Of a stretch of DNA of 64,000 nucleotides, positions 1-64,000 are shown one piece after another. Origin of the DNA: a virus (taxonomy: Duplodnaviria; Caudoviricetes). The position numbers and the translations under genes are program-made. Positions within the stretch are counted from its first letter, which is position 1. Each line of letters starts with the position of its first letter. The notes below the pieces were generated by a model, which saw nothing but the letters and a program-made list of their open reading frames with translations, was not told the origin of the DNA and made no database searches. The stretch covers positions 1 through 64,000 of IMG/VR virus record IMGVR_UViG_3300035428_000130. The stretch is one strand, 5' to 3'.

Positions 1-47
1 CCGTGGACGGCTATGTGCTGGATGGGACATAACATTAAAGATATTTT

Positions 48-1655
48 TTAGTCGATCTTGCCAACATAGCGATAATAGATTTCGATGTCCTGCTCCTTTG
101 TGCCGTCTTCGTGTTTTACAGCTTCGTGGATTACAATTTTCTCAATCAGATTATTGAGAAGTCCAGTATTTAATTCATCGAAAGATGATGCACTTTTGAT
201 AAGCTTAATCCATTTACCTATACTATCTATTCGCTGTTTTTCGCTTTCAATTTCACTGGATAACTCAGTAATTTTGGATTCAAGCTCACATTGCTCTTCT
301 TGGTATTTCTGTGTAAGCATAGCAAAATTGCGCTCACTAACAGTCCCAGCAATACGATCTTCATAAAGTTTCGACAGCATATTATCCAGCTTGCTTAATC
401 GTTGTTGTGCGGCCCGCAGACCATCAGCAGCTCGTTTTTTGTTTGCTCGCTCATTGGTGTCATTTTGCTGCATAAGACGAGCAATGGTAGCCTGTTCGTC
501 CCGTTGAACGATATCCACCCAAGATCGCAATCTTTGGAGCACATAGGCATACAGTACATCATAGCGGGTATAGTGTGAGGTACATTGGTTTACATGCTCA
601 ACACTCTTACGGCACCGATAATACGCATATGGTTTCTTGTTTTGCCGATTTACATTATACGATAAACCACATCCACAATCCGCACAACGCAGAAGTCCGG
701 CAAAGATTTGATTTGTACCGTTCTTGCGAGGCCGTCTGCGTTGCTCAATAAGCTTTTGTACCCGCTGAAATACTTCTTCAGACACAATTGGATCATGCGT
801 GTTTTCGATAATGAGCCATTTATCAGCACTGGTCTTGATGCGCTTTTTGCTTTTGAAGGAAACCTTTGTTTGTTGGTAATGTACGCTATGACCGAGATAT
901 ACTTGGTCGCTAAGGATTTTCTTTACCTGCCCAAGTCCCCAATCATACTTTTTGTTTTCTGGCTTTCCTTCAAAAATGTGCGCCCAGGTGCCGTATCTTT
1001 GAAAATTAAGCCATGCTGGAGTAGGAATTTTTTCGTTTACCAAAATACGCTGAATTTTAGATGGGCCGTCCCCAGCTAATGCAAGGTTGTAAATTTTCTC
1101 GACAATCCAGCGTGTTTCATTGTCGATGAGTAAATGGCATTTGTTATCAGGATCTTTCTTATAGCCAATAGGTGCGTGAGTAAAAACATGATCTCCTGCA
1201 AGGTATTTTGCTCGAAATACAGCTTTGATTTTACGGCTGGTGTCTTTTGCAAACCATTCATTAAACAGGTTTTTTATTGGAACAAAATCTGAAAGGCCAT
1301 GCTCTGAGTCTTCGTTATCAGTGACAGCGATAAACCGTACCCCCTTTTCAGGGAACACATATTCTAAATAGAAGTCCATCTGAACATGTTCACGGCCAAA
1401 GCGAGATAGATCTTTGACTATGACACAGTTGACCTTGCCATCACTAATGTCGTTCATCATGCGCTCAAAATTTGGGCGATCAAAGTTTGTCCCTGTCCAA
1501 CCGTCATCCACATATTCATCGACAACAGGGAATCCATGTTCTATAACGAACTGACTGAGGATGTTACGTTGTGTTTCAATGCTTACGCTATCGCCAAATT
1601 GTTCATCGTCTTTGCTTAGCCTCATATAGAGAGCAGCATTGTATGACTGCTTCAC
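48..1655 (-). CDS. Large serine recombinase (integrase) with recombinase, Zn-ribbon and C-terminal DUF4368-like regions
   Basis: YMRLS catalytic motif, DLSRFGR, CADC...C...C Zn ribbon, coiled coil, C-terminal IEIYYRYVG. Confidence 0.93.
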   Translation of the reverse strand: MKQSYNAALYMRLSKDDEQFGDSVSIETQRNILSQFVIEHGFPVVDEYVDDGWTGTNFDRPNFERMMNDISDGKVNCVIVKDLSRFGREHVQMDFYLEYVFPEKGVRFIAVTDNEDSEHGLSDFVPIKNLFNEWFAKDTSRKIKAVFRAKYLAGDHVFTHAPIGYKKDPDNKCHLLIDNETRWIVEKIYNLALAGDGPSKIQRILVNEKIPTPAWLNFQRYGTWAHIFEGKPENKKYDWGLGQVKKILSDQVYLGHSVHYQQTKVSFKSKKRIKTSADKWLIIENTHDPIVSEEVFQRVQKLIEQRRRPRKNGTNQIFAGLLRCADCGCGLSYNVNRQNKKPYAYYRCRKSVEHVNQCTSHYTRYDVLYAYVLQRLRSWVDIVQRDEQATIARLMQQNDTNERANKKRAADGLRAAQQRLSKLDNMLSKLYEDRIAGTVSERNFAMLTQKYQEEQCELESKITELSSEIESEKQRIDSIGKWIKLIKSASSFDELNTGLLNNLIEKIVIHEAVKHEDGTKEQDIEIYYRYVGKID

Positions 1656-1676
1656 AATTAACCTCCTTTTAGAAGC

Positions 1677-1732
1677 AGCCCCACATTATGATACCCTTAC
1701 TGATGTAGTAATTATATCATAAACGTGGGGCT
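1677..1732 (-). promoter_or_regulatory. Long inverted repeat upstream of the integrase (probable regulatory hairpin)
   Basis: AGCCCCACATTATGATA ... TATCATAAACGTGGGGCT; contains a TATAAT on the - strand. Confidence 0.55.
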
Positions 1733-1742
1733 ACAGCAACTA

Positions 1743-1934
1743 TTAAGCTACGCTTTCTTTTAATTCCTGCGCTCGCTTTAAGATTATTTCGTCCAAAATT
1801 TCGCTGAAAGTTTTTCCTTTTTCTGCGAAGTGTTCAGTTACATTCAAACGGGTTTTTCCATATACAAAATGCTTTTTCCCGTCTTCGTCAGTGGTGAACT
1901 CACCACGCATTGTTGGTTTTAAGCAATCGTCCAT
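1743..1934 (-). CDS. Small TnpW-like protein, candidate recombination directionality factor
   Basis: 63 aa, YGKTRLNVTEHFAEKGKTFSEIL pattern, directly upstream of the integrase. Confidence 0.5.
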   Translation of the reverse strand: MDDCLKPTMRGEFTTDEDGKKHFVYGKTRLNVTEHFAEKGKTFSEILDEIILKRAQELKESVA

Positions 1935-1938
1935 AGAT

Positions 1939-2283
1939 TTACCCCTCTCTATCTACCCGCTCTACCTCTGCCCTGCTAACTCCATCAAAGATTTGAATAT
2001 CAATAGGAGACATCAACATGGGCCGAAGTATGCAATCACGAAGCTCAGGCCAATTTTCTTTCCATGTAAGATCTTCCTGAACACCGATAATATGTGCTTT
2101 ATAGCCTCTCATATTTTCGCTTAGTCCCTTAATACAATGGATAGAAAATCCATCATCATAGAACGTCCATCGGCTCTTTTGCTTTATAATCGTTCCCAGT
2201 CTAACATTGTAAAACTTGCGAAGATAGTCGGCCAAAGCATCTTCATCTTTATAAAACAGAATAACTTCACATCTCAACAGCAA
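1939..2283 (-). CDS. Hypothetical protein
   Basis: ORF packed into the operon; start uncertain. Confidence 0.55.
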   Translation of the reverse strand: MLLRCEVILFYKDEDALADYLRKFYNVRLGTIIKQKSRWTFYDDGFSIHCIKGLSENMRGYKAHIIGVQEDLTWKENWPELRDCILRPMLMSPIDIQIFDGVSRAEVERVDREG

Positions 2284-2291
2284 TCCTCCTA

Positions 2292-2951
2292 TTAGTCTTC
2301 CTTATCTTCCTCAGCCTTTGGAGCGTAGACACATTCACTTGTTCCGTCATCATTGATAACCAAGGCACACAACGATCCGCCATAGTAACAGGCTGAGTCA
2401 ATGCAGATATCTCCTGTAGGTACGGCGTAGGCCAATCCATCCCTATTGGGAGTATGTCCGAATACAACCTGCTTTTCTCTGGGTTCAGTATCCTTCAACC
2501 ATTCTCGACTCCATAAAATGTCGAACTCAGTATTGTCCTTTAACTGAGGCTTTGCAAGGCCAGCATGACAAAAGATGATTTCTGGCGTGTCATAAACCAG
2601 TGGTAGGTTTTTGAACCACGAAATACTATTCGCAATATCAATACCAGCTCTTTCATAGCTGTAAATTGTTGCATATCCACCGTTTTGCATCCAAAGAGGA
2701 TCTTCTGTTCCGCCAGCATCAATAGCCATTTGCTCATGATTGCCTCTGAGACAAATACACTTATCTTTGCCGACCTGATGCTGGAGGTGTTTTATAAATT
2801 CGACAACTTCACAGCTAAATGGGCCACGATCTATGTAGTCACCAACAAAGACTAAAATATCAGTGGCGCTCGTATAATTCACCTTCACCAGAAGGTTTTT
2901 TAGGGTATGAAAACAGCCGTGAATATCTCCAATTGCAATTAGTCTATCCAT
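2292..2951 (-). CDS. Calcineurin-like metallophosphoesterase (Ser/Thr phosphatase family)
   Basis: GDIHG, GDYIDRG, GNHE, HAG, GHTP motifs. Confidence 0.92.
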   Translation of the reverse strand: MDRLIAIGDIHGCFHTLKNLLVKVNYTSATDILVFVGDYIDRGPFSCEVVEFIKHLQHQVGKDKCICLRGNHEQMAIDAGGTEDPLWMQNGGYATIYSYERAGIDIANSISWFKNLPLVYDTPEIIFCHAGLAKPQLKDNTEFDILWSREWLKDTEPREKQVVFGHTPNRDGLAYAVPTGDICIDSACYYGGSLCALVINDDGTSECVYAPKAEEDKED

Positions 2952-3225
2952 GTTTTTACTCCAAATATTTGTTTGGGCGACGTTGGTAGTATCTTAGTAA
3001 CTTTGATATTGTGCATTTCCAGCTCCTCACATAAAGCTACCGCCATAGCTGAACCCATCAAAACATCTACCTCTTTAACCAAAGGTGCAATTAGGGTAGA
3101 GTTGTTTCCCAGTGCAGTTTCTTGAACAAAGACCTGCTGAACTATTGCTCCGGCAGAGCCAGAAAAGGCACAGCACTTATTGTCTTCGATAATTGTGCAA
3201 CCATTGATGTCTGGAATTATAAGCA

Positions 3226-3486
3226 TTACACTACACACCCTTTCAAATTGACAACTTGGTCAAGATAGAAGAACTCAGTATGACTACCAACATCAAACTT
3301 GGTCATCTGCTGACCTTTGCATTCGGTATGCCAAATTCTTGTATAGTAGATTTTGAAATTTCGAGCGTCACAGAACTTCTTGATTTCTTTTTCTGCCGCC
3401 TCCAGATATTCTTTATCTGTCATGCCACTATCAAATTCGGCTACTACTCGCATTTCACCATGAGAATTTTTGAAATAGAGTGTCAT
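3226..3486 (-). CDS. Hypothetical phage protein
   Basis: ORF with RBS-like upstream sequence; FDVGSHTEFF. Confidence 0.6.
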   Translation of the reverse strand: MTLYFKNSHGEMRVVAEFDSGMTDKEYLEAAEKEIKKFCDARNFKIYYTRIWHTECKGQQMTKFDVGSHTEFFYLDQVVNLKGCVV

Positions 3487-3506
3487 GTATTTATCTCACC
3501 ATCCTT

Positions 3507-3734
3507 CTATGGCTGCTGGATATCTGCTCCAGCTTCAATTAGTTTTTTGAGATTAAGAAGAGCTTCTAATACATTCTTGTTATATAAGCCAAGCTCATAC
3601 TGCCAGCCGCTTGTCGCTGGTTTGAGAGGATTGTTATACGAAAGCTGATCCTCATAGATCTGTCTCACCTGCGCGATTTCCTCATCTGTAATCGCTCTAA
3701 TATCGGTGCAAATTTTCAAAATCTTGTTTTCCAT
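3507..3734 (-). CDS. Hypothetical protein
   Basis: GGAGG RBS, packed ORF. Confidence 0.6.
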   Translation of the reverse strand: MENKILKICTDIRAITDEEIAQVRQIYEDQLSYNNPLKPATSGWQYELGLYNKNVLEALLNLKKLIEAGADIQQP

Positions 3735-3746
3735 TGTTCCTCCGTA

Positions 3747-4217
3747 TTATGCCGCCGCTGGAGCGAGCTGATAAATTGTCACATTCATATCTTTGAAGTA
3801 AGTCTCTATCATTTGTGAAACAATCGCCCAGTCTCCATTTGCCAATCCACAGCCAAAGCCATATGGGAAAGCCAAAGATTTTCCAGCATATTTATTGCGG
3901 ATTTCATTAAAAGCGTTCGTCAAAGCAACGTAATCAGTATACTTTTTGTATGGATTGCGGCCATAGTCAAGCTGCCCAAAAATGTTCGCAACATGTTTAC
4001 CAGGTTCGACTTCAACCATTTGAACCCTACCTAATAGGTCTTGCGGCCTACCAAAAGATTCTGTTTGGCAAAACCATTGGTATTCATTTTTTACAGCAGG
4101 CCAGCGCTGATATAGTGCCTTTGCAACGCCCGCTCCCATTACTCCCTGACAATTTACTTGATGACAAATGATGTCTTCAGTAGCGTCAAGAATATTCCCA
4201 TAAACTGTTTTAATCAT
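3747..4217 (-). CDS. Macro domain protein (ADP-ribose binding/hydrolase)
   Basis: GNIL...ICHQVNCQGVMGAGVA and AFPYGFGCGLANGDW motifs. Confidence 0.9.
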   Translation of the reverse strand: MIKTVYGNILDATEDIICHQVNCQGVMGAGVAKALYQRWPAVKNEYQWFCQTESFGRPQDLLGRVQMVEVEPGKHVANIFGQLDYGRNPYKKYTDYVALTNAFNEIRNKYAGKSLAFPYGFGCGLANGDWAIVSQMIETYFKDMNVTIYQLAPAAA

Positions 4218-4761
4218 TAGGCCAGTCCTTTTTTAGCTCATCGGGAATAAGAATTACAGTCTTACTATCCCAATAGCAACAGTATTCTTCATACTTCTTA
4301 TTCCACTCTTCCGCAAACTTCTTAAATTCTTTATAGGCTTCATCGCAGAAATGAACACCCTCACAATCCAGCTCTTCTTCTAAATGCTCCAAAATGCTAC
4401 CTGGTTCAAGGCGCATATAAACACGGGTTGTACCATAGCAGTAGGTTGGTAAATCCTTAACGGCTATTCCTTCATCTGCAAGATGTTCCAGAAGATCATC
4501 CACAGATCCATAGTAATTGTCATTCCAATAGACCATGTTTCCAGGATTCGCCGCTTCATACTCTTCGACAGACATTTTAGCAGCCTTATCAAATCGGGCT
4601 TTTTCCTGACAGCTCTCACATTTTAATATGTATCTTGGGGTTTCTACTCCGCAAACCTCACAATGATACTGCTTACAGCAGATATCAGCAGCGTATTTAC
4701 TGGTATAAAGTGTGCCGCACTTATCACAAGCCCATATCCCAATGTTTTTCTTTGTCGCCAC
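4210..4761 (-). CDS. Cys-rich (Zn-finger) hypothetical protein
   Basis: Three CxxC pairs in the N-terminal part. Confidence 0.6.
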   Translation of the reverse strand: MATKKNIGIWACDKCGTLYTSKYAADICCKQYHCEVCGVETPRYILKCESCQEKARFDKAAKMSVEEYEAANPGNMVYWNDNYYGSVDDLLEHLADEGIAVKDLPTYCYGTTRVYMRLEPGSILEHLEEELDCEGVHFCDEAYKEFKKFAEEWNKKYEEYCCYWDSKTVILIPDELKKDWPND

Positions 4762-4928
4762 TTTAACACCTCTTAATCATCATCAGAATCAAAATAAGTA
4801 CCATATGACCAATGTTCTCCATATCCGCATTGGCACCTAAATACGTACTCTACAATATAACCCTCTTCATACCATACTCTTGGATGAGTTGGGCATCCAC
4901 ATTTAGGACAAACTCTTGGAGGACTCAT

Positions 4929-5508
4929 CTAAATTTCCTTTTCTCTAAATTGCTTCAGTTCTTCCAGCCACGTTGCCAATTGCAAATGCTCTTCGGCACA
5001 TTCACTGCATCCCAATTTTTTAGCAACATCATGACAATGCTCAATTGCTTCTGATAATGTCATTTTTGCCATAGGCTCACTCCTAAAAATGACCACCATA
5101 CTTGGAAATGGTGCAGAGTTCTTTCCATCTCCAAATTTCAACCGTCCACGAATGAAGCGGATTTCTACATTTGGCTTCTGGTATATGTAGTCGTGGAAGT
5201 AGCTGGTATCGGTTCTGGCTGGAATCAATAACACAATTGTTGTTCCAGGTTTCTTTGCTTCTTCCGAGCATTTCTTTACCCAGTCTTTTACCGCTCTGCC
5301 ATATGGCGGATTGCAGAAGACGGTCTGCCCCCCCCCAGCACTGTTCAAGTCCATTATCCTCTTCTGTAAAATACTTTTCACATTTATGGTTGAACTCGTC
5401 GGCACAGGGGTCAAGGGTAAAGTGAAACTCATCATCCAATTTGTCAAAGAAATTCTGTGGTGTCGCCCACTCCATTGATTTTGACGAAAACATTACTTCA
5501 AGATTGAT
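4929..5508 (-). pseudogene. Phage Dam-type N6-adenine MTase, frameshifted (OFF) at a G9 tract
   Basis: EWATPQ...LDPCA in one frame and NPPY...IPARTDT...GRLKF in another; G8 instead of G9 at 5328-5336 gives WGGQTVFCNPPY. Confidence 0.88.
5328..5336 (-). repeat. G9 tract (coding strand), OFF state of the Dam-type MTase
   Basis: C9 on the + strand at the frameshift point. Confidence 0.85.
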
Positions 5509-5531
5509 TACGCTTCACCTCATAATTTGAT

Positions 5532-6359
5532 TTACACCCAAGCTGCTTTTGCTGTATTCAGCATAAGCATTGCTCTTGTCATCGGGCCAACGCCACCAGG
5601 AACTGGAGTATATGCGGAAGTCTTTTTATAAACGTCAGGATCGCAGTCTCCACACAGCTTCCCATTAAGATTTCTGTTCATACCTACATCAATAACAACC
5701 GTACCCTCTCTTACTGCGTTTGGCCTAATAATTTCAGCCCTACCTACGGCAGAGATTAAAATATCAGCAGTCCTACAGATATCAATTAGTTTCCTTGTAT
5801 GTGAATGACATACTGTAACAGTAGCATCATTTTGAAGAGCCAGCATTGTCATCGGTTTTCCTACGATATTAGATCTTCCAACAATTACACAATGTTTGCC
5901 CGATAGACAAATACCATAATATTTCAAAAGCTCTACAATACCACCAGGAGTACATGGAAGAAAGTGTGGGTTTCCTTGGAGCAAAAGGCCGATGTTGTGT
6001 GGGGTAAAACAGTCTACATCTTTGCCAGGAGAAATTGCATTAACCACACGTTTTGGATCAATATGCTTAGGTAATGGCATTTGAACCAAAATCCCATCAA
6101 CGTGTGAATCGAACGAAAGAGTAGAAACCAGATCTACAATCTTTCTTTCCGATGTATCTTCGTCAAGAAGGTATTCTTTGCTAATGAATCCACATTGTTC
6201 ACAATCAGCTTCCTTGTTTCTAACATAAATCTGAGAAGCAGAATCATTACCAACTAACACAACAGCCAGACAAGGCCGACGCCTCTCACTTTCTGTCTTC
6301 AATGCAAGCTCTTCCTTAATTTCATTAGCCACTCTTTTGCCATCTAAAACAATTGCCAT
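5532..6359 (-). CDS. folD: Methylene-THF dehydrogenase/cyclohydrolase
   Basis: YVRNK, ILVQMPLP, KDVD, PCTP, VGRSNIVGKP, TPVPGGVGPMT. Confidence 0.95.
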   Translation of the reverse strand: MAIVLDGKRVANEIKEELALKTESERRRPCLAVVLVGNDSASQIYVRNKEADCEQCGFISKEYLLDEDTSERKIVDLVSTLSFDSHVDGILVQMPLPKHIDPKRVVNAISPGKDVDCFTPHNIGLLLQGNPHFLPCTPGGIVELLKYYGICLSGKHCVIVGRSNIVGKPMTMLALQNDATVTVCHSHTRKLIDICRTADILISAVGRAEIIRPNAVREGTVVIDVGMNRNLNGKLCGDCDPDVYKKTSAYTPVPGGVGPMTRAMLMLNTAKAAWV

Positions 6360-6370
6360 ATTTACCTCTC

Positions 6371-6742
6371 TCACAGCTTTTTGTGCATGGTGTACCTTTT
6401 CACACGCACATCAAGTTTCTTTTCTTTGGCGACTTTTATCATATGCTTGGTTCCAGGAGAATTGCCGTCCCAAAAAGCTACAAGCGCATCAGCGTATTCC
6501 GCCATTTGCACATTGCGTTTGTAGCCAGCAGATTTACCAAATGTATCCCAGTCTGCTGGCATATACCTAATACGGTAGCCATGTTCTTTTGCATACTGTT
6601 CTCCTAAACGATCAGCTCCACGGGCCATTCCGCACACAATTTCAATATCGTCTATAACGTTTTTCAAAAGGTAGTCGAGACTGGCAGCAAGCCCTTTATA
6701 ATTATTGAAGTCCCTACCACCAGCCACGATCACCTTGAACAT
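6371..6742 (-). CDS. SLOG/DUF2493-like protein
   Basis: VAGGRDF, GMARGAD, AGYKRNVQMA, FWDGNSPGTKHMI. Confidence 0.8.
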   Translation of the reverse strand: MFKVIVAGGRDFNNYKGLAASLDYLLKNVIDDIEIVCGMARGADRLGEQYAKEHGYRIRYMPADWDTFGKSAGYKRNVQMAEYADALVAFWDGNSPGTKHMIKVAKEKKLDVRVKRYTMHKKL

Positions 6743-7204
6743 AAATCAATTCTTTGATGGTGCTACTGAAGGAATTCTCGCAAGTCCTGTACCGTGACAA
6801 ACTTCACACCTTCGCCAATCAGTCGGATCATTGGGATCTGGTCTATCATCTTCGGCACAGGCTCGGCTTCTCAAAACCTTGCCCTCACCACCACACGCCT
6901 CACATGCCGTATTAATTCTTCGCAATTCGGTAAGGCTTCTTTTATATGGTGCAATTTGAGCGGCAAATTCACCTTCCATTTTTGAAATCTGATGTTCTAT
7001 CTCACGAATTGCCGGAACTAAATTCAAGGTATTAGAAGTAGCTTTCATCTTCAAATCCTTCCTCGCATCCTTTACAAAGAGACTCAGGATAATCACCAGT
7101 TCCACACTGCGTCCAATATCCGCACTCACATTGAATATCGCACACATCTCCGCATTGAGTGACTGTGATTGTAGCTCCACAACGACCAACACAACAATAA
7201 TCCA

Positions 7205-7996
7205 TTATGCGGTTTCCTCCAATCTTTGGGCTGCTACATCAGCCCAAGCCATACCGAAATATCGGCTCTTTTTATTATCGCAAATGCCGTTATCCATGCC
7301 TATGTAGTGACGGCCCTCCAGTTTGGCGGCAATTAAAGTTGCTCCACTGCCACAACAGTTGTCCAGCACTACCCCCCCCTGGTCGGTGTATGTACGAATG
7401 GCATAACGACATAGTTCAACGGGCTTTTCGGTAGAACTGATTGCTATTGACGGATGAGGCTTGGGGAATTCCCAAATAGAGGTTGGATGCTTTAAGTCGC
7501 CTGGGGTTTCCACAACTTTATAAGCTCCATAGACTCTATTGTTAGAAATATCTTCTGCCTGACTTCCTATGGCCTTGCCCTTACTATGGTTTGGAGCGCC
7601 TTTAACCATCTGAGGATGATAGATTGGCTGCTTCTTATAAAAAACCATGATATCTTCATGTTCACGCAAAGGCATACGATTGGCGTTAAGAAAGCCACTC
7701 TTTAACACCTTTCGCCAGATGATGTTATAACGATGGAGTTTTTCATTTGACAACATCATTTTTGCAGTAAACTTATCTTGACCAAAAAGGAGAATTGCGC
7801 CATTTGGTTTGATGATTCTTTCATATTGCTCCCAAAGCTTATCTGGAGGAATTACAACATCCCAAGGATTTTTTGTAACTCCGTAGGGCAAATCACAAAG
7901 AATCATGTCAATAGACGCATCTGGAATTAGGGCCATACCATCGAGGCAGTCGATATTATGAACGCTATCTATCTCAATTGTCTTTGGCACTAACAT
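7205..7996 (-). CDS. Beta-class N4-C/N6-A DNA methyltransferase (in frame, internal G8)
   Basis: DLPY catalytic motif, HEDI, TEKP, LDNCCGSG SAM motif. Confidence 0.9.
   Translation of the reverse strand: MLVPKTIEIDSVHNIDCLDGMALIPDASIDMILCDLPYGVTKNPWDVVIPPDKLWEQYERIIKPNGAILLFGQDKFTAKMMLSNEKLHRYNIIWRKVLKSGFLNANRMPLREHEDIMVFYKKQPIYHPQMVKGAPNHSKGKAIGSQAEDISNNRVYGAYKVVETPGDLKHPTSIWEFPKPHPSIAISSTEKPVELCRYAIRTYTDQGGVVLDNCCGSGATLIAAKLEGRHYIGMDNGICDNKKSRYFGMAWADVAAQRLEETA
7372..7379 (-). repeat. G8 tract in MTase (ON)
   Basis: CAG GGG GGG GTA = QGGV. Confidence 0.75.
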
Positions 7997-8166
7997 GACT
8001 CCAATCAAATATAGTCTTACATATCTCGCTGTCCGCAAACATACCAGCCAAGAGTGGCACAGCGCACTCATGCCCAAAGTCACACCACCATGCGCACTCT
8101 GGCTGACATTTAGTATTGCGGATTGGACAAAGCTTTTCTTTGTACTCGTCCATTATCCGCCTCCAA

Positions 8167-8183
8167 ATGAATTAGTTAATCTC
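8167..8183. promoter_or_regulatory. Repeated AT-rich motif, copy 1
   Basis: ATGAATTAGTTAATCTC. Confidence 0.6.
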
Positions 8184-8184
8184 T

Positions 8185-9252
8185 TTAGGCCGCTTTTTTA
8201 CTTCCAAATTCGATTACATGCTGTCCGTCAGTCGATCCCATCCCGCCATTGCGAACACCGCTCGCTGTATCAGAATAAGCCAACCCATACGGGAGGAAGA
8301 TTCCTTGCATGAAAGCATCGCCAGCCTTTACCGTGACAGTCTTTTCTTTGCCATCATTCGTGATTTTGGCAAAAATATGTCCCTCATTGTCTGAGTTATA
8401 ATAATCGCTGTCAATTACGCCAATAGTATTGTCGAGTTGGACACGATATTTAAACCCAAGTCCACTTCTGGGAACACAGGCCAGCCACCAACCATCAGAA
8501 ATCTTCACACGAATACCAGTCGGAAGTTTGATTGATTCTCCAGGAGCAAGCGTAAAGTCAAATGGCGCTCTGAAATCATAACCAGCGGAACCACTGGTTG
8601 ATCTGGTAGGCAGTTCAAGCGCATGATACATCTGGGTAATACACCTCAACATAGCTTCGTCCGTAGCAGGGACAAAGGGCTTGATATTGTTATAGAACTC
8701 TTCAAAGCCTACTTTCTCAAAAGCGCCTATACGCTGGACTCTCTTTGCACCCCCCTCTTTGGCCTCAGTCAATCGAGTGCGCCGCCAGTAATTCTTCATC
8801 TTATAAGCAGGATTGTCGGTAACATCCTGAACGAAAAACGGAAGAGGACTGAAATTTTGTGCGGCCTCAACGTCTGGGAACTCGATCTCTGCATACATAA
8901 ACTCTGTATTGCTTCCCTTATCAACAAGGGAGCATTCCAGCTCCAGTTCGTCGGGGAGCTGGTAGATGCGAAAATCTTTCAGAACAAAAGGATGCTCAAC
9001 GGTTTCAGCCAGGGCATAAAATTGTTCCTTGGAAATATGCAACTCAACTTCCTGCCGCACCAACTTACCGCCAGACTTAATGGCAAGGAAATATGCTACA
9101 TCTTGCCCTTGTACCACATTGCGGCGAATTCTTACTTCTGGATCAATGGACAGATAAGCTTGATATACCTGGAATTCCTCTTTCAGAGGAAGATCGGTTG
9201 GAAACGAATTGATAAGAAACTTGCGTTCAATTTCCATAAAATTACTTTGCAT
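8185..9252 (-). CDS. dut: CYTH-domain / trimeric dUTPase fusion
   Basis: EIERKF...EIEF (CYTH), then SAGYDF, PRSGLG, GVIDSDY, RNGGMGST (dUTPase). Confidence 0.88.
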   Translation of the reverse strand: MQSNFMEIERKFLINSFPTDLPLKEEFQVYQAYLSIDPEVRIRRNVVQGQDVAYFLAIKSGGKLVRQEVELHISKEQFYALAETVEHPFVLKDFRIYQLPDELELECSLVDKGSNTEFMYAEIEFPDVEAAQNFSPLPFFVQDVTDNPAYKMKNYWRRTRLTEAKEGGAKRVQRIGAFEKVGFEEFYNNIKPFVPATDEAMLRCITQMYHALELPTRSTSGSAGYDFRAPFDFTLAPGESIKLPTGIRVKISDGWWLACVPRSGLGFKYRVQLDNTIGVIDSDYYNSDNEGHIFAKITNDGKEKTVTVKAGDAFMQGIFLPYGLAYSDTASGVRNGGMGSTDGQHVIEFGSKKAA

Positions 9253-9754
9253 AGGCGTTCTCCCACAATACTATATTTCCACATTGAAGTGACTGCTGCA
9301 CATCAATGATTCTTTGATTACGGCTTCCTTTATAAGAAAGTGTCATGTCTCTTTGCTCCAACACAAACCTACCATCGACAAGCACGTCACATTCACTCAA
9401 AAGCTCTAACATTTCACTGTTTTCCAGTATTTCTCCATAGGTAAAACCTGAGTAAATCCATACTGTGACATTCTTATTGGTCTGCCGCAAAGCCTTTATA
9501 AACGGCGTTATTTTGCTTGCACTATACATAGGATCGCCACCGCTTAGTGTAAGACCTGAAATAAACGGAGTTTTGTTAATATAGGCTATGATTTCATTTT
9601 GGAGCTGTTCAGTAAATGGTTGCCCCACAGTAAAAGAGTGGGAGGTGGGGTTGTGGCATCCCTTGCAATTATGTAAGCATCCACTTACATAAATCACAAC
9701 CCGTACCCCCTCACCATCAGCAACCGATTCAAAGTTGATTCCGGCTACGTTCAA
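9242..9754 (-). CDS. nrdG: Anaerobic RNR activating enzyme
   Basis: CLHNCKGC, LSGGDP, GSRNQR. Confidence 0.95.
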   Translation of the reverse strand: MNVAGINFESVADGEGVRVVIYVSGCLHNCKGCHNPTSHSFTVGQPFTEQLQNEIIAYINKTPFISGLTLSGGDPMYSASKITPFIKALRQTNKNVTVWIYSGFTYGEILENSEMLELLSECDVLVDGRFVLEQRDMTLSYKGSRNQRIIDVQQSLQCGNIVLWENAYAK

Positions 9755-11997
9755 TTATTGCGCCGCTCCGTTGTTCCAAAATCGGTATAGCTACTATGCT
9801 TCACCCGATCCAGGCACTCCTTAATTTTACCAGCGTTAAAATTGCGATAATCTGTAGTCAGATATCCAGTCACACGCCGTAGCCGCTGAATTTCTGTATT
9901 GCCACATCGAGGACAGTTATAATCAATCTCGCCCTGATAGCCGCACTTCAAACAGGAGTCGATAGGGAAGTTGAACGCCAAATAGGGAATATCCAAACTC
10001 ATGGCGTAGTCAATGATATCTTCCACGGCCTTTTCGTTCTGCATAATAGAGCTTTCAAGCTCAATATAGGTAATGCAGCCACCCGTGGGGAATTTACAGA
10101 ACGGAGCTTCCAAATCAAGCTTTTTGTAGATTGATACCTTCTGCCAAACTGGAATATGGTGTGAATTTGTGATATACTCGCGGTCAGTCACATTCTTGAT
10201 ATTACCGAACTCCTTCTTCAGAGCCTCCGCATATGTGTAGCAAAGATTCTCAGCCGGAGTCGCATAGCAGGAGAAATTCAACCCATGCTTTTCGCTGGCC
10301 GCTTTGCAGAAGTCGGAAATATGCTCAACAACACTGAGCGCAAACTTCCAAACCTCTGTGTCCTCAGAGTGATCCTTACCAAACATGGCCTGGCACATTT
10401 CCGCAATGCCGATATATCCTACCGCAAGAGTACCATGCTTCATAGCCTCATAAATACCCTTAAAGCTGGCTTTCTCATAATCCGCAACAGTGCCATTCTG
10501 GTACATAAACTTGGCTGAAGCGACAGACTGCTTACAAACGTGATAGAACCGATCAATCAAGGAAAGCTCTGTCAGATGCAGAACTTCATCCAGCTCTGCC
10601 CAGAAGCCATCAATATCGGGAGTTTCCCTCTCACCAAGACAGATACCATGCTTAATACCAATCTTGGGCAGATTCATTGTTGTGGGGCAAACATTGCCAC
10701 GGCCAACTTTGGAATAGCCAAGACCGTTCCGGTCGTATCCCATCAATGTCCGACAGCCCATAGTAGCCATCTCTGTATCGGGATCGCCAGGAGTTTCAAC
10801 ATTCTGGGAGTAGCCGCAGTTTACAATGTTGGGATAAATCCTCTTGCACAGAGAGCGAATGGCGAGTTTCTTGATGTCGTAGTTCGGATCACCAGGATTG
10901 GCATTCACACCCTTCTTGTATTTGAAAATACTAATTGGGAAAATGGGAGTCAGATAGTATTTTCCAATACCCGCCATACTTGCATCCATCAACCAGCGAG
11001 AAACCATACGACCCTCAATGGATTTGTCTGTACCAAAGTTGATTGAGGTGAAGGGGATTTGCGAACCAGCGCGGCTTTCCAAGGTATTCAGATTGTGATA
11101 GAGACTCTGAGCAGCCTGTTTGCCCTCACGCTCCAGCATATCAAGCGCATACTGATAGATAGCGCTATCCTGCTTGAAATACTCATCATCAATAGACAAC
11201 CATTCATTTTTGGCGTGAGTAATGATAGTCTCAAGCTCATTCTCAGGCAGATTTCCAATATAGCGGCAACCATCAGCATAATGCTTATAAAAGCTCTTCT
11301 TCACAAAGAGAGCCAAGTCATAGTCCAAATGGCAAGAAGCTACTCCGCCATACTGCACCTGGCTTTGGATCTGGAAGATTACCGCAATAAGCTGGCAAGC
11401 CGTTGAAAAACTATTTGCAGGCCGTACATCACCATTTCTGGTAGTAAAACCATTGTTGAGCAGTCTCTGGAGATCGACAAACAGACAGTTGTGAGAACCA
11501 ATGTCGTATTCAGACAGATCATGCAAATAAATTCGAGATTCACGGTGCGCTTGGGCAACCTCAGGTCGAATAAAGACATTCAGAGCAATATTCTTATGAA
11601 GGATATTGGCACTCTCAAATTTTCGTCCACCAAAGGAATACTCATCAACATTTGCGTTCTGATTCTTAACGTTGTTGCACAAAAGGATATCTTCAATCTT
11701 CTTGTTCAACTCGTTATTGCGCTGCCGCTCTTGGTTGCGCTTTTCACGGTACTTGATATAGGCTTTGGCAGTCTTCTTGCAATGGCTGTTCATCAGGCCA
11801 TCTTCAACCATGTCCTGAATCTGCTCCACATCAATAGTACCGCTGAATGTAGAATTTGCGATTTTACTGGCAACCCGCAAAGCCACCGCTTCATCTACTT
11901 CATCTGTTTGAGCCATAGCTTTTGAGATTGCACCCACAATTTTACTCGCATCAAATGGCTCTACACGTCCGTCACGCTTTTTGATTTCTGTAATCAT
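9751..11997 (-). CDS. nrdD: Anaerobic (class III) ribonucleoside-triphosphate reductase with ATP cone
   Basis: KKRDG ATP cone, MGCR, TPAE, YITNS, CxxC...CxxC, RVTGYL glycyl radical loop. Confidence 0.96.
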   Translation of the reverse strand: MITEIKKRDGRVEPFDASKIVGAISKAMAQTDEVDEAVALRVASKIANSTFSGTIDVEQIQDMVEDGLMNSHCKKTAKAYIKYREKRNQERQRNNELNKKIEDILLCNNVKNQNANVDEYSFGGRKFESANILHKNIALNVFIRPEVAQAHRESRIYLHDLSEYDIGSHNCLFVDLQRLLNNGFTTRNGDVRPANSFSTACQLIAVIFQIQSQVQYGGVASCHLDYDLALFVKKSFYKHYADGCRYIGNLPENELETIITHAKNEWLSIDDEYFKQDSAIYQYALDMLEREGKQAAQSLYHNLNTLESRAGSQIPFTSINFGTDKSIEGRMVSRWLMDASMAGIGKYYLTPIFPISIFKYKKGVNANPGDPNYDIKKLAIRSLCKRIYPNIVNCGYSQNVETPGDPDTEMATMGCRTLMGYDRNGLGYSKVGRGNVCPTTMNLPKIGIKHGICLGERETPDIDGFWAELDEVLHLTELSLIDRFYHVCKQSVASAKFMYQNGTVADYEKASFKGIYEAMKHGTLAVGYIGIAEMCQAMFGKDHSEDTEVWKFALSVVEHISDFCKAASEKHGLNFSCYATPAENLCYTYAEALKKEFGNIKNVTDREYITNSHHIPVWQKVSIYKKLDLEAPFCKFPTGGCITYIELESSIMQNEKAVEDIIDYAMSLDIPYLAFNFPIDSCLKCGYQGEIDYNCPRCGNTEIQRLRRVTGYLTTDYRNFNAGKIKECLDRVKHSSYTDFGTTERRNN

Positions 11998-12554
11998 TCA
12001 TTTCCTCCCGCTATTTCAGTAACCAACTGATAAATTTCGTCCCAATCATGCGCACGACTCATGCCGTTTCTCTCGGCGTTATACGAACGATTATGAGGTC
12101 GGTCAAATAGGATTTTTGCACATGATGTTGTCTCTAAATTGTGCGTCCCATCATCAATCATTACATCACCCTTGATTAAGCTTTTGTCGCTTGCGATAAT
12201 GACATCTTCCCATTTGAGATAGGAGTATAGCTCCAAGAAACGCTTCATTTTAGGCTCAACGGTTCTGTAATGAGTTGCTGTAACTGGACGTATCTTATGC
12301 CCATCATCAATCAGGCGCTTCATAACCGGAAAAGCATGATCCATCGGCTGTAACTTTGCCCACAATAAAGGATCATATAGAGGGGTAAACAACTCGCTTG
12401 ATGTCAGTTCTGGAAAGAATTTGGCAATGTTCCAATCAGTAATATCTTCAAAATTGACTGATGTACCATAGCGCTGGTTTAGCTCAGCAACCCAAACCCC
12501 AACCAGATCCCACATAACATCATCCATGTCAACCAACACTGTTAAACTTCTCAT
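11994..12554 (-). CDS. HAD 5'(3')-deoxyribonucleotidase (NT5C family)
   Basis: DMDDV, DKSLI.GDVMIDD, PHN. Confidence 0.85.
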   Translation of the reverse strand: MRSLTVLVDMDDVMWDLVGVWVAELNQRYGTSVNFEDITDWNIAKFFPELTSSELFTPLYDPLLWAKLQPMDHAFPVMKRLIDDGHKIRPVTATHYRTVEPKMKRFLELYSYLKWEDVIIASDKSLIKGDVMIDDGTHNLETTSCAKILFDRPHNRSYNAERNGMSRAHDWDEIYQLVTEIAGGNE

Positions 12555-12934
12555 TTGCTTTCCTCTGCCTCATCCTTTGGAGTAAGGTAATGCGGCATAT
12601 CATCGAATTCTGTTTGTCCCAGTTCCTGATGATGAATTATCGAAAGAAGATTCCACACCGCCGCCGCAAGATGATCTTCGTCTTCCATGCCCATGATAAA
12701 CTTGTCAATATGGCGCTTGGCTGAATCAATGTAGCGGGAGAATGGCATACCTTTTTCCCAATTACGGTCAGCATACTTTTTACTTCCAAGCTCATACCAC
12801 TTGGCAAGTCTGAGAATACCAAATGGAGTAATTAAATCATAACGTCCTTTTCCCTCTGACGGTTCACGCATCGCACAACCGTCGCCATAGGAAATACGCT
12901 CGCCGCCATCATTAATCTTACCGTCTAAACTCAT
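12551..12934 (-). CDS. dATP/dGTP diphosphohydrolase domain protein (DUF5664-like)
   Basis: KGRYDLI, GSKKYADRNWEKG, RH, EDHLAAAVWN. Confidence 0.8.
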   Translation of the reverse strand: MSLDGKINDGGERISYGDGCAMREPSEGKGRYDLITPFGILRLAKWYELGSKKYADRNWEKGMPFSRYIDSAKRHIDKFIMGMEDEDHLAAAVWNLLSIIHHQELGQTEFDDMPHYLTPKDEAEESK

Positions 12935-13596
12935 TACTCCACCTCAATGTCATCAAAAATAACCGGAATGCGCTTCTGGAACTCTCTCAGTAGCGGGATT
13001 GTAATTTCACGCATCTGCGGATGTGCTGCGGGTGCTGTTCTCAAACGGAAGAAGTGCCGCCATTCACGAAGATTCATTGTGATGCAAATTTCTGTCTTAG
13101 TAGAGTTGTTCAGCACAGAACGGGCGATCTGGGGACTTGCACCAAGCTCAAGCATTTTGAAATAGTGCTGCTCTGCGTCCTCGCAAGCTCTTGTCCACTC
13201 TTCAACAATGCGGTTGATTGTCTCAACATCCAGCTTCCTCATCTTGGGATCAAGCGCAATGCCACCCTGAATATCAATGTAAGTTACAGAGTTTCCGAAC
13301 TTCTCCTGAGAATAATTGCAGTAGCGAGTGCTCTCCTGAGCATAACTGGCGACACGATGCCGAACTTCCTCATGAGAAACACCACGATCATTTGTCAGCC
13401 GTACAGTAATGTTGTAATGCTCAATTACTGCCTCATGCCCTCTTTTGAGCAAATTGGCAACGAAATTGTAGTAAGAATCATCTGTGGTTTTGTCTTCGCT
13501 TTTATAGCAGGTTCTTCCGACTTCCTCAATGCTCTTCAAAACCTTTACGCCATCAATGGCGGTTAAAATATCAAACTGGGGTTTTACAACGTTCAA
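12934..13596 (-). CDS. thyX: Flavin-dependent thymidylate synthase
   Basis: HEAVIEH, RHRVASYAQESTRY, ARSVL, MNLREWRHF. Confidence 0.95.
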   Translation of the reverse strand: MNVVKPQFDILTAIDGVKVLKSIEEVGRTCYKSEDKTTDDSYYNFVANLLKRGHEAVIEHYNITVRLTNDRGVSHEEVRHRVASYAQESTRYCNYSQEKFGNSVTYIDIQGGIALDPKMRKLDVETINRIVEEWTRACEDAEQHYFKMLELGASPQIARSVLNNSTKTEICITMNLREWRHFFRLRTAPAAHPQMREITIPLLREFQKRIPVIFDDIEVE

Positions 13597-13611
13597 ATAG
13601 TTTCCTCCGCA

Positions 13612-13628
13612 ATGAATTAGTTAATTTC
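13612..13628. promoter_or_regulatory. Repeated AT-rich motif, copy 2
   Basis: ATGAATTAGTTAATTTC, just upstream of the thyX RBS. Confidence 0.65.
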
Positions 13629-14228
13629 TATGTAACAGAAATATGTTGTGGTGCCAAGTGGCTCATCATAATACTCATGGTAAACGCCATCGCCCTGCTT
13701 AAAGTTTGCTTGGAAAACAACATTCGCAGGCAGAAGACTACCATCTTCCAGAAGCCTTTTTGCATTTGCAATAGTTCGCTCATCTGGCGTATTATTGATT
13801 GCTCCAGACCAAGTTGGAGAGTATTGCCCTTTTGCATAGATAACATCATAAATGTTATCTGGGAACAAATCACTTTCTACACGATTCAATACAACGCTGC
13901 CTACATAGAGCTGTATGTCATCTGGAATCCATTCACACCCTACTTCGGCAAAAATTAGCCGTGAAAGTAGATCCAACTCTTCCTCAGTATAAGTTGGTTC
14001 AACCTTAATCTCGACTGGCTCGTTTTCGGCAACAGCCATCGTTTCAATAGGGGGGGGTAGGACGGCCTGGGAGACTGGAACTGCTGTAACAAGGGGCTGA
14101 ATATCAACCAGCTCAATATCATACTGAGGCTGATATGTATGTGCTGAGATACCAACCCCCGTTACTGTTACGGCAACCAATACTCCCAGGCAAACCGCCG
14201 TTATCCTTAAAATGTGTTTACTTCTCAT
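13617..14228 (-). CDS. SleB-like cell wall hydrolase (Hydrolase_2) with N-terminal signal/TM
   Basis: LLSRLIFAE, VGSVVLNRV, FPDNIYDVIY..GQYSP; C8 tract at 14050-14057 is in frame. Confidence 0.85.
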   Translation of the reverse strand: MRSKHILRITAVCLGVLVAVTVTGVGISAHTYQPQYDIELVDIQPLVTAVPVSQAVLPPPIETMAVAENEPVEIKVEPTYTEEELDLLSRLIFAEVGCEWIPDDIQLYVGSVVLNRVESDLFPDNIYDVIYAKGQYSPTWSGAINNTPDERTIANAKRLLEDGSLLPANVVFQANFKQGDGVYHEYYDEPLGTTTYFCYIEIN

Positions 14229-14248
14229 GCTGCTACGTCCTTTCTTGT

Positions 14249-17200
14249 TTAAGCAATTAGTTCGTAATCAAGCAAATACCAATACCCACTTTTATTCTTT
14301 TCCAAATCTTTTGCAAGGATAATGTCAAACCGCTTGATTGGATCTTTCGTATATCTGTAACTACGGACAGTGAGCCTTGCGGCCTTTCCGCTGCCAATAG
14401 ATCGGGTCAGAACAGCATAACCCCAGATTTCATTCTTCTGCTTGCTTATCAACGGGAACACATCGGTAATAAGAAGTTTCCGACGATCCTCCGGCCTCTT
14501 AGTTGTAAGGTCAATATAACCCATTAATTCAAGCTGATTTTGGATTTTTGTCTTCAAATCTATATCAGGCAGGCTCATGGATTTTATCGTTGTTTCACAA
14601 GCTTGAAGAAGTCCAGGCATATCAGTGATAACGAAAGACTTTGCTTCAGTCCCATTTTTGTTTTTATCAGTGGCAAATTTAGAAACTAAATCAAGCATTT
14701 GACCACTAAGCTTTTCTTTTGGGACTCGCTTTGCTGTTCCGTTTTTGAAGAATGAGAAAATACTTACCATTCGTGATAGCTCTGCTATATTGCCATAGCT
14801 TTGGAAGTAATCAATCTTGATAAGGATTTCTCTCTGCCGAGTATCCAGCCCTGTATATTCACTCAGCAGGCCAAGCAACTCCATAAAGGAAGTTGTTTTG
14901 TATTTCTTTGAAAGCTCATAAAGTTGATTTGCCACGGCGCTATTCATGTACTTAATCGAATCCAGCCCTTTGGCGATTACACGCCGTTCCGTATCGAATA
15001 TGTATTTGTCTTTAGACAGGCCGTACCGTGGAGGAACAATCTGGATACCATACAACTCCGCAAGGGCGCTTCCGTTTTTAATGTCATCCTCGTTGTTTGC
15101 ATTATTGAGATATGCTGTGATAAATTCAAACGGATGATAGTAGCGAAGATAAGCGCATAAATAGCCAATCATACAATATCCGATGGAGTGATTGTAACCA
15201 AACATATAGTTACTTGCATCTTCAATGATCTGCAAGAACTCTTTTGCTTCCTGTTCTGCAATTTCCCTTGGTTGTTCAGACTTGCTACAATATCCCTCCA
15301 AAATTTCTGGAAGAGCCTTGCTTAATCGGTCTGTTTGTTTACGTGCGATTGCCCGTCGAGTGTTGTCAGCGTCAGAACCACTCATTCCACAAATCTGCTG
15401 AAGGAATTTGATAACGTCCTCCTGGTAAACCAGATAGCCATAATTTTCTTTCAGTAGCTCATCAATGATAGGAGATGGATTCTTGTGTGGCTTGTGCTGC
15501 ATAAGATCATCTCGATAGGAAGCACCAGAGGGACGAAGTGCTGCTGTAATTAAAGACATGTCAAAGATACTATGTGGTTCATATTGCCGCAGCATTGTGT
15601 AGGCAAAATCCCCTTCAAACTGGAATATGCCAACGGGAGAACGAAGCATATCCTTCCAAACATCTTGATCGTCCCAATTGATTTCATGGGATTTCGGATA
15701 CGGAGTGCCAATAAGGTTATAGGCATCTTTGATAATCTCAATATTCTTCAACCCAAGAATGTCGTACTTTACAAGGCTAACCTCATGTACACCCTCCATA
15801 TCAATTTGAAGAATAGTATGTCCTTCAGAATCAACAAAGGTTCCATAATTGTCTGCCAAGGTAACAGGGCTTGCCACGATACCCGCAGGGTGCATAGATT
15901 GAGATATTGCAACATCAAGCAGACCAGGAAAATAGTAAAATACATCTGGATATTTTTTGGTCACTGCCTTATATGCGTCTGAGTTCAAAAAGGCGTTGCG
16001 GTATTTTTCCGATCCTGGCTTGTCTACCGCCTTTGCAAGCTCGTCAATTGCGGTCAGCTCGCTCTTAATCGTTGCACTGATTTTTCCAACCCAAGGATTT
16101 TTCTGAAAGATTTTCTCATTTTCCGCTTTGACTCTGGACAGTTCTTTCGTATAGGTGCTAATCATGGATTGGCGTTCTGCCTTAGAAAGATCTGATACAC
16201 AGATTTGCTTTCCAGTTTGCACATCCATAAAAGTACCAGACACTTTCTCGTCTTTGAGCACCTTCAAAGCGTCTTTGAGCGGCTTTTCATCTGTCTGATG
16301 TTGCTTATTCCATCGCACCCCTAAGGCACGACAAATCTCATCAACACAACCTTTGGCTTTAATTGTACCAATAGCCAGGATAAATGCTGTCTTGGCCTGC
16401 CCGAACCGATTGATGATGTATTCATACACCCTATCACGATCACTGGGCGCAACATCAATATCAATATCACCGATTTCTTTACGATCCTCATTACAAAAAC
16501 GAGAGAATACAGTATGCCATTGCTCTGGGTTCAAATCGGTAATGTCAGTGACAAATGCTACACGAGAGCCGCCGCATGATCCACGGTTAAAGCCAACTGG
16601 AATACCATTAGATTTACACCAAGTCACAAGCTCTGACATGAACAGCATGAAACCAGACATATCAATCTTGTCAAAGACTCGGCATTCCTCCGCTATGGCT
16701 GCTTTGAAGTTTTCAACCTGTTCTGGGCGAATAGCACCAGACTCCAACTTGGCACTAAAACAAGCTGCGATCTGCTGGTCAAAGACTTCTTTGTCCCTAC
16801 TTCCATAGAGCTTTGGATATTTGAATGCCAAATCAAGATCAAAAGATTCTACGCTATCAGCCATGCGATTTGTATTTTCAATAGCTTCAAGATATACCTT
16901 TTCAGGAAGAGCATCCTGTTTTCGGAACATCTCAACAAGCTCGTCATATGACTTGTATGTTAAGTCAAATGAGTCTTCATCGCTATACTCAATATGTTTC
17001 GCAGCCAAAAGAATGCTACGACACTCGGCCTTATACTTGTCGATACTATGGGTATCTGTGCCAGCAATCAAAGGCTTGCCGAACTCTCGTGCTAAATGAG
17101 CAAGGTGTAGATTGAATTCTTTTTGCTCTTGAAAGTCATGAGGCTGGATCTCCAAATAGTCATAGTGTTTTACCAGCTCTCTATATCGCTTGTGCGAAAT

Positions 17201-17662
17201 CGGCAACTTATTTAGCGGGGAGGCTAAACAAGCACTGATTTTGATAATGTTATTGGAGATGCCTAAAAACTCATCGAAGGAAATACGGGGTTTATAATAA
17301 GTGTGAGACTCAGTTGTAGACACACTGACGAGTTTATTCAGCTCCAGAACGCCAGCAAAATTCTTGGCGATTAAAATTGTGTGGTAGTTGTCACGAACCT
17401 TTTCACGCTCTCCGGTTTTTGGATCAGTATGAAGAAGCTCTTCGGTAAGATAGCACTCGACTCCATGTAGGTACTTGATGCCCATTTTGTCACAGTATAT
17501 CTTTTTTGCTACCCATTGATAAATATTGCCATGTTCAGTAAATGCGAGAGCTTTTTGTCCCAGTTCAACAGCCCTATCAACATACTGCGCAAAATTCGTG
17601 CAACTATCTAATAATGAAAGCTCCGTATGAACATGGTATGCTATGTAGTTACGGTCTGAAAT
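14249..17662 (-). CDS. dnaE: DNA polymerase III alpha subunit (PHP + polymerase), probable ATT start
   Basis: HVHTE/TEHG PHP motifs lie upstream of the first ATG; RGS, DIDID, HPAG, KYDILGL, YQE, FGYNHS. Confidence 0.92.
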   Translation of the reverse strand: MSDRNYIAYHVHTELSLLDSCTNFAQYVDRAVELGQKALAFTEHGNIYQWVAKKIYCDKMGIKYLHGVECYLTEELLHTDPKTGEREKVRDNYHTILIAKNFAGVLELNKLVSVSTTESHTYYKPRISFDEFLGISNNIIKISACLASPLNKLPISHKRYRELVKHYDYLEIQPHDFQEQKEFNLHLAHLAREFGKPLIAGTDTHSIDKYKAECRSILLAAKHIEYSDEDSFDLTYKSYDELVEMFRKQDALPEKVYLEAIENTNRMADSVESFDLDLAFKYPKLYGSRDKEVFDQQIAACFSAKLESGAIRPEQVENFKAAIAEECRVFDKIDMSGFMLFMSELVTWCKSNGIPVGFNRGSCGGSRVAFVTDITDLNPEQWHTVFSRFCNEDRKEIGDIDIDVAPSDRDRVYEYIINRFGQAKTAFILAIGTIKAKGCVDEICRALGVRWNKQHQTDEKPLKDALKVLKDEKVSGTFMDVQTGKQICVSDLSKAERQSMISTYTKELSRVKAENEKIFQKNPWVGKISATIKSELTAIDELAKAVDKPGSEKYRNAFLNSDAYKAVTKKYPDVFYYFPGLLDVAISQSMHPAGIVASPVTLADNYGTFVDSEGHTILQIDMEGVHEVSLVKYDILGLKNIEIIKDAYNLIGTPYPKSHEINWDDQDVWKDMLRSPVGIFQFEGDFAYTMLRQYEPHSIFDMSLITAALRPSGASYRDDLMQHKPHKNPSPIIDELLKENYGYLVYQEDVIKFLQQICGMSGSDADNTRRAIARKQTDRLSKALPEILEGYCSKSEQPREIAEQEAKEFLQIIEDASNYMFGYNHSIGYCMIGYLCAYLRYYHPFEFITAYLNNANNEDDIKNGSALAELYGIQIVPPRYGLSKDKYIFDTERRVIAKGLDSIKYMNSAVANQLYELSKKYKTTSFMELLGLLSEYTGLDTRQREILIKIDYFQSYGNIAELSRMVSIFSFFKNGTAKRVPKEKLSGQMLDLVSKFATDKNKNGTEAKSFVITDMPGLLQACETTIKSMSLPDIDLKTKIQNQLELMGYIDLTTKRPEDRRKLLITDVFPLISKQKNEIWGYAVLTRSIGSGKAARLTVRSYRYTKDPIKRFDIILAKDLEKNKSGYWYLLDYELIA

Positions 17663-17683
17663 TGTCTACACCTCACTCTTTAA

Positions 17684-19630
17684 CTAATCTTGTTCGCCAA
17701 ACACCTCATCTTCATCATCTACCAGTTGTTGTGGCGGAAATGGAAGCGGGCCAGAATGAGACGAACGATCCCACGAGTATTGTTTATCAAGATCGGTTTC
17801 ACTGGTGAAGAATCGCCGTGATGGAGTGTCATAAAACACACCAATGCTGCGTCCCTCATAACCGAGCATACGATCTTTTAAGATATCAATGAGAACATCG
17901 TCTTTGATAGGTGGTACTCGCCAACCGCTGCCATTCAATTTAGGCTGTCCTTTTTTATCTGACTCCTGGACACGATACAGACTGATGATACGATGGGCAA
18001 GGTCTATAATAGCGCTTATACCTTGCACATCCATCTTAGTCAGCCTGCGCATGGTTTCGATCTTATGCGGATGTACAACAAGCACAATTGCAACATTAAA
18101 CTTCTTTGCAAAAGAAATGAGATCCATCACAAACTCACTTTGCTTATTGTATTTGTTGTCATCACTACATTCCAAGTTAATAGCGGTCAGATTGTCAAGA
18201 ATCACAAGTTTCGTGCCGTACTTACGTACTGAGTCTTCAATTCTGGACATTAATGCGGTTCTGGTGTTCGGATAACCGTCTTCACAAATATACAAGCGAC
18301 CACGATAAAACTCTTCAATCGCTCGCTTTGCTTCGGGCCGAACCTTGTAGTATATTGAATCACCATACTGCTTTTCTTCAACCCAGCGCTGGCCTGCAAT
18401 TACAGAGTTAAGCCAGTTCTTTGTTTGAAAGTTTGGAAGCTCCCCAGAAAACAAGAAAACATTCTTTTCTTCTTCCATAGCCTGTATGATGAGTTGGTTG
18501 ATAAACGAGCTTTTACCAGCTCCGTTAATGCCTGTAATGATATTGAGCGTTCCCAAGAAAATTTTCATCAGGTAGCGATCAAGGGAACGAATACCAGTCT
18601 TGATGCCGTCAATCTGGTCAATGTCTATGTCCTGAATATCTGAGAAATCAATCAATCCAGGGACAGGACTATCTTTAGCGTTCAGAATGATATCCAATAC
18701 TTTTTCTTTACCATAGTAGTAAAGGACTTCATTCAAGTCATTTACAGGCAGCTTCTTACCGTCTGGTGTTTCAAAAAACTGTGGCACATCAACTACTCTC
18801 GTGCGCCAACTACCTAAACGGTAAACAACTTCTTTCTGCATTTTGATTCCAGCTTCATCATTATCTGAACAAACAATGATGTTGTCGAACTGCTCCAACC
18901 AGTCCCAATTCTCTTCCATCCAGTGAAAATTGCTACTTCCAAGCGGAACTGACACGGCATTTGTATAACCAGCCTCAATAGCAGAAAGGCAATCAGGTTC
19001 ACCCTCACAAATCAGCAGCGGAGCATTCACATTGATTCGATTCATATTAAACAAAAGATTGCTGGTGTCAGCCCCCTTTTGGCACCACTGCTTATTTTCC
19101 CCTTTGCGCACTTTTCTGGAGGGGCGGTATTTAACCATAGTCAATACATCATTCGTATCGTAATAGTTAAATACCGTATTACCCTCTTCATCTTGGCGCA
19201 CATCGACATAATCAAGGGTTGCTGGACTAATCTTGCGGCGATGGAAGTAGTTGTACACCGCCGTTTTATCTTCACAGATTACCTCTTTGGGATATTTATA
19301 TTGATGCTTTGTGCGTACACCCAACTCGCCAAAACTATACTTCATACCTGCAAGCTCAAATAGCTTTTGGCAAGCTTCCAAATAGGTCATGCCTTTATGG
19401 ATAAATACGTCTATAATGTCGTAGTTCCTGGCACACGCACCAAAGCAGTGAAATGAATAGGACTTCTTATCATAGATGAATGAAGCATGGTCTTCTTGGT
19501 GGAATGGACAGCAACACTTCAAATTGCGCTCATCGAAGTCCTCTATATCTAATTCCCTGGCAATAATAAAAGCATTTTCGTCTCCAAGCTTCTCTTTTGC
19601 CTCCAGGATGGTGTCGCGGTCAATTTGCAG
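17684..19630 (-). CDS. Primase-helicase (Zn finger + TOPRIM + DnaB-like), probable CTG start
   Basis: CPFH...HCFGAC, EGEPD, DNDEAG, GINGAGKS, DNL, VVHP. Confidence 0.9.
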   Translation of the reverse strand: MQIDRDTILEAKEKLGDENAFIIARELDIEDFDERNLKCCCPFHQEDHASFIYDKKSYSFHCFGACARNYDIIDVFIHKGMTYLEACQKLFELAGMKYSFGELGVRTKHQYKYPKEVICEDKTAVYNYFHRRKISPATLDYVDVRQDEEGNTVFNYYDTNDVLTMVKYRPSRKVRKGENKQWCQKGADTSNLLFNMNRINVNAPLLICEGEPDCLSAIEAGYTNAVSVPLGSSNFHWMEENWDWLEQFDNIIVCSDNDEAGIKMQKEVVYRLGSWRTRVVDVPQFFETPDGKKLPVNDLNEVLYYYGKEKVLDIILNAKDSPVPGLIDFSDIQDIDIDQIDGIKTGIRSLDRYLMKIFLGTLNIITGINGAGKSSFINQLIIQAMEEEKNVFLFSGELPNFQTKNWLNSVIAGQRWVEEKQYGDSIYYKVRPEAKRAIEEFYRGRLYICEDGYPNTRTALMSRIEDSVRKYGTKLVILDNLTAINLECSDDNKYNKQSEFVMDLISFAKKFNVAIVLVVHPHKIETMRRLTKMDVQGISAIIDLAHRIISLYRVQESDKKGQPKLNGSGWRVPPIKDDVLIDILKDRMLGYEGRSIGVFYDTPSRRFFTSETDLDKQYSWDRSSHSGPLPFPPQQLVDDEDEVFGEQD

Positions 19631-19645
19631 TAATAGCCACCTCCA

Positions 19646-20428
19646 TCACACCAAGCCTCTGTATTCGCACTCATGGCACACATCACAAAGGTTGTTACAA
19701 CGCCAATAGTCGGGATTGGCTTTCCACGAATCATTACATGTGATACGATTGATTTCGCTCTTGGCCCAATCCTCAACCAAGTAAAAGCGTTCAGGGTTAA
19801 ACGGCTCTTGAATCATTGTTTGAGAGCGAAAACAGTTAAATTCCAGCAAATCGGGAAATCTGCCATACTCATTTTTTACCGCTGCTGAATAGACATATAG
19901 CTGCCGTAGATAATCGTCTAATTCCGCATCGGCTTTCGTTGGTTTTGAACGTTTCGATCTGGGCTTCAAAGCCCTGGATTTGTGGTCAGTAATAATTAAA
20001 TGTCCATCATCACTGACCACATCTATAAATCCAGTAAACGGCTTACCAGCAAATGTAAAGTCTACATGCTGTTCAACTCCGAGTATGTTCCTCTGAGGAA
20101 AACTGATTTTGTCGAAGTAGTGAAAACCCTGCTCGAAATAATTATGGTAGATTTTAGGGTTTGGAGCTTTTGCATGTACATTGTCATTAAAATGAGCCAC
20201 ATAAAATGTGGATAGGTCTTTGCGGGGAAGGATACCAGATAAGTACATTTGCAAAATCAGGTGCATATAGCTTCCGTATTCAGCGAAAAACCCGCTCTTC
20301 TTCTTGATTGATTTTCCGTGTTCATCCCGATAGAGGTAAGTCAAAAACCATTTATACGGACAATCCTCAAACGAAGTAATTCGTGAATAGCTCCAAACCA
20401 TATCATCAATTCTTAAATCATAGCGAAT
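19646..20428 (-). CDS. PD-(D/E)XK nuclease (Cas4/AddB-like, Fe-S cysteines)
   Basis: SYS...CP, GSYMH, GFID, DHKS, QLYVY, C-terminal C...CDVC..C. Confidence 0.85.
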   Translation of the reverse strand: MRYDLRIDDMVWSYSRITSFEDCPYKWFLTYLYRDEHGKSIKKKSGFFAEYGSYMHLILQMYLSGILPRKDLSTFYVAHFNDNVHAKAPNPKIYHNYFEQGFHYFDKISFPQRNILGVEQHVDFTFAGKPFTGFIDVVSDDGHLIITDHKSRALKPRSKRSKPTKADAELDDYLRQLYVYSAAVKNEYGRFPDLLEFNCFRSQTMIQEPFNPERFYLVEDWAKSEINRITCNDSWKANPDYWRCNNLCDVCHECEYRGLV

Positions 20429-20455
20429 AGAGCACCACCACCGAGTTTCTACCTA

Positions 20456-20920
20456 TTAGAACGGCAGATTCTCGTCATCTCCGTCTCCATCTCCGTCCTC
20501 ATCTTCTAAAGGAGGCGGAGCTGGTTTCTTTTTCCCAGTGCTCTTAGCAGCCTGCTTTTTGGCGGGTTTCTTGCTACTGGTCTTCTTCTCCCCATCAGAC
20601 TCATTCTCATCCTCGTCTGGGAACTTAAATCCGAACAGAGTAAAGTTGACATATTCCCGCTCCCGCTCCTTGTCATAGCGGTTTGTTACGTCGCAGGCAC
20701 CAAGACGGATTCTGCACCGCTCGCTATTTTCAATCTCTGCTGCAATCTCATCAAGCCGCTTAAAAGCTTCACCAACTAAGCTTACAAAGCCGCTAAAATC
20801 GGTGACATATTCATCAGTCTTTTTGTCCTTACGACTGGTAGACATACGCACCTTAGCGAAATTATCCCGCTCGTCGGTAATCTCCCAGATTGTAGCCCAT
20901 GCACCTTCACGAAATCCCAT
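20456..20920 (-). CDS. Single-stranded DNA-binding protein
   Basis: OB-like N-terminal part, acidic tail ending DDENLPF. Confidence 0.8.
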   Translation of the reverse strand: MGFREGAWATIWEITDERDNFAKVRMSTSRKDKKTDEYVTDFSGFVSLVGEAFKRLDEIAAEIENSERCRIRLGACDVTNRYDKEREREYVNFTLFGFKFPDEDENESDGEKKTSSKKPAKKQAAKSTGKKKPAPPPLEDEDGDGDGDDENLPF

Positions 20921-21690
20921 TACTTTCCGCCTCCATCTTTTGTCCCAGCCTTGACCTGATCTACTCCAATAATCGGAAGCTGCTTTTGAAGTTCCTCCAG
21001 GAGCTTCCCAGCCGCCATAGGATCGGTGAGGTATGTGTTATAATCAACACTTGGCTTACTTCCATTACGTACATACTGCTTAATCAAAGCACTAACTGTC
21101 TTTCTGGCCTCGTCGCTATTCTCATGAATATCGAGATAGCCATGCACATGTGCGTCGATTTTGGTGACGATTTGACGTGTAACCGCAAGTTCGGCCTCCT
21201 GTTCGGCCTCTTCTTTTTGACTACGATACTTGTCAGGATCATCGTCAGGAGTTGCAATCTGGAAATACTGAGTCAGGAATTGCCGCTGTGCGTAAGTAAA
21301 AGCACCGCCTTGCGCCTGGGACGGATCAGATTGCTCGCCACAACTCGGCCATGGAACCTCTTTTGTCTCTCCAGACTCCACATCAATCCATGTCCAAATA
21401 ATCTCTTGGGAAACAACAAACTCATGGACTACTTCTTGAATTACAGTACCATCCTTCAAAACCTTTGGCTTTTCGTAATGGTCAGGTGTAATCTTCTGAG
21501 AGCCAGGTACATAATGCGGCTCCAAAAGAAGTTGTAGCTTATCCATACCTGCTTTAAGCTTTGCCAGCATTTCAACGATAGAAGGATAGGTGTATCCATA
21601 TCCTTTTTTGCTCTTTTTCACCACGTCCACATACTGCCGTAGCTCAAACAGTTTTCTATTCAAATTCATTGCGCTTGTGTCTTCAGCCAC
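20920..21690 (-). CDS. ERF-family ssDNA annealing protein
   Basis: KGYGYTY, QAQGGAFTYAQRQFL...IATPDDDPD. Confidence 0.85.
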   Translation of the reverse strand: MAEDTSAMNLNRKLFELRQYVDVVKKSKKGYGYTYPSIVEMLAKLKAGMDKLQLLLEPHYVPGSQKITPDHYEKPKVLKDGTVIQEVVHEFVVSQEIIWTWIDVESGETKEVPWPSCGEQSDPSQAQGGAFTYAQRQFLTQYFQIATPDDDPDKYRSQKEEAEQEAELAVTRQIVTKIDAHVHGYLDIHENSDEARKTVSALIKQYVRNGSKPSVDYNTYLTDPMAAGKLLEELQKQLPIIGVDQVKAGTKDGGGK

Positions 21691-22270
21691 TATGTTCCTC
21701 CATAAGATACGATGCTGTCATATCAGCAAGGTGCAATAGAACGGCCAATGGGCACATTTCATATGCCTTGCCACTTCCAAAATCTCCGCCCTTGACAGCA
21801 GAATCAAAACCGCCCATATGCCAGCGTATAGCATAAATCTCATCATCTGTCAGCTTCATGTACTTCATGAGGATAATGACAGACTTCTCTCCATGACCAA
21901 CAGGATATTGATCGTCCGTCTTATAAAACGGCTCTTTATGCCATTGACCCGTCTTCTCGTCTTTGACATTGCGGGAACTAACGGTATAATAGTTGACCTT
22001 GCACAAATCATGGAATAGTGCTGCTATGGCGAGGGACTCAGCAGAGATTTGATATTCTGAATGTATATTCGCCAGTTCTTTTAGGGCATCGTAGACATTT
22101 AAGGAATGCTCCAGAAGCCCACACTCATAGTTGCCATGGAAACGTGTACTGGCTGGTGCCGTATAGAAATCAGAGTTTTCCAGCCATTGCAGAAGACTAT
22201 CAATGCCCTCTCGCTTAATCTCGCTCTGGCAAATAGAAATAAACCGCTCTTTCAAATTTGCATCTTTCAT
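21683..22270 (-). CDS. HD-domain hydrolase
   Basis: APASTRFH, GLLEHS, HDLCK, GHGEKS, WHMG, AD. Confidence 0.88.
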   Translation of the reverse strand: MKDANLKERFISICQSEIKREGIDSLLQWLENSDFYTAPASTRFHGNYECGLLEHSLNVYDALKELANIHSEYQISAESLAIAALFHDLCKVNYYTVSSRNVKDEKTGQWHKEPFYKTDDQYPVGHGEKSVIILMKYMKLTDDEIYAIRWHMGGFDSAVKGGDFGSGKAYEMCPLAVLLHLADMTASYLMEEHSG

Positions 22271-22333
22271 TGTGCTTACCTATTGGAGAGCGGGCGGGCT
22301 ATACTATCCAGTACAGTCACGCCCTTTGTAAGA

Positions 22334-22822
22334 TCAGCCCAGAACAATGGTTGCCTCAATCTTGCCGGCGGGCGCATCGTTGACAAACAACCGCAGAAGC
22401 TCATCCAGGCCAATGCGCCGAGGCTGAGTGGGCTTACCTGGCTCCGCTGGAGCGGTTGTCATCGGCTTCTTGGAAGCAGCCTTTACCTTAGGAGATGCCG
22501 CCTCAGTCACAGGAGCCTTTGCAGTCTTCTTGGGCCGAATTGCCTTATCAAGACACTCCTGGAAGCTCTCATAAGGATGAAGTAGCTTCTTGGCACAGGC
22601 CATCGCCAGACCGACTTCCTCAGAAAAGGTGTCCTGCTCGTTGCAGCGAGCAACTGTCTTTGTCCCATCACTCCAATGCACGATGGTTGCGGGAGGGTTA
22701 AAGATCACCTGCCGCACCTCAGGCATAGGACTGGTGCTTACTGTGCCCTCCATCAACTCAGCCAGCGCAAGCCCAGCAAGAGGAATGGGGAACGGAATGG
22801 GAAATACATGGTTAGATTTCAT
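22334..22822 (-). CDS. Conserved phage hypothetical protein
   Basis: NPPATIVHWSDGTKTV...GLAMA; first gene after a strong promoter. Confidence 0.7.
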   Translation of the reverse strand: MKSNHVFPIPFPIPLAGLALAELMEGTVSTSPMPEVRQVIFNPPATIVHWSDGTKTVARCNEQDTFSEEVGLAMACAKKLLHPYESFQECLDKAIRPKKTAKAPVTEAASPKVKAASKKPMTTAPAEPGKPTQPRRIGLDELLRLFVNDAPAGKIEATIVLG

Positions 22823-22846
22823 TGTGTTTGCTCCTTCTTTTGAAAT

Positions 22847-22910
22847 ATGAATTAATTAATTTCATATCATAGAGAAAGCACTTCTGCGCCAATATGAATT
22901 AATTAATTAC
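22847..22910. promoter_or_regulatory. Repeated AT-rich motif, copies 3 and 4 (22847-22863, 22894-22910)
   Basis: ATGAATTAATTAATTTC and ATGAATTAATTAATTAC immediately downstream of the -10 box. Confidence 0.7.
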
Positions 22911-22917
22911 TAATGAT

Positions 22918-22945
22918 AGTATAGCAGATTTTTGAGATTTGTCAA
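22918..22945 (-). promoter_or_regulatory. SigA-type promoter driving the replication operon
   Basis: TTGACA-16 bp-TATACT with extended TG. Confidence 0.75.
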
Positions 22946-22959
22946 GCGATTTTCAGAAA

Positions 22960-23152
22960 TTATTCCAACTTTTCAATCAAGCAAATCCCAATATTTGAGG
23001 CTGTAATAGTCGGGCAAATTTCTCCACTCTCTTGTACCCGACCACGCCTTGTTTTGCTTTGAGGGTAAGAAAGGTCAACAACCCCCCCCCACCCGGCATT
23101 CAATAAAGCCTTGCTTCGTGGCCTGTTTAATCAGCACTGTCTCGTCGTTCAT
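22960..23152 (-). pseudogene. Stand-alone C5-MTase target-recognition (TRD-like) module, OFF at G9
   Basis: G8 at 23082-23090 gives MNDETVLIKQATKQGFIECRVGGVVDLSYPQSKTRRGRVQESGEICPTITAS...; G9 stops early. Confidence 0.7.
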
Positions 23153-23907
23153 AAACTACTCCTGGCGGATTGCCATGGATTTGCGCTCGTAATGTCGGAC
23201 AGTCTTCCTTAATCACACAGCGCTTGCCAACCCGCCCTTGGGGATCAACAATACCTAATGGTGTTTCCGACTCTGCCTGTACTCTATACCATCCAGTCTT
23301 TGCACCCCCCCTCCAGCCTCAGCTTTCAGGGCGCGAGCAATGGTATTCCCATTATAAATACGGTTTGCATCTCCGTTATAACCGTTTATGTAACCAAGTT
23401 GTTCAAGCTCCAAATTCTGAGCTGGGGCAATAGTAGCTGTACTGTCTGGTGTAGCATTGTTCAAACGCTGCAAAGCTTTCTCAAATGCTCCAATTCCACT
23501 AAAAAACGAGCCTACCTCAATGTCTTCAAACAAATACGGCATAGCTTTATACAGCTCTTCCATAATATGCTGAAGCACATCGACAACAATAGAATTGCCA
23601 GCCTGTTTATATAGCTGAGAACCAGACCGATCCTTGCCGTCATACAGCTTTTCATTCATTCTGTCTCTGGCCCGTTCATAATCGAGGTCATCAAACCCCA
23701 TTAATCTCCAGCATTCTTTTTGTGTAAGCTTCCTCACACGATAGGCTGGCCGCTTTGTAATACTCATATCTTCCAATTGTGTATCATTCGCCTCCATAAC
23801 TAATTGTCTCCGTTTCTTTTCAAGATACTGTTCAATTGTAGTGCCCTTATAATAATTGGCATCAATACAATATGATACGGGGGGGTGGAGAAGATAACGT
23901 TATTCAT
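23127..23907 (-). CDS. C5-cytosine MTase subunit with motifs IX-X-I and flanking TRD-like modules; two frameshifting tracts (in-frame core 23255-23797)
   Basis: RKLTQKECWRLMGF, YKQAGNS, FFSGIGAFE; C8 at 23879-23885 adds SYCIDANYYKG, G8 at 23305-23311 adds GGGGAKTGWY...CPTLRAQ. Confidence 0.8.
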
Positions 23908-24778
23908 TTTTTACAATCACACCTGTCATTTGTTGATTTCCAAAACCCTTATAATCTCTCGCTAACAGCGTCATTGCTGTGTCGCTTAATCCATCGAACT
24001 GACTACCTTTTTTACTCAACTTCACTCCGCTCTGTAACCAAGTCCCAGGAGTGTCGGTCTGTTGATCCCCGTCCGCTGCTTCTAACTGTGTTAGTGATTG
24101 CGCGAAGCGGGGGGGGGCGATAAGCTGAGCTACCTTATCATCGCTCAGATAATAGCGCTCATCAACATTGGTTTCAAGCATATCTGGCAACGACTTTTTC
24201 AAAGGCAGAGGTTCTGGAAATTTGAATTGACCGTTATCTAAGTCTTTACGAATGATGACACAATAAACCCGCTCTCTGTTCTGAGGAATACCATAGTGTT
24301 TTGCATTGAGTACCTGCCAATAGACATTATAGCCGTAGTCCTCCAGCTCCTTCACGAATAAATCAAAGGTCTGGCGAAAACGTGCGCCTACAATATTTTT
24401 AACGTTCTCATAGATGGCAAAACGGGGCTTCTTTTCTCTGAGAAAACGCAACCATTCAGCAAGCAACGATGATCGGGTTTTGTCAATTTCTGTTGATCCG
24501 CATTGGGGACATTTATCACGTTCTGCATAGTGGGCTTCCAAGGGGTTATATGTATGGCCGCAAGTTCTACATGTCCATGCTACCCCCCCCTGCTTGCCCG
24601 CTATCGAGAAGTCCTGACAAGGGCTTCCGCCAAACATTACATTGAAATCAGGCACTTTCTTTTCGTCAGCCTTAGTAATATCTCCAATGTTAAGTGACGG
24701 ATTTACACCATGAACCGCACAATAGCTTTCTGCGGCATACTTGTCAAACTCGCAGAACAAGACAGTTTTGAAATCTAT
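23900..24778 (-). CDS. C5-cytosine MTase catalytic subunit (motifs II-VIII + TRD), probable ATA start
   Basis: CEFDKYA, GGSPCQDFS, ENV, PQNRERVY; no motif I; G8 at 24583-24590 and C9 at 24109-24117. Confidence 0.88.
   Translation of the reverse strand: MDFKTVLFCEFDKYAAESYCAVHGVNPSLNIGDITKADEKKVPDFNVMFGGSPCQDFSIAGKQGGVAWTCRTCGHTYNPLEAHYAERDKCPQCGSTEIDKTRSSLLAEWLRFLREKKPRFAIYENVKNIVGARFRQTFDLFVKELEDYGYNVYWQVLNAKHYGIPQNRERVYCVIIRKDLDNGQFKFPEPLPLKKSLPDMLETNVDERYYLSDDKVAQLIAPPRFAQSLTQLEAADGDQQTDTPGTWLQSGVKLSKKGSQFDGLSDTAMTLLARDYKGFGNQQMTGVIVKNE
24109..24117 (-). repeat. C9 tract selecting alternative MTase C-termini
   Basis: G9 on the + strand; all three frames translated by hand. Confidence 0.75.
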
Positions 24779-24794
24779 AAAAATTCCTCCTTAT

Positions 24795-25535
24795 CTAAAT
24801 GGGTACACAAGTTGGCATTGGAGAAAGCTTGTGAAGATTGCGCAGATGTAATGTTAGAATCTTTGCATCAACATCTTCACTGCCAGACGTTCCATACATA
24901 ATATAGTCATCAAGCTGGGTATAGGTAAAACCTAAGTTGTCCTCATCGGTTTTTCCACACAGCCCGTCAGATGGAACTTTGTCTACCAAATCGGTAGGAA
25001 GTCCAAGCTCGTGGCCGATTTGAATAACTTCATGCACCATCAAATTGGCAAGGGGACTAAAATCGCCAGCACTGTCACCATATTTGGTAGAATAACCTAC
25101 ATAATCCTCAGAGCAGTTACAAGTGTTGGCAACACGTCCGCCATTAGGCAAAGATTGAGAAATCGCATAGAGCATTGCCATACGGATACGAGCAGGCAAG
25201 TTCACCTTCGTTTGCTCCTTGACATCCATATAGACATCAATTTGGTCGATCATGCGCTGTACTTCATGGGAGATGTTGGTGTAAATGTATCGGATTCCTA
25301 AGTGCTGAATCAACCGTTTACTATCATCCAAATCTGATTGCTCACCGTTTGGCATCATTACCCCTACTACACGATTTTTGCCAAGCGCTTCTACGCAAAG
25401 TGTAGCAACAATACTGGAATCCTTACCACCGGAAATGCCGACTACAGCATCGCAAGTAGGGCCGTTCTCCTTAAAATAATCTCGTATCCAATTGACAATA
25501 TAGTCTTTTGTCCGTTTAGGGTTTCCCAACATCAA
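24795..25535 (-). CDS. nadE: NH3-dependent NAD+ synthetase
   Basis: GISGGKDSS, NLPARIRM, SE..VGYSTKYGD, KVPSDGL, TDEDNLG. Confidence 0.93.
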   Translation of the reverse strand: MMLGNPKRTKDYIVNWIRDYFKENGPTCDAVVGISGGKDSSIVATLCVEALGKNRVVGVMMPNGEQSDLDDSKRLIQHLGIRYIYTNISHEVQRMIDQIDVYMDVKEQTKVNLPARIRMAMLYAISQSLPNGGRVANTCNCSEDYVGYSTKYGDSAGDFSPLANLMVHEVIQIGHELGLPTDLVDKVPSDGLCGKTDEDNLGFTYTQLDDYIMYGTSGSEDVDAKILTLHLRNLHKLSPMPTCVPI

Positions 25536-27046
25536 AAATCACCCCCATGAAGATTCTGACGAACTTCATCCAAAGTATAGACTTTTAAGAGTTTACCATT
25601 TTTGAAGACGGTTTTAAGCTCGTTGTTATCCTGTGCTTCTTCCCAAGTCAGCCCATCTTCATAGGTATACTCATCACCATCCTTGGACACTCGACAACAA
25701 CCCCGTTGAGATTTCTTGAAATGCCCACTATCAGTCTTAGGATTTTTGAAAATCATAATGGATTTGCCGTCTATATCCTTAGCATAGGTGGCTTTAACAG
25801 CAATTCCAAATGTATCACGGGTAAAAGGAGCATACTGAACAGACTGCACCAAGCCAGAATTGTCGAGTGGATTAGCCTCCCAATGCTCCAAACATTGCAT
25901 GGAGAAGGAACCCACGCCAAGAGAGACGTTATTAATGGCAAACCCATTGTTCATCAGGATCTGATAGATTCGTTCGCACCGCTGCGGTGTAATGCTATCG
26001 CCATATAGCGCCTTGACATGAGGATTCAGAACCTTAAACCCCCTACTATTTACGGTGCCGCCGAAGATATCCCACAGCTTAAAAACAGTCTGTGTTACAA
26101 TCTGAACAGGATCTCCGCTATCGCCACGAACAGCAAGGCAGCCATCGTGCGCCAGCACATCTTCTTTAATCTCTGGCAAAATGACATTGACCAAATTCCA
26201 ATAGTCATAGCTATCGCTTACCATGGAAAAATTCTGGTGAGGATAAATCTCTTTCAGCAAACGCCGAATGTGTGTCACCTCATCGCCATCAATAGCGAAG
26301 TTGGAACACATAACACTATGTTCGGTAGACAAAGCGCCGTAGGCTACCTGGTCATACTCCACACGGCAAGCGTAATTGTGTTCCAACCAAAGAATAGCGG
26401 GGACTGTAGCCGTATTAAGAAAGCTGAGACAAAACGCAGCGGAGCTTTTAGTTGCGCTTTCTACACTCTCTTGCCCACGCATAGAAAAATCTCCTAAGAG
26501 CTTGGCTCGCACTACGCTGTCATCACAAGTCAGCTCTGCATACTTATTGACGATCTGCCGATAACGATAGCCAACTTCTGCCGAAATCTGGGTATGCCAC
26601 ATAGTACAAGACAGCATAGTCTCGATGGAATTGACCAGCCACACAAATCGAGGGTTGGTGTTGGATATCTCAATTTGAGGCACCTTGATATTGGTGCGGG
26701 CACCCTCTGGAACAGCACGAATCTCCAAAGGCAAGTAGCCCAATCTATGAAGAGCTGCCACACGGCCTCTGCCTACACCGTTTGTATCAATAGTGTTTTT
26801 AAGAATCCGCTCATACTCTTCAAGCACCACGTCCAATGAACGGTTAAAGAAGTTGGTATTGAACGCTTCAATCAAGTATTCCTGAATGAACGCCTGAAGA
26901 CCAAACATCGTAATCTTATCGACATCTTCCAGACGGGTCATACGTGGCGTATAATAAGACACCATTTTTGTTAGTGTCGCCGGATACTGGCCTGCATGTG
27001 CTGTTTTGTAGAAATCCAGACACAGCAAAGGATTGTATGAAATCAT
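25532..27046 (-). CDS. Nampt-family nicotinamide/nicotinate phosphoribosyltransferase (Namat-like)
   Basis: LDFYK, DFSMRG, STEHS, VSDSYD, RGDSG, YGDSI, RDTFGIAVKAT, KKSQRG. Confidence 0.9.
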   Translation of the reverse strand: MISYNPLLCLDFYKTAHAGQYPATLTKMVSYYTPRMTRLEDVDKITMFGLQAFIQEYLIEAFNTNFFNRSLDVVLEEYERILKNTIDTNGVGRGRVAALHRLGYLPLEIRAVPEGARTNIKVPQIEISNTNPRFVWLVNSIETMLSCTMWHTQISAEVGYRYRQIVNKYAELTCDDSVVRAKLLGDFSMRGQESVESATKSSAAFCLSFLNTATVPAILWLEHNYACRVEYDQVAYGALSTEHSVMCSNFAIDGDEVTHIRRLLKEIYPHQNFSMVSDSYDYWNLVNVILPEIKEDVLAHDGCLAVRGDSGDPVQIVTQTVFKLWDIFGGTVNSRGFKVLNPHVKALYGDSITPQRCERIYQILMNNGFAINNVSLGVGSFSMQCLEHWEANPLDNSGLVQSVQYAPFTRDTFGIAVKATYAKDIDGKSIMIFKNPKTDSGHFKKSQRGCCRVSKDGDEYTYEDGLTWEEAQDNNELKTVFKNGKLLKVYTLDEVRQNLHGGDF

Positions 27047-27071
27047 TGTCCGATTCCCTCTTTTCATTGAA

Positions 27072-27857
27072 TTATTTACAAATGGTAATCTTATCATGAC
27101 TGATACGCAAGATACTGTCTGTAGTAAACACATGAGAAATAAGGCCGTCAGTCAAAACAGTCCCGTCTAAGATTGTATTCTCACAATGAGTAACATACAG
27201 TAGAATCTTTTCAGCGCCAGCCGCTTTCAACGCTTTGGCCGTATATGTAAAGGTGCCGCCGCGAGAACAGATATCGTCCACGATCAGGATGTTTCTACCA
27301 GCAACCTTCTCGGGAGTTGTCAGTTCCGTTCGCTCAATTTTACCAGTACGCCAATCACGGTGCTTAATACAGAAGACATATTCCATAGGAATCATCTCAG
27401 AATACCGCTTGGCAGCTCCCTCGTCTGGATAACACAACAAAGAATTCATTTCCTGGCTTACCATAAACTGAATCGGCTGGTTGATGTAGTATTTCACATC
27501 CATGACCTTTACGTTGTTAATGAGCGCCGTCGCCACATTTGAGTGTGGATCAAGCACACGGACAAGTCTGAAATTGAGTGAATTGATGAAATCAGCAAAC
27601 CATTTAAGTGTGAAAACTTCGTCGCTGTTTTTCACCCGATCCATTCTGGCGTTTGGAATATACGGCATATTCAAATACAAATCGTCAATGCCCATAGCTC
27701 TCAAGTGTTTTACCAAATACAGGAGGTGCATACATTCGGCATCGTTGTCGTACTTCCAACTAATGTTACAAGTACCCGCCTCCAAGCCAAAACGAAATGA
27801 CGATGTACCATCAGGAAAATTGGTGAAATTGACGTTTCTTCCATTGACAAGAATCAT
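27072..27857 (-). CDS. prs: Ribose-phosphate pyrophosphokinase homolog (Prs/Adps-like)
   Basis: FPDG, PYIPNARMDR, DPHS, PDEGA, VDDICSRGGTF. Confidence 0.88.
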   Translation of the reverse strand: MILVNGRNVNFTNFPDGTSSFRFGLEAGTCNISWKYDNDAECMHLLYLVKHLRAMGIDDLYLNMPYIPNARMDRVKNSDEVFTLKWFADFINSLNFRLVRVLDPHSNVATALINNVKVMDVKYYINQPIQFMVSQEMNSLLCYPDEGAAKRYSEMIPMEYVFCIKHRDWRTGKIERTELTTPEKVAGRNILIVDDICSRGGTFTYTAKALKAAGAEKILLYVTHCENTILDGTVLTDGLISHVFTTDSILRISHDKITICK

Positions 27858-27858
27858 C

Positions 27859-28404
27859 TTAGCCCTCCCAATTCTCTACATTGATTTGACACATCTTCAT
27901 AACCGCCAGAGCATTGGCATGACTCTCAGGAGTTACACCAGCACAACAAGCTGCATCAACGGTAATCTTAGCTTCTGGCAGAAAAGCCCTGAGAAGCAAT
28001 GCGTTGGAAATCACGCAGATGTCGGTACAAAGGCCGACCAGAACGATCTCGTCAATATGCCATGCCGTTTTGCTTTTGATGTGTAGGTATTCACCCAGCT
28101 CGGCAGAGCCAAACGTCTTCTTTTCAAATGTAGAAGACCACGCTCCATTGTCCAGAAGAGCATTGAAAAGGACATCGGGAACACACCACCCAGAAGTTTT
28201 CTTAATGCAATGCTCAACGGGAAGCAGTTTTCCCTCTTGCGTTTTCAGGTAGTCCTTATCATGGGTATCCATGGTCAAAACGATTTCGCCATAAGATTCC
28301 TTGGCCTTTTCGATAACCTTAGGCAAAATTGCCTGTGCTTCTTTGGTTCCAAGTGCGCCGTCGATGAAATCATTTTGCATATCAACGATAACTAAAACTT
28401 TCAT
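27859..28404 (-). CDS. pncA: Nicotinamidase (isochorismatase family)
   Basis: VDMQNDF, DTH, HC, K, GLCTDICV (D-K-C triad). Confidence 0.85.
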   Translation of the reverse strand: MKVLVIVDMQNDFIDGALGTKEAQAILPKVIEKAKESYGEIVLTMDTHDKDYLKTQEGKLLPVEHCIKKTSGWCVPDVLFNALLDNGAWSSTFEKKTFGSAELGEYLHIKSKTAWHIDEIVLVGLCTDICVISNALLLRAFLPEAKITVDAACCAGVTPESHANALAVMKMCQINVENWEG

Positions 28405-29153
28405 TTTGCAGCAACCCCTTTTATTTTTTCGCTTGCAAATCGTTTTTCCAGCTCAAAAATCCCTTTTGGCTGTCCCTTATAGTAGCCTTTGAATGGCCGC
28501 TGGATTTGATGCTGAAGACATTTCAACTTCTCCCAATATGATGGAAGATGTTGATATATGTTTCTTAGTTCTGTCAGGTTTTTGTTACAACAGCACCAGC
28601 AAGAAACACGACTAAGTACAGTATATAAGTCGATCTGACCAGCGGGAGTATCTTCATACCAATGCCAGCCTCGATCATAACAGTAATTCAAACAATCTTG
28701 CTCTGTCATTCCCCAAGTAACAAGCGGAAACGTCTTTCCCTCAGACTTTGCCTTTTCAAACCGCTTTGGTTCGTCTGCGGCGATCCCTACATAATCCACA
28801 ACCATATCACCCAAGGATTGTTTGAATTTCTTTATGGCTTTGAGTTTGTCAGTTGTTCCCCAACGACATAGACCGCCACACCAACCATAACCATAGTGTG
28901 TTCCTTTTTGCTTGCTTTGCACCTTGCGTTCAAGCATTGAATACAAAAACGGTTCCTGAGGTTTCAGTTCGACATAAGCAATTCCGTTTTGCTTTAGCCA
29001 AGGCTTGATCTTATCTCTGATACGATAGATTGCCTCAAATTCCATTTCTGTGTCATAAAACAGAACAATATCCAGCGGCCATTTTTCCTCTACCAGCCGC
29101 AATAACATGGCGAGAGAGTCCTTGCCAAAACTTACACTTGCGATGTGCTTCAT
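28401..29153 (-). CDS. PAPS-reductase-family (PP-loop, Fe-S) protein
   Basis: SFGKDS, WCGGLC, GIAADE, RVSCWCC. Confidence 0.8.
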   Translation of the reverse strand: MKHIASVSFGKDSLAMLLRLVEEKWPLDIVLFYDTEMEFEAIYRIRDKIKPWLKQNGIAYVELKPQEPFLYSMLERKVQSKQKGTHYGYGWCGGLCRWGTTDKLKAIKKFKQSLGDMVVDYVGIAADEPKRFEKAKSEGKTFPLVTWGMTEQDCLNYCYDRGWHWYEDTPAGQIDLYTVLSRVSCWCCCNKNLTELRNIYQHLPSYWEKLKCLQHQIQRPFKGYYKGQPKGIFELEKRFASEKIKGVAAK

Positions 29154-29283
29154 ACTGACCACAACCGAATCCGGCTGAGGTCAACTGCCTAATCCTCCCA
29201 TGCTCGCTTGCGCTCACGCTGTAACAGGCAGCTTTACCATGCACTTATCAATCTTACATGAACCTGGTTTACCAGGATTGGTA

Positions 29284-29559
29284 TTAGCTCCTTCCGTTGT
29301 TATTATTTGTCTGTGAACTCTTGAAGTAACGTCCGATTGTTGCCAATGTTGCGCAGGCCAGAGGAATAAAATCTGGTGTGAAACGTGTCGTGTCAAACAT
29401 CAGGTTCATGCCAGCGGCAATTGTGTCGCCCACACACATTTTCAGTAGTACCCCCCCCACCCACGCAAGGCCGAAGGTGATAACTGGACTAAACACCAGC
29501 AGTCCAATTACTCCCACGATAATTGTGAGAACGCCCACAGTTTCTAACTTATCTTTCAA
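29284..29559 (-). CDS. Small membrane protein with an in-frame G8 tract (29451-29458)
   Basis: AAGGAGG RBS, TTG start, hydrophobic segments. Confidence 0.6.
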   Translation of the reverse strand: MKDKLETVGVLTIIVGVIGLLVFSPVITFGLAWVGGVLLKMCVGDTIAAGMNLMFDTTRFTPDFIPLACATLATIGRYFKSSQTNNNNGRS

Positions 29560-29622
29560 TGCACAGTCCTCCTTATGATTTTGTAGGGATCTATTATAGC
29601 TACCCGACTTCAACTTCATCTG

Positions 29623-30149
29623 CTAACTGCATTTTGAAATTTCTTCAAACACAATTTGCTTTGGAAGCATTTTATGACAGACATAAACACTGCTAAATGG
29701 TGGATTAAGCGATGGCTTTTGTTCTGCATAGTCTTTGAAATATGATATACGTTTGTTCATATACATAATTTCAAATTCATTCTCCTTGAACATGTCAAAC
29801 CGTGCCTTGCTTTCAAAAAGCCCTACCACACCGACCAACATAGCAAATGGAATATTAAGATCGAATAGCTTTTGTAGCACAGCTCCTTTTAAGGAGTAGG
29901 GCGGATTGCTAATTATGTAGTCACACTTCGGTGGTTCATGCGTAAAGAAATCCTGCCCGCTGGAAATATGTGTAGCAATCACTGTATATCCAAGTTCCTG
30001 AAATCGTTTTACAAACAAGCTATCCTCTGTATCAAAAGGGCACCAAATTACTGCGGGGGGGGTGCAAGATACTTCTCAATAGGAGCAATTGCATAGGCTG
30101 GTGTGTAAAACTCATCATTTCCACTGCCAGCAACTTTATCCATTTTCAT
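29623..30149 (-). pseudogene. Small adenine MTase, frameshifted (OFF) at C8
   Basis: NDEFYTP...APPPQ* upstream, WCPFD...DFF...ISNPPYS downstream; C9 or C6 at 30055-30062 restores the frame. Confidence 0.85.
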
Positions 30150-30161
30150 CAAATACCACCT

Positions 30162-30776
30162 TTACAACCATTTGATAGATGGAACACCAGTATATCCGAG
30201 TTCCCATACGAACCAAGCGAAACACATTGTACTGGCCCAAGGTTTACCTTTTTCATCAACTTCCATTCCGTTTCTCAATGGGTTTACACGTTTAGAAAAC
30301 ACGTATACTGTTTTGGGTGGATATTTCGCAAAAAATTCCTTGCGTTGAATCCCCTCAAGAAACTGAATTTTTGCAAACATAATTACCTTATCAGTAGATA
30401 TCAGCAATGCTTTCTCCACAAACTCTTTTGCCAAAGAAAACGGTGGATTAGTTATTACATTGTTGAATTTCTCAGGATATAGCGTGGTAAGGAAATCCAC
30501 CCCCCCCACAATGTTGCACCCAAACCGATCTTCACGTTGTACCAGGTCGGTAGACACAATCTTATTATCTGGATAATAGTCTCGAACAATTTTGCTGATA
30601 TGTCCTTCTCCAGCAGCAGGTTCTAAAATTGAACCGTTGAAGTGTTCCTGATCTAAAATGGCCCGTGTTGCATCAAACGGGGTGGCGTAAAAATCATTTT
30701 CAGCTCGTAATCGAGTCAGAGACATACCAGCAAGACTTGTACCACCTAAGTATTTTCTGTTATCTATATTTATCAC
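30162..30776 (-). CDS. Small adenine MTase (in frame, G8 at 30500-30507)
   Basis: DFYATP, LEPAAGEG, DFL, TNPPF, AWFVW. Confidence 0.85.
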   Translation of the reverse strand: MINIDNRKYLGGTSLAGMSLTRLRAENDFYATPFDATRAILDQEHFNGSILEPAAGEGHISKIVRDYYPDNKIVSTDLVQREDRFGCNIVGGVDFLTTLYPEKFNNVITNPPFSLAKEFVEKALLISTDKVIMFAKIQFLEGIQRKEFFAKYPPKTVYVFSKRVNPLRNGMEVDEKGKPWASTMCFAWFVWELGYTGVPSIKWL

Positions 30777-30787
30777 TCCTTGAATTG

Positions 30788-31747
30788 TTATTCTGTTGTA
30801 ACACCAATGTAGTCAAGTACAGTTTTCATCCCTAAACCATGTTCTTCCCACGGCCTCATACAGTAACTCCACAGCTTTGGATGAGTGATTTTCAAGCGCT
30901 GAAAACGGTTTGGAGCCTTTTCCAAATGAGCACCAAAGGCACAAAACACACAGCCTGTACGCTGTTCTCCTGTAGTGCTCCACCCCCCCCCGTCAGTTCT
31001 GACTATATCGCCATAAACAGACGCATAGGGGATGTTGTATGTATAGAGGTATTCAAGAACATCGGCTGCAGTCCAGAAAGACATAGGCTGAGAACTGGGA
31101 GCTTTCTTTGAGAATGCGTTGCAGCCTTGGCGGAGCCATGTTGATCGTCTTGATCTGCTTTCGTCGGCCATAGTTGCGATAATCGGCACACGTCCAGATT
31201 TTTTCTGATACTTTTTCATAGGCCGTTTCTTCATCACATCACAACAGCGAGACGATACCTTAAACGGAGCATTCAAAAGATAGCACCATTTTTCACAATT
31301 AAACTCGGATGGCGTACCATTACTACGAGTGATTTCACCATGAAGCTCTTTCCAACGAAATGTTCCAGGCTTATGTCCATACTCCACCGTGTCCACAACT
31401 CGTTTTGATACCACAGGATATCCATAAGTTTCAATAACCTTACGGAAATTCATTTCAGGTTTTACGACAACAACATTTTCCTGGCTTAAAGCAAACTTCC
31501 GAACCTCTGGAAATTCCAGGCCAGTATCAGCAAATACAGCAGGGACATCAGGATAAAGCCTGCGTACAATATCCAAAAGTACGGTTGAGTCTTTGCCACC
31601 AGAAAAGGCTACATATACCTGGCCGTTATAATACTCGTACCATTCAATAATGCGAGTCGTGGTTACTTGAATTTTGTGCTGAAGATCCCACGACTGCATT
31701 ATTGCTAAATCTTCTTTGCTATAAATAGTTAATACCTTCCCCTTCAT
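30788..31747 (-). CDS. PAPS-reductase-family protein (in frame, G9 at 30983-30991)
   Basis: FSGGKDSTVLL, DTGLEFPE, RCCDVMKK, RTGCVFC. Confidence 0.85.
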   Translation of the reverse strand: MKGKVLTIYSKEDLAIMQSWDLQHKIQVTTTRIIEWYEYYNGQVYVAFSGGKDSTVLLDIVRRLYPDVPAVFADTGLEFPEVRKFALSQENVVVVKPEMNFRKVIETYGYPVVSKRVVDTVEYGHKPGTFRWKELHGEITRSNGTPSEFNCEKWCYLLNAPFKVSSRCCDVMKKRPMKKYQKKSGRVPIIATMADESRSRRSTWLRQGCNAFSKKAPSSQPMSFWTAADVLEYLYTYNIPYASVYGDIVRTDGGGWSTTGEQRTGCVFCAFGAHLEKAPNRFQRLKITHPKLWSYCMRPWEEHGLGMKTVLDYIGVTTE

Positions 31748-32665
31748 TTAGTGGGCTAACAAATCAGCCCTATGCAGCAACATCACATCCGAAAATGTAT
31801 TGTCACCAACCAGCCGCCTAAATTTATCCGTCGCTCTTTTTGAACGCGGATCTCTCTCCAATTCAAATGGACGCATATGCCACTGAATCACATTTGCGAT
31901 ATAGAGACGGTTCAGTGCAGGGTTACTATAAAAGAGACTGTCGTAAGCAGAGACATGATGATGTTCGTAATAGTGAGCAATCTCAGTTGTCTCACCCTTG
32001 CTATTTACAAATGATTTGGTGAAAGGCTTTCCAATATCATGGAGTAAAGCCGCCTCTTGTAACTCAGGGGAGGTAGAGGCAAGCTGCTTATAGGTGGCTA
32101 AACAATGTTGCCCGATAGAATATGTATGATGTGGATTATCATGAGGAATTCGATTAAGGCCAGTTCCATCTTTATTGAACAACTCATTTACATCAAAACG
32201 AAATGCCTCTTGCGGATAAACAAGCTCAATACGATCCCAGCCCTCATAGTAATAAGGAATCCAAATGCTCTTATACATACGGGCCATAACTTCATAAGGA
32301 ACTTCTCTATCACGATGCCTATTGCGGTCAATACACATTTCAAAAGGAGTTGCCATAAAAACACAAACCTTCTGGCAATCAAACTTATTGAGTGTTTGCA
32401 AAAATTCATGCCGCCGCTTATAGTTGATGTTCGTAGCGTCATAAATGGTGTTATGACCCAAACGAATGTCTTCTTTGACACGAGTGTGAAGCACATCAAA
32501 AACTTTGGCATTTTCATCTTGGCGATTCACATCGCCCAGAATTTCCACCCTAATTGCATCACTGGAATGCACATTAGCGTGAAATTTCTCTGTCAGTTCC
32601 TTGGATTTGTCTGTCTTACCCCCCCCAGGCAGACCTACCATCATAAAGAAAATTGGCTTATCCAT
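31748..32665 (-). CDS. P-loop polynucleotide-kinase-like + HD domain protein
   Basis: GLPGGGKT Walker A (G8 at 32619-32626), DATN, HH...H, LHDIGKP. Confidence 0.85.
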   Translation of the reverse strand: MDKPIFFMMVGLPGGGKTDKSKELTEKFHANVHSSDAIRVEILGDVNRQDENAKVFDVLHTRVKEDIRLGHNTIYDATNINYKRRHEFLQTLNKFDCQKVCVFMATPFEMCIDRNRHRDREVPYEVMARMYKSIWIPYYYEGWDRIELVYPQEAFRFDVNELFNKDGTGLNRIPHDNPHHTYSIGQHCLATYKQLASTSPELQEAALLHDIGKPFTKSFVNSKGETTEIAHYYEHHHVSAYDSLFYSNPALNRLYIANVIQWHMRPFELERDPRSKRATDKFRRLVGDNTFSDVMLLHRADLLAH

Positions 32666-33471
32666 TAAACAGCCCCTCCAATTTCTTTCTGAAAACTAAA
32701 TTTCAGCAAATTCATAAGCGCTCCATTTAGAACAGTCTCAACCTCTCTATTTACTGAAACAACATGAGAGGCCATATACTCAGCTTTGGTTTTTTTCATA
32801 CGCTCAACCGTTCGATCTGCAATCTCCATGGCTGCGTCCAGTGAAATAGCGCCTGCCTTAACCCTCTTCAAATATTCTCGTTCTTGAGAAATCAGGCAGT
32901 CAGCATAAGGCACACCATTTAGCCAGCGACGCATAAACTCATCAAGTCTCAAAATGTGATGAAGCTGTTTTGGATCGTAGCCAAATTTCTCAATTTTCGC
33001 CGCCGTTGCAGGATAAGGGTGGCATAACGCTTTTCTTTTCTCTAATGCTGTTCCACACATACAATTGAGCGAGGCAAAATCATTGTATCTACCAATCAGC
33101 TCCGCAGCATCAAGAACAGGCTGATACAAAGCTTGATATTGAGGATTGAGAATGCGGTATTTAGTAAAAAGAATTTCAACAAAATTGATATTCTGCTTAC
33201 GAAAACAATCAAACATCAAGCGGATATCTTTAACGTCAACATGCTCTTCGTTTTCCATGATATGTGTATAACTTGTAGGCTTTTTGTTCAAAACAAACTC
33301 TTCAAAGCAAGGAAGCACAATCAACTTGGAATCCACATCACTTCCCTCATAATCAAGGTTATAGTTTTGAGAGCCTTGTAGAAAAATTCCTACCCATTGC
33401 GGATGCTTTTCTTTTACAGCGTCAAGGTGCTCTTGAAGTCGCTGCATCACTTTTTCTGACAGTTCAGTCAC
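32665..33471 (-). CDS. Pol-beta-superfamily nucleotidyltransferase
   Basis: GSQNYNL...SDVD, KQLHHILR. Confidence 0.8.
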   Translation of the reverse strand: MTELSEKVMQRLQEHLDAVKEKHPQWVGIFLQGSQNYNLDYEGSDVDSKLIVLPCFEEFVLNKKPTSYTHIMENEEHVDVKDIRLMFDCFRKQNINFVEILFTKYRILNPQYQALYQPVLDAAELIGRYNDFASLNCMCGTALEKRKALCHPYPATAAKIEKFGYDPKQLHHILRLDEFMRRWLNGVPYADCLISQEREYLKRVKAGAISLDAAMEIADRTVERMKKTKAEYMASHVVSVNREVETVLNGALMNLLKFSFQKEIGGAV

Positions 33472-33760
33472 CTTCTTTCATCACACAGTCTCGAACTAAA
33501 CGCTTGTAATGTAATGGATCGACTTCTGCATAATTCGTCCAGTCGATTAACTGTTGCCGTCCATATTCGTTGGTCACATTGCCACTGATATCATAAAGTT
33601 CCCCATCTATCCTTGTAACAAAGTGACCATCAGACGGCTCATACAAGATTTCTCCGCTAAAACGGGTTTGCAGGATGTGTGCAAACCAATAGCAGCATCC
33701 GTTTAAGAACACATCCTGCGCCCCGTCAAACTGAGAAATAAATGCTAAAACTTTCTCCAA
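33464..33760 (-). CDS. Hypothetical protein
   Basis: GCCYWFA...HFV...YDISG (Cys-His-Asp pattern). Confidence 0.6.
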   Translation of the reverse strand: MEKVLAFISQFDGAQDVFLNGCCYWFAHILQTRFSGEILYEPSDGHFVTRIDGELYDISGNVTNEYGRQQLIDWTNYAEVDPLHYKRLVRDCVMKEGD

Positions 33761-33761
33761 A

Positions 33762-33778
33762 GTTAATTAATTAATTTC
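33762..33778. promoter_or_regulatory. Repeated AT-rich motif, copy 5
   Basis: GTTAATTAATTAATTTC. Confidence 0.55.
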
Positions 33779-33788
33779 TAACGAAAGC

Positions 33789-34220
33789 TTAATCACTTTG
33801 AATAATTTCGATTCCAACATTCCCTTTACCCAACTCCATAATAAGATCGGATAGAGTATTATCGGAATAATCGACTTCCTTAAAAAGTACGATCCACCCA
33901 CGCTGAATTGCCGCCAAACACTTGTCATATTGTTCCTTATAATACTCGTCTTCCAACAAGATATCATCTAAGGTATGGCCTGCCCAACCATAACGAGCCA
34001 CAAAGAAATCGTCAAGCTCTTCCTTGGTTGTAAGTTTATCGCCCTCTTCTGTTTCGTTGTAATTGCTGGAGGCAGTCAATACCATATCAATCAGCTTATT
34101 GAAACATGCAAGAGCCGGATATTTCTTTAAGGTTTCTTCGTCATAGCTGGGTGTTTGCTGGTAGGCAATAATGTAGCTGGAGCTACTACTGTTTGTTGCA
34201 AAATCTTGACGAATCTTCAT
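33789..34220 (-). CDS. TNSSSSS-leader protein 1
   Basis: MKIRQDFATNSSSSSYII. Confidence 0.8.
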   Translation of the reverse strand: MKIRQDFATNSSSSSYIIAYQQTPSYDEETLKKYPALACFNKLIDMVLTASSNYNETEEGDKLTTKEELDDFFVARYGWAGHTLDDILLEDEYYKEQYDKCLAAIQRGWIVLFKEVDYSDNTLSDLIMELGKGNVGIEIIQSD

Positions 34221-34226
34221 CTTATG

Positions 34227-34799
34227 CTAATCTCCCCATAGATACTTGTGGAAATCGGCGTATGTGCCAAACTTCTCTTTCCACCCAGCAACGATATCTG
34301 CCGGATTAAGGTTAAACTTCTGACATACAAAAGTAATGTACTCATTCTCATAAAGCTTTTTCCGCCTCTTATTGGCCTGCTTTACTTGAGCAAACACCTC
34401 ATCACGACTCACCCCATAGGTTTTCTCTAAGTAGCAGGACAAATCATACTCAGAATATTCAATGAACTGGCAAATCGGACAGAATTCCTCTGGTATAGAA
34501 TAGCGAACATCATCCATCTCCATAAATAGAATTGTCAAATCGTCGGCATCCAAACGCTTTAATGCGTTTTCAGAATAGTCCTCTCCGTCATCCTCAGAAG
34601 CTATACTCAGAATTAACTTGATAAGCTGTTCCTTTGAAAGCTCCAGCATCTCATCTGCACAGAATGTATGCCCGTTCACGCACTCAACCATCTCAGCTTC
34701 AGATAGTCCCATATCCCAGCCGCTTTCCGTTCGACCGCAGATATCACACGTATAACTGGAACTACTCGAATTAGTTACAAAATCAGATCTATATTTCAT
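34227..34799 (-). CDS. TNSSSSS-leader protein 2 (Cys-rich)
   Basis: MKYRSDFVTNSSSSSYTCDIC...CVNGHTFC...CPIC. Confidence 0.8.
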   Translation of the reverse strand: MKYRSDFVTNSSSSSYTCDICGRTESGWDMGLSEAEMVECVNGHTFCADEMLELSKEQLIKLILSIASEDDGEDYSENALKRLDADDLTILFMEMDDVRYSIPEEFCPICQFIEYSEYDLSCYLEKTYGVSRDEVFAQVKQANKRRKKLYENEYITFVCQKFNLNPADIVAGWKEKFGTYADFHKYLWGD

Positions 34800-34810
34800 T
34801 CATTCACCTC

Positions 34811-35326
34811 TTAATGATGGCTAAAGCTCTGCACTGTGAATTTACAGTTGGGCAAAATGTGATGTTCCAATTCAGAGCCGATGTTCGTATGATCCTCGTA
34901 TTCCAGCTCAACCAAATAACGGCGTTCTCCGATTTTCTCAATCAGCTTAGCGGCATACTGATTTGTCAAACGCAGCAGCTCGTTTTGACATTCCTTTGAG
35001 TTGTAGAAATCAGCGTAAGTAGCCCCTGGATGCTCTGCCTCCCACTTGCTTCTAAAAGTCTCTTTTTCACTGTTCCACCAACCACCACCACCATAACATA
35101 TGACATAATCAGCATCACCTTCAAAATCACACTTGAAATGATTCTTAATATCATCAAAGGCAATAGGTTCAGCAGCGGCAAAGTCAGCTTTAAGTCGCTC
35201 AACATAATCTGAACCAAAACGATGGCTCATTGCTTCGATCTGGGCTAAACCATCCTCTTTATCCTTGAATGCAAGAATAAAACTGCTGGAGCTACTATTG
35301 GTCACATAGTCGGTTCTTACCTTCAT
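34811..35326 (-). CDS. TNSSSSS-leader protein 3
   Basis: MKVRTDYVTNSSSSSFIL; ends SHH. Confidence 0.8.
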   Translation of the reverse strand: MKVRTDYVTNSSSSSFILAFKDKEDGLAQIEAMSHRFGSDYVERLKADFAAAEPIAFDDIKNHFKCDFEGDADYVICYGGGGWWNSEKETFRSKWEAEHPGATYADFYNSKECQNELLRLTNQYAAKLIEKIGERRYLVELEYEDHTNIGSELEHHILPNCKFTVQSFSHH

Positions 35327-35339
35327 TGTTCACCTCGTT

Positions 35340-35702
35340 TTAATCTGCGTCTCCACGATGAATCTCTTCCATAAACTTCTGAGGAATGTTGTTATATAGG
35401 AACGCATCTTCCCCATCAGTTTCACCCTCGTTTGTCCACTCGATGAATGAAGCTCCAAGATAATATTTATCATCTTCCAAAGCGTCTAACTTGTCGAAAA
35501 ACTCAAGCTCATTCTTGACTTGGTTGTACTCTTCTGCTTTGATTTGTGCTCCGGTCTGGATGTTCTCATCAAGGAGCCGTAGTCCGAACTTGCCGAACTC
35601 TTCCTTCATATATTCACGTAGCTCATCACAAAGATCGACTCTTGCTACACAAACATAGCTACTGGAAGAACTATTAGTTACAAAATCACGCCTAATTTTC
35701 AT
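35340..35702 (-). CDS. TNSSSSS-leader protein 4
   Basis: MKIRRDFVTNSSSSSYVC. Confidence 0.8.
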   Translation of the reverse strand: MKIRRDFVTNSSSSSYVCVARVDLCDELREYMKEEFGKFGLRLLDENIQTGAQIKAEEYNQVKNELEFFDKLDALEDDKYYLGASFIEWTNEGETDGEDAFLYNNIPQKFMEEIHRGDAD

Positions 35703-35715
35703 ATGTACCTCTCTG

Positions 35716-36270
35716 TTATAGCTTACAGGCCAACAAAATTTCTTTTGTTATGATACGGCTATTTTCGACTGTCAACTTCTCAAGCTTCTTCAAATCAAAT
35801 TCATTCTTTTGAAATTTGAACTGAATCCATTTAGGTTCCGACTCTCTCCAATCAAGCCAGCTATCAGGCTTTTCTTTGTTGAGAACTTCCTTAACCATCT
35901 CAAGCAGACGTTCTCCAGCTTTTTTAGACTGAACAAATCCGCTAAGGTCGTAACCTATTCCTCTTGGACTCCAATACTCGCCATATTCTGGCCTGGGATC
36001 AGGAAAATCATAAGGGTGCCATGGGATACCTTTTCTTGGATGCTTCTGAAGCTCTGGATATTCACACGTTGATTCTCCATTTTCATTTACCCTACCAACT
36101 CCAATGGCTGATTTGGTAACTCCATCAGCCAGCAGAGCAAATTCGGTCTTGCACTCTTCACAGGTTCCAAAGGATGTTCCACAGCCACTAACATGGCCTG
36201 CAACAGCAAAATCACAGCCACAATTTGGACAGCCATATTTTAGGAAGTCATGAAAACTTATTGCAATCAT
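35716..36270 (-). CDS. Zn-ribbon hypothetical protein
   Basis: CPNC, CEEC. Confidence 0.65.
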   Translation of the reverse strand: MIAISFHDFLKYGCPNCGCDFAVAGHVSGCGTSFGTCEECKTEFALLADGVTKSAIGVGRVNENGESTCEYPELQKHPRKGIPWHPYDFPDPRPEYGEYWSPRGIGYDLSGFVQSKKAGERLLEMVKEVLNKEKPDSWLDWRESEPKWIQFKFQKNEFDLKKLEKLTVENSRIITKEILLACKL

Positions 36271-36282
36271 ATCGACCCTCCA

Positions 36283-36579
36283 CTAATGATGGTTTTCATA
36301 TTCAACAACGCTAACTTCATCGCTTCCATATGGGCTACCACTGCGCCAGCCAATAGCGTTATGTATGAAATTTTCAAATGCACCATCATCCGCCCCGTCT
36401 CCGCATTCATATGTGATTTGTCCTTTGGGTGGAAGTACAAACCGGCCTTTTGCATCTTCCAGCATCTTTGATACGAGAATGACTGCAACCTCTTCTGAAG
36501 TCAATTCTCTACCAGTATTGTTTGTAATTATAAAACTGGAAGAGCTGCTGTTGGTCACAAAATCTACTCTTGTTTTCAT
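36283..36579 (-). CDS. TNSSSSS-leader protein 5
   Basis: MKTRVDFVTNSSSSSFII; ends NHH. Confidence 0.8.
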   Translation of the reverse strand: MKTRVDFVTNSSSSSFIITNNTGRELTSEEVAVILVSKMLEDAKGRFVLPPKGQITYECGDGADDGAFENFIHNAIGWRSGSPYGSDEVSVVEYENHH

Positions 36580-36779
36580 ACTGGATTGTTCACCTCCAAA
36601 TATCTCTCAAAATACGAAAGCATTTCATTTTCCTCCAGATAAAAAGGATCTTTGCCCTCGCTTCTTATCATACTAAATACATTCTCCATAAGCTGTCCAA
36701 AGCGCCATTCTGGAACCTGCGTCGCCCAAAGCAAAGAAAGCTTATTTAAGAATATATAGATACGACTTGGATCTCTCAT
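36576..36779 (-). CDS. Small conserved phage protein (YihD/DUF1040-like)
   Basis: MRDPSRI...W...PEWRFGQL. Confidence 0.6.
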   Translation of the reverse strand: MRDPSRIYIFLNKLSLLWATQVPEWRFGQLMENVFSMIRSEGKDPFYLEENEMLSYFERYLEVNNPV

Positions 36780-36791
36780 GCCAACCTCTCC

Positions 36792-37544
36792 TTAATCAAG
36801 CCAGCGATTATCCAGGTATACAAATCCATACACGCAGCCTGCCATAAGCATCAGCCAGAAAACCCAGAAAATAACCATTGCAACAGTTTCATTTCCCTGT
36901 TTACTTTCAATCACTTCTGCCGGAGTTGCATCTTCATACAGATATGATTCGCTGACCATTGTTTTGTCTTTAAGGTTTGCCAACACTGTTCCGGCTATGT
37001 TGTTATAAGTGACATTGTAGTAAAACCGATCATTCATCCCATGATAAATGTAGTTCGTCCTATTTTTCACTCCAGCCTCACTTAGACTAAGCCGATGAAC
37101 AGGGAGTGATATAGTATCGCTTGGAAAATCGGAACCACAGAAGTTGATTGTATCGGTTTGACGGCTATCACTCCACACACGATCCCAGGTGTAATAAACC
37201 TCTGTTTCAGTGTGCGTTTTTCCATTAGAGTCTGTCTTTGTAACTGTTCTGGTATGCCTGGTGTAATGCTCTTTAACCTTCTGGATATAGATATAACCGT
37301 TTCCAATTTCGTCATATGTAACTGGCGAATTAGTCATAATTTCTCCATACACCAGAGCATTGCCAAAGTTTGTATCCATACCATAGCGAAACTGCTGCTC
37401 ATCTTCAATAACAGTTGCAGTCATGTAACGCTCGGCCTCCTGAGCGATACCTTCACTGATTTTATTACCAATCAGGAGGCCAAGCATAAGCATTACCAGA
37501 ACAATAATTACACTGAACAGAACCTCTCTCTTTGTAACCCTCAT
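36792..37544 (-). CDS. Two-TM membrane protein, LemA partner
   Basis: N- and C-terminal hydrophobic helices; adjacent to lemA. Confidence 0.7.
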   Translation of the reverse strand: MRVTKREVLFSVIIVLVMLMLGLLIGNKISEGIAQEAERYMTATVIEDEQQFRYGMDTNFGNALVYGEIMTNSPVTYDEIGNGYIYIQKVKEHYTRHTRTVTKTDSNGKTHTETEVYYTWDRVWSDSRQTDTINFCGSDFPSDTISLPVHRLSLSEAGVKNRTNYIYHGMNDRFYYNVTYNNIAGTVLANLKDKTMVSESYLYEDATPAEVIESKQGNETVAMVIFWVFWLMLMAGCVYGFVYLDNRWLD

Positions 37545-37546
37545 TG

Positions 37547-38101
37547 TTAATCAAAGAGATTTTGCGGGGCATCCACTGGGGCACCATAGTCCGTATATGT
37601 TGCCTCAATCTTCTCATATCCCAGCATACTCAGAATAATGTTGCTGGGGAAAGAGCGAATCGTCTTATTGTAAGACCGAACCTGCTCGTTATAATTGTTG
37701 CGATACTGGGCAATCTGATTCTCAGTCATTGCCAGCTCATTCATCAACTGCTGGTAGTTCTCGTTGGCTTTCAGTTCAGGATAGGCTTCGGCCACTGCGT
37801 TGATCGCAAGCTGAGCCTCTTCAATATTGCCGCTCTGGACACTGGCTCGTGCCGCAACAACTTCCTTCAAGGTGTTTCCTTCGTACTCCTGATATGCCTG
37901 CACAGCATCCACCAGGTTATACACTAAATCAACCCGTCGCTTTTCAGCCACGTTGATATTGGCCTGGGCACCGTTAATCTGCTCTTCCAAGAAAACAGCC
38001 TTGTTGTTCGTGCTGGCAAACATACCTACTACCAACAGGATAAAGGCCAGGACAATGCCGCCGATAATCAGTCCAGTCTTGTGTTTGTTGACAAAATTCA
38101 T
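37547..38101 (-). CDS. lemA: LemA family protein
   Basis: TM anchor, RRVDLVYNLV, EAYPELKANENY..LM.EL..TEN.I, YN..VR.YN, FP. Confidence 0.92.
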   Translation of the reverse strand: MNFVNKHKTGLIIGGIVLAFILLVVGMFASTNNKAVFLEEQINGAQANINVAEKRRVDLVYNLVDAVQAYQEYEGNTLKEVVAARASVQSGNIEEAQLAINAVAEAYPELKANENYQQLMNELAMTENQIAQYRNNYNEQVRSYNKTIRSFPSNIILSMLGYEKIEATYTDYGAPVDAPQNLFD

Positions 38102-38117
38102 AGTAAACTCTCCTTAT

Positions 38118-39194
38118 TTATACGGTTTTCTCAATGTGATCGCAGAGAACAATCTGGGGACGAATAGGGCAACCGCCCATACAAGACATCCGATTTTTAC
38201 AGTCTGGGCAAGAGGTTCGGAAGTGATTTCTGAAATCCTCAAATTGCGGACTATCCCAGGCGCTTTGGATGGTGTCATTGCTGATATCATAAGCCCATCT
38301 CATCTCTTGATTATCAAAAGAACACGGAAGGGCTTTCATATCAGAAGTAATATACATGCTCCAACGAGCACCCTCACAGGTATCAATACTCTCGCGCGAG
38401 ATATTCTTGGTGAGATTGAGTACAGCAGGAATTGAACAGGAGTCAAACCCAATCTTGAAATTGAACTTCTGATTGTCCACTATCTCAAAGAATTTCTTCA
38501 CTCGCAGATCGTTGATATGGAGCACATTTTCCTCACAGCCAAGGCCGACGGGCTTATGGAGCAGAAAGATTACAGCATTAATGCCGACAGGGAAATCATT
38601 GTGCTGGAGACGTTCAATGGCCTCGTCGATAGAATTGTTACCCAATACATAGTGTATATTGGTCTTGATACCAGCATCTAAAAGCATCTGAACTGCTTTT
38701 AAGGTATGCTCCTGACGATACCATGAAATCGCTACTGCACCACAATATTGTTTGCAGAGCCGCACAATCTCGTCTGTAAACCCAAGGCCAGATGAGGTAA
38801 AGTTGGGAACGATATTGTTTTCACGGCAGTAAGCAAGAATCTCCGCAAAGTTTTCATGCTGGTCAACATCGCCTCGCCCACCAAGGGCAAGCTGGAAAGT
38901 CTTACCTTTGCATTCATCCACAATGCGTTTGAAATTCTCCAGCGTCATGTTCGGCACTTTGGTTTTCAGCCCATTTTGATAGCACTGGACACCAGACTTG
39001 ATACAAAGACCGCTGGCACCATGGACGCAATGCCCCATTACACCAACGTCAATCAGTTCGGGGAACGCTGTCATAAACGGATCTACATCGGTATCTTTTC
39101 CGTTATTGTCGATAATTCCGCTCCTTGCATAAAAACCAGTTTTAGGGTCAAACACAGACACAAAGCGGTTCTTATGGTCAAGTTTCTTAATCAC
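38118..39194 (-). CDS. Radical SAM protein with SPASM domain and atypical Cys spacing
   Basis: ELIDVGVMGHCVHGASGLCIKSGVQCY, LGGRGD, CEGAR...LPCSF, CPDC..RMSCMGGCP. Confidence 0.88.
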   Translation of the reverse strand: MIKKLDHKNRFVSVFDPKTGFYARSGIIDNNGKDTDVDPFMTAFPELIDVGVMGHCVHGASGLCIKSGVQCYQNGLKTKVPNMTLENFKRIVDECKGKTFQLALGGRGDVDQHENFAEILAYCRENNIVPNFTSSGLGFTDEIVRLCKQYCGAVAISWYRQEHTLKAVQMLLDAGIKTNIHYVLGNNSIDEAIERLQHNDFPVGINAVIFLLHKPVGLGCEENVLHINDLRVKKFFEIVDNQKFNFKIGFDSCSIPAVLNLTKNISRESIDTCEGARWSMYITSDMKALPCSFDNQEMRWAYDISNDTIQSAWDSPQFEDFRNHFRTSCPDCKNRMSCMGGCPIRPQIVLCDHIEKTV

Positions 39195-39263
39195 GATAAA
39201 TTACACTCCCTCTCTATTTGAAGCCATTTTCGGCAGAATTTTATTGAGGATTACTGTATATTT

Positions 39264-40466
39264 TTATACAATTCTCTCTGCAACTACTTGGATGTCTGTC
39301 CGCTTTTCTCCCAAGCTAAGATACTTTACCTTTGCTGGAAGAGTACAATCCAATGTATCCTCAAAAGCCAGCTCATCCAAATGAGTTACCGCTAATACAT
39401 TTTTCATATTGCTGAAGTCATTTGCTAAGTATGCGGTATCCCTGAGCAATGAGGCTCTAAAAAGTTCCATATCAAAACGACCATATCGAAGTTCACCTTG
39501 AAACTCATTCTTTCGGTTTGTCTGATCCGCCGCTTCAATACCCAAATCGCTTTTGCTACACTCGCTGGGAAATGGCCCATTGCCATGACGTGTAAAATAG
39601 GAGCGAGTCACATAGCAAACCTCAATATCCGCATCTGAATAATGAGCGGCCAGCAGAATGTTCTTGGGATTATCGGAACCTGTTTTTGAAGTAGTCAAAT
39701 ATGGGGCGAAAGGCTTGTTATCCATATCCAAAAGAAGCCCCTGTGCCCCTTCAAAAACCAAATGGTCATAGATGTTCAAGACGCTATCGTCAGCCATTCT
39801 GCAATAGCTAAGCATCTCGTGAAGCTGGTCAATCCACCTATATAAAAGCACATCACTATGGATACGCTCATAATCTTCCATAGATAGATTTGTTACCCCG
39901 TGTTCCTTCAATCTTGCTGGCACATACCGCTTGCGAATATCCATCAAAATGAGATCCAGCGGAGTAGATAAAATTTTCTTGGCCGAAAGTAAATTGCGCT
40001 GCGGATATCCAAACATCAGAGAGTGGTATCGCACTACTGTTTCATTGATACCTAATCCACAGCTCCCATGCCGATTATCACCAAGAGAATTCTCAGCGAT
40101 TTGATTGACAAGCATATCATAAGGTGTCGTAATTCGGCAGTTGGGATGAATGTATACACGGGGAGTCAAGTTAAACTGCTTTTTTAAGGCTTCCAGTTCT
40201 TTGCAAAAGAGAATTGGGTTGAGGATGAAGTCTTCAGAAAGATAGGTAGCGACATGGGGATTGAAACTTCCCGCCCCAAAATGACTGAACACATGCCGTT
40301 TGCCATCTGGTGTAACTACGGTGTGGCCCGCCTGTGCGCCGCCATTGTGCCGAATATTCAGCACACTTCCGTTTGCAGAAAGTTCATTACAGAAATAGTC
40401 GGTCATCAGCCCTTTGCCCTCATCTCCGAAGTTTGCGCCAATTACCACCTTTATCTGCTTTTCCAT
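39264..40466 (-). CDS. Adenylosuccinate synthetase homolog (PurA-like)
   Basis: GANFGDEGKG, GGAQAGHT, GSCGLG, EGAQG, TRHGNGPF. Confidence 0.88.
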   Translation of the reverse strand: MEKQIKVVIGANFGDEGKGLMTDYFCNELSANGSVLNIRHNGGAQAGHTVVTPDGKRHVFSHFGAGSFNPHVATYLSEDFILNPILFCKELEALKKQFNLTPRVYIHPNCRITTPYDMLVNQIAENSLGDNRHGSCGLGINETVVRYHSLMFGYPQRNLLSAKKILSTPLDLILMDIRKRYVPARLKEHGVTNLSMEDYERIHSDVLLYRWIDQLHEMLSYCRMADDSVLNIYDHLVFEGAQGLLLDMDNKPFAPYLTTSKTGSDNPKNILLAAHYSDADIEVCYVTRSYFTRHGNGPFPSECSKSDLGIEAADQTNRKNEFQGELRYGRFDMELFRASLLRDTAYLANDFSNMKNVLAVTHLDELAFEDTLDCTLPAKVKYLSLGEKRTDIQVVAERIV

Positions 40467-40490
40467 GTCGCTACCTCCTATAAAATTGAT

Positions 40491-41387
40491 TTAGAATTTT
40501 ACAAGGTCACTTTGGGCCGTTACACTCTTCAGCCCGCTCAAAGCATCCTTGACAACAATGGAAGTGGTGCCATCCCAGCTCGCTGCCACCTCATCAACAT
40601 CCTTGCCACCCATGGTTTCCAGGATGGAGACAATCACCTCAGGAATCTTTGTGTAGTCAGACACCTTGATTGCCCGCTCTCCCATCAGCTCACGCCACTT
40701 GTCCATTCGGCTGCTGTCTCCCCACCGATCCAGAATGAGATGGAAAACCTCATACTTACGGTTTACCTGAGCAAGCAGAGCCTCAACAGAAATATCCTCG
40801 GAAATCTCATCCCCGAAAATATCCTTAATCTCACGCTTGGTCAGCTTCTTCGGGAAACAATCGTCGCCCATAGTGAAAAGAAAGCCCTTCTTTCCACGTT
40901 TCTCAAAGCAGTCGATAGAAGTGTGATTTGCGGCGAAATACCAGGCCAGCGGATAACTCTCAAAACCATTACCACCGCCACCCTTCTCGAAGTAAAGCTT
41001 GGTAAGCTGCTCCGCAATGCGGATGTCGGACTCAAACTGCGTCACCTGGAATGGGGAGCCGTCACACATTGCGTCCCCAATGGCATTGAACATAATCTGA
41101 GGATCAGGAATTGGCTTGCGATTAAGCACCTCCGTTACAAGGACATTCAGCTTTTTCGCAACACCCTCCAGAATGTCAGACATAGAGCCAGTCACATCTA
41201 AGCCGATGATGATTGCATTGCTCTCGGGATGATCCGCGCCGTCACGGCTCTCCCGCATGGTGACATTCAGAGGATCGAACTCATTCGCCGTAGAACGGCT
41301 GGTATAAATGCCAGCGGCAGATTTACCGCTGATAGAAGACCGAGAATAGCTGTCCCAGTCATGAGAAGTCCAAGAACCACTGCCCAT
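40491..41387 (-). CDS. vWA domain protein
   Basis: DVTGSM MIDAS motif, IGD, GGGGN.ESY, MGD. Confidence 0.85.
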   Translation of the reverse strand: MGSGSWTSHDWDSYSRSSISGKSAAGIYTSRSTANEFDPLNVTMRESRDGADHPESNAIIIGLDVTGSMSDILEGVAKKLNVLVTEVLNRKPIPDPQIMFNAIGDAMCDGSPFQVTQFESDIRIAEQLTKLYFEKGGGGNGFESYPLAWYFAANHTSIDCFEKRGKKGFLFTMGDDCFPKKLTKREIKDIFGDEISEDISVEALLAQVNRKYEVFHLILDRWGDSSRMDKWRELMGERAIKVSDYTKIPEVIVSILETMGGKDVDEVAASWDGTTSIVVKDALSGLKSVTAQSDLVKF

Positions 41388-41407
41388 AAGTAAAACCTCC
41401 TTATTAC

Positions 41408-42418
41408 TTACCGATAAATGTCGGATTTGCTAACTATCATTTCAATGAATTTGCGTTCTCCATATGCCTTATCCAATGTGGTATTCCATTTGGAGAAATC
41501 TTCTTTTGCCTTTGAAGAAGCACCTGCTTCCAAAAACTCTTTCACAGCCATAGGAGTTGTACCCATATCAGAAATTTGCCGTCCAATCTGCTTTGCCGCT
41601 TCTAAGTCTGTACCGATTGCGGCAATCTTGTCGCTCTTCGCTTTGATTGGCATTACATCATAGACTGCTTTGGGAACTCCTAACAACCGCTCACCCTGTG
41701 GCATAGCGTACCACCAGCCGCCTAAAGGAAGAAGCGTATGATACTGAGGGGAGATAAGGCAGTTTTGCACCACCAGCCCATTATGAGAGATGCCAAGATA
41801 ATCAAAGAAACAACATAAATTACACAAGCGGCTGATTATCCAGGCGACATGTCGATCTGGGATATGCCCGCCATAATAATCCAGCACGTCAGATAAAAGG
41901 AAGACATCTGGCGTTTTATCAAGGATTAGACAGAAACGGTCATCACTCGTCTTGAATGAGTATTTAACTTTTGGCAATAACCGTGAAAACTCTTTTTCCA
42001 TGTTGGCATTTGCATACCGTAGCCCTTTGATTTGCCTTAACGCATTCTCAAAAAATGAGACATGTTCTTTATCAAAAAGATATGTCAATGACAAATCGGC
42101 AATATACGCAGTGCCTAACTCAAACGGAAATGACTTCAAATACCGTGTGGAATATTTGCGTCCAGCATTGTCCCTAATCTCGAAAAGATTACTTACTTCC
42201 CACTCTCCTTTTTCAAGTAGAGCAATAGCTGCCTCATGTAGTTCATTGAGCTTTGCAAAAACCTTGCTTGCGTTTGGTAATGTACATATGTCAGGGTGAT
42301 ACGCTCTTGCCATCTGGCGATACTCAGCCTTTACAACTTTTTCATCACCCTGGCTAAAAATATCGCCGCACTTGCTGGCATTTAAGATTTCATCAGCCGT
42401 CTTTATCTTGACCACCAT
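41408..42418 (-). CDS. J-domain-like N-terminus + kinase-like domain
   Basis: YRQMARAYHPD; HVAWIISRL...ISHNGL..NCLI. Confidence 0.65.
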   Translation of the reverse strand: MVVKIKTADEILNASKCGDIFSQGDEKVVKAEYRQMARAYHPDICTLPNASKVFAKLNELHEAAIALLEKGEWEVSNLFEIRDNAGRKYSTRYLKSFPFELGTAYIADLSLTYLFDKEHVSFFENALRQIKGLRYANANMEKEFSRLLPKVKYSFKTSDDRFCLILDKTPDVFLLSDVLDYYGGHIPDRHVAWIISRLCNLCCFFDYLGISHNGLVVQNCLISPQYHTLLPLGGWWYAMPQGERLLGVPKAVYDVMPIKAKSDKIAAIGTDLEAAKQIGRQISDMGTTPMAVKEFLEAGASSKAKEDFSKWNTTLDKAYGERKFIEMIVSKSDIYR

Positions 42419-42716
42419 CTTTCTGTTTTTGAATCTGGTCTGCCAACTTACAGAGTTTTTGCGGAAGGTCGATTATGGTAATCAGCTTGTTTCCACGAAA
42501 CAGATAAACGTGGTGATGATACACTCTCATATTATTAGCATTACCATTTGACAGATAGAGCTTGTCAAGAAATCTGCGGAGGCTGCTTTTGGTATCAGCG
42601 TGAGTGATCCCAAATTCCAGCGCCTTTTGTGCATTTTTGTCGGCCAGCTTTTTGCTTAATCCAAGACGATCTTTTGTGCGTTTGACACTGTGTTCTGTTA
42701 CAATTACTTCTGCCAT
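42393..42716 (-). CDS. Hypothetical protein
   Basis: VTEHS..R.KDR pattern; AGGAGG RBS. Confidence 0.6.
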   Translation of the reverse strand: MAEVIVTEHSVKRTKDRLGLSKKLADKNAQKALEFGITHADTKSSLRRFLDKLYLSNGNANNMRVYHHHVYLFRGNKLITIIDLPQKLCKLADQIQKQKDGGQDKDG

Positions 42717-42736
42717 GCACCACCCTCCTTTCTATC

Positions 42737-42759
42737 GGGAGGGGCATAACGCCCCTCCC
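42737..42759 (-). terminator. GC-rich hairpin after the ABC/OmpA operon
   Basis: GGGAGGGGC-ATAAC-GCCCCTCCC; no strong U-tract. Confidence 0.5.
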
Positions 42760-42774
42760 TTATAAATGGTGTGT

Positions 42775-44624
42775 TTACTCTTCGATAATCTTGAAGAACA
42801 CGTCAGTCCTACGATTGAGGTATGCGTCGGGTGCGGCAGGATCAGTCACCATGGCGGTATTGCCGTTACCCACAGTGATAATACGGTTCGGATCAATGCC
42901 GCAGGAGATGAAATACTTTGCGACGGCCTTGGCTCGCTCCAAAGAAAGCGCCTGTCCAGACTCAGAGTAGTTTCTGGCATTGATATTGCCCTCAACCTGG
43001 ATAATCGCACCATCCAGAGTATTGGCAATGGAAACGAACTCGTCCATAATGGCATACGCCTCGTCAGGATTCTTAAACTGAGCCATGTCACCAAGGAACT
43101 CCACCGTCATAGACTTGGTGAGCAGCGCCTCATAGTCGATGATGTTTGCTTTCTGTTCCTCTGTCAGCTCCACAGCGGCGGGCTTGGATGTTGCAGAAGA
43201 ATATTTGCTCGCCAACGGAAGGATGTACTGATTGTCAAAGAGCGTCATGGCCGCTTTACGATTGACTGTCTCCCCGATAGACTCCCAAATCCCGCACATA
43301 TCATTGAAGACAGAGGGGGCGGTGCTATCAAGTACCTCTTTGTTCTCGGCGTAGCCCATCATTTCGGCATCGCCACACTGCGCCTTGATATCCTCATCGG
43401 AAACGCCAGCGAACATAGGCATGACCTCACGGATATAATCGAACTCAGTGATGTACATGTCGTTTGCCTGGAAAACACCATCCGCAAAGGCGGTGATTAC
43501 ATCGGGATGTGCCTCAGCGAAATCCTTACGGAACACGATACCGTCCATAATCAGGCTCTTAGAAGCCGTGGTAGAGAACATGATGTGAGAATCGGAGCTA
43601 TCAGCGGCGTAGGAAAGATAGGGCTGCCATGTTGCCGCTACATCAAGCTCTCCGGCGAAGAATGTCAGCGCCGATGCGGTTTTGTAGTTTTTCGGCGAAC
43701 AGAAAATGTCGAAAAATGGCGGGTAAAGGTGTACAGCCTTTGAATAATTATACTTGCCGTTTTCGCCCGTCAAGCCTGAAGCAAGCTGATAAATCAGGGC
43801 TTGACGGGCTTCAAACCGGCAAGTGATGTGGTGTATAAGGCTGTATAACACCTGTATGCTGCCCTGTAAAAAACGACATCCCATTTCGGCGAAAATCGAC
43901 ATTTTGAAATGGCGTTGACAAAGAACGCTTCGCCCGTCTCAGATGCGTCCTCAAACAAAATCATGTTGTTGATGATCTCATTCTTCTCAGCGTCGCTCAG
44001 ATCAGACTTATTCACGAACCAAATCACAAGAGTTTGTGCCTCGCTGAAACGGGGAACACCGATCCGCTTGCCGATGAGATCATTCACGGTGTTGATACCT
44101 GTCTTAGCGACGATACCGTCGCCGCCAGCGGAGTAGTTGGTAAACACGGGCATAACCACATCCAGGCCAGCCTCATTGAACTTACCAGACAAGAACGCCG
44201 CACGATTGGTCGTATAACCTGCCGCATTCAGCTCACCAGCAATCAAGGCATTACTGCTTGCGGTGCCATCATTGATAATGCTGATGTTGACCGTAAGGCC
44301 AAGCTTGTCAAAGATAGATCCAGGCTGGGTAGTCAAGCCCTGGTTGGCATCAATGATGGGCTTCCAACCTACCCACTCGTCCAGAGACAGGTTAATAACT
44401 GGACTGCTGGTGTCTGTCTTGGTGGCTGGAGTCGTGGGCTTGTCGGAGTCAGACGGCTTCTGAGTGGTGGTGCTGCCAGGGGTAGTTGTCTGAGCGGGCC
44501 TGTTCGTATCAGCAAAATTGTTGCGATAGAAATGGTAGCCCAGGCCACCAGCGCCAGCAAGGAGTGCAAGGATGAGAACGAACAGCACCACACGGCCAGC
44601 GGTTGTCAACTTTCTTCTTTTCAT
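42775..44624 (-). pseudogene. ABC substrate-binding (NMT1/SsuA-like) + OmpA-like domain protein, interrupted by a MITE
   Basis: Removing 43663-43920 plus one TTCTT restores ...GEAFFAGELDVAATWQPY (528 aa); C-terminal LSLERAKAV...NRRTD. Confidence 0.88.
43663..43920. mobile_element. 258-bp non-autonomous IS21-like MITE
   Basis: Ends TGTCAGCGCC / GGCGTTGACA, 5-bp AAGAA duplication (43658-43662, 43921-43925), subterminal AAAATGTCG repeats. Confidence 0.85.
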
Positions 44625-44630
44625 GATTGA

Positions 44631-45446
44631 TTACTTCCTCTCTTCTGTAATTTTTGTTCTTGGAATTTGATATGCGATACCAGAGCTGGCGGCGCTCAAA
44701 GCGGGTTTTGTACCATATTTCGCCGCCAAAGACTCCAGGTAAGCATCAGACTGAGCTTTCGCCGCATTCTTCTCTGCGACAGACATTTTTGTGGAAGAGC
44801 GGGAGGCGTGAACAACAATTGCGCCATCTACCTCTTTCCGAAGATCCTCTGCTCCCTCATGCACAGCACCAAGGAGCTTATCGGTAGCAGAATCCCTACG
44901 TAGCTCATCCAGATCGCCAAGCAGATCCTTCATGTTTCCACGGAGCTTCAGTTCCTCGACAGTCATTCGGCTCTGCTTTTTCAGCTCGCGGAGCTTCTTG
45001 TCATAAGCCTCATATACTGTCTTCGCTTCTTGCACCATCGGAGCAAGCTCCTGAAGGTAGCTTTGCTTTTGCTGGATCTCAAACAAAATTTCCTCTCTTC
45101 GTGCGGAATAAACTGCGGCATCCTGCATGTTGCGGGCTTTTACCAGGGCTTCACATTTGCCCTCAACATTTTTCAAATCTGCCTGCAAAGTAGTGATTGC
45201 CTTTTGTACAGAAGACATTTCACCAACAAAGCGATTCAACGTATCTCCCGCTTTGTTATAACGCTCCTGTACTTCCTCGATTGCCTGTTGGAAGACGGCC
45301 TTTGCACCTTCCGGTGTTTTAGCCATATCCTCAACAAAAATATTGAGGAAACCACCAACAAGAACTTTAAGCTTATCCCGCACACCAGGAAAAATGATTA
45401 GCGCAAGGATAAATACAACCGCCAGTGCGCCAACTGCGATACCCAT
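44631..45446 (-). CDS. PspA/IM30-like coiled-coil protein with N-terminal TM
   Basis: TM segment, then long heptad coiled coil starting TPEGA..VFQQAIEE. Confidence 0.65.
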   Translation of the reverse strand: MGIAVGALAVVFILALIIFPGVRDKLKVLVGGFLNIFVEDMAKTPEGAKAVFQQAIEEVQERYNKAGDTLNRFVGEMSSVQKAITTLQADLKNVEGKCEALVKARNMQDAAVYSARREEILFEIQQKQSYLQELAPMVQEAKTVYEAYDKKLRELKKQSRMTVEELKLRGNMKDLLGDLDELRRDSATDKLLGAVHEGAEDLRKEVDGAIVVHASRSSTKMSVAEKNAAKAQSDAYLESLAAKYGTKPALSAASSGIAYQIPRTKITEERK

Positions 45447-46006
45447 TAACTTTCCCCCTCAGTAGTACCGGCAATGCCGTCTGCAAAATTCAAAAGCTGT
45501 GTGATGGAGTTGATTTCCTCTGTGATTGCGGCATTGGCCTCAGCGGTTTTTCGTTTGGAGTCCGCAATCTTTGTTTCTGCCGCCTCAATCATAGACTTGA
45601 GGTGCTCAATGTCCGCCTCCGCCTCGCTGATGATGCTGTCATTTTCATCCTTGATACTTTGGGCAGCAGCTTCCAGTACATTGATACGTCCGCCGCCATC
45701 ATTGATAAGGTCGTGGACGTTAATGCCATTCACAGTGAGAATACCTGCAATAGAGGCTTGTTTCTTCGCGTTTGTCATCTCGGGCGGAAGGATGTCGATA
45801 TACGCCTTGATTTTGAAAATTGAGTGTGTGTCTTCAACTCCGCCCTGCTGGTAGACTGAATGAATAACATCCTCATAAGACACTTGCGAAGCGTCAATTT
45901 CGGGTGCATCTTCTGGCTCTACCGCTGGAACAAGGTTGCCCAAAGGAGTCACCAATGGAACTTCCTCAGTCCGAACAAGACCCATCTTTTCGAGAATTCC
46001 TGCCAC
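45446..46006 (-). CDS. Coiled-coil hypothetical protein
   Basis: Operon member. Confidence 0.7.
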   Translation of the reverse strand: MAGILEKMGLVRTEEVPLVTPLGNLVPAVEPEDAPEIDASQVSYEDVIHSVYQQGGVEDTHSIFKIKAYIDILPPEMTNAKKQASIAGILTVNGINVHDLINDGGGRINVLEAAAQSIKDENDSIISEAEADIEHLKSMIEAAETKIADSKRKTAEANAAITEEINSITQLLNFADGIAGTTEGES

Positions 46007-46630
46007 TTAGTTCCCTCCAATTCTAATTATTTGATCGCACATTTTAGAAGCTTCATCTTGGCTGTGCGTAACCATTAGGATAGTGTTTTGGGTTTTGCGA
46101 TGTATGTCAAGGATAAGACTTTGCATTTCGCTCCGTGTCTTATCGTCCAGAGCAGAAAGCGGCTCATCCATTAAGAGGTATTTAGGCTTGACATATAGCG
46201 TCCTTGCAAGTGCAAGCCTTTGCTGCATACCGCCCGAAAGCTGTGACGGCCATTTATCTTTGCAGCTATCCAATCCCACTTGGCAAAGTGCTAAATAGGC
46301 ATCAGCACGACTTTCATCTGTATACCGTTTTCGCTTATCACGCTGAGCAATTAGCACATTCTCCAAACAGGTAAGCCAGTTAAAATTACAATATCGTTGG
46401 TGCATCATATAAACTGGATTGCGCCTGGAAGTGCGATAATGAACACCGTCGATACTGACATGACCTTTAACTGGCGGGAGCAACCCCGCGATGGTTTTAA
46501 GTAATGTGGTTTTTCCCGCACCTGACTTTGCTAAAATGCCATACACTTTCCCGTCTTCAAAAGACAAGTTGAGATCATCAACAATTGCTACTCCGCCATA
46601 TCCGATAGAAAGATTATTCAACTGTATCAT
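46007..46630 (-). CDS. ABC transporter ATPase (TauB/SsuB-like)
   Basis: SGAGKTT, LSGGMQQR, LLMDEP, VTH. Confidence 0.93.
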   Translation of the reverse strand: MIQLNNLSIGYGGVAIVDDLNLSFEDGKVYGILAKSGAGKTTLLKTIAGLLPPVKGHVSIDGVHYRTSRRNPVYMMHQRYCNFNWLTCLENVLIAQRDKRKRYTDESRADAYLALCQVGLDSCKDKWPSQLSGGMQQRLALARTLYVKPKYLLMDEPLSALDDKTRSEMQSLILDIHRKTQNTILMVTHSQDEASKMCDQIIRIGGN

Positions 46631-47393
46631 TGCAAAACCTCCACTTAAATATCTTTCTGATTAGCGCTTTTCCAACCTTGTCAAACACATAGCTGAATAG
46701 CATAATCACAATAATTGCACCGAATACAACTGCGGTTTTGCCTCTTGCGGAGCTAACATTAATGATAAACCCAAGGCCATATTTAGCATTTGTGGCCTCT
46801 ACAACGGCGCAGTATGTCCACCCGATTCCATAGATGACAAGGAAGTTGTTACAGATGGAAGGTAGTGCCGCTGGTAAAAGAATTTCTTTGATTGTCTCCC
46901 AACTTGTCATGCCTATGGTTTTTCCTGTTTCCATTAAATCTGGCGGAACTTCATCAAAGCACAGCAGAACAGACGGTAGTAGATATACGAATGTCGCCAG
47001 GAAAAGAAATGATATTTTCATTTTTTCGCCAATGCCAAACCATAGAATCAACAGTGGCGAAAACGCTGTAACAGGCACATACCTCAAAAATGAAATTACA
47101 GGCATAATCGTTTCTTTTAGCGGCGCTATTCCATAGATAAGGAGAGCAAGTGGAACAGCAATTGCCATAGAGATAAACGATGCAGTCGTAATTCGCATGA
47201 ATGAATACAGCAACCCATTTGAAAGCTGACCTGTTTCAGCGAGTCCAATCACCGCTTTGAACACAGAGGCGGGAGATGGAATAAACATTGGCTTTGTAAA
47301 AAGCGATGCTATGTGCCAGACCGCCATAAAGCAGATAAGAAGCGTAATTCCACGGAAAAATTTCTTTGCCCTTTGGCCCACGCTATTCTTCAC
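46614..47393 (-). CDS. ABC transporter permease (TauC/SsuC-like)
   Basis: Multiple TM segments, PLLILWFGIGE, EAA-like loop. Confidence 0.9.
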   Translation of the reverse strand: MKNSVGQRAKKFFRGITLLICFMAVWHIASLFTKPMFIPSPASVFKAVIGLAETGQLSNGLLYSFMRITTASFISMAIAVPLALLIYGIAPLKETIMPVISFLRYVPVTAFSPLLILWFGIGEKMKISFLFLATFVYLLPSVLLCFDEVPPDLMETGKTIGMTSWETIKEILLPAALPSICNNFLVIYGIGWTYCAVVEATNAKYGLGFIINVSSARGKTAVVFGAIIVIMLFSYVFDKVGKALIRKIFKWRFCNDTVE

Positions 47394-47404
47394 ATAACAT
47401 CACC

Positions 47405-47677
47405 TCACAGTAAACTTTTCAGGCCATCAATAGCATTATTCATACCAGCGATACGGCCTTGAATGGATTCGATTGTTTCTTTTATTTCGCTCTTATCGTT
47501 TGGGATATAATATCCTTTGCCACAAGAGCAGATTGGATCGCCAGCGCTTCGAGCCTCGTTAATCAGTTTCCGAATGGACACTTGAGATATAGAGAAAGCT
47601 GTTGCAAGTTTACTTCCGCAAATTGGCGCTTTCTTTCCATTGGAATGTGCCATAATGTATTTGGTAATGAACTGCAT
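47405..47677 (-). CDS. Winged-HTH protein
   Basis: LATAFSISQVSIRKLINEAR..G.PICS..GYY. Confidence 0.7.
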   Translation of the reverse strand: MQFITKYIMAHSNGKKAPICGSKLATAFSISQVSIRKLINEARSAGDPICSCGKGYYIPNDKSEIKETIESIQGRIAGMNNAIDGLKSLL

Positions 47678-47699
47678 AACTACCCTCCCTTTAAGTGGA

Positions 47700-47723
47700 G
47701 CGGGCGGCGGTTAAGCCGCCCGC
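47700..47723 (-). terminator. Hairpin downstream of the DUF2828 gene
   Basis: GCGGGCGGC-GGTTAA-GCCGCCCGC. Confidence 0.55.
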
Positions 47724-47730
47724 CTTGCTT

Positions 47731-49308
47731 TTACAGATAGCTCAGAGCCTTGCCAATGGGCGCATACCGCTCACTGTTCAAAGTCTCCAGCAAGCACTCG
47801 TAGGGATCAGTCCTGCCGCTCATGACCATCTTGACGATGTTGGTGCTAAACCCGCTAACCAGGGCAACCCCCAAATCATTCTCGATGACAGGAATGGTGC
47901 CAGTACGGGAGTTGACGTTCCAGAACACCATTCTGGGAATCTGGTAGCCAGCCTCGGCGTAGCGCTTGGCAATCGTTTGGAACAGCTTGGCATTAGGACG
48001 ATTGCCGCCATAGCCGCCATAGCCATAACCACGACGAGCCGCACCACATGTAGCGCAACTGTCAAACTCCATATCAGAGATGATAAGGATGTTCTGGGGC
48101 AAGTCCTCCTGCGCCATATTGTTCTTGACCGCCGTAGAGAGAATCAGATCAAACACCGCCTCGATGTTGGTATTTGCCACCTCATTGTGCTGCAAGGCAA
48201 TCTGAATCTTCTCTCGAAGGTTCTTGCCGCTACTCAGATTGACAAGCTGAGGATGCTCGGAGAAGGTGATGTACTGATCCTTGAACTGGCCGGAAGAACG
48301 CTCAGCAAAGTAGATTGCCAGGGCATTAGCGACCTCCAGTGCGGTAGTAGAGGTGCCACCAACAGTGGTAGTCATACTGCCGCTTCCATCGGCCACAACA
48401 ATGGTATTGCCGCAGCCCTGTACCGTATCGGGGAGGGACTTCCATAGAGCCTCCAAGGTCTGATCCAGAGGCTTGAGACGGTCACGCCCCCAACCGTCGC
48501 CCATCATGTACTTACTCACAACATCGTGAGGATACAGAGTAGAGGCGTTGATCTTCACCTCGCCCTTTTCCAGAGCGGCCAGGAAAGCGCGACGGCGATC
48601 CTCGTCATTGCGCAGAAACGCATTGTTGTAAATCAGGTTCGCACGAGAGGGCACAGCCTCATACCTGATTGTATCCCAGGTGCGGGCGGACATTTTGCGC
48701 TCCACCACATCCAACTTCTTACGCAGACGAGAGAGTGTCTTGCGGTAATCCCGCTCAGTAACGCCAATATACTTGAAGATCTTCTTGGCGTATCGCTTGG
48801 TAGTGGGAGAGGACGCATTGGGAGAGGGGAGCCACTTCGCCAGAAGAGAGATGTTCTCGCCCTTGCTGGCTGCTTTCACATCCTCCACCAACTGCTTCTT
48901 GACCAGTGCCATCACATTGTCGGCCAGCTCCGTGTCCAGCAGGCTCCACAGGTCATCATATCTGCCGTACTCAGGCACCAGATTGATGAGAGGGATGATG
49001 TACTCGGGATTGGACACCGCCATCCGCTCAAACACAGAGCGGAACAACCGGCGCTCGCCCAAGCCACCACGTACATCGCGGGCGAAGAACAGCCACTTCA
49101 TGGCCGTTACCTTGTCCTCAAAGAACGCCCGCATAAAGCGGTCATAGATATCCTTGGGATTGGCCCGCCGCAGAGAAGCCACAGCGAAGTTGATATCCAA
49201 CAGTTCCTTGCCGGAGGTACGATAACCAACAGCGCCGTTCTCGGTGACAGACACGTTGAACTCATCGTTCAAAGTCCCCTTGACCGCAGACATAAAATTC
49301 TTGCTCAT
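47731..49308 (-). CDS. DUF2828 family TROVE/Ro60-like helical domain + vWA protein
   Basis: TENGA, RDVRGGLGER, YGRYDDL, AKWLP, VPSRA, DGSGSM MIDAS, ISDMEFD, FWNV, VSGFS. Confidence 0.88.
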   Translation of the reverse strand: MSKNFMSAVKGTLNDEFNVSVTENGAVGYRTSGKELLDINFAVASLRRANPKDIYDRFMRAFFEDKVTAMKWLFFARDVRGGLGERRLFRSVFERMAVSNPEYIIPLINLVPEYGRYDDLWSLLDTELADNVMALVKKQLVEDVKAASKGENISLLAKWLPSPNASSPTTKRYAKKIFKYIGVTERDYRKTLSRLRKKLDVVERKMSARTWDTIRYEAVPSRANLIYNNAFLRNDEDRRRAFLAALEKGEVKINASTLYPHDVVSKYMMGDGWGRDRLKPLDQTLEALWKSLPDTVQGCGNTIVVADGSGSMTTTVGGTSTTALEVANALAIYFAERSSGQFKDQYITFSEHPQLVNLSSGKNLREKIQIALQHNEVANTNIEAVFDLILSTAVKNNMAQEDLPQNILIISDMEFDSCATCGAARRGYGYGGYGGNRPNAKLFQTIAKRYAEAGYQIPRMVFWNVNSRTGTIPVIENDLGVALVSGFSTNIVKMVMSGRTDPYECLLETLNSERYAPIGKALSYL

Positions 49309-49327
49309 AAATGCTTCCTCCTTAAAA

Positions 49328-49344
49328 GTGAATTAGTTAATTTC
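49328..49344. promoter_or_regulatory. Repeated AT-rich motif, copy 6
   Basis: GTGAATTAGTTAATTTC upstream of the DUF2828 RBS. Confidence 0.65.
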
Positions 49345-49363
49345 TTTTGCTTTGCAAACTCCA

Positions 49364-49423
49364 AGACACTTTAGCTACCCATTCAGTATGAGTTTTGCTA
49401 ACTACTTTTTGCTGTATGTGTCC
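49364..49423 (-). ncRNA. ACAGCAA-module RNA A (stand-alone)
   Basis: GGACAC-AT-ACAGCAA ... GTGTCT closing stem; inner TTAGC/GCTAA and ACTCAT/ATGGGT stems. Confidence 0.7.
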
Positions 49424-49439
49424 CAGAGGAAGCGAAAAC

Positions 49440-49523
49440 GAGAGGCAAATTCAAAGGGTTTGAACCTTCTCATATCAGCTATGTAGCTAATACTTTAACC
49501 ATTAAGATTGCTGTACGCCTCTC
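49440..49523 (-). ncRNA. ACAGCAA-module RNA B enclosing tRNA-like D, anticodon and T arms
   Basis: GAGAGGC-GT-ACAGCAA...GAAGG-TTCAAAC-CCTTT...GCCTCTC. Confidence 0.7.
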
Positions 49524-49646
49524 TATATTGTTTGGCCTATTGTGGCCTAAACCACACAATCAATTTACATTCCCTCTTTCCTTTAGATTGCCATTTCTAC
49601 CAACTTTTTAGAGACTGTTTGAATGGCGAAGTCAACTCATACCCTC

Positions 49647-49771
49647 GGTGCGACAGGTGGGACTCGAACCCACGAATGGCGGCTTGGCTTATTTTTGATC
49701 TTGCTGTTAGTGAATCTTCCCGACTCACATTTTTTTAATGGCCGCTGTCTTAGCCCCTTGACTACTGCCGC
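49647..49771 (-). ncRNA. tRNA-like RNA C, 57-nt ACAGCAA insert in place of the anticodon loop
   Basis: Acceptor GCGGCAG/CTGTCGC, anticodon stem GCGGC/GCCGC, T arm GTGGG-TTCGAGT-CCCAC. Confidence 0.8.
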
Positions 49772-49822
49772 ATAGAGGCTACCAGCTATTGCAAATCACT
49801 GATAGCATATCCCCAGCTATTA

Positions 49823-49990
49823 CCGCACTGTGGAAAACTGAGGGCAACCACCCTTCCGGCATTTTGGAATGCCAGTTGACTACCTCTGGATTCTATATCA
49901 CAGACCCAGTAACACTCCACCCTATCAGCCTTAGGTGAATAACGCTTTGTTTATCGCTTATAGCTCAGCGGACTCATTACGCCAGTGCGG
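49823..49990 (-). ncRNA. Unidentified ~168-nt multibranch structured RNA
   Basis: Closing stem CCGCACTG/CAGTGCGG and several internal stems; no convincing ORF. Confidence 0.55.
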
Positions 49991-50012
49991 GCAAGGAGAG
50001 TTCTATCCTTTC

Positions 50013-50130
50013 GGTGCCAGGGGTTGGACTCGAACCAACGACCACGGGATTACAATTCCTTGAAAAATTGCTGTTTACGCCTTTAGACAAGGCACGTTAT
50101 TACGCGCTCTACCACCTGAGCTACCCTGGC
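50013..50130 (-). ncRNA. tRNA-Thr(UGU)-like RNA D, 43-nt ACAGCAA insert in the anticodon stem
   Basis: GCCAGGG/CCCTGGC-ACC, canonical D and T arms; excising the insert gives CGGGA-ATTGTAA-TCCCG. Confidence 0.8.
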
Positions 50131-50134
50131 ATAT

Positions 50135-50250
50135 TGCGGGCAAGCAGAATCGAACTGCTAACCATCTGTCCCTCAAACATCTTTGCTGTTAGTGTCGTTA
50201 AACGACACATTTTGTTTTTACAGATGCTCTATCCATTGAGCTATACCCGC
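50135..50250 (-). ncRNA. tRNA-like RNA E, 50-nt ACAGCAA insert in place of the anticodon loop
   Basis: GCGGGTA/TGCCCGC, GCTC-AATGGATA-GAGC, TCTGT/ACAGA, AGCAG-TTCGATT-CTGCT. Confidence 0.8.
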
Positions 50251-50256
50251 ATTTTA

Positions 50257-51282
50257 TCACGCAACAAATAGAGACTCCGCAAATTTGTCCATCTCTGTGA
50301 TTAGCTTATAGCAGTTTCCATGTGAAGCATGATTTTTCCATGATAGATATTTTTCGTCAAATTTTGCTCTGGACATCTTTCCGGCCTGAACCAGTTTTGC
50401 ATTTGTGCGGAGACGCTTTTTGATTTGACGCTTATTGTCGCCTGTCAACTTACGAATCACTTTGCCATCATCCGTCAGATAGGAGTGAAAACCAAGGAAA
50501 CGAATGCCTTTTTGCATTGGTACAATCTCGGTTTTATTGTTCAGCTCCAGTTGCAAGTCTGCTAAATATGCCTTAATCTGTATTAGACATTCTTGCAAAT
50601 ACTCTTTGCTTTCGGCTAACAGGTAAAAGTCATCCATATATCTGCCGTAGTATTCACAGCCCAGATTTTCTTTAACAAAGTGATCCAGGCCGTCCAGAAA
50701 CATCAGCGCAAAGACCTGACTACATTGATTTCCAAGTGGTAATCCGCAACCCTCAGTGCTGTCAATGAATAAGTCGCAGATCCATTGGATATCTACATCA
50801 TCAAAATACTGTCTCACGCATTCTTTCATAGCTTTGTGGTCAATGCTATAAAAGAACTTTGCTATATCACATTTAAGTATATAGCCATTGCAACCATGCT
50901 TGTCATAGAAAGAAAGTAAATTTTCTGACAAGCGGTTTAGTCCGAACAAGGTTCCCTTGCCTGTTTGACCTGCGTAATTATCCAGAATAAAGACATCTTT
51001 CAGCTTAGGAAGTAACACATAATCGCACAGGCAATGTTGGAGAACCTTGTCACGAAAAGAACCTGATTTGACAACCCTTCGTTTCGGCTCAGAGACAATA
51101 AATTCAGTATACGCACCGATTTTATATGTATGGTCTATCAACTGGCGTTTCATCACGCACAAGTTTTCTAAGGCCAGCACATTGAACCTTATTGCGCTCT
51201 GTCTTTTCCCTTTGCCTTTCAGAGAAACTTTGCAGGAGTTATAAAGGTTTCCAAAATCGACTAACTTCTGAAAGTCGCTCAT
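50257..51282 (-). CDS. DGR reverse transcriptase
   Basis: EPKRR, FRDKVLQH, LKCDIAKFF, LPLGNQCSQ (SQ motif), YMDD; no maturase/endonuclease domain. Confidence 0.95.
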   Translation of the reverse strand: MSDFQKLVDFGNLYNSCKVSLKGKGKRQSAIRFNVLALENLCVMKRQLIDHTYKIGAYTEFIVSEPKRRVVKSGSFRDKVLQHCLCDYVLLPKLKDVFILDNYAGQTGKGTLFGLNRLSENLLSFYDKHGCNGYILKCDIAKFFYSIDHKAMKECVRQYFDDVDIQWICDLFIDSTEGCGLPLGNQCSQVFALMFLDGLDHFVKENLGCEYYGRYMDDFYLLAESKEYLQECLIQIKAYLADLQLELNNKTEIVPMQKGIRFLGFHSYLTDDGKVIRKLTGDNKRQIKKRLRTNAKLVQAGKMSRAKFDEKYLSWKNHASHGNCYKLITEMDKFAESLFVA

Positions 51283-51393
51283 TTGCTTTTGTATTTATCC
51301 CGCAACCAGCGAGAAAGGTTATGTACTCTTTTGATAGTGTGGCGCACTCCTTGTAACCGCCGAAGCAGTTTATAGACCTCGCTAATCCACCAG

Positions 51394-51473
51394 AACGGGC
51401 GAACGTCGTTGCTGTAATCACAGTCATTCCAGTTCAGAATGCCATTGGAGTTGACGTAGCAAACGTTACGAGC
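51394..51473 (-). repeat. DGR template repeat (TR)
   Basis: 80 nt, AAC/AAT-rich, between avd and RT. Confidence 0.93.
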
Positions 51474-51503
51474 TTCAGCACATAGCCTAAAGGAGAAGTC
51501 AAA

Positions 51504-51869
51504 TCAGGATTTTCGCCATGCGAGAGTCATGAATTTTACATCATGAGCGAGATTTGTCCAGGTTTCACCTGTAGCCGCACTGATTAGATGAGCATGGAGG
51601 CTGTATTTTGTTAGGCTGAGGAACTTGTTGCACTTTGTAATGGCGCTGGTCTGAAAATCAAACCGTTTATTCCGTTGAGATACGGTATCTGTGCGGAACG
51701 AATTTGCGTCCATCACATCACTGTGAATACCAAGCGCATACTTTTGAAGCTGATCTGCCAGACGGCGAAATTTTGTGGGATAGTGTTCCCGATTTGTTGT
51801 CAAATCGAACACACTGAAATACAGTTCTTCCGCCTTGTCGCCTATATCAAACTTGACCTCACTGCTCAA
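51504..51869 (-). CDS. avd: DGR accessory variability determinant (Avd-like four-helix bundle)
   Basis: 121 aa, YPTKFR..L...L, AN, ends AWRKS; position in the cassette. Confidence 0.8.
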   Translation of the reverse strand: MSSEVKFDIGDKAEELYFSVFDLTTNREHYPTKFRRLADQLQKYALGIHSDVMDANSFRTDTVSQRNKRFDFQTSAITKCNKFLSLTKYSLHAHLISAATGETWTNLAHDVKFMTLAWRKS

Positions 51870-51876
51870 TTGCTAC

Positions 51877-52488
51877 TCAAGAAACCAAGATTGAAGAATT
51901 CAAAATACAAAACGGGCGAACGTCGCAGCTGAAATCACAGTCACTCCAGTACAGAAGGCCACGGGAGAAGACGCAGCAAACGTCACGAGCATAGCCAGTG
52001 TCCTCGTCATGCGTCACTCTGGTCGCCGTCCACCACGGCTCATCCATAGCGGGCAGATACTCTCTGTAGCGGCGGTACAGCTCGGTTGTCAGAATCGAAA
52101 CATTGTCCTTACAGGAGATTCCCTTGCCGGTTCCGTCATCGGCAACCAGCTTGACGGTATGCTGTACGATGTTCTCAGCACCAATCGCAGCGGCCAGCTC
52201 CTTATAGAAATCGCCATTGCAGTAGGAGCGGACATCACTCTTGCGCCAGTCGCCATTGCCGCCGAAGGACATACGCTTTACAGAATCCTTGACAAGCACA
52301 GCCGTCGTTTCTGCGCCATGGCCCAGGACATAGAACTCACGACCTCCCAGCTTCGTGATCCCGCCGCACTTGATGTCGCCAAGCGTCAGCACTTTCTTCT
52401 CCGTCAGCAGAATAGATACGCTGCCATCCGCAGACTTGTTGAGCGTCACATCGACGTTCGGGATGTTGTTCTGAATATTGATGTTCAT
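51877..52488 (-). CDS. DGR target protein (DUF6273-like / C-type-lectin-like C-terminus)
   Basis: W..SDVR..CN..F, WWTAT, C-terminal VRP; carries the VR. Confidence 0.88.
   Translation of the reverse strand: MNINIQNNIPNVDVTLNKSADGSVSILLTEKKVLTLGDIKCGGITKLGGREFYVLGHGAETTAVLVKDSVKRMSFGGNGDWRKSDVRSYCNGDFYKELAAAIGAENIVQHTVKLVADDGTGKGISCKDNVSILTTELYRRYREYLPAMDEPWWTATRVTHDEDTGYARDVCCVFSRGLLYWSDCDFSCDVRPFCILNSSILVS
51911..51990 (-). repeat. DGR variable repeat (VR)
   Basis: 80 nt, 12 mismatches to the TR, all at TR adenines. Confidence 0.93.
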
Positions 52489-52519
52489 TGCGATACCTCC
52501 AAATCACATAATTAACTTC

Positions 52520-52626
52520 GGTGAGCCAGGGCGGGACTCGAACCCGCTTCTGTAGATTAAATGTCCAGTGTGTACACACCGTCGGCAGCGCTACCGATAC
52601 TGTTTTACCCATAAACTATCCCAGCC
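52520..52626 (-). ncRNA. tRNA-like RNA F with an insert between D arm and anticodon-like arm (no ACAGCAA)
   Basis: GGCTGGG/CCTGGCT, GTTT/AAAC D stem, GCGGG-TTCGAGT-CCCGC. Confidence 0.6.
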
Positions 52627-52782
52627 ATATTGGTGTTGGGTGATAGGCTTCACCACATCCCGCTTACCTATCCTTACGCCCAACTCGTACAATTGTGCGG
52701 GTCTTTCGGTGTGGATTCCGTCCGACTTTACGGATGGTACGTCTACCAGTTTTGCAAAGAAAGGAAGGACGTACATGTACGC

Positions 52783-52896
52783 TGGTGCAGAGGGGAGGAC
52801 TTGAACCTTCGACATACAGAATTCACTTTAATATTGCTGTCTGTGCCAATCTCGACACGTTTTTGTCTGTTGCTCTACCAACTGAGCTACCTCTGC
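52783..52896 (-). ncRNA. tRNA-like RNA G, 45-nt ACAGCAA insert in place of the anticodon loop; encoded CCA
   Basis: GCAGAGG/CCTCTGC-ACCA, GCTC-AGTTGGTA-GAGC, ACAGA/TCTGT. Confidence 0.8.
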
Positions 52897-52956
52897 ATCT
52901 CTGTTATAACTACCTGTTAGAATGAATATCTGCTAACCAGAAAGTTAAATCGGCTT

Positions 52957-53066
52957 TGGGGAGCTACGGAATCGAACCGTAAGCAAAAGATTTGCATTCT
53001 TTTTAAGTAACATTGCTGTTAGTGTCCGCCGATCATTACACTTTGAGCCGCCCTCCAGACGCTCCC
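52957..53066 (-). ncRNA. tRNA-like RNA H with the ACAGCAA module 5' of a GCA (Cys-like) anticodon arm
   Basis: GGGAGC/GCTCCC, AAAGA-ATGCAAA-TCTTT, TACGG-TTCGATT-CCGTA. Confidence 0.65.
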
Positions 53067-53151
53067 AGGTTGCCGCACTTACACGGCAGTAGCGGTCTTT
53101 CCCGTCGTCACGCACTCTTACTTCCGAATTGCCATATTGCCCTTATACGGC

Positions 53152-53235
53152 TGGTGCCGCTGAGGGGAGTTGAACCCCTACGCCATAAGCAGCCGAGCTT
53201 AAATCGGATGTGTCTTCCAGTTCCACCACAGCGGC
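53152..53235 (-). tRNA. tRNA-Leu(TAA)
   Basis: Full cloverleaf, loop TTTAAGC, long variable arm, ACCA end. Confidence 0.88.
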
Positions 53236-53438
53236 ATATAATCGAGCAAGGTACGGGCCATACTCCCATACAATAGGCGAACCTATTTTGTATTCGCTTC
53301 ATCTGAAATAAGCAGTTGACACAAAATGTAGGAGGTGAATAATGGAAAGAGGAAAATGGAGGTGTCATGAATCAAAACAGTTATGCTTATTACGCTCAGA
53401 TTATCGAATAGGCTTTCTCTTTGCCTACTTGCTCTTGG

Positions 53439-53528
53439 TGGCGAAGCAGACAGGACTCGAACCTGCACACCCTTTCGGGCTACTGACGGTTTAGCAAACC
53501 GTTGCCTTACCATTAGGCTTACTGCTCC
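53439..53528 (-). tRNA. tRNA-Ser(GCT)
   Basis: Full cloverleaf, ACGGT-TTGCTAA-ACCGT, long variable arm, GCCA end. Confidence 0.9.
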
Positions 53529-53536
53529 ATAAATAC

Positions 53537-53602
53537 AAGGCGCTTAAAAAAGAGTGTTCGTTTATCAGTCAAATTCTTCTTTATAATTGCTGTATGCGCC
53601 TT
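53537..53602 (-). ncRNA. ACAGCAA-module RNA I (stand-alone)
   Basis: AAGGCGC-AT-ACAGCAA ... GCGCCTT. Confidence 0.7.
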
Positions 53603-53611
53603 AATGCTGGG

Positions 53612-53812
53612 TTATAGAAGCTTTGCTTTTGATGCTGGCACAACGCCTCTTGCCTTATACCAGATCATTGTGCCATCTTCATAATGGATATCGTATGGGT
53701 AATCACGATCTGCCGGATTAACCTGCTTTACCGTTCCAAAGCCATACTTCTTGTCGTAAACTCTATCCCCAACCTTGAACTTAGGCTTGAACTCTTTTAC
53801 GGTATTCCTCAT
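53612..53812 (-). CDS. Small SH3/KOW-like beta-barrel protein
   Basis: KFKVGDRVY...GFGTV...YDIHY. Confidence 0.6.
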   Translation of the reverse strand: MRNTVKEFKPKFKVGDRVYDKKYGFGTVKQVNPADRDYPYDIHYEDGTMIWYKARGVVPASKAKLL

Positions 53813-53837
53813 ATTTTATCTCCCTTCGGATTGGAAC

Positions 53838-53894
53838 ACGGCACACCACAAATATAATTTCAAGTTATATGTAGAATGTTGCTGTTAGTGCCGT
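53838..53894 (-). ncRNA. ACAGCAA-module RNA J (stand-alone, with an anticodon-like hairpin)
   Basis: ACGGCAC-TA-ACAGCAA ... ATATAA-CTTGAAA-TTATAT ... GTGCCGT. Confidence 0.7.
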
Positions 53895-53906
53895 TGACTT
53901 CTTGGA

Positions 53907-54197
53907 TTACTCCGCAGCCTCTACACTGAGAAGCTTGGAGAAGTTGGCGATAATGGCAGCGTTATTGCTACGCTTCTTAGCCATTGTCTCGCGGGTCTGA
54001 GCCAATTCAGCGGCGTATTTGTCAATATCCGCCATTGAATCAGAGATTTGCTGATTAATCAGCTCCAGGCCAGAAATGGTACGGGTAACAAGGTCAACCG
54101 CCTCATCAGCTTCACGCTCCAGCAGAGCAATCTCTGTCTGCTTCTCTTTCAGAATGTCATGCACAGCAGGAGCAGGAGTAGGTGTGGTCTTTCTCAT
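53907..54197 (-). CDS. Coiled-coil hypothetical protein
   Basis: GGAGG RBS, coupled to the upstream gene. Confidence 0.65.
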   Translation of the reverse strand: MRKTTPTPAPAVHDILKEKQTEIALLEREADEAVDLVTRTISGLELINQQISDSMADIDKYAAELAQTRETMAKKRSNNAAIIANFSKLLSVEAAE

Positions 54198-54484
54198 ACA
54201 GCTTCCTCCTTTTCACCAGAATCTTGTGACATATCGGCATCCTGAGAAGCCTCAGCCTTTTTCTTTGCCCCGTCCTTATCCCAATCACAGTCAGAGGGCT
54301 TAATCAAAGCCAGATAACCGTCGCCATTGAGGTAGGTAGTTAGGGGGCGAACCTCACCAGGAGGTTGATTGCGTCGGCATCCCTGCTTGGCGAAGTTAAG
54401 GAACTTACAGCCATTACAGGTGTGTGCCCTCGGCACCCAGTAGTAACCGCTCTCTCGTTTCGTGTTTTGCTTTTGATCTGCCAT
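54194..54484 (-). CDS. Hypothetical protein
   Basis: CxxC motif; RBS. Confidence 0.6.
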   Translation of the reverse strand: MADQKQNTKRESGYYWVPRAHTCNGCKFLNFAKQGCRRNQPPGEVRPLTTYLNGDGYLALIKPSDCDWDKDGAKKKAEASQDADMSQDSGEKEEAV

Positions 54485-54508
54485 CTTCTACACTCCCTTA
54501 TTTATTAT

Positions 54509-54760
54509 TTAGGCCACTGCGGTCTTCTTTGGTCGTACTGGCAGTAGAAATAGAAACGGCCAAGGTTTCACGCCACCAGTATTAGGTGTATCCAATAAAG
54601 GCTTTCCACACTGGGGGCAGTATTGAAACCGCATATGGCGACCCGCACTGTCAACAAAGATATTGGTTCCTATTTCAATGTGGGCACATCCTAAGCTATC
54701 GTCAGATGTCCCAAAAGCTAAGAACTCACGACCTTTTTGACAGTATTCGCATCCACTCAA
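54509..54760 (-). CDS. Zn-ribbon hypothetical protein
   Basis: CEYC...YCPQCGKPL. Confidence 0.6.
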   Translation of the reverse strand: MSGCEYCQKGREFLAFGTSDDSLGCAHIEIGTNIFVDSAGRHMRFQYCPQCGKPLLDTPNTGGVKPWPFLFLLPVRPKKTAVA

Positions 54761-54852
54761 ATTACACCACCTCTTTTATCAATCATTATCCGTTCGGGAG
54801 TCGAACCCGCCCTCTTAAAAGTCCACCGGAACTTATTCGGACATATCTTAGA

Positions 54853-54869
54853 ATGAATTAATTAAGTTC
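54853..54869. promoter_or_regulatory. Repeated AT-rich motif, copy 7
   Basis: ATGAATTAATTAAGTTC. Confidence 0.55.
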
Positions 54870-54895
54870 TTCTGTGAACTTAAAGGCTTTCGCCT

Positions 54896-55867
54896 TTAAG
54901 CTTCCTCTTTAGAGGGAGGTGTATAGGTTGGGAAGAAATGCTCTCTGAATAAATGGTAATCATATAACCGCCGATTAGCAAGCGCTACTGTGGAATATTT
55001 CTCACCAAATATTTCTTCAATCTTTGCTACATCATTGGCTTGGATAACGCCGTATGTGCGCTCGTAGATGTATGCACGACTATATACGCCAGACCAATAA
55101 ATTTTATCGTAGTTAAATAGGTTCTTGGATTCCTCGGAGCTATTGCCAAACTGATTTATCGAAATCCTAAGACGCTGCCCTTGGTCAAATCGGTCGCACC
55201 TGGTATTTCTTAACAGCCATTCACTGGGCACATACTTTAAGGTGATAATAGCTCGCCCCAAAGATTTATACTCGGTTGCGTCACGATAATCTTTGATATA
55301 CTCCATGATTTGCGTAATCGGCCTAATTGTTTTACCAGCCGTTACAATGCAATCGTCAAGCACCTCAGACTTTTTAACTTGCATGGCTTCTTCGATTGTC
55401 AAACCGCACCAGGCCAAGTAAATCGCTGTAATCGCTGTTCCGAATATCGCATCGTCAACCCGTTCTGCGGCAATCAATGTGCTATCAATTGCATCCTGCA
55501 AGCTTGGAAAGTCTTTGAAGTATCTGCTGTCGTAGTAACCAGCAACTTTGAGATCCTTGATTGTGACGGCCTTTAGAGCTTTGACACAATCGTCAGAGAT
55601 AAGCCCCGCTGCATTGATATATTCGACATACTGCAATATCTTAGATTTCATCACAGTAAGCACCGGAATTGTCGCAACGTTTAGCCGCTCCAAAAGATTG
55701 ATATAGTCCTCCTTGCCATATCCATCTTCTAAGGTCTTTTCAAGAGCTTCTTCGGCCTTTCCAATCCGTTTCCAAATATCTTCAAAGGTTCGGATCGACA
55801 ATTCCGTGAATCTATAGTCGCTCACATAGGATTCTATAAACTGGCGACGGTAACTACTGTTATCCAC
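54896..55867 (-). CDS. Tyrosine-recombinase-fold protein, MrpR (SPbeta YopR)-like repressor candidate
   Basis: 323 aa; box-I-like LAWCGLTIEE lacks the catalytic Arg; own promoter; near the immunity region. Confidence 0.6.
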   Translation of the reverse strand: MDNSSYRRQFIESYVSDYRFTELSIRTFEDIWKRIGKAEEALEKTLEDGYGKEDYINLLERLNVATIPVLTVMKSKILQYVEYINAAGLISDDCVKALKAVTIKDLKVAGYYDSRYFKDFPSLQDAIDSTLIAAERVDDAIFGTAITAIYLAWCGLTIEEAMQVKKSEVLDDCIVTAGKTIRPITQIMEYIKDYRDATEYKSLGRAIITLKYVPSEWLLRNTRCDRFDQGQRLRISINQFGNSSEESKNLFNYDKIYWSGVYSRAYIYERTYGVIQANDVAKIEEIFGEKYSTVALANRRLYDYHLFREHFFPTYTPPSKEEA

Positions 55868-55921
55868 GTCCCACCCTCCTATTCACTTGCGAAGTTGTTT
55901 AATTAAATCCTTGTTGAGTAT

Positions 55922-55950
55922 AATATAGCACATGAGAGCCGACTTGTCAA
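55922..55950 (-). promoter_or_regulatory. SigA-type promoter of the MrpR-like gene
   Basis: TTGACA-17 bp-TATATT with extended TG. Confidence 0.7.
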
Positions 55951-55980
55951 TAGGGTTTAATTAATTTGTTTCAACTTTTT

Positions 55981-56412
55981 TTACCCACCCTTCCAAGCCG
56001 CATACGCCTCAGCATAATACGAACAAAGTCCAACTTCAACTCCGCTTCCGTTTACAAAGAAAACGTCCAAAATCGCTTTGATCTCTGCTGCGTCCAAGAC
56101 CAGGAATACCCGGCCATCTACACGATCCCCGTCCGTAGTGTTAATGTGCAAGTAAGCCGTTGTATGTACAACTTTTTTCTGTACATTGAAAAACACTTCG
56201 GCGGAAAGGTTCTGCACCATCTGATCGTAGCGCCATACTCCATAGTCCAGGCCACAGCCCTTTTGGAGCAAGATAAGGTTTTGCGCCTCCACGCAAATAT
56301 CGCCCCACAGCTCTCCAGTATAGGGCAAGACAATCCGACGAGAATCGGTGCTCACCATTCCAAAATCGGCGGGCGTAACACTTCTCTGCTCACAACCGTT
56401 TCTTACATTCAT
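55981..56412 (-). CDS. Hypothetical protein
   Basis: First ORF after the leftward switch promoter; no motif recognised. Confidence 0.4.
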   Translation of the reverse strand: MNVRNGCEQRSVTPADFGMVSTDSRRIVLPYTGELWGDICVEAQNLILLQKGCGLDYGVWRYDQMVQNLSAEVFFNVQKKVVHTTAYLHINTTDGDRVDGRVFLVLDAAEIKAILDVFFVNGSGVEVGLCSYYAEAYAAWKGG

Positions 56413-56440
56413 GATTTCACATTTACCCCCGTTTTTTTAG

Positions 56441-56558
56441 TTGACATTCGAGAAAATATGGGCTATAATTGGTAAGCAACGATAATATTTTATCGGGCAG
56501 GCTTCAATATAGCAGAAAATATTATCGCTGTCAAGAGGCAATCGGGAAAATTTTATCT
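56441..56558. promoter_or_regulatory. Face-to-face promoters with palindromic operators (genetic switch)
   Basis: + TTGACA(56441)-17-TATAAT; - TTGACA(56534)-17-TATATT; CGATAATATTTTATCG at 56480-56495 with variants at 56512-56527 and 56543-56558. Confidence 0.75.
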
Positions 56559-56574
56559 TTATGTGAGGTGCCTT

Positions 56575-56919
56575 ATGGATTCAATTATCTACGTTCGGAT
56601 CAAAGAACTATGCGCAGCTAAGGGAATAACCTTGGCAAAACTGGAAGAAGATACTGGGCTAAGCTCTTCTATCATACGGAAGTGGAAAAACAACACCTCA
56701 CCATCCATTGATAAAGTGAAAGTAATTGCCGAATACTTCAATGTTTCCACCGATTACTTGGTTGGCCGATCTGATATATCCACTCCCGCAGAAGATTTGA
56801 TCGGAGATGAGGATTTTGTTTCCCTCCAGCGAGCCAAGTCACGCATGTCACCCCAAGACCGTGATAGAATGATGCGCATGTTGAAATTGGGATTTGAATA
56901 TGCGTTCCGCACAGAATGA
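56575..56919 (+). CDS. XRE-family HTH repressor (ImmR/CI-like)
   Basis: GITLAKLEE..GLS...IRKWK...PSIDK...IAEYFNVSTDYLVG. Confidence 0.9.
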   Translation: MDSIIYVRIKELCAAKGITLAKLEEDTGLSSSIIRKWKNNTSPSIDKVKVIAEYFNVSTDYLVGRSDISTPAEDLIGDEDFVSLQRAKSRMSPQDRDRMMRMLKLGFEYAFRTE

Positions 56920-56975
56920 AGTCCGTTTTATAGGACAATATACCGTGTATAATAGGCCATAACTGGAGGTGCAGC

Positions 56976-57584
56976 ATGGTCAGATATCCCTATATCTATA
57001 ATCAAGTCTTACAGATTTACAAAGGGCTATCCAACATCCAATTCCCGATAGAGCCATGTGATATTGTTTCAGCCATTCCTAACTGCAAAGCTTTAACTTA
57101 TCGTGAATTTGCGGAAGCAACCGACTGTTCCATTCGGGATGTTGTTCTGTTGTGTGAGAGTACGTCGGGATGTACTCACTACGATGTAACCAGAGATCGG
57201 TACTTAATCCTTTGGAATTCAGACAGCGAAGGACACAATGTAGCAGGACGAAAGCGCTGGACAAAGGCTCATGAGCTGGGCCATGTTATTTTGAAACATC
57301 TTCCTCTTGTTGCGGAACCAATGCTGGCGGAGAATGGATTTAACAACCTGTCCGCCCCAGACCTGGAGACTGAGGCGGATCAGTTTGCCGCCACTCTACT
57401 ATGCCCCATGCCACTATATACATCCCTTGGAATCTCATCCTCGTTCGATATACAGCGTGTATTTGGCTTATCTACTGAAGCCTCCACGAATCGTTGGGCA
57501 GAGTATCAGCGCTGGGTACGCTATCACAGGAAAACAGCCTGGGAAAACGACATGAAGCGAGTCTACCAACAAAAGAAGATTTAG
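56976..57584 (+). CDS. ImmA/IrrE-family metallopeptidase (antirepressor)
   Basis: RKRWTKAHELGH, ETEADQFAATLLCP. Confidence 0.9.
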   Translation: MVRYPYIYNQVLQIYKGLSNIQFPIEPCDIVSAIPNCKALTYREFAEATDCSIRDVVLLCESTSGCTHYDVTRDRYLILWNSDSEGHNVAGRKRWTKAHELGHVILKHLPLVAEPMLAENGFNNLSAPDLETEADQFAATLLCPMPLYTSLGISSSFDIQRVFGLSTEASTNRWAEYQRWVRYHRKTAWENDMKRVYQQKKI

Positions 57585-57923
57585 ATTGAGTCCTCTGCTT
57601 TCTCGCAGGGGACTTTTTCTATTCCATAGGAACAGAAGTGAGTCGGCGGAACCATCGTGATATGAGATGGTGCATCTACAAAACACATGCCTCCGCCCAG
57701 AAGCGCTACCTGACCTTCCACCGAAATGTAATGCTTGCAGTTGGAACAGAAAACAATTTTTGTCTCTTCCATCACGCTACCTCCTTGAAGTCGTTCTCGA
57801 TTTCTCGCTTGGCCTCAGCGATTGTGTCAGCAGAACACATAAAGTTTCCAGCCGAGTCACGAACCTCCACATGGCCGTTGCGGTACTCAATACTATACTC
57901 CATAGCGACACCTCCCCATAAAA

Positions 57924-57940
57924 ATGAATTAGTTAATTTC
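57924..57940. promoter_or_regulatory. Repeated AT-rich motif, copy 8
   Basis: ATGAATTAGTTAATTTC upstream of an RBS. Confidence 0.65.
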
Positions 57941-57996
57941 TTTTCAAATCAAAAAAATTCTTCCCTTTTATATCTACCCATCCGGCTCAATCTTTG

Positions 57997-60900
57997 CTAA
58001 CCGTCGCTGTCAATAAATTGCTGGCCCCATCTGATCTGGAAATGCCCTTCGTCATCTTCTTCCCGGCTCATCAGCAAAGAGAGCAAATCGTAGTTCACTC
58101 CGAATTTCTCATATATTTCATCCATGCTGGCATCCTGACCACGCATGAACAAATTGAGCCGTTCCTTGGCAAGAACCATCTGCATTAAATTGGACTCTAT
58201 GCTTCCAGCGTGTGTGACGAAGTATATATCCTTCCAATGCTCAGAGTTGAACCGAACAAAGCGCATATAGAACTGGCTCATACGGGAATTATTGTAATGC
58301 AACTCAGGAATGATTACCTTGTTGACATACTCAAAGTTTACGCTACTGGGCAAACTCTGCTGCGTACAGAGTAGAATCCCGTTTTTACTTTTCCGTAGGG
58401 TTTTCCGTAGGGCGCGACGCTTCGCAAGAGACATGGTTGCTCCTGTTACCACAAACAATTTTCGATCTGGCATAGCCTCCCGAATAGCCGTAGCAAACGC
58501 ATCCACAACAACCTTGTGCCGCACCCCAATAGCTACGATTTCATCACTCCACTCTTGGGCCATGTTAATGACCGTTGCAATTTTTGTAGGCAACTCTCCA
58601 GTATATTCCCGAACAGTATTAGGGGCAGCACTAATGCGCAAGAGCAAAGTAATCTGCTGAATCAGCCGCATCATGGCATCCTTGCGAGAATTGCCTGTTG
58701 AAGCGAAATAGTTGTCTCGCATTTCATGGAACTTTTCAATTGCCATAGTATATACAGCTCGCTCCTGCGGAGAAAACTGAATCGGAACCTGATGAATACG
58801 GCGAATCTCTTTGCCTACAATTTCTTTGAAGGTGCGGGTTATTACAAGCCGTTTGAGAATGTTACTCAACTCTTCCGCATTGTAGATATCCTGCGTTTTC
58901 TGTCCAACACCAAACACCGTGATTTTCTCAGGCAAATGGGACTCCGCAAAAAGCTTATAGCCACGCTGGTAAGCGGGGATAGGCTGTCCATAGTACAGGT
59001 TGTCATACGAGTGTAGGCCGGCCTCCAAGATATTTTTCTTCTTATTGACTTCCTCATAGCGATAAATCTCTCTGCACCAGGAAATCATGTTGACCGAATT
59101 GTTGTAGGCAAGCTCCAGTTGGGGAGCAAACTCACTGATATTATTGCGGGTACTGGTGCCGGTCATGAGAAGCTTGTACTTGCAACGGCGGAAACAATTG
59201 AGAGCCGCCTTTGAACGGATGCTGTATGGATTCGTCATTTCATCGCTTTCATCAAAGACAAGAGCAACTTTTTGATTATGCTGACGTATCCACTGTTTAA
59301 TCTGCCTCTGATACTTGCCCAGCTTGTTCATGGTAGTAAGAACAAAATCTCCAGGCTTGATCCGTTCCAAATCAGACAGGCTATTGACCATAACATAACT
59401 TAGCCCACAATCTTCAAGAGCTGTATCCCAATCCTCCTTCCGATCATGCTGTGTGTAGTTCGGCAAAACCAAATCCCAGTTGTTCTTGATAGAAATAGCG
59501 GGAGAAATTACCCACGTACAAACTGCGTTGCCCTTTTGCATCCGATATAAGCCAGTTGCAATTCCGGCCAAAGTTTTGCCGCTGCCCTGTTCCCACTGAA
59601 GAAGCGAATACCGCTTTTGGAGTGTTACATTGATATCCCGCTTCTGTTTGTCATTCAGTAAAATATCTTCCTCATTCTCACTGTCAAACAAAACAAAGTT
59701 GTTCAGCCAAGCGGAAATCTGTTCGTCTTCTTTCATCTCCGCAAATACCTGTTGCTCAATCTGGTATTCACGTTGACGGCGGCGAATCATCCTGGCATAT
59801 GGGCCATACCTGTTGGGATCGTCCATGTCGCTTACAATTTGATAAATCGGAATGGGCATCTTCCCAGTTTCCGTCAAGCGACGAGCTGCTTTCGGGCTAT
59901 ACGCCTTATATACTAAGGCGTAGTCTTGCTTTACCAGCCTCACTTCATCTCTCAACGGCTTCGGATGCTGCTTTCTCACTGTATTCCGCAGATAAGCAAG
60001 CACCTTTGCCTCCGTGATTCGCCGCTTGCTCCACTCTTCATAGGACATACCTTCGGGCTGTTTCTGCGTATAATATTTACTCAAATACTCACAGCATTTG
60101 ACATACTTTTCTCGGATAGCTGGATTGCTTTTAATGTGAAACAAATACTTCTTAACCTGATACAGAAACTCATGCGAAGAATGATCGTCTCTGGCAAGCT
60201 CCAGCAAAATATGAGACTTATTTTTCCGCAACATCTCCTGGGCATCGGCCAATACCGCAGTCTGTATGTATTTCACATCCGCCTTGTCACTGGGCGAAAC
60301 CTCCACCGATAAATCGGCGCTGTAAGGGCTTGCTTTCCAGCCATCCATTTCACTGTTCTTCTGCCAGAACTGGATTTTGGTGGGAAAGGAGCTTACACCC
60401 AAATGCTTAAAGGTATCGTCGGCAATGGAGAACTGTCCAAGAAAACTGAAATGCTTTTCCATCTCCTTAATCAATCCACCATCCGAAAAATCGTCGGCCA
60501 AAAATGAGCGGGGAACCACCAGCGCCATAATTCCCATAGGCTTCAACAACTCCGCCGCTTTCTGGCAGTAGTAAAGCTGGGAAAGTATTTGCGCTCCGTC
60601 CACCCACCACCGCAGATTAAACGGAGGATTGCCCACGATATAATCCATCTTGATCCCAGGATTATAAGTGCGAATATCCCCACAAACAAGATTTGCTTTA
60701 GGGAACAAATAGTGAGCTACCTTATAGGCTTTGACATCCAGCTCACAGCCATATACGTTGGCCTCAACAGGACAATGGTTAAAGAAACCGCCCATCCCAC
60801 AGGTCAGATCGGCTACCACATCTTGATCGGAGACAGCAAGACACTCCATAATGAACTGGCATACACTGTCTGGTGTGAAGAACTGCCCATTCTCAATCTC

Positions 60901-61110
60901 CTTTTTGGCAGAAGAAAACTCCGCATAGCTATCGTAGTCCTGAAATTTCAGGCCATGTAATCCGCCATCACCAGTATAGGCATTGTAGATGTCTTCTGCG
61001 GTAATCCCAGAGGACTCCGCAAGATCATTGTCGATGAGATAAAGAATTTTGTTATTGAGTTCCTGTCGGCTCTCCTGCGGGATGCTTTGCCCAGAGAATT
61101 GGTACTTCAT
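57997..61110 (-). CDS. N6-adenine MTase fused to an SF2 helicase (DarB-like architecture)
   Basis: GQFFTP, DLTCGMG, NPPF; QGSGKT, DESD, TGT, Q...R..R. Confidence 0.85.
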   Translation of the reverse strand: MKYQFSGQSIPQESRQELNNKILYLIDNDLAESSGITAEDIYNAYTGDGGLHGLKFQDYDSYAEFSSAKKEIENGQFFTPDSVCQFIMECLAVSDQDVVADLTCGMGGFFNHCPVEANVYGCELDVKAYKVAHYLFPKANLVCGDIRTYNPGIKMDYIVGNPPFNLRWWVDGAQILSQLYYCQKAAELLKPMGIMALVVPRSFLADDFSDGGLIKEMEKHFSFLGQFSIADDTFKHLGVSSFPTKIQFWQKNSEMDGWKASPYSADLSVEVSPSDKADVKYIQTAVLADAQEMLRKNKSHILLELARDDHSSHEFLYQVKKYLFHIKSNPAIREKYVKCCEYLSKYYTQKQPEGMSYEEWSKRRITEAKVLAYLRNTVRKQHPKPLRDEVRLVKQDYALVYKAYSPKAARRLTETGKMPIPIYQIVSDMDDPNRYGPYARMIRRRQREYQIEQQVFAEMKEDEQISAWLNNFVLFDSENEEDILLNDKQKRDINVTLQKRYSLLQWEQGSGKTLAGIATGLYRMQKGNAVCTWVISPAISIKNNWDLVLPNYTQHDRKEDWDTALEDCGLSYVMVNSLSDLERIKPGDFVLTTMNKLGKYQRQIKQWIRQHNQKVALVFDESDEMTNPYSIRSKAALNCFRRCKYKLLMTGTSTRNNISEFAPQLELAYNNSVNMISWCREIYRYEEVNKKKNILEAGLHSYDNLYYGQPIPAYQRGYKLFAESHLPEKITVFGVGQKTQDIYNAEELSNILKRLVITRTFKEIVGKEIRRIHQVPIQFSPQERAVYTMAIEKFHEMRDNYFASTGNSRKDAMMRLIQQITLLLRISAAPNTVREYTGELPTKIATVINMAQEWSDEIVAIGVRHKVVVDAFATAIREAMPDRKLFVVTGATMSLAKRRALRKTLRKSKNGILLCTQQSLPSSVNFEYVNKVIIPELHYNNSRMSQFYMRFVRFNSEHWKDIYFVTHAGSIESNLMQMVLAKERLNLFMRGQDASMDEIYEKFGVNYDLLSLLMSREEDDEGHFQIRWGQQFIDSDG

Positions 61111-61152
61111 AAGTTCACCTCCAATATATCTACCCGCAGAAAATCGGTTTTA

Positions 61153-61572
61153 CTAACCGGCAATTGCGGTATTTTTTCGTTCTGCAAGCGTTCGTTGCCA
61201 CGCTTGGTATCTCTCACCGTCTACACCTTGCCATTCTCCAGCATCGTGCATCCACTGGTATAAGTCTGCGTTCGCAGCCTCCACAGTTGCAGCAAAATAG
61301 CACCAGCACTCATAGACTGAATTATGAGAGGCGTATATCCGTTTAGCAAAGCGACCACATGAACAGAACATGCCGACCCAATTGAGATGACCACGCATAA
61401 ACGCAACAATATCGGCCTCCGTAACAGTTTTATCAAACTCAATCCAAAACATAGATAGGTTTGTTTTGTTGTGCCCGTGACAGGACATGAGTGTAGGCAG
61501 GCCGTTAGCGTTGAAAAACTGTACGAGCGGGATTACCTTTTCATCCAGCTCTGCCTCTATATATTGGCTCAT
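61153..61572 (-). CDS. Hypothetical protein
   Basis: LDEKVIPLV..FN..GLPT..SCHGH; GGAGG RBS. Confidence 0.6.
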   Translation of the reverse strand: MSQYIEAELDEKVIPLVQFFNANGLPTLMSCHGHNKTNLSMFWIEFDKTVTEADIVAFMRGHLNWVGMFCSCGRFAKRIYASHNSVYECWCYFAATVEAANADLYQWMHDAGEWQGVDGERYQAWQRTLAERKNTAIAG

Positions 61573-61576
61573 TTCA

Positions 61577-61849
61577 TCATCCTCCGTAGCAATCAAATTC
61601 CCGTATAGGAATCCACCAAATGTCGTAGTGTCTCCGTAAGCGTGTGGGGTTGTCCACCCCTCTTGTTCCATGCCACCAAAGCTTCTTGCTTTTAGGATTC
61701 ATGCTCTCCGTTTCAAAGGTGCCAATATCATAACGAGCAGTACCAAAAAATCTGGCCGCACAATTTGTAGGCTCCATCCGTAACGCCACCAGCATTCCAA
61801 CCCTGGGGCATAGAGTTTTTCTTCGCAAATCCAGCCGAGTCCAATTCAT
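61577..61849 (-). CDS. Hypothetical protein
   Basis: GGAGG RBS. Confidence 0.55.
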   Translation of the reverse strand: MNWTRLDLRRKTLCPRVGMLVALRMEPTNCAARFFGTARYDIGTFETESMNPKSKKLWWHGTRGVDNPTRLRRHYDIWWIPIREFDCYGG

Positions 61850-62133
61850 GATGACACCTCCTATTTCAGATTTTTGGAGGGAGGCTTTTACGGAGTCCTC
61901 CCAGAACCGTTTACTGATTGAGCGGGCACCAATCGGGAATCTGACACTCAGCCCGTTTCATATATGGCCGACAGGCGCAGGTGATAGTACGATTTGTACC
62001 GTCCTCGGTCTGAATCTGTGTACAGACTACCCTTTCGTCATCATCGCAGAACCAATCATCTGGGTCGGGATCGGGCTGCACCAAATGGTGCGGACAATCC
62101 ATGCAATTGTCAATTTTCAGCATCGCTTCCATG

Positions 62134-62469
62134 TTATTCACCTCTGATCCTACAATAAATCGGGTCTTTTCCCCGTTCCACGTTCTCGCCGCAGAAGCAA
62201 TGGCCGCAATACTGCCAAATGCCGTTCGGCCATTTACCAGCCACCTTTTTGAATGTAGCATAGACAGGTCGCCACTTCTTGGTGTCAGGATCTTCCCGAT
62301 GGGAATAGGGTTCTCCCATCTGAGAGCAGTCAGCCCGCATACAAGCGGGCGGCAAACAATCCATAGCATCATCCACCACGGCCTGTTCCACCAAATCGCC
62401 AATCTGCGCCTCGGAGTAAGAAAAAGTGTCCTGAGTGAAAACTTCCTTGCCGTTGTACATCATATTCAT
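62134..62469 (-). CDS. Hypothetical protein
   Basis: CLPP...QMGEPYSH...YATF; RBS. Confidence 0.65.
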   Translation of the reverse strand: MNMMYNGKEVFTQDTFSYSEAQIGDLVEQAVVDDAMDCLPPACMRADCSQMGEPYSHREDPDTKKWRPVYATFKKVAGKWPNGIWQYCGHCFCGENVERGKDPIYCRIRGE

Positions 62470-62708
62470 TCCTCCAAATGATAGGTTTTAATAAGCCATT
62501 CGTTAAACGGCTCGTGTTCCTCTGGTTGCATCATCGCCATTCGGTATCCATTAGGAGACACCATATAATTTGGCACTCGTTCAGTCTCTTCACAGAAACG
62601 GAAATATTGCTCATTAAGCCAAATCGGTGCCTCTCCCCATGAGGTATCTCCAGTAGCTTTCACATACATTTGATAGCGTGTCAAAAAGTATCCCTCCAAT
62701 TTAACCAT
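62466..62708 (-). CDS. Hypothetical protein
   Basis: RBS, packed ORF. Confidence 0.55.
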   Translation of the reverse strand: MVKLEGYFLTRYQMYVKATGDTSWGEAPIWLNEQYFRFCEETERVPNYMVSPNGYRMAMMQPEEHEPFNEWLIKTYHLEE

Positions 62709-62787
62709 CCTCCCCGTATAGCCGATAGGTCAGCTCCCCTTTTATCTACCCACGGTCAGCCACATTTGCTAACTGTGTATAGAAATT

Positions 62788-63801
62788 TTAGAACATCAGA
62801 ATTTCACTGGAATCATTATCCGAGCTGTCAACAAGGCTCTGCATGGTCTGCTGTCTGGCCCGCACTGCACCAGGCTTCGCACTTCCAGCGGCCACAGACT
62901 TGTTGTAGTCCTCAGAGGTGGTCGGGTTCCCGTTGAAGAAATCCTTCATGGTGCTGTTAATCTCGTCCTGAGACTTGCCGGCCCGAATCGCCAAGTAGCA
63001 GTAATAGGCACAGCTAATGAAATGGGTTCTGGCCTTAACCGTCTTCATCACCTTTTTGTCATCCAGTCCAAGCGAATTGGCAAACAGGTTATAGGCATCC
63101 AGCCCAGCCTTGACATCTTCCATAACCTGATCGTCAATCTCAACGGCCTTAGACCAATCGCGGAAAGCCTTGGTGGAGAAGTCGGGGTTTTCCATGGTGA
63201 CAAGATGATAGAGCTGCATGGCAATCATCTCATCAGTGAAGCGCTTCTTGCCAGTAGCCGTGACCACAGACTGAATCGCATCGTGTTTGGCAAGCTCCTG
63301 GAAAGCCGTGAGGCTGGGCGTGTTCACCCGTGTCAGCTCGATAGCAGACAGAGGCTTGCCATTGTTCAGCCTACGGAAGAACTCGCGGATTTCCTGCTCC
63401 GTCATGCCGTCGTAGTAATAGATCGTAAGGCTGAAATCCTTGATACGATCCTGCGCCCACTCAGGCAGTTGAGAGTAGGACATGCCAGTGAAGTTCTCTT
63501 CGTTGCCGTCATCGTCCATCACGAGCGGCGTGTCCATGGTCAGGCAAAACTCGTCGTTCATATATTCGCTGATAGCGTTGGAGCGCTGCTTGCCGTCCAA
63601 GCTGTCATACACGCCGTTCTCGTCTCTGGTGAAGTACATGGCGGGAATGGCAAACCCGTAAAGCATACTATGAATCAGGAGAGACTTCTTGCTGTCATCC
63701 CAGACAAGGCTCCGCTGCACAGCGTTGTCGAAGTTGACGGCCCCTTTCTTCATCTGATTGCACAGGGTCTTTGCCGTCCAGTTAATGTTGAATCTCTGCA
63801 T
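62788..63801 (-). CDS. DUF262 (ParB-like/GmrSD N-terminal) domain protein
   Basis: QRSLVW, LIHSML..IP, DGKQR, FRRLNNGKPLS..E. Confidence 0.88.
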   Translation of the reverse strand: MQRFNINWTAKTLCNQMKKGAVNFDNAVQRSLVWDDSKKSLLIHSMLYGFAIPAMYFTRDENGVYDSLDGKQRSNAISEYMNDEFCLTMDTPLVMDDDGNEENFTGMSYSQLPEWAQDRIKDFSLTIYYYDGMTEQEIREFFRRLNNGKPLSAIELTRVNTPSLTAFQELAKHDAIQSVVTATGKKRFTDEMIAMQLYHLVTMENPDFSTKAFRDWSKAVEIDDQVMEDVKAGLDAYNLFANSLGLDDKKVMKTVKARTHFISCAYYCYLAIRAGKSQDEINSTMKDFFNGNPTTSEDYNKSVAAGSAKPGAVRARQQTMQSLVDSSDNDSSEILMF

Positions 63802-64000
63802 GATATTTTCTCCTTCCTAAATTAAACTTCTGTTCCAAGGTACTCTTCTGCGAATTGACGGGCATACGCCTCGCTGGTAAACTTGACATCAACACGGCCA
63901 TTCCTTGAAACACCGAATTTGTTTAATTTTCTCCCAGCCGCACTCAAAGGAATTACCCTCAAATGTATAGCCGCATAGCTCAGAGAAGCCACTGCCCAAA

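Follow-up and report, generated by a model that had tools for sequence, protein, structure and literature searches.

The early region of this contig raises the question of why long, uninterrupted runs of G or C should be gathered in genes for DNA modification, some of which read as broken at these runs. The window analyzed here is a stretch of 64,000 nucleotides from a 101-kb contig that belongs to an SPbeta-like temperate phage; the phage backbone is SPbeta-like, with a YonO RNAP 45% identical. We observe that the tracts occur non-randomly, hold particular positions in reading frames, are conserved, are hypermutable in length between near-identical genomes, and lie in genes that remain under purifying selection where the tract is out of frame. 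We consider it likely, with a probability of about three in four, that these tracts are selected hypermutable frameshift switches (contingency loci), an inference drawn from sequence comparison in the absence of within-clone length data. The core proposal of a first-pass annotation of this DNA, that slippage-prone tracts make the methyltransferase (MTase) set of the phage phase-variable, is thus supported by comparative evidence in the form of conserved codons, fast length change, and OFF genes that do not decay.

Distribution of the G/C tracts

All 13 G/C runs of 7-9 nt reported in the first-pass annotation were recovered at the same positions and with the same lengths (Table 1). They fall inside 27 kb of the 101-kb contig, at 5.3-32.6 kb, its early region. 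A run scan detected no G/C run of at least 7 nt at 32.7-64 kb, in keeping with the earlier remark that the right half of the window has none, or in the other 37 kb of the contig. The run-length spectrum of the contig is bimodal, with 234 runs of length 4, 36 of length 5, two each of lengths 6 and 7, seven of length 8, and four of length 9. Eleven runs of at least 8 were observed against 1.1, 0.9, and 0.43 per 101 kb in order 0, order 1, and order 3 simulations, which places the earlier rough estimate of less than one such run by chance per 64 kb about right. The gene assignments also hold: nine of the 13 tracts lie in MTase ORFs (one Dam-family, one N6_N4, five in the C5 module, and two in phrog_799 MTases) and one in a PAPS-reductase-like gene, the others being in a Hydrolase_2 gene, an unannotated ORF, and an AAA_33/Pnk+HD gene (one each). 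Frame readings bear out the five tracts described as sitting at frame breaks that a change of one base would repair, and we find a sixth frame-selecting tract, at 24109, that chooses among three downstream readings.

Table 1. Tract-bearing genes of the window, with tract positions and the state predicted from the current tract length
Gene	Position	Strand	Tract	Placement and effect	Predicted state
Dam-family N6-adenine MTase (PF05869)	4929..5493	-	G9 5328-5336 (G on coding strand)	Two frames broken at tract; G8 would join	OFF
N6_N4 DNA MTase (PF01555)	7205..8083	-	G8 7372-7379	In frame, ~8 codons upstream of motif I	ON
Cell-wall hydrolase (Hydrolase_2 / endolysin-like)	13617..14228	-	C8 14050-14057	In frame, linker Pro-Pro-Pro	
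TRD-only mini-ORF (SKTRRGR-motif module)	22963..23152	-	G9 23082-23090	Split by tract; G8 would join	OFF
C5 MTase ORF-B	23130..23906	-	C7 23879-23885; G7 23305-23311	ATG 23906 overlaps ORF-A stop; C7 is codons 9-11, C8 needed for frame; G7 gates TRD-like extension to 23130, G8 would extend	OFF
C5 MTase ORF-A (PF00145)	23900..24790	-	G8 24583-24590; C9 24109-24117	G8 in frame; C9 selects downstream frame	
Unannotated 111-aa ORF	29284..29619	-	G8 29451-29458	In frame	
DNA MTase (phrog_799; weak PF05869)	29623..30149	-	C8 30055-30062	~30 codons from start; C9 would join	OFF
DNA MTase (phrog_799, E 1e-57)	30162..30776	-	G8 30500-30507	In frame; motif IV NPPF read directly	ON
PAPS-reductase-like protein (PF01507, phrog_424)	30788..31747	-	G9 30983-30991	In frame	ON
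Polynucleotide-kinase-like P-loop (AAA_33) + HD	31748..32665	-	G8 32619-32626	In frame, Walker-A glycines	ON

Reading frames of the modification genes

Every tract, a run of 7-10 G or C within a reading frame, encodes Gly-Gly(-Gly) or Pro-Pro(-Pro). The inferred cause of length change is slipped-strand mispairing as the DNA is replicated, which would add or remove one base at high frequency; such a change would place the 3' part of the gene in or out of frame in a heritable and reversible manner. Most likely, the tracts act as mutational on/off switches that vary the DNA marks of the phage. The best reading is that five MTase genes are gated in this way, one of them encoding a C5 MTase that is split, circularly permuted, and multi-TRD, though a methylation phenotype has not been shown. 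As the switches would be spread over independent MTases (Dam-type, N6_N4, two phrog_799, and C5) and PAPS-reductase-like genes, many combinations of active modification enzymes should be present in a population of the phage or of its lysogens. Such mixed populations within one lineage are inferred, and the same holds for altered methylation patterns and for any gain from bet-hedging in the face of host defenses. The narrower rationale of the first-pass annotation, hedging against type I-III versus type IV restriction, is likewise inference only.

In the Dam gene the two Pfam halves, in different frames, abut at the tract. Orthologs carry G9 in 16 cases and G8 in two, and the out-of-frame G9 is found in 17 of 19 genomes, so some tract states are strongly skewed, a point to be set against free switching. 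This skew fits a favored OFF state, but expression based on recoding would fit it as well. The part of the gene 3' of the tract has a dN/dS of 0.026 at a dS of ~1. In the first phrog_799 MTase (29623..30149), relatives have C8 (14), C9 (6), or C10 (1); OFF alleles keep a downstream ORF of 141-144 aa, and the part 3' of the tract has a dN/dS of 0.17-0.34. The PAPS-reductase-like tract is out of frame as G8 in 19 relatives, with G9 in 11, G10 in two, and G7 in one, and its 64-codon tail is open in 33 of 33 relatives with a dN/dS of 0.06-0.11. Taken together, regions 3' of out-of-frame tracts keep their full length and show dN/dS of 0.026-0.34 at dS of ~1 or more, and the genes concerned appear not to be decaying.

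The tracts are integral to the layout of the C5 enzyme, a circularly permuted multispecific MTase that is a single ORF in tract-less relatives. In this phage the gene is split up: ORF-A is the catalytic part, ORF-B has motifs IX-X-I, and further TRDs form mini-ORFs. ORF-A contains motifs II, IV (PCQ), a Zn-ribbon insert, VI (ENV), and VIII (QNRER), and its assignment is also backed by collinearity with the single-ORF relatives. Past its C9 tract, the current length leads into TRD-b, C10 or C7 into TRD-a, and C8 into an immediate stop; the TRD-a frame has a pN/pS of 0.35 vs. ~1 in other frames. Relatives show C9 (20), C8 (11), C10 (3), or C7 (1) at this site, and G8 (30), G7 (4), or G9 (5) at the core tract, which is in frame in ~80% of genomes. 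In ORF-B, the C7 tract is followed by a TRD, motifs IX and X, and then motif I at the C-terminal end, and the stop/start overlap with ORF-A, together with its tract, recurs in relatives. The mini-ORF tract is G8 in 17 relatives, G9 in 16, and G7 in two, and the 3' part has a dN/dS of ~0.15. Given their placement (core, TRD boundaries, and ORF-B start), the C5 tracts probably gate single recognition modules in addition to the whole enzyme.

Conservation and length change among relatives

The close relatives are prophages of gut Oscillospiraceae, including those of cultured isolates; tracts are present in Dysosmobacter segnis BX15, Hominicoprocola fusiformis CLA-AA-H269, Clostridiales bacterium CCNA10 (complete genome), and Oscillospiraceae 50-58. 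Each genome of the tract clade has 7-15 tracts. In CCNA10, seven of the 22 runs of at least 8 in 3.56 Mb sit within the 20 kb where the prophage has its MTases. MutS and MutL are intact in the hosts, so the tracts cannot be put down to missing mismatch repair in the host. Prophage relatives in Lachnospiraceae, at 42-43% GC, lack tracts, and their C5 enzyme is a single ORF, which indicates that tract occurrence is not an effect of GC content.

Across ~55 related phages and prophages the tracts are kept at the same codons, with flanking synonymous sites saturated (dS>1): at each site, 16-39 relatives carry G7-G10 at the same codon, and flanking third positions differ. Pooling 80 related loci gives 279 runs of length 5, 31 of length 6, 61 of length 7, 152 of length 8, 100 of length 9, and 12 of length 10. 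Of 357 tracts in 55 close loci, MTases account for 278 and PAPS-reductase-like genes for 46 (~91% together), although these loci were centered on the C5 MTase and the C5 share is inflated accordingly. The first-pass annotation had held that runs interrupted by synonymous codons in orthologs would count against it; this is seen only at 7372, and there only in part, with G8/G9 in 10 of 24 orthologs and the same spot encoded without a run in 14. The 7372 tract therefore appears to be clade-specific. Tracts at 29451, 32619, and 7372 are missing from most or all orthologs: that at 29451, in an ORF without a Pfam or PHROG match, was not found among relatives, and that at 32619 is not common to them. 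An RNA ligase tract in relatives is G8 in 11 of 11. These three poorly shared tracts and the invariant RNA ligase G8 mean that not every run need be a switch. In two relatives, a gene of the hydrolase family also has a C7/C8 tract.

Tract lengths were compared in genome pairs at least 97% identical. G/C tracts of at least 7 differed in 85 of 195 comparisons (44%), against 3/1860 (0.2%) for A/T runs of 5-6, 4/127 for G/C runs of 5-6, and 3/19 for A/T runs of at least 7. The rate of tract-length change exceeds that of other indels by about two orders of magnitude; one pair (L002 and L003) has no substitution in 13.3 kb, yet two of nine tracts differ. The fraction of tracts differing is 10% below 0.02% divergence and 40% at 0.02-0.6%, and then reaches a plateau of ~50%. 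In pairs less than 0.02% divergent, which are independent assemblies of the same strain, 18 of 20 tracts are identical, as are all run lengths among L023, L024, and L025; this agreement indicates that length calls are reproducible.

That reproducibility bears on whether the true lengths are always in frame, with the tracts real and conserved but the differences and OFF states due to homopolymer miscalls. Several platforms are prone to error at G/C homopolymers of 8-10, most of the loci come from metagenome assemblies whose platform is unknown, and genes read as OFF but really always ON would be expected to show purifying selection. We nevertheless find this very unlikely: random error would not scale with divergence and then saturate, the near constancy of A/T runs of 5-6 speaks against long-read-type noise, and the same pattern is present in isolate genomes, one of them complete. 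Miscalling would also explain neither the upkeep of runs against synonymous change nor their clustering in MTase genes. It is hardly credible that the tracts are non-adaptive hot spots, in which Gly/Pro-rich MTase motifs seed G/C runs whose lengths drift in dispensable morons nearing loss. The encoded GG/GGG or PP/PPP occur frequently around MTase motifs and within TRDs, and accessory-gene ON fractions of 27-46% are near those of neutral drift between lengths 8 and 9. But GGG accounts for just 16% among Gly codons and CCC for 19% among Pro codons, yet the runs stay unbroken at dS>1 in as many as 39 lineages; the same enzymes are encoded without runs in tract-less relatives, and the intact, strongly selected ORFs 3' of the tracts and the mostly in-frame core tract of ORF-A are equally at odds with drift toward loss.

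Homopolymers are slippage sites for polymerases and ribosomes alike, and tract length could instead be about fixed in each phage, with RNA-polymerase slippage or ribosomal +1/-1 frameshifting producing full-length protein at a fixed, low long:short ratio. The mostly out-of-frame Dam gene with its strongly conserved 3' part would suit such recoding, as would the PAPS-reductase-like and phrog_799 genes, which are mostly out of frame in relatives and still conserved. We regard it as unlikely, since DNA tract length itself varies among near-identical genomes. The shift needed would be +1 for the Dam G9 but -1 for the G8/C8 alleles at 30983 and 30055, and with the direction differing between genes no single frameshift mechanism fits. 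RNA-level slippage could add leakiness without replacing DNA-level switching.

Relation to known switches and C5 methyltransferases

Phasevarions are known from the Type III mod and Type I hsd genes of Haemophilus, Neisseria, Moraxella, Helicobacter, and Campylobacter. As proposed for this phage, a homopolymer or short repeat in an MTase ORF shifts the frame by +/-1 slippage to give heritable, reversible ON/OFF states, several MTases per genome switch independently, and OFF alleles stay conserved. Unlike these chromosomal systems, the switch genes described here are phage-borne, the enzymes are orphan Type II-like (Dam-type, N6_N4, phrog_799, C5) rather than Type III or Type I, they are not known to affect a regulon of host genes, and the hosts are MutS/MutL-proficient Oscillospiraceae.

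Among phages, Fletchervirus of Campylobacter has hypermutable polyG tracts of 7-11 nt that yield phenotypically mixed progeny (Sorensen et al. 2021, Cell Rep 35:109214, as cited in PMC12823448 and bioRxiv 10.1101/2025.10.21.683753), presented there as a means of coping with variable hosts. The Fletchervirus phages are lytic and have their tracts in genes for receptor-binding proteins, whereas the phage described here is temperate and SPbeta-like and has its tracts in DNA-modification genes. Contingency loci with slippage-prone repeats for bet-hedging have been described in phages T2/T4, and Bordetella phage BPP-1 has a polyG tract in a methylase gene that, according to the preprint, was not studied further (both in bioRxiv 10.1101/2025.10.21.683753). 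BPP-1 offers a single precedent for a polyG run in a phage methylase, but with one tract, in contrast to the clade-wide conserved set concentrated in a multi-enzyme modification module here.

The multispecific C5 MTases of Bacillus phages SPR, phi3T, rho11s, SPbeta, and H2 share motifs IV, VI, VIII, IX, and X and tandem TRDs with the enzyme described here. They differ in that motif I here follows motif X, a circular permutation found in the tract-less relatives too, and in that the gene of the tract clade is divided among overlapping ORFs, its module boundaries marked by tracts. Split and permuted C5 MTases are both known, as M.AquI and M.BssHII, respectively. ORF-A is 29% identical to the phage H2 and SPbeta-like C5 enzymes over 96% of its length.

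Distribution of the G/C tracts and the genes that carry them

A direct scan for G/C homopolymers of at least 7 nt (tracts, named here by their start in the window) returned 13, with positions and lengths exactly as listed in the first-pass annotation, and no further run of this size elsewhere in the whole 100,965-bp contig, an IMG/VR viral contig rated 75% complete by CheckV. The right half of the window is free of tracts, as had been noted there, and all 13 are confined to 27% of the contig's length. The G/C run-length spectrum of the contig is bimodal, with 234, 36, and 2 runs of 4, 5, and 6 nt and then 2, 7, and 4 runs of 7, 8, and 9 nt; no second mode was seen in its A/T run lengths. A formal test of the enrichment, for which the first-pass annotation had called, bore out the excess: 11 runs of at least 8 nt are observed against 1.1, 0.9, and 0.43 expected per 101 kb in Markov simulations of order 0, 1, and 3. 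A Markov model of order 5 "expects" five such runs and was discarded as circular, as it learns the tracts themselves. Pooled G/C runs from 80 related IMG/VR loci are again bimodal (279, 31, 61, 152, 100, and 12 runs of 5, 6, 7, 8, 9, and 10 nt), and five complete relatives carry 7-15 tracts each, most of them clustered around the methyltransferase (MTase) module.

All genes in the 1-36 kb region lie on the minus strand. All 13 tracts fall inside reading frames on this coding strand, meeting the contingency-locus criterion that the repeat be located within an ORF, and are read as poly-G (Gly-Gly-Gly) in nine cases and poly-C (Pro-Pro-Pro) in four. A further criterion is also met, as a change of +/-1 nt switches the frame between full-length and truncated products; frames were read directly and matched to Pfam and homologue alignments. 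Assignment of the tracts to genes by Pfam and PHROG scans upheld the original count of nine in MTase genes and one in a PAPS-reductase-like gene, and we calculate a binomial probability of ~1e-5 for nine of 13 tracts falling in MTases even if these make up 15% of the coding sequence. A gene is called ON or OFF when the part downstream of its tract is in or out of frame, respectively, with frames set by homology; ORF length alone was dropped as a caller, being unreliable for tracts near gene ends.

G/C tracts of the window, the genes containing them, their state in this genome, and run lengths in relatives
Start	Gene	Strand	State	Lengths in relatives
5328	Dam-family MTase (PF05869)	-	OFF: G9; G8 joins the two Pfam halves	G9 x16, G8 x2
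7372	N6_N4 MTase (PF01555)	-	ON	
14050	Cell-wall hydrolase (Pfam/PHROG)	-		
23082	C5-MTase module, TRD mini-ORF	-	OFF: G9; G8 needed	G8 x13, G9 x13, G7 x5
23305	C5-MTase module	-	G7 cuts short a TRD-like extension	
23879	C5-MTase module, ORF-B	-	OFF: C7; C8 needed	
24109	C5-MTase module (PF00145)	-	ORF-A ON	C9 x20, C8 x11, C10 x3, C7 x1
24583	C5-MTase module (PF00145)	-	ORF-A ON	G8 x30, G7 x4, G9 x5
29451	Unannotated 111-aa ORF	-		
30055	First phrog_799 MTase	-	OFF: C8; C9 needed	C8 x11, C9 x4, C10 x1
30500	Second phrog_799 MTase	-	ON; motif IV NPPF on direct reading	
30983	PAPS-reductase-like gene	-	ON	G8 x15, G9 x8, G10 x2
32619	P-loop of polynucleotide-kinase-like/HD protein (Pnk-HD)	-	ON	

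Of the 357 tracts tallied in 55 close loci, C5 MTase genes hold 237 (the C5 module 236, a second C5 gene one), other MTases (phrog_799, N6_N4, D12 Dam, MT-A70, and Dam) hold 41, and PAPS-reductase-like genes hold 46; the remaining 33 are elsewhere, including RNA ligase, hydrolase, and Pnk-HD genes and an unknown family. This tally is centered on the C5 gene and its C5 share is inflated accordingly; the whole-contig data are unbiased for position.

The sole MTase of the contig without any G/C tract is a protein of 1037 aa (57997-61110) in which an N6-adenine MTase domain is fused to an SNF2/DEAD helicase. An RNA-ligase-like gene found in the related locus L020 (5052-6506) and 10 other loci carries an in-frame tract that is exactly G8 in 11 of 11 cases, a constancy unlike that of every other tract family. 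Together with the window Pnk-HD (31748-32665) and a nucleotidyltransferase (32665-33471), this gene looks like part of a tRNA-repair module beside the MTases. A conserved 130-aa ORF (L027:1046-1565 and 12 other loci), which has no Pfam or PHROG match, contains a C7-C9 tract ~40 codons from its start; although 10 of the 13 loci have it out of frame, its dN/dS is about 0.15.

Length variation and selection across relatives

The catalytic ORF of the C5 module (ORF-A, 23900..24790) was used as query to fetch 80 IMG/VR loci and 58 genome loci with 10-kb flanks, and the Dam and 7372 sites were added by a further scan that started from the N6_N4 MTase. The first-pass annotation had proposed that tract conservation and length be checked in relatives; the window sites are retained and their lengths vary (see the table). 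Differing lengths occur within identical or near-identical flanks, where differences are mostly synonymous and the run itself is uninterrupted. The runs persist at dS>1 even though this genome uses GGG for only 16% of its Gly codons and CCC for only 19% of its Pro codons, which implies selection for the homopolymer itself. The run at 7372 is found in 10 of 24 orthologues while the remaining 14 code for this spot with no run, indicating a clade-specific gain. In a Dysosmobacter segnis BX15 prophage (L086:10644) the equivalent of tract 24109 is C6, so that compared with C9 one Pro codon is missing and the frame is unchanged; this would reduce slippage yet keep the reading of TRD-b.

Mutability was assessed between genomes and not within a clone, by comparing run lengths between pairs of loci at least 97% identical. 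Length differed in 85 of 195 comparisons (44%) for G/C runs of at least 7 nt, in 3 of 19 for A/T runs of at least 7 nt, in 4 of 127 for G/C runs of 5-6 nt, and in 3 of 1860 (0.2%) for A/T runs of 5-6 nt. Thus the expectation that a contingency locus mutates far faster than its genome is met (44% versus 0.2%). Loci L002 and L003 differ at two of nine tracts with zero substitutions in 13.3 kb, and L017 and L030, which are 99.8% identical, differ at five of seven; L023, L024, and L025, independent assemblies of one strain, have the same run lengths.

These comparisons make it unlikely that the variation is purely an artefact of sequencing. The fraction of tracts differing is 10% at <0.02% divergence, 40% at 0.02-0.6%, and reaches a plateau near 50% from 0.6% upward, and independent assemblies of the same strain, in pairs <0.02% divergent, agree at 18 of 20 tracts. 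Differences that depend on divergence and then level off are what a real, very fast, and saturating mutational process produces, and not what random miscalls produce. Neutral decay of the affected genes is also unlikely, given that OFF genes remain full length downstream and under purifying selection. The ORF downstream of the PAPS-reductase-like tract has 64 codons in 32 of 33 cases and 70 in the remaining one, and that of OFF phrog_799 alleles has 141-144 codons in 15 of 16. OFF-OFF comparisons give dN/dS values of 0.11, 0.16, and 0.34 at mean dS of 0.8-1.5, with ON-ON pairs similar, and downstream of the Dam tract, which leaves the gene out of frame in 17 of 19 genomes, dN/dS is 0.026. A second PAPS-reductase paralogue (cluster 7) has a dN/dS of 0.5-1.0, based on few sequences at low dS. 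Judged from these sequence comparisons, the "OFF" genes are not pseudogenes, and either ON variants are regularly selected or out-of-frame alleles are leaky.

The main rival explanation is recoding, in which polymerase or ribosome slippage would act on tracts of essentially fixed length. That some tracts are skewed to one out-of-frame length is in keeping with such a mechanism, but length changes at the DNA level are demonstrated, and recoding would need opposite shift directions in different genes. The tracts fit simple-sequence contingency loci, in which selected homopolymers would slip during replication, leading to heritable toggling of several independent DNA-modification enzymes, and the population would then carry many methylation states. 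That the hypermutable tracts yield a mixed population with different methylomes, to its benefit against restriction, is an inference made without reads, cultures, or methylomes.

Organization of the C5 methyltransferase module

The C5 module comprises ORF-A, ORF-B (23130..23906, carrying motifs IX, X, and I), and a TRD mini-ORF (22963..23152), with PF00145 matches at E-values of 8e-49 for ORF-A and 1e-11 for ORF-B. The expected catalytic motifs IV (PCQ), VI (ENV), VIII (QNRER), IX, and X are all present on direct reading. The canonical I-X order is not, as motif I (FxGxG) lies C-terminal to motif X in the window and likewise in every relative inspected. In relatives lacking the tracts, one ORF of 450-730 aa encodes the C5 enzyme in the order of motifs II and IV, a Zn ribbon, motifs VI and VIII, three to six TRD modules, motifs IX and X, and finally motif I; this enzyme is a circularly permuted multispecific C5 MTase. 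A split C5 MTase, M.AquI, and a permuted one, M.BssHII, provide precedents. A single polypeptide with several tandem TRDs separating motif VIII from motif IX, as in the tract-less relatives, is not found in the window, where TRD modules are spread over three ORFs and some follow motif I. The window is collinear with the single-ORF relatives in one frame, broken by a stop at 23900.

All close relatives share a layout that begins with the catalytic core, where motif IV is followed by a G tract; motif VIII is followed by a C tract, past which one frame reads TRD-a and another reads a linker and TRD-b. Next comes a stop, which the ORF-B start codon overlaps, and the first TRDs of ORF-B contain one to three tracts. 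After motifs IX, X, and I, the module ends with another TRD-like segment that includes a G tract and with the TRD mini-ORF, itself split by a G tract. In the region of overlapping frames, pN/pS in the largest length class is 0.35 in the TRD-a frame versus 0.94 and 1.18 in the other frames; a second length class gives a less clear picture. The possibility that tract 24109 chooses between recognition modules is supported by this result but not proven. We tentatively suggest, as an idea that may well prove wrong, that the C5 tracts, beyond turning whole enzymes on and off, are a frame-selecting code for which TRDs get translated. TRD-a would then be encoded in a second frame that overlaps the linker of a different module, and single-base slippage in one phage genome could produce progeny with many different cytosine-methylation specificities. 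Such homopolymer-driven shuffling of specificity, if it occurs, would be analogous to hsdS shufflons.

In the region 24765-24795, ORF-A has a strong AAGGAGG ribosome-binding site with no ATG, GTG, or TTG at the usual spacing; ATT and ATA are the in-frame codons there, and a standard start is first reached 27 nt downstream, with TTG at 24760. The start codon of ORF-A may therefore be unusual. A near-consensus sigma-70-like promoter (TTGACA ... TATACT, 22925-22965) lies directly after the TRD mini-ORF, suggesting that the MTase module ends a transcription unit.

Known phase-variable systems, phage identity, and hosts

Phase-variable methyltransferases are textbook knowledge for bacterial pathogens, and their mechanism is the same as that proposed here. 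In contrast to those systems, the window genes are phage-borne and resemble orphan Type II enzymes. The term "phasevarion", invoked in the first-pass annotation, denotes Type III or Type I enzymes with a regulon effect and is not applicable to the families found (Dam PF05869, N6_N4 PF01555, C5 PF00145, and phrog_799). Pfam and PHROG scans of ORFs in the 1-36 kb region, which did not cover every ORF, detected no res or hsdR family. Contingency loci in phages have only recently been described: in receptor-binding proteins of Campylobacter phages in 2021 (Sorensen et al. 2021, as cited in PMC12823448 and bioRxiv 10.1101/2025.10.21.683753) and in the T-even phages T2 and T4 in a 2025 preprint (bioRxiv 10.1101/2025.10.21.683753). 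A single, unstudied polyG tract in the BPP-1 methylase is known to us only through that preprint. In a recent review of how prokaryotic MTases are regulated, phage-encoded enzymes are mentioned, none of them phase-variable.

Here, an entire clade of large temperate phages that live in abundant gut commensals (Oscillospiraceae) is found to carry, in each member, 7-15 conserved, fast-mutating G/C tracts aimed at DNA-modification genes. If the proposed switching is true, a single prophage would give rise to virions with many epigenetic "passports", with consequences for host range, for escape from restriction, and for horizontal transfer within the gut; methylomes may also differ among the lysogens themselves, and annotation pipelines would routinely mis-call switch genes as pseudogenes. 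The existence of cultured hosts makes the idea directly testable.

A megablast search with 13 kb of the window matched no isolate phage genome, and classification was taken from protein searches. Beyond the window, at contig positions 94838-97630 (L082:10838-13630), the contig encodes a 930-aa eukaryotic-type RdRP-family protein (PF05183) that is 45% identical to YonO of Bacillus phage SPbeta; relatives of this YonO-type RNA polymerase also occur in Clostridium, Enterocloster, and Thomasclavelia phages. The contig further encodes a large serine recombinase with DUF4368, PolIII alpha, a primase-helicase, NrdD/G, ThyX, and an NAD-salvage cluster. Complete relatives are 127-144 kb and are recorded as proviruses or with terminal repeats. 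The markers of an SPbeta-like phage (YonO-type RNA polymerase, large serine recombinase, DnaE-type polymerase, and ~130-kb genome) are thus met, and these hallmark genes identify the contig as an SPbeta-like temperate phage.

The closest C5 MTase relatives (76-87% identity) are in prophages of Oscillospiraceae; the carriers include cultured Dysosmobacter segnis and Hominicoprocola fusiformis as well as Clostridiales bacterium CCNA10, whose genome is complete. Lachnospiraceae harbor the more distant relatives (50-66%). The tracts appear to be specific to the phage clade and not to host or base composition. Base composition was ruled out as their cause, as prophage relatives in Lachnospiraceae at 42-43% GC lack tracts and the window is 44% GC. 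Campylobacter and Helicobacter lack mismatch repair; its absence was ruled out here, with MutS_I and MutL_C intact in four Oscillospiraceae hosts and a Dorea control. A general poly-G richness of the host chromosome was likewise ruled out, the 3.56-Mb chromosome of CCNA10 having only 22 G/C runs of at least 8 nt, 7 of them in the prophage's 20-kb MTase region. Run counts from draft host genomes were left out because long poly-G stretches, several of which lie close to the ends of contigs, inflate them. Other runs of at least 8 nt in the CCNA10 chromosome occur in pairs a few kb to ~20 kb apart (435118/439255, 678094/699865, and 65415/76744), which could be further phase-variable loci or mobile elements.

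What the first reader, a model, noticed from the sequence alone, without database searches (positions are those of the whole stretch)
23900..24117. One poly-C tract selects between target-recognition modules encoded in overlapping frames (three-state switch)
Seen (hand translation): with C9 the MTase reads through a linker to ...DTAMTLLARDYKGFGNQQMTGVI (stop at 23900). With C10 or C7 it reads ...PLRAITNTVRSSGRGSTDRHSWDLV (stop at 24012). With C8 it stops at 24091 with no TRD. Both alternative tails resemble the T-L/V-centred TRD segments of multispecific phage C5 MTases (my recognition). Inference: tract length changes specificity rather than only ON/OFF, and the same DNA serves as TRD in one frame and linker in another.
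Basis: partly seen in the sequence, partly recalled or inferred. Interest (0 to 1): 0.8.

Follow-up and report, generated by a model that had tools for sequence, protein, structure and literature searches.

The report
Poly-C tract selects phage methylase recognition module
In a large mouse-gut phage, a run of nine C's inside a cytosine DNA methyltransferase gene decides by its length which of two DNA-recognition modules, or neither, is joined to the enzyme core, so the phage can probably change which DNA sequences it methylates by gaining or losing one base.

Summary
The tract at 24109-24117 is C9 on the coding (minus) strand.

The main new results come from relatives and homologues:
- The tract sits at the same position in 29 of 30 related phages. 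Its length runs from C7 to C10, and it differs between near-identical genomes in seven sub-lineages.
- The DNA behind the tract is under clear purifying selection in the +1 frame (TRD1: 10 invariant residues in 36 aligned columns). In frame 0 it is only kept open, as an S/T/P/E/Q-rich linker leading to the conserved TRD2.
- A TRD1 profile finds 130 proteins. All 10 that were tested are C5 methyltransferases, and they carry the module in frame, some directly before motif IX.
- TRD2 also occurs in the variable region of ordinary phage methylases.
- More distant relatives carry both modules in tandem in one frame with no tract. The window's clade has turned "both" into "one or the other".

The gene is one half of a split, circularly permuted multi-TRD enzyme.

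Three things are not shown. No methylation specificity was measured. No length change at this tract was seen in the window's own lineage, where it is C9 or interrupted. Slippage during transcription or translation could add to the DNA-level changes.

I found no prior description. The closest precedent is the NgoAV hsdS poly-G tract.

The parts
24109..24117 (-). Poly-C tract (C9), coding A-P-P-R. It is the selector between the three C-termini.
   Evidence: It is conserved in position in 29 of 30 relatives, with lengths C7-C10 (A1).
24118..24778 (-). Catalytic core of subunit A: motifs II-VIII (FCEFDKYA, PCQ, ENV, QNRER), with a CxxC..CxxC zinc-ribbon insert after motif IV. It has no motif I. 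The start is ATA 24778, or TTG 24760.
   Evidence: Pfam PF00145 at E 3e-50. M.HhaI residues 40-92 and 98-230 align to a relative's ORF.
24583..24590 (-). G8 tract coding Q-G-G just after motif IV. It is in frame here and acts as an on/off switch for the whole A subunit.
   Evidence: G7-G9 among relatives, absent from the distant clade (A6). One run of the same sample (X3) has one G fewer.
24015..24108 (-). TRD1 module in the +1 frame (LRAITNTVRSSGRGSTDRHSWDLV plus a short tail). The same bases read in frame 0 are the linker RFAQSLTQLEAADGDQQTDTPGTWLQS.
   Evidence: A4 and A5. Profile search and Pfam check.
24012..24014 (-). TAA stop that ends the TRD1 frame.
   Evidence: GAGTAA is conserved in most relatives (A1).
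24091..24093 (-). TAA stop reached when the tract is one C shorter (the state with no TRD).
   Evidence: The equivalent stop is used in L016, where the ORF ends ..IAPPAA*.
23903..24040 (-). TRD2 module in frame 0 (GVKLSKKGSQFDGLSDTAMTLLARDYKGFGNQQMTGVIVKNE). The stop is TAA 23902-23900.
   Evidence: Conserved in both clades (A2). Homologues in phage methylases. In the complex model it contacts the strand before motif IX of subunit B.
23879..23907 (-). Leader of subunit B: ATG 23907-23905 overlaps the end of ORF-A, followed by a C7 tract (23879-23885). C7 is out of frame here. C8 would add TRD3 (VSYCIDANYYKGTTIEQYLEKKRRQLV).
   Evidence: The 217-aa in-frame alleles P0001-P0007. L082 has C8. L019 codes PP as CCACCA (A1).
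23255..23797 (-). Subunit B from the internal ATG: motif IX (RKLTQKECWRLMGF), motif X (QAGNSIVV), then motif I (FFSGIGAFEKAL), a linker and an HhaI-like TRD cut short by the G7 tract at 23305-23311.
   Evidence: Pfam profile positions 236-323. M.HhaI 270-322 aligns, and HhaI 227-269 aligns out of order. G7, G8 and G9 alleles occur at 99% identity or more.
22960..23152 (-). Small TRD-only ORF (..VDLSYPQSKTRRGRVQESGEICPTITASN..), broken here by the G9 tract at 23082-23090 and intact (63 aa) with G8.
   Evidence: L082 gene call and alignment.

Best explanation
The tract is a contingency locus: a hypermutable homopolymer kept by selection. It sits at the junction between the catalytic core (motifs II-VIII) and the recognition part of subunit A. 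Subunit A belongs to a split, circularly permuted, multi-TRD phage C5 DNA methyltransferase.

Polymerase slippage during phage DNA replication changes the tract length, and the length sets the C-terminus:
- 3n (C9): the ribosome reads the TRD1 DNA out of frame as a flexible linker and reaches TRD2.
- 3n+1 (C10 or C7): TRD1 is read in its own frame and the protein ends.
- 3n+2 (C8): the protein ends within a few codons (two to five in the cases read) with no TRD of its own.

Subunit A pairs with subunit B, which carries motifs IX-X-I and has its own tract-controlled TRDs. Together they form the active enzyme. The phage population therefore holds sub-populations that methylate different sequences. 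This is most plausibly a hedge between hosts whose restriction enzymes are blocked by a given methylation and hosts whose methyl-dependent nucleases are triggered by it.

Shown here: the anatomy, the conservation and polymorphism of the tract, selection on both frames, the TRD identity of both modules, and the natural occurrence of all three states.

Inferred: slippage as the cause, different target sequences for TRD1 and TRD2, and the ecological purpose.
For: Frames and stops are as described.

Tract conservation and polymorphism (A1):
- The tract is present at the same site in 29 of 30 relatives.
- States: 17 C9, 8 C8, C10 in L015 and L021, C7 in L022.
- L014 has its own C7 in a different flanking context; hand translation puts it in the TRD2 frame.
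- Near-identical sets differ in tract length: L016/L017 vs L030; L015 vs L029; L001/L031 vs L021; L009-L011 vs L045 vs L022; L002/L006/L033 vs L020; L007 vs L023; L004 vs L018.

Natural ORFs exist for each state:
- The window and L001 read through to TRD2.
- L016 ends ..IAPPAA*.
- L022 fuses the core to TRD1 in a 256-aa ORF.
- 33 called protein clusters carry this fusion.

Selection on the two frames:
- The TRD1 frame has 10 invariant columns of 36 (A4).
- The same DNA in frame 0 has 2 invariant columns but is open in all 11 sequences (A5).

TRD identity:
- The TRD1 profile gives 130 hits at E<=1e-3. All 10 tested match PF00145.
- P0347 and P0338 have the TRD1 module directly before motif IX.
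- P0268 and P0319 have it in tandem with other TRDs in one frame.
- TRD2 homologues occur in annotated phage methylases.
- The distant clade has TRD1-like and TRD2 in one frame, with no tract here and none at motif IV (A2; A6).

Subunits A and B belong together:
- Natural single-chain fusions exist: P0046 and P0075, P0015 and P0008.
- M.HhaI aligns across the two ORFs in permuted order.
- Complex prediction scored 0.89 against a best control of 0.00. That mark was reached by 58 of 80 solved complexes and 2 of 110 mismatched pairs. The runs agree in at least 95% of contacts, and the partner pLDDT is at least 84. My own alignments were used, so the counts hold only roughly. The pass may reflect likeness to solved C5 methyltransferases.

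Tracts are the only indel sites in near-identical genomes: five tracts across four runs over 9.8 kb, and three tracts in L082.
Against: - No methylation data exist, and the target sequences of TRD1 and TRD2 are unknown.
- In the window's own lineage this tract was C9 in all four runs laid and in P0015 and P0155. In a 99%-identical variant it is interrupted (CCCCCCACC, P0154/L082). Switching at this particular tract is therefore documented only among more distant relatives.
- The TRD1 state is rare among assemblies: 2 clean cases in 30.
- Only assembled contigs could be laid, not raw reads, so heterogeneity within a population was not measured.
- ORF-A in this lineage has ATA where relatives have the ATG start (A2), so its expression level is uncertain.
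Confidence: 0.62

Rival explanations
1. The alternative products come mainly from expression-level slippage. RNA polymerase stuttering on the C9/G9 run, or a -1 ribosomal shift on C CCC CCC, would let one genotype make a fixed mixture of TRD2, TRD1 and TRD-less protein. Under this reading the tract is a ratio-setting device and not a heritable switch.
For: TRD1 is under strong selection even though most assemblies are in the C9 state. This would be explained if C9 genomes already express some TRD1. C CCC CCC formally fits the X XXY YYZ heptamer, and a -1 shift gives the TRD1 frame (read). That long homopolymers cause transcriptional slippage is established knowledge.
Against: Heritable DNA length differences are seen directly in seven sub-lineages and at sister tracts in 99%-identical genomes. 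The 101 nt of RNA from the tract downstream show no fold beyond shuffled controls (z -0.86). An interrupted allele locked in the TRD2 frame is common (P0154, a cluster of 123 member sequences). The two mechanisms are not exclusive.
Confidence: 0.15
2. Only on/off matters. One of the two tails is not a working TRD in this split context. For example, TRD1 without a following link to motif IX could be inactive. The tract would then simply switch TRD2 on and off.
For: TRD2 is the majority state. The interrupted allele is locked to TRD2. Only the TRD2 form was modelled, and it docks against the strand before motif IX. TRD1-state assemblies are few.
Against: TRD1 keeps 10 invariant residues, with synonymous codon changes, across a clade whose cores are 62-80% identical. 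This is not expected for a dead frame. The same module precedes motif IX in ordinary enzymes. Core-TRD1 fusions are called in 33 protein clusters.
Confidence: 0.12
3. The pattern is an artefact or decay. Homopolymer length errors in assemblies, or a methylase gene decaying into pseudogene fragments, would give the look of a switch.
For: Homopolymers are a known weak point of sequencing and assembly. Two runs of one sample (X1 and X3) disagree at the tracts 24583-24590 and 32619-32626.
Against: The tract and the fixed one-base offset between TRD1 and TRD2 are conserved across dozens of diverged phages from many datasets. Indels between the modules are multiples of three. Both frames are selected. 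G/C runs are about 19-fold over chance and concentrated in DNA-modification genes.
Confidence: 0.04

Closest known systems
NgoAV Type I system of Neisseria gonorrhoeae (poly-G tract in hsdS1)
   Same: A homopolymer G/C tract inside the specificity-determining coding region changes which recognition domains end up in the enzyme. The outcomes are truncated, fused or inactive forms, so tract length alters specificity and not only on/off (PMC9577141, read, citing Adamczyk-Poplawska 2011).
   Different: NgoAV is a bacterial, N6-adenine, Type I system with a separate S subunit, and the choice there is one TRD versus two. Here the enzyme is phage-encoded and C5-cytosine. The tract chooses between two different TRDs written in different reading frames, and the DNA of the unused one serves as the linker.
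Multispecific C5 methyltransferases of Bacillus phages (SPR, phi3T, rho11s, SPbeta)
   Same: The enzymes are phage-encoded. Short modular TRDs centred on a T-L/V motif are strung along the variable region, and each is thought to confer one target (established knowledge, from memory). Relatives here carry four to five tandem TRDs (L022 ORF-B; P0277).
   Different: Those enzymes are single chains with motifs in the order I-X, and all their TRDs are expressed together. Here the enzyme is split and permuted (II-VIII / TRDs-IX-X-I-TRDs), and the TRDs are gated by slippage tracts. No sequence match to phage records in the phage collection was found for TRD1.
Split M.AquI and circularly permuted M.BssHII-type C5 methyltransferases
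   Same: The enzyme is divided within the variable region into two polypeptides that must assemble, and the motif order is permuted so that IX-X precede I (established knowledge, from memory). M.HhaI aligns here in exactly that permuted, two-ORF way.
   Different: Motif I alone is moved behind motif X on the second subunit. TRDs hang from three attachment points. The split itself is variable: fused alleles P0015 and P0008 and single-chain relatives P0046 and P0075. No tracts are described for the known enzymes.
Phase-variable Type III mod and Type IIG methyltransferases (phasevarions; Cj0031)
   Same: Changes in simple-sequence-repeat length within the coding region switch methylation stochastically (PMC4889913, listed).
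   Different: Those are bacterial on/off switches that regulate host genes. This one is in a lytic-type phage genome and has three outcomes, two of them with different recognition modules.
Poly-G tracts in Campylobacter phage receptor-binding genes
   Same: A phage uses hypermutable G/C homopolymers to create phenotypic sub-populations (from memory; not retrieved).
   Different: Those tracts act on tail-fibre or receptor-binding genes, not on DNA-modification enzymes, and they do not select between alternative domains.

Membership tests
C5 cytosine DNA methyltransferase (PF00145) | Catalytic motif IV (P-C-Q), motif VI (E-N-V) and motif VIII (Q-x-R-x-R) in the large domain | tested here: met
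   GGSPCQDF, IYENVKN and PQNRERVY are present in ORF-A. Pfam E 3e-50. M.HhaI E 1e-29 for a relative.
C5 cytosine DNA methyltransferase (PF00145) | Motif I (F-x-G-x-G AdoMet loop) and motifs IX-X on the same polypeptide, in the order I to X | tested here: not met
   ORF-A starts at the position of HhaI residue ~40 and has no motif I. Motifs IX, X and then I (FFSGIG) lie on ORF-B. The parts are all present, but split and permuted.
Multispecific phage C5 methyltransferase (SPR/phi3T type) | Several independent TRD modules in tandem in one chain between motifs VIII and IX | tested here: not met
   In the window, TRD1 and TRD2 are in different frames and each is followed by a stop. Tandem in-frame arrays do occur in relatives (L022 ORF-B; P0268, P0277 and P0319).
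Multispecific phage C5 methyltransferase (SPR/phi3T type) | Each TRD confers its own target sequence | not testable with these tools
   This needs methylation mapping of defined alleles.
SSR-driven phase-variable methyltransferase (contingency locus) | A homopolymer inside the reading frame, maintained as a homopolymer against synonymous drift | tested here: met
   Uninterrupted C7-C10 in 29 of 30 relatives, while neighbouring third codon positions vary freely (A1). The distant clade lacks the tract.
SSR-driven phase-variable methyltransferase (contingency locus) | Tract-length polymorphism between otherwise near-identical genomes or within a population | tested here: inconclusive
   Met for this tract in seven sub-lineages of relatives. 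Met for sister tracts in the window's own lineage. This tract itself was C9 or interrupted in every near-identical genome seen. No raw reads were available.
SSR-driven phase-variable methyltransferase (contingency locus) | Length states change methylation | not testable with these tools
   No methylation-aware reads or expression data were available.
Programmed -1 ribosomal frameshift site | Slippery heptamer plus a downstream stimulatory RNA structure | tested here: not met
   The heptamer C CCC CCC is present. The 101 nt from the tract downstream fold no better than shuffled sequence (z -0.86; 34 of 200 shuffles fold at least as well).
Split C5 methyltransferase (M.AquI-like two-subunit enzyme) | Two polypeptides that together supply all ten motifs and associate | tested here: met
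   Motifs II-VIII are on A and IX-X-I on B. Natural fusions exist. The complex model scored 0.89 against a best control of 0.00; 58 of 80 solved complexes and 2 of 110 mismatched pairs reach that mark. The pass may come from likeness to solved methylases. Association is modelled, not measured.

The most novel reading that the evidence does not exclude
This tract is one dial of a combinatorial methylome generator. Five slippage tracts lie in one split, permuted, multi-TRD C5 methyltransferase, and further tracts lie in the phage's Dam-like and N4/N6 methylase genes. Together they let a single phage genotype spin off dozens of methylation-specificity combinations. This includes a frame-encoded either/or choice between two TRDs, a coding trick not described before, in which the unused TRD's DNA doubles as the linker. 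On this reading a whole clade of large gut phages evolved the device from a tandem-TRD ancestor to hedge between classical and methyl-dependent restriction.
Probability: 0.45. Interest if true: 0.88.

Novelty: new variant of a known kind. Interest (0 to 1): 0.78.

Why it matters
Repeat-driven switching of methylation is known from bacteria, almost always as on/off. Multispecific methylases are known from a few Bacillus phages. This locus combines the two in a phage and adds a mechanism I did not find described: a single homopolymer chooses between two recognition modules written in different reading frames of adjacent DNA.

If confirmed, three things would follow:
- Phages, and not only their hosts, would be shown to run contingency loci on their anti-restriction equipment.
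- There would be a natural explanation for how one phage lineage copes with hosts that carry opposing restriction logics.
- The compact, modular TRDs (about 25-40 residues) that work when tethered by one end would be useful for engineering methyltransferase specificity.

The family is large: 319 related viral contigs and thousands of protein clusters. The behaviour would therefore be common in gut viromes, and it would also explain why these genes are routinely mis-annotated as fragments.

Tried and rejected
- The Python box was lost. All counting and frame work was done with the translation and alignment tools and by hand.
- blastn of the locus against the phage collection found nothing.
- tblastn of the 34-aa TRD1 peptide against the phage collection gave only chance hits.
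- Pfam found nothing for the isolated TRD1 and TRD2 peptides.
- The word-indexed protein search with the TRD1 region found only close relatives. The profile search without an index was needed to reach ordinary methylases.
- All sequencing runs were available only as assembled contigs. The tract-length distribution within a population, and any RNA-level slippage, could not be measured. The focal tract showed no difference in the four runs laid.
- A stimulatory RNA structure for ribosomal frameshifting was looked for and not found.
- Five literature searches found no description of phage methylase TRD switching by homopolymers. Papers outside the held library were not searched.
- I considered that TRD1 plus TRD2 might be two halves of one TRD needing a second frameshift. 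I rejected this because no conserved slippery site lies between them, the TRD1 frame ends at a conserved stop, and TRD1 alone precedes motif IX in ordinary enzymes.
- No specificity could be assigned to either module.
Full report
**What is in the sequence**

The window is part of a 100,965-bp IMG/VR virus record, estimated 75% complete. Near-identical DNA occurs in mouse-gut metagenomes from 14 studies. All genes around the finding lie on the minus strand.

The tract at 24109-24117 is C9 on the coding strand.
- C9 reads through to ..TLLARDYKGFGNQQMTGVIVKNE, with the stop at 23902-23900.
- C10 or C7 gives ..LRAITNTVRSSGRGSTDRHSWDLVTERSEVE, with the stop at 24014-24012.
- C8 gives ..PPASRNH, with the stop at 24093-24091.

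G/C runs of eight or more are about 19 times more frequent than in shuffled sequence: 15 matches against 0.79 expected, reached by 0 of 100 shuffles. Most sit in DNA-modification genes.

**What the gene is**

ORF-A (24778/24760 to 23900) matches PF00145 at E 3e-50. A relative's ORF-A aligns to M.HhaI only from residue 40 onward, that is motifs II to VIII. It therefore lacks motif I. It also carries a zinc-ribbon insert after motif IV.

The next ORF (23797 to 23255) carries motifs IX and X, which align to HhaI 270-322. These are followed by motif I (FFSGIGAFEKAL), a linker, and an HhaI-like TRD that aligns out of order to HhaI 227-269. The enzyme is thus split and circularly permuted.

Three lines of evidence show that the two ORFs belong together:
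- Natural single-chain relatives exist (P0046 and P0075).
- Near-identical alleles exist in which A runs into B (P0015 and P0008).
- A complex model scored 0.89 against a best control of 0.00. That mark was reached by 58 of 80 solved complexes and 2 of 110 mismatched pairs. The runs agree in at least 95% of contacts, and the partner pLDDT is at least 84. My own alignments were used, so the counts hold only roughly.

In the model, the motif I strand of B lies against the motif IV strand of A. The end of TRD2 lies against the strand before motif IX. Because solved C5 methylases resemble this pair, the pass shows likeness, not binding.

**The tract in relatives**

A scan of viral contigs found 319 relatives, on contigs of 50-160 kb. 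In an alignment of 30 members of the window's clade (A1), the poly-C tract is at the same position in 29. One has a deletion.

The lengths are C9 in 17, C8 in 8, C10 in 2 and C7 in 1, plus L014 with its own C7 in a different flanking context. Seven sets of near-identical sequences differ in tract length:
- L016/L017 vs L030
- L015 vs L029
- L001/L031 vs L021
- L009-L011 vs L045 vs L022
- L002/L006/L033 vs L020
- L007 vs L023
- L004 vs L018

The length has therefore changed many times independently.

All three products exist as natural ORFs:
- read-through to TRD2 (window and L001)
- ..IAPPAA* (L016)
- core fused to TRD1 (L022, 256 aa; 33 called protein clusters)

A more distant clade (55-60% identical cores) has no tract here and none at motif IV. 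It reads a TRD1-like segment and TRD2 in a single frame (A2; A6). The homopolymers and the one-base offset between the two modules are therefore derived features of the window's clade.

**Selection on the two frames**

I translated the roughly 100 nt behind the tract in 11 relatives.
- The +1 frame has ten invariant residues of 36 (consensus ISNTVRxGGRGSTDRHTWDLL; A4).
- Hand translation of A1 shows synonymous changes, such as AGA versus CGA/CGC/CGT for the invariant Arg.
- The same bases in frame 0 have two invariant columns. They are rich in S, T, P, E, Q, A and D, and are open in all 11 (A5).
- Indels between TRD1 and TRD2 are multiples of three (A1).

So TRD1 is maintained as protein although it is out of frame in most assemblies. 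Frame 0 is maintained only as an open passage to TRD2.

**Are the tails real TRDs?**

A profile of TRD1 was searched against 1.84 billion representative proteins. It gave 130 hits at E<=1e-3, and all ten tested are PF00145 proteins. The sequences show:
- P0347 (327 aa, normal motif order) has SKTVRSGGRGSYDRHEWD a few residues before motif IX.
- P0338 has NTVRAGGRGSTDKKHRWDLV before motif IX, behind an HhaI-like TRD.
- P0268 is a non-permuted relative that has the same zinc ribbon. It carries TRD1 in tandem with further TRDs.
- P0319 has TRD1-like and TRD2-like modules in one frame.

TRD2's core matches annotated phage methylases. In Pelagibacter phage HTVC134P gp5 it lies after motif VIII, ahead of further TRD-like modules and motif IX.

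**State of the window's own lineage**

Four runs were laid on 22900-32700. The only indels relative to the window were at five tracts:
- 23305-23311
- 24583-24590, where two runs of one sample disagree
- 30500-30507
- 30983-30991
- 32619-32626

The focal tract was C9 in all four runs.

Proteins at 99% identity or more show all three states of the 23305-23311 tract: G7 (217 aa), G8 (260 aa) and G9 (207 aa).

L082 is a 99%-identical contig. Its focal tract is interrupted (CCCCCCACC, locked in the TRD2 frame), and its three downstream tracts are each one step different, all in frame. The window's allele, by contrast, has all three out of frame.

As assembled, the window therefore encodes a minimal enzyme: TRD2 on A, plus a TRD-less B from the internal ATG 23797. 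The out-of-frame leader ORF stops two bases before that ATG, and a Met at that position is kept in several relatives (A3). This suggests reinitiation.

**Mechanism and rivals**

The best reading is DNA-level slippage at a selected contingency tract that picks TRD2, TRD1 or none. Transcriptional slippage or a -1 ribosomal shift could add to this. The heptamer C CCC CCC is present, but the downstream RNA folds no better than shuffles (z -0.86).

A pure on/off role is hard to square with the selection on TRD1. Artefact or decay is hard to square with conservation of the tract, of the frame offset and of both modules across dozens of diverged phages.

What the two modules recognise, and whether the three states differ in methylation, cannot be determined here.

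**Comparison with what is known**

- **NgoAV.** The nearest precedent for a homopolymer that changes specificity is the NgoAV hsdS1 poly-G tract, with truncated, fused and inactive forms (PMC9577141).
- **Bacillus phage enzymes.** The nearest precedent for modular phage TRDs is the SPR/phi3T group.
- **M.AquI and M.BssHII.** These are the nearest precedents for the split and for the permutation.

Literature searches found no description of a phage methylase whose TRDs are chosen by a homopolymer, or of two TRDs set in different frames behind one tract. I class it as a new variant of a known kind.

My tests agree with both.

Noticed in passing
window 24776-24778: The codon 7 nt downstream of the AAGGAGG ribosome-binding site of ORF-A is ATA here and in the 99%-identical L082. 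Relatives L002, L004 and L009 have ATG at the aligned position. The next in-frame start is TTG at 24760. Translation of subunit A may be weak or start late in this lineage.
   Followed up: partly
window 23907-23912: An A6 run overlaps the ORF-A stop and the ORF-B start. Near-identical proteins P0015 and P0008 read ..GVIVK-MNNVIFSTPPVSYC.., which is A fused to B. This fits one A fewer, together with C8 at 23879-23885. The split itself may be variable.
   Followed up: partly
window 22960-23152: A 63-aa ORF consisting only of a TRD-like module (..VDLSYPQSKTRRGRV..CPTITASN..) is intact in L082 (G8). In the window it is broken by the G9 tract at 23082-23090. Its ATG overlaps the end of the reading frame reached when the G7 tract (23305-23311) is G8. 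How a free-standing TRD would work is unexplained.
   Followed up: partly
window 23797-23907: The out-of-frame 35-aa leader ORF (ATG 23907) ends at TAG 23802-23800, two bases before ATG 23797 of the TRD-less IX-X-I subunit. A Met right after ..RRQLV is kept in several relatives. This looks like termination-reinitiation coupling that keeps subunit B expressed when its N-terminal TRD is switched off.
   Followed up: no
window 4929-5493, 7205-8083, 29623-30776, 30788-31747, 31748-32665: Further G/C tracts sit in other genes. One splits a Dam-family methylase as assembled (5328-5336). Three lie in frame: in an N6/N4 methylase (7372-7379), in another methylase-like gene (30500-30507) and in a PAPS-reductase-like gene (30983-30991). 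One lies just upstream of a truncated Dam-like ORF (30055-30062). One lies in the P-loop of a kinase/HD protein (32619-32626). Three of these differ by one base in other runs.
   Followed up: partly
window 24490-24580: A CxxC..CxxC zinc ribbon is inserted between motifs IV and VI of the methylase core. It is invariant across both clades and is also present in the non-permuted relative P0268. Its role is unknown.
   Followed up: no
window 25853-27644: A contig from an RNA-library run (X15) joins 25852 to 27645. It skips 1792 nt that cover most of the NAMPT-like gene, so a variant of this phage lacks that gene.
   Followed up: no

Follow-up and report, generated by a model that had tools for sequence, protein, structure and literature searches.

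We identified a four-gene operon in a temperate phage of gut Clostridia that probably encodes a deamidated variant of the NARP1 pathway, in which NAD+ would be rebuilt from the products of NADases by way of nicotinate and without an adenylyltransferase. The operon lies within a window of 64,000 nt taken from a viral record of 100,965 bp (~101 kb), which is estimated to be 75% complete. As we envisage the pathway, a host NADase (SIR2, TIR or a similar effector) would cleave NAD+ into ADP-ribose (ADPR) and nicotinamide, and a phage nicotinamidase would then convert nicotinamide to nicotinate. An Adps-like enzyme would turn ADP-ribose and ATP into ADP-ribose pyrophosphate (ADPR-PP), and a Namat-like transferase, whose pocket no longer has the Asp that binds the amide and has acquired a Ser, would form deamido-NAD (NaAD) directly from nicotinate and ADPR-PP. 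Finally, an ammonia-type NadE would convert NaAD to NAD+ at the expense of ATP. Such a route would bypass both the mononucleotide intermediate and an adenylyltransferase. While the genes themselves are observed, we infer the substrates of the second and third steps and the role in counter-defence. In the literature on NARP1-type and nicotinate-route enzymes, we found no paper describing such a pathway or its transferase reaction; it would be an undescribed variant of NARP1 phage counter-defence.

The original prediction had described four contiguous, co-oriented genes, and in the ORF map four minus-strand ORFs span positions 28404 to 24795 exactly (Table 1). From pncA to nadE, the intergenic spacing is 1 nt, then 25 nt between the Adps-like and Namat-like genes, which share a strand, and the last two genes overlap. 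For the transferase, the longest ORF starts at 27133, while homologs and a GAGGG ribosome-binding site favour the ATG at 27046. A scan for promoters and terminators returned no more sites than shuffled sequence.

Table 1. Coordinates of the operon genes, of key transferase sites and of a Macro-domain-like ORF in the window.
Feature	Position	Strand	Details
PncA-like nicotinamidase, isochorismatase family	27859..28404	-	181 aa; Pfam PF00857 Isochorismatase, E 1e-19
Adps-like Prs homolog	27072..27857	-	261 aa; phrog_619, E 9e-73
Nampt/Namat-like transferase, non-Asp base pocket	25532..27046	-	504 aa; phrog_448, E 3e-153
NadE, single-domain ammonia-type NAD synthetase	24795..25535	-	246 aa; PF02540, E 8e-53
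Codon of transferase Ala213 (= SPbetaL1 Namat Asp215, human NAMPT Asp219)	26408..26410	-	26402-26416 translates NTATV
Codon of transferase Ser240 (= SPbetaL1 Namat Ala242, nicotinamide-contacting)	26327..26329	-	
Remodelled adenine selectivity clamp, transferase residues 379-411	25814..25912	-	GSFSMQ + ~22-residue insert + FTRD
Macro-domain-like ORF	3747..4217	-	156 aa; 38-42% identity to Macro-domain genes embedded in sister clusters

The outer two genes of the operon encode a nicotinamidase and an NAD synthetase. The PncA-like protein has the isochorismatase fold and carries both the Asp-Lys-Cys triad and the Asp-His-His metal site. Among solved structures, the P. horikoshii nicotinamidase (1ilw/1im5, E 3e-10) is closest to it. 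The catalytic residues (D8, K95 and C130) and the metal ligands (D46, H48 and H65) show no variation among 75-78 sister-cluster homologs; the NCBIfam PncA score of the protein lies under the equivalog cut-off (34 vs 174 bits). NadE scores 177 bits with TIGR00552 (cut-off 64) and has no glutaminase domain; across 81 homologs, its SGGxDS P-loop is invariant, as are other residues. The solved structures closest to it are P. horikoshii NadE (2e18, E 1e-39) and, in second place, Francisella NadE (3fiu, E 3e-33). The latter acts as an NMN synthetase (PMC3376133), and by analogy the phage protein could convert NaMN to NMN and leave it to a host NMN adenylyltransferase to complete NAD+. We consider this extremely unlikely. 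The top relative is a NadE of the archaeal type, and the short archaeal NadE of M. jannaschii is a strictly NaAD-using NAD synthetase without NMN synthetase activity. Furthermore, NadM, the companion of the Francisella adaptation, is absent from these phages, and nothing would be gained by the detour, as an enzyme of the Nampt type reaches NMN in one step.

The Prs homolog had been proposed to be of the Adps type, and several family-level comparisons agree. The protein shares 36% identity with the validated SPbetaL1 Adps (E 2e-50), versus E 5e-14 at best for true Prs structures. Under the TIGR01251 Prs model it reaches 95 bits and, like SPbetaL1 Adps (106 bits) and ICP1 Adps (98 bits), stays below the cut-off of 113 bits. 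In a Prs/Adps tree with E. coli Prs as outgroup, it was placed between ICP1 Adps and SPbetaL1 Adps, that is, bracketed by two validated enzymes, and this tree was congruent with that of the transferase. The C-terminus is short, and the ICP1 Adps residues F18, R87, H121, D161, K185 (catalytic), D212 and D213 are retained. Since most acceptor residues are common to Adps and Prs, we dropped residue-level discrimination as weak and based the assignment on sequence similarity, the family cut-offs and the bracketing in the tree. Judged by its sequence, the Prs homolog is a member of the Adps family and not a true Prs.

The transferase descends from NARP1 as well. Its closest solved structure is SPbetaL1 Namat (9w5w/9w5x, E 1e-117; ~41% identity), and with the AF2 model (pLDDT 92) a Foldseek search returned 9w5x (TM 0.90/0.93) and 9w5w as top matches. 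Transferases without the pocket Asp ('non-Asp') form a single clade (SH-aLRT 97) that is joined with SPbetaL1 Namat at a support of 99; ICP1 Namat diverges more deeply, with T4-like Nampt as the outgroup. Both middle proteins of the operon nest inside the validated Adps and Namat families, and their genes are found paired again at almost every related locus. The catalytic core of the transferase is conserved (phospho-His, Arg306, Asp308, Phe189, Arg192, Asp13 and Tyr15).

The replacement of human NAMPT Asp219 by Ala, originally aligned by eye, is correct: residues 211-215 (NTATV) align with GTDTI of SPbetaL1 Namat. In the latter, Asp215 binds the nicotinamide amide and a D215A exchange lowers NAD+ formation ~8-fold (PMC12774641), while Asp219 determines the substrate specificity of NAMPT (PMC7096376). 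At the position equivalent to residue 213, we found Ala or Ser in 85/85 non-Asp loci and Asp in 81/81 canonical loci. The Ala242-equivalent is Ser in every one of the former and Ala in every one of the latter. Among 50%-identity cluster representatives, the residue pairs at both positions were D/A (94), A/S (33) and S/S (16), and of the 147 nearest clusters at 50% identity with readable pocket positions, about one third had the non-Asp pocket. At the level of these alignments, the non-Asp pocket is a trait of the clade and not an accident.

This pocket comes together with PncA and NadE. Both were present in 76 of the 85 non-Asp viral or metagenome loci, in at least four gene orders, and the four-gene set recurred at 69 of the 80 loci drawn from bacterial genome assemblies, which argues against a chance juxtaposition. 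Most of the nine remaining viral or metagenome loci end at contig edges. Of the few non-Asp loci that lack NadE, one lies in a record of 23% completeness, and the rest belong to MAG bins that have host NadE genes elsewhere. Neither PncA nor NadE was detected in the flanks of Asp-type NARP1 loci (0/81), and searches of 50 entire Asp-type records revealed no real NadE. The linkage holds down to ~45% identity and across rearrangements; it counts as one evolutionary event, because the non-Asp clade has a single origin.

All four genes belong to ordinary NAD-metabolism families, their order varies, and in some loci PncA or NadE is up to several kb away from the transferase. This would fit two independent modules, with Adps and Namat acting on nicotinamide (Ser240 serving as amide partner) and with PncA and NadE boosting the host's nicotinate salvage. 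Such an arrangement appears very unlikely, since in all loci whose flanks suffice, the pocket substitutions go hand in hand with PncA and NadE. In addition, D215A costs SPbetaL1 Namat most of its activity on nicotinamide (a drop of ~8-fold; PMC12774641), and a phage nicotinamidase would consume the substrate of a nicotinamide-using Namat.

The original prediction found no NadD, NadM or NadR in the window and asked about the rest of the genome. A search with PF01467 detected no such adenylyltransferase, whether in the window, elsewhere in the 100,965-bp record (75% complete) or in any of 26 non-Asp virus records with a completeness of 90% or more. PnuC was likewise not found in the record, and a PncB-type NAPRTase is absent, the only phosphoribosyltransferase-like gene being the Namat-derived one. 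ADP-ribose-related accessories, on the other hand, are frequent: among 74 non-Asp viral loci, 41 contain a Macro-domain gene and 11 a NADAR gene inside the cluster. In NARP1-AP, the accessory is Adpp, a Macro-domain ADPR-1''-phosphate phosphatase (bioRxiv 10.64898/2026.01.28.702374). The Macro-domain-like ORF of the window has no Pfam match and lies ~20 kb from the operon, and its phage homologs are annotated as macro-domain proteins or ADP-ribose 1''-phosphate phosphatases; it is possibly a distant Adpp-like accessory, with uncertain membership in the module.

The adenine selectivity clamp, whose motif in Namat is GSxPhixPhixPhiTRD (PMC12774641), is remodelled in the transferase. The window protein retains Arg40, the Phe at position 3 and TRD; in place of the position-7 aromatic it has an insert of ~22 residues, which AF2 models as a beta-hairpin (385-407) with a low-confidence tip. 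Between conserved flanks, this segment varies from 6 to 22 residues among relatives at least 74% identical. We rejected the insert as a sole hypervariable spot; it is one of ~5 regions with comparable variability. In Namat, the position-3 aromatic stacks on adenine, whereas true Nampts have Gly or Gln there (Gly in the Nampt of phage Miro, Gln in HdNadV). Of 52 non-Asp representatives, 49 retain this aromatic and 44 retain Arg40. Because the position-7 aromatic gave way to a variable hairpin, adenine recognition is not assured.

The displaced aromatic is one of several points in favour of the main alternative, a boosted Preiss-Handler salvage in which the Prs-like enzyme would make PRPP, the transferase would make NaMN, host NadD would convert NaMN to NaAD and phage NadE would finish. 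NadD is present in essentially all bacteria, and the host would supply it. HdNadV (9ke8, 36% identity), a true Nampt, is a close structural relative of the transferase. [quoted passage not shown] The most basal non-Asp member (P0255) moreover adjoins an NMNAT-like gene and has its clamp deleted, which hints that this member may use a mononucleotide route. For the operon as such, we nevertheless judge the salvage reading rather unlikely. Starting from a NARP1 ancestor, it demands two added specificity changes, one in Adps and one in the transferase, although both proteins are bracketed by validated ADPR and ADPR-PP enzymes, and the clamp still has its position-3 aromatic and Arg40. The ADPR-handling Macro (Adpp-like) and NADAR genes of many sister clusters make little sense with a PRPP route, and it would be strange if phages supplied four of the five steps but left out NadD in each of the 26 near-complete genomes. 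All steps of the proposed nicotinate-routed pathway that can be tested by comparison (Adps family, Namat clade, pocket linkage, missing adenylyltransferase and NARP1 accessories in sister clusters) came out in its favour.

NARP1 consists of Adps and Namat and is known from Bacillus phage SPbetaL1, Escherichia phage Bas63 and Vibrio phage ICP1 (bioRxiv 10.1101/2024.02.11.579819; PMC12774641; PMC13586617). The operon shares with it a neighbouring Prs-like and Nampt-like pair from within the validated families, the lack of an adenylyltransferase and, in the transferase, the catalytic His, Arg306, Asp308, Arg40, the position-3 aromatic and TRD. It differs from NARP1 in the exchanges of Asp215 for Ala and Ala242 for Ser, in the variable clamp insert, in the accompanying nicotinamidase and NAD synthetase (seen with none of the 81 canonical loci) and in the predicted transferase product, NaAD instead of NAD+. 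With NARP1-AP it has in common the Macro-domain gene of many sister operons, of which the window genome carries a homolog (3747-4217), but this gene is remote from the operon and not called by Pfam, and PncA and NadE are no part of NARP1-AP (bioRxiv 10.64898/2026.01.28.702374). NARP2 (Nampt and NMNAT, e.g. in Vibrio phage KVP40) and NARP3 (PnuC and NadR; PMC13464706) are phage-encoded NAD+ restoration pathways too, and NARP2 also employs a Nampt-superfamily enzyme. Unlike these, the record has no NMNAT, NadR or PnuC, and the transferase is far nearer to Namat than to the T4-like Nampt. Bacterial Preiss-Handler salvage (PncA, PncB, NadD and NadE) follows the same logic of deamidation and subsequent reamidation, with PncA first and NadE last. 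It differs in its middle part, where the operon has NARP1-derived enzymes in place of a PncB-type NAPRTase and NadD, and the AMP-ribose moiety would come from ADP-ribose rather than from PRPP and ATP.

The variant has so far been missing from studies of cultured phages, because the only deposited non-Asp record in our protein search was an unannotated human faecal scaffold (MT835544.1, 58% identity); when the operon was compared by megablast with 50,697 phage records, there was no match. It should be experimentally reachable, since prophages carrying the module occur in cultured Oscillospiraceae from the gut, for instance Dysosmobacter segnis and Hominicoprocola fusiformis. For the clade as a whole, we lean towards the view that non-Asp Namats form NaAD and PPi from nicotinate and ADPR-PP, as part of a four-enzyme deamidated NARP1 with a wide distribution among temperate phages of gut Clostridia.

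The detour via nicotinate costs the phage one extra ATP and two extra genes, which raises the question of its reason. It may trap membrane-permeant nicotinamide as an anion, pull a reversible transferase step forward, match hosts that quickly deamidate nicotinamide, or yield an intermediate that is poorly cleaved by NADases. The natural switch from Asp to Ala or Ser, together with that from Ala to Ser, makes it possible to probe cleanly how the Nampt/Namat fold selects its pyridine base. If our reading is true, the transferase would represent a new enzyme activity, the formation of deamido-NAD directly from ADP-ribose pyrophosphate and nicotinate, and the operon would be a fourth metabolic strategy in the conflict between phages and bacteria over NAD+.

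The original prediction placed a four-gene operon at 24795-28404, and these coordinates proved exact: four packed minus-strand genes encode a PncA-like protein, a Prs homologue, a Nampt-like transferase and NadE. It further proposed that nicotinamide is converted to nicotinate, ADPR to ADPR-PP, both are joined to NaAD, and NaAD is converted to NAD+. The ATG at 27046 is the most likely transferase start, because database homologues start there and a GAGGG ribosome-binding site lies upstream. With this start, the first two gaps of the operon measure 1 nt and 25 nt, and the last two genes overlap slightly. No operon-internal terminator stood out in a scan that performed no better than on shuffled sequence. 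The window covers the leading 64 kb of a 100,965-bp IMG/VR virus record (75% complete according to CheckV), and the operon lies among phage genes for replication and DNA modification. These include NrdD, a DNA polymerase, a primase-helicase, a large serine recombinase, PAPS-reductase-like genes and numerous DNA methyltransferases. Together with the nearby DNA methyltransferases and PAPS-reductase-like genes, a PurZ-type ORF could indicate a modified-base genome (2-aminoadenine?).

Coordinates of features in the window and in related loci
Feature	Location	Strand	Description
PncA-like / isochorismatase-family protein	window, within 28404-24795	-	181 aa; Pfam PF00857, E 1e-19
Prs-like protein	window, within 28404-24795	-	261 aa; phrog_619 'ribose-phosphate pyrophosphokinase', E 9e-73
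Nampt-like transferase	window, probable ATG start 27046	-	504 aa; phrog_448, E 3e-153
NadE	window, within 28404-24795	-	246 aa; PF02540, E 8e-53
Large serine recombinase/integrase	window 48-1655	-	phrog_95, E 9e-98
Calcineurin-like phosphoesterase	window 2292-2951	-	PF00149, E 1e-24; phage early region, close to Macro-like ORF
FolD-type methylenetetrahydrofolate dehydrogenase/cyclohydrolase	window 5532-6374	-	E 7e-64; phage early region, close to Macro-like ORF
PurZ-type ORF	window 39264-40466	-	400 aa; phrog_1211, adenylosuccinate-synthetase-like family, E 5e-66
ORF matching 'RNA-binding protein'	window 47731-49308	-	525 aa; phrog_850, E 6e-139
Basal non-Asp transferase region	L172 (Logan SRR32747400 contig) 3236-6418		beside NMNAT-like gene (PF01467, 183 aa) and Prs-like gene
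Macro/NADAR-domain genes	sister cluster L063 11443-12314		between Namat-like gene and NadE
Macro/NADAR-domain genes	sister cluster L018 11683-12156		between Namat-like gene and NadE
Macro/NADAR-domain genes	sister cluster L015 11478-11972		between Namat-like gene and NadE
~135-aa protein	L029 11467-11874		between transferase and NadE
~135-aa protein	L174 2399-2818		between transferase and NadE

The closest PDB match of the window transferase is 9w5w/9w5x (HMMER, E 1e-117), titled in Foldseek as Namat crystal structures with NAD and with nicotinamide. The pocket alignment, originally made by eye, holds: NTATV of the window aligns with GTDTI of SPbetaL1 Namat. In the latter, Asp215 hydrogen-bonds nicotinamide and the D215A exchange lowers NAD+ formation about 8-fold (PMC12774641); in human NAMPT, the corresponding Asp219 determines substrate specificity (PMC7096376). 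A second pocket change replaces the nicotinamide-contacting Ala242 of SPbetaL1 Namat by Ser. We searched 1.84 billion cluster representatives without a profile and aligned the best 150 matches. Among these, the Asp215/Ala242 positions are Asp/Ala in 94 clusters ('Asp-type' for the kept Asp), and the Asp215 position is Ala, Ser or Val in 51 ('non-Asp'), all but one of which carry Ser at the Ala242 position. Many Namat-family representatives (P0121-P0270) are 560-1114 aa long and match the query in 2-4 separate pieces, with breaks often around residues 318-320; their transferase genes may carry inteins or other large insertions.

Maximum likelihood analysis, rooted on T4-like phage Nampts, supported the kinship with Namat. 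The non-Asp proteins formed one clade (20 rows, SH-aLRT 97), nested in a support-99 clade that also includes SPbetaL1 Namat, an enzyme validated biochemically; ICP1 Namat branched further out. This nesting indicates that the non-Asp enzymes descend from an ADPR-PP-using Namat ancestor. The non-Asp pocket is a clade trait.

As to the donor, the evidence leans towards ADPR-PP over PRPP as the predicted substrate. Position 3 of the adenine selectivity clamp (a motif with aromatics at positions 3 and 7, ending in TRD) is an adenine-stacking aromatic in Namat. Of the 52 non-Asp representatives, 49 have Phe or Tyr there, while true Nampts have Gly (phage Miro) or Gln (HdNadV). The clamp is kept only in part, which is a caveat: in the window it reads GSFSMQ, followed by a variable-length insert and a conserved aromatic-x-Pro-Phe/Tyr-TRD; among relatives at least 74% identical, the insert spans 6-22 residues between conserved flanks. 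In an AlphaFold model of the transferase (pLDDT 92, pTM 0.91), the insert forms a beta-hairpin at residues 385-407, the tip of which is modelled with low confidence.

A live alternative is that the transferase makes NaMN from PRPP and host NadD completes the pathway. To our knowledge, NadD is always present in bacterial hosts, which counts for the NaMN route, as does the use of PRPP by Namat in vitro (PMC12774641). It also gains from the most basal non-Asp protein (P0255, encoded by locus L172), which has NMNAT-like and Prs-like neighbours, a GSAT pocket and a clamp partly lost (shortened to GSYTYQ...RD), resembling a reversion to the mononucleotide route. This protein may be a mononucleotide-route relative; its setting looks bacterial (PadR, FtsW) and the contig stops 441 bp downstream. 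In favour of ADPR-PP, the absence of an adenylyltransferase, first noted for the window, extends beyond it to all 26 near-complete non-Asp virus genomes. Overall, a PF01467 gene was found in 5 of 46 non-Asp records, well away from the cluster where coordinates were compared.

The proposed affinity of the Prs homologue to Adps was borne out, which again favours ADPR-PP: it shares 36% identity with SPbetaL1 Adps (E 2e-50), whereas no solved Prs enzyme matches better than E 5e-14. Pfam Prs domains were detected below threshold only, and the protein falls below the TIGR01251 cut-off, as do the validated SPbetaL1 and ICP1 Adps. Its short length (261 aa) fits Adps, which is reported to lack the C-terminal helices of Prs (PMC13586617), and Lys185 and the acceptor-site residues of Adps are kept. 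The Prs-like tree mirrors the transferase tree. Partners of non-Asp transferases form a group that shares a supported clade with SPbetaL1 Adps, with ICP1 Adps outside and E. coli Prs as a long outgroup branch.

For the PncA-like protein, the closest solved relative is P. horikoshii nicotinamidase. The Asp-Lys-Cys triad and Asp-His-His metal site, which distinguish nicotinamidases within the isochorismatase fold, are kept across 78 homologues. The window NadE scores above the cut-off of the NadE equivalog model, and its single-domain form marks it as ammonia-type. A minor alternative is that it acts as an NMN synthetase, Francisella-like, and a Francisella NMN-synthetase relative is indeed its second-ranked solved match. 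However, the top-ranked one is an archaeal-type enzyme, and the short NadE of the archaeon M. jannaschii works as an NAD synthetase strictly on NaAD (PMC3376133).

We sampled 80 viral loci by a non-Asp profile, 80 by an Asp-type profile and a few others, with flanks of up to 10 kb. Within these flanks, PncA and NadE were both present in 76 of 85 non-Asp loci (exceptions mostly truncated by contig ends) and both absent from all 81 Asp-type loci including SPbetaL1, counts that represent lineages and not independent events because of the single origin of the non-Asp state. In 50 Asp-type records searched over their full length, no genuine NadE was found. The linkage survived rearrangement, since non-Asp clusters occur in at least four gene orders, with all genes always on the same strand. 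We also surveyed bacterial one-genome-per-species assemblies. The 80 best loci all had the pocket NTAT (one NTAS) with Ser at the second position, and 69 contained all three partner genes. Relatives of the operon with 81% identity occur in the isolates Dysosmobacter segnis BX15, Hominicoprocola fusiformis CLA-AA-H269 and Oscillospiraceae bacterium 50-58. These isolate genomes identify gut Oscillospiraceae and other Clostridia as hosts and, together with the large serine recombinase, mark the phage as temperate.

Additional genes are embedded in many clusters, and those for ADPR handling count further towards ADPR-PP. Among 74 complete non-Asp viral loci, 41 had a Macro-domain gene and 11 a NADAR gene inside the cluster; for Asp-type loci, a Macro gene lay inside or at most 1.5 kb away in ~12%, near the published 15%. 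In NARP1-AP, the accessory is a Macro-domain protein for which ADPR-1''-phosphate phosphatase activity was demonstrated by experiment (bioRxiv 10.64898/2026.01.28.702374). NADAR is nearly restricted to non-Asp viral loci (19 of 80 versus 1 of 80 Asp-type). A ~135-aa protein (loci L029 and L174) has no Pfam match; its DFDDT sequence may represent a HAD-like phosphatase motif, and 13 non-Asp and 6 Asp-type viral loci have a member of its family within the cluster.

PncA, NadE and nicotinic acid are unmentioned in the founding NARP paper and two 2026 follow-up preprints, and we found no paper in the literature searched that connects ADPR-PP with any of them. NARP1 uses nicotinamide as substrate, and Adps and Namat suffice (bioRxiv 10.1101/2024.02.11.579819). 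NARP1-AP adds the Macro phosphatase to NARP1 (bioRxiv 10.64898/2026.01.28.702374), NARP2 consists of Nampt and NMNAT, and NARP3 of PnuC and NadR (PMC13464706). The operon is NARP1-derived but lacks the defining Asp of Namat, and its predicted transferase product is NaAD. Nicotinate-routed NAD+ rebuilding via NaAD is supported as the most parsimonious reading of the operon, with the direct route to NaAD somewhat probable and both the chemistry and a counter-defence role remaining predictions. The four-gene module is best called a NARP1 variant, one not previously reported in the literature searched.
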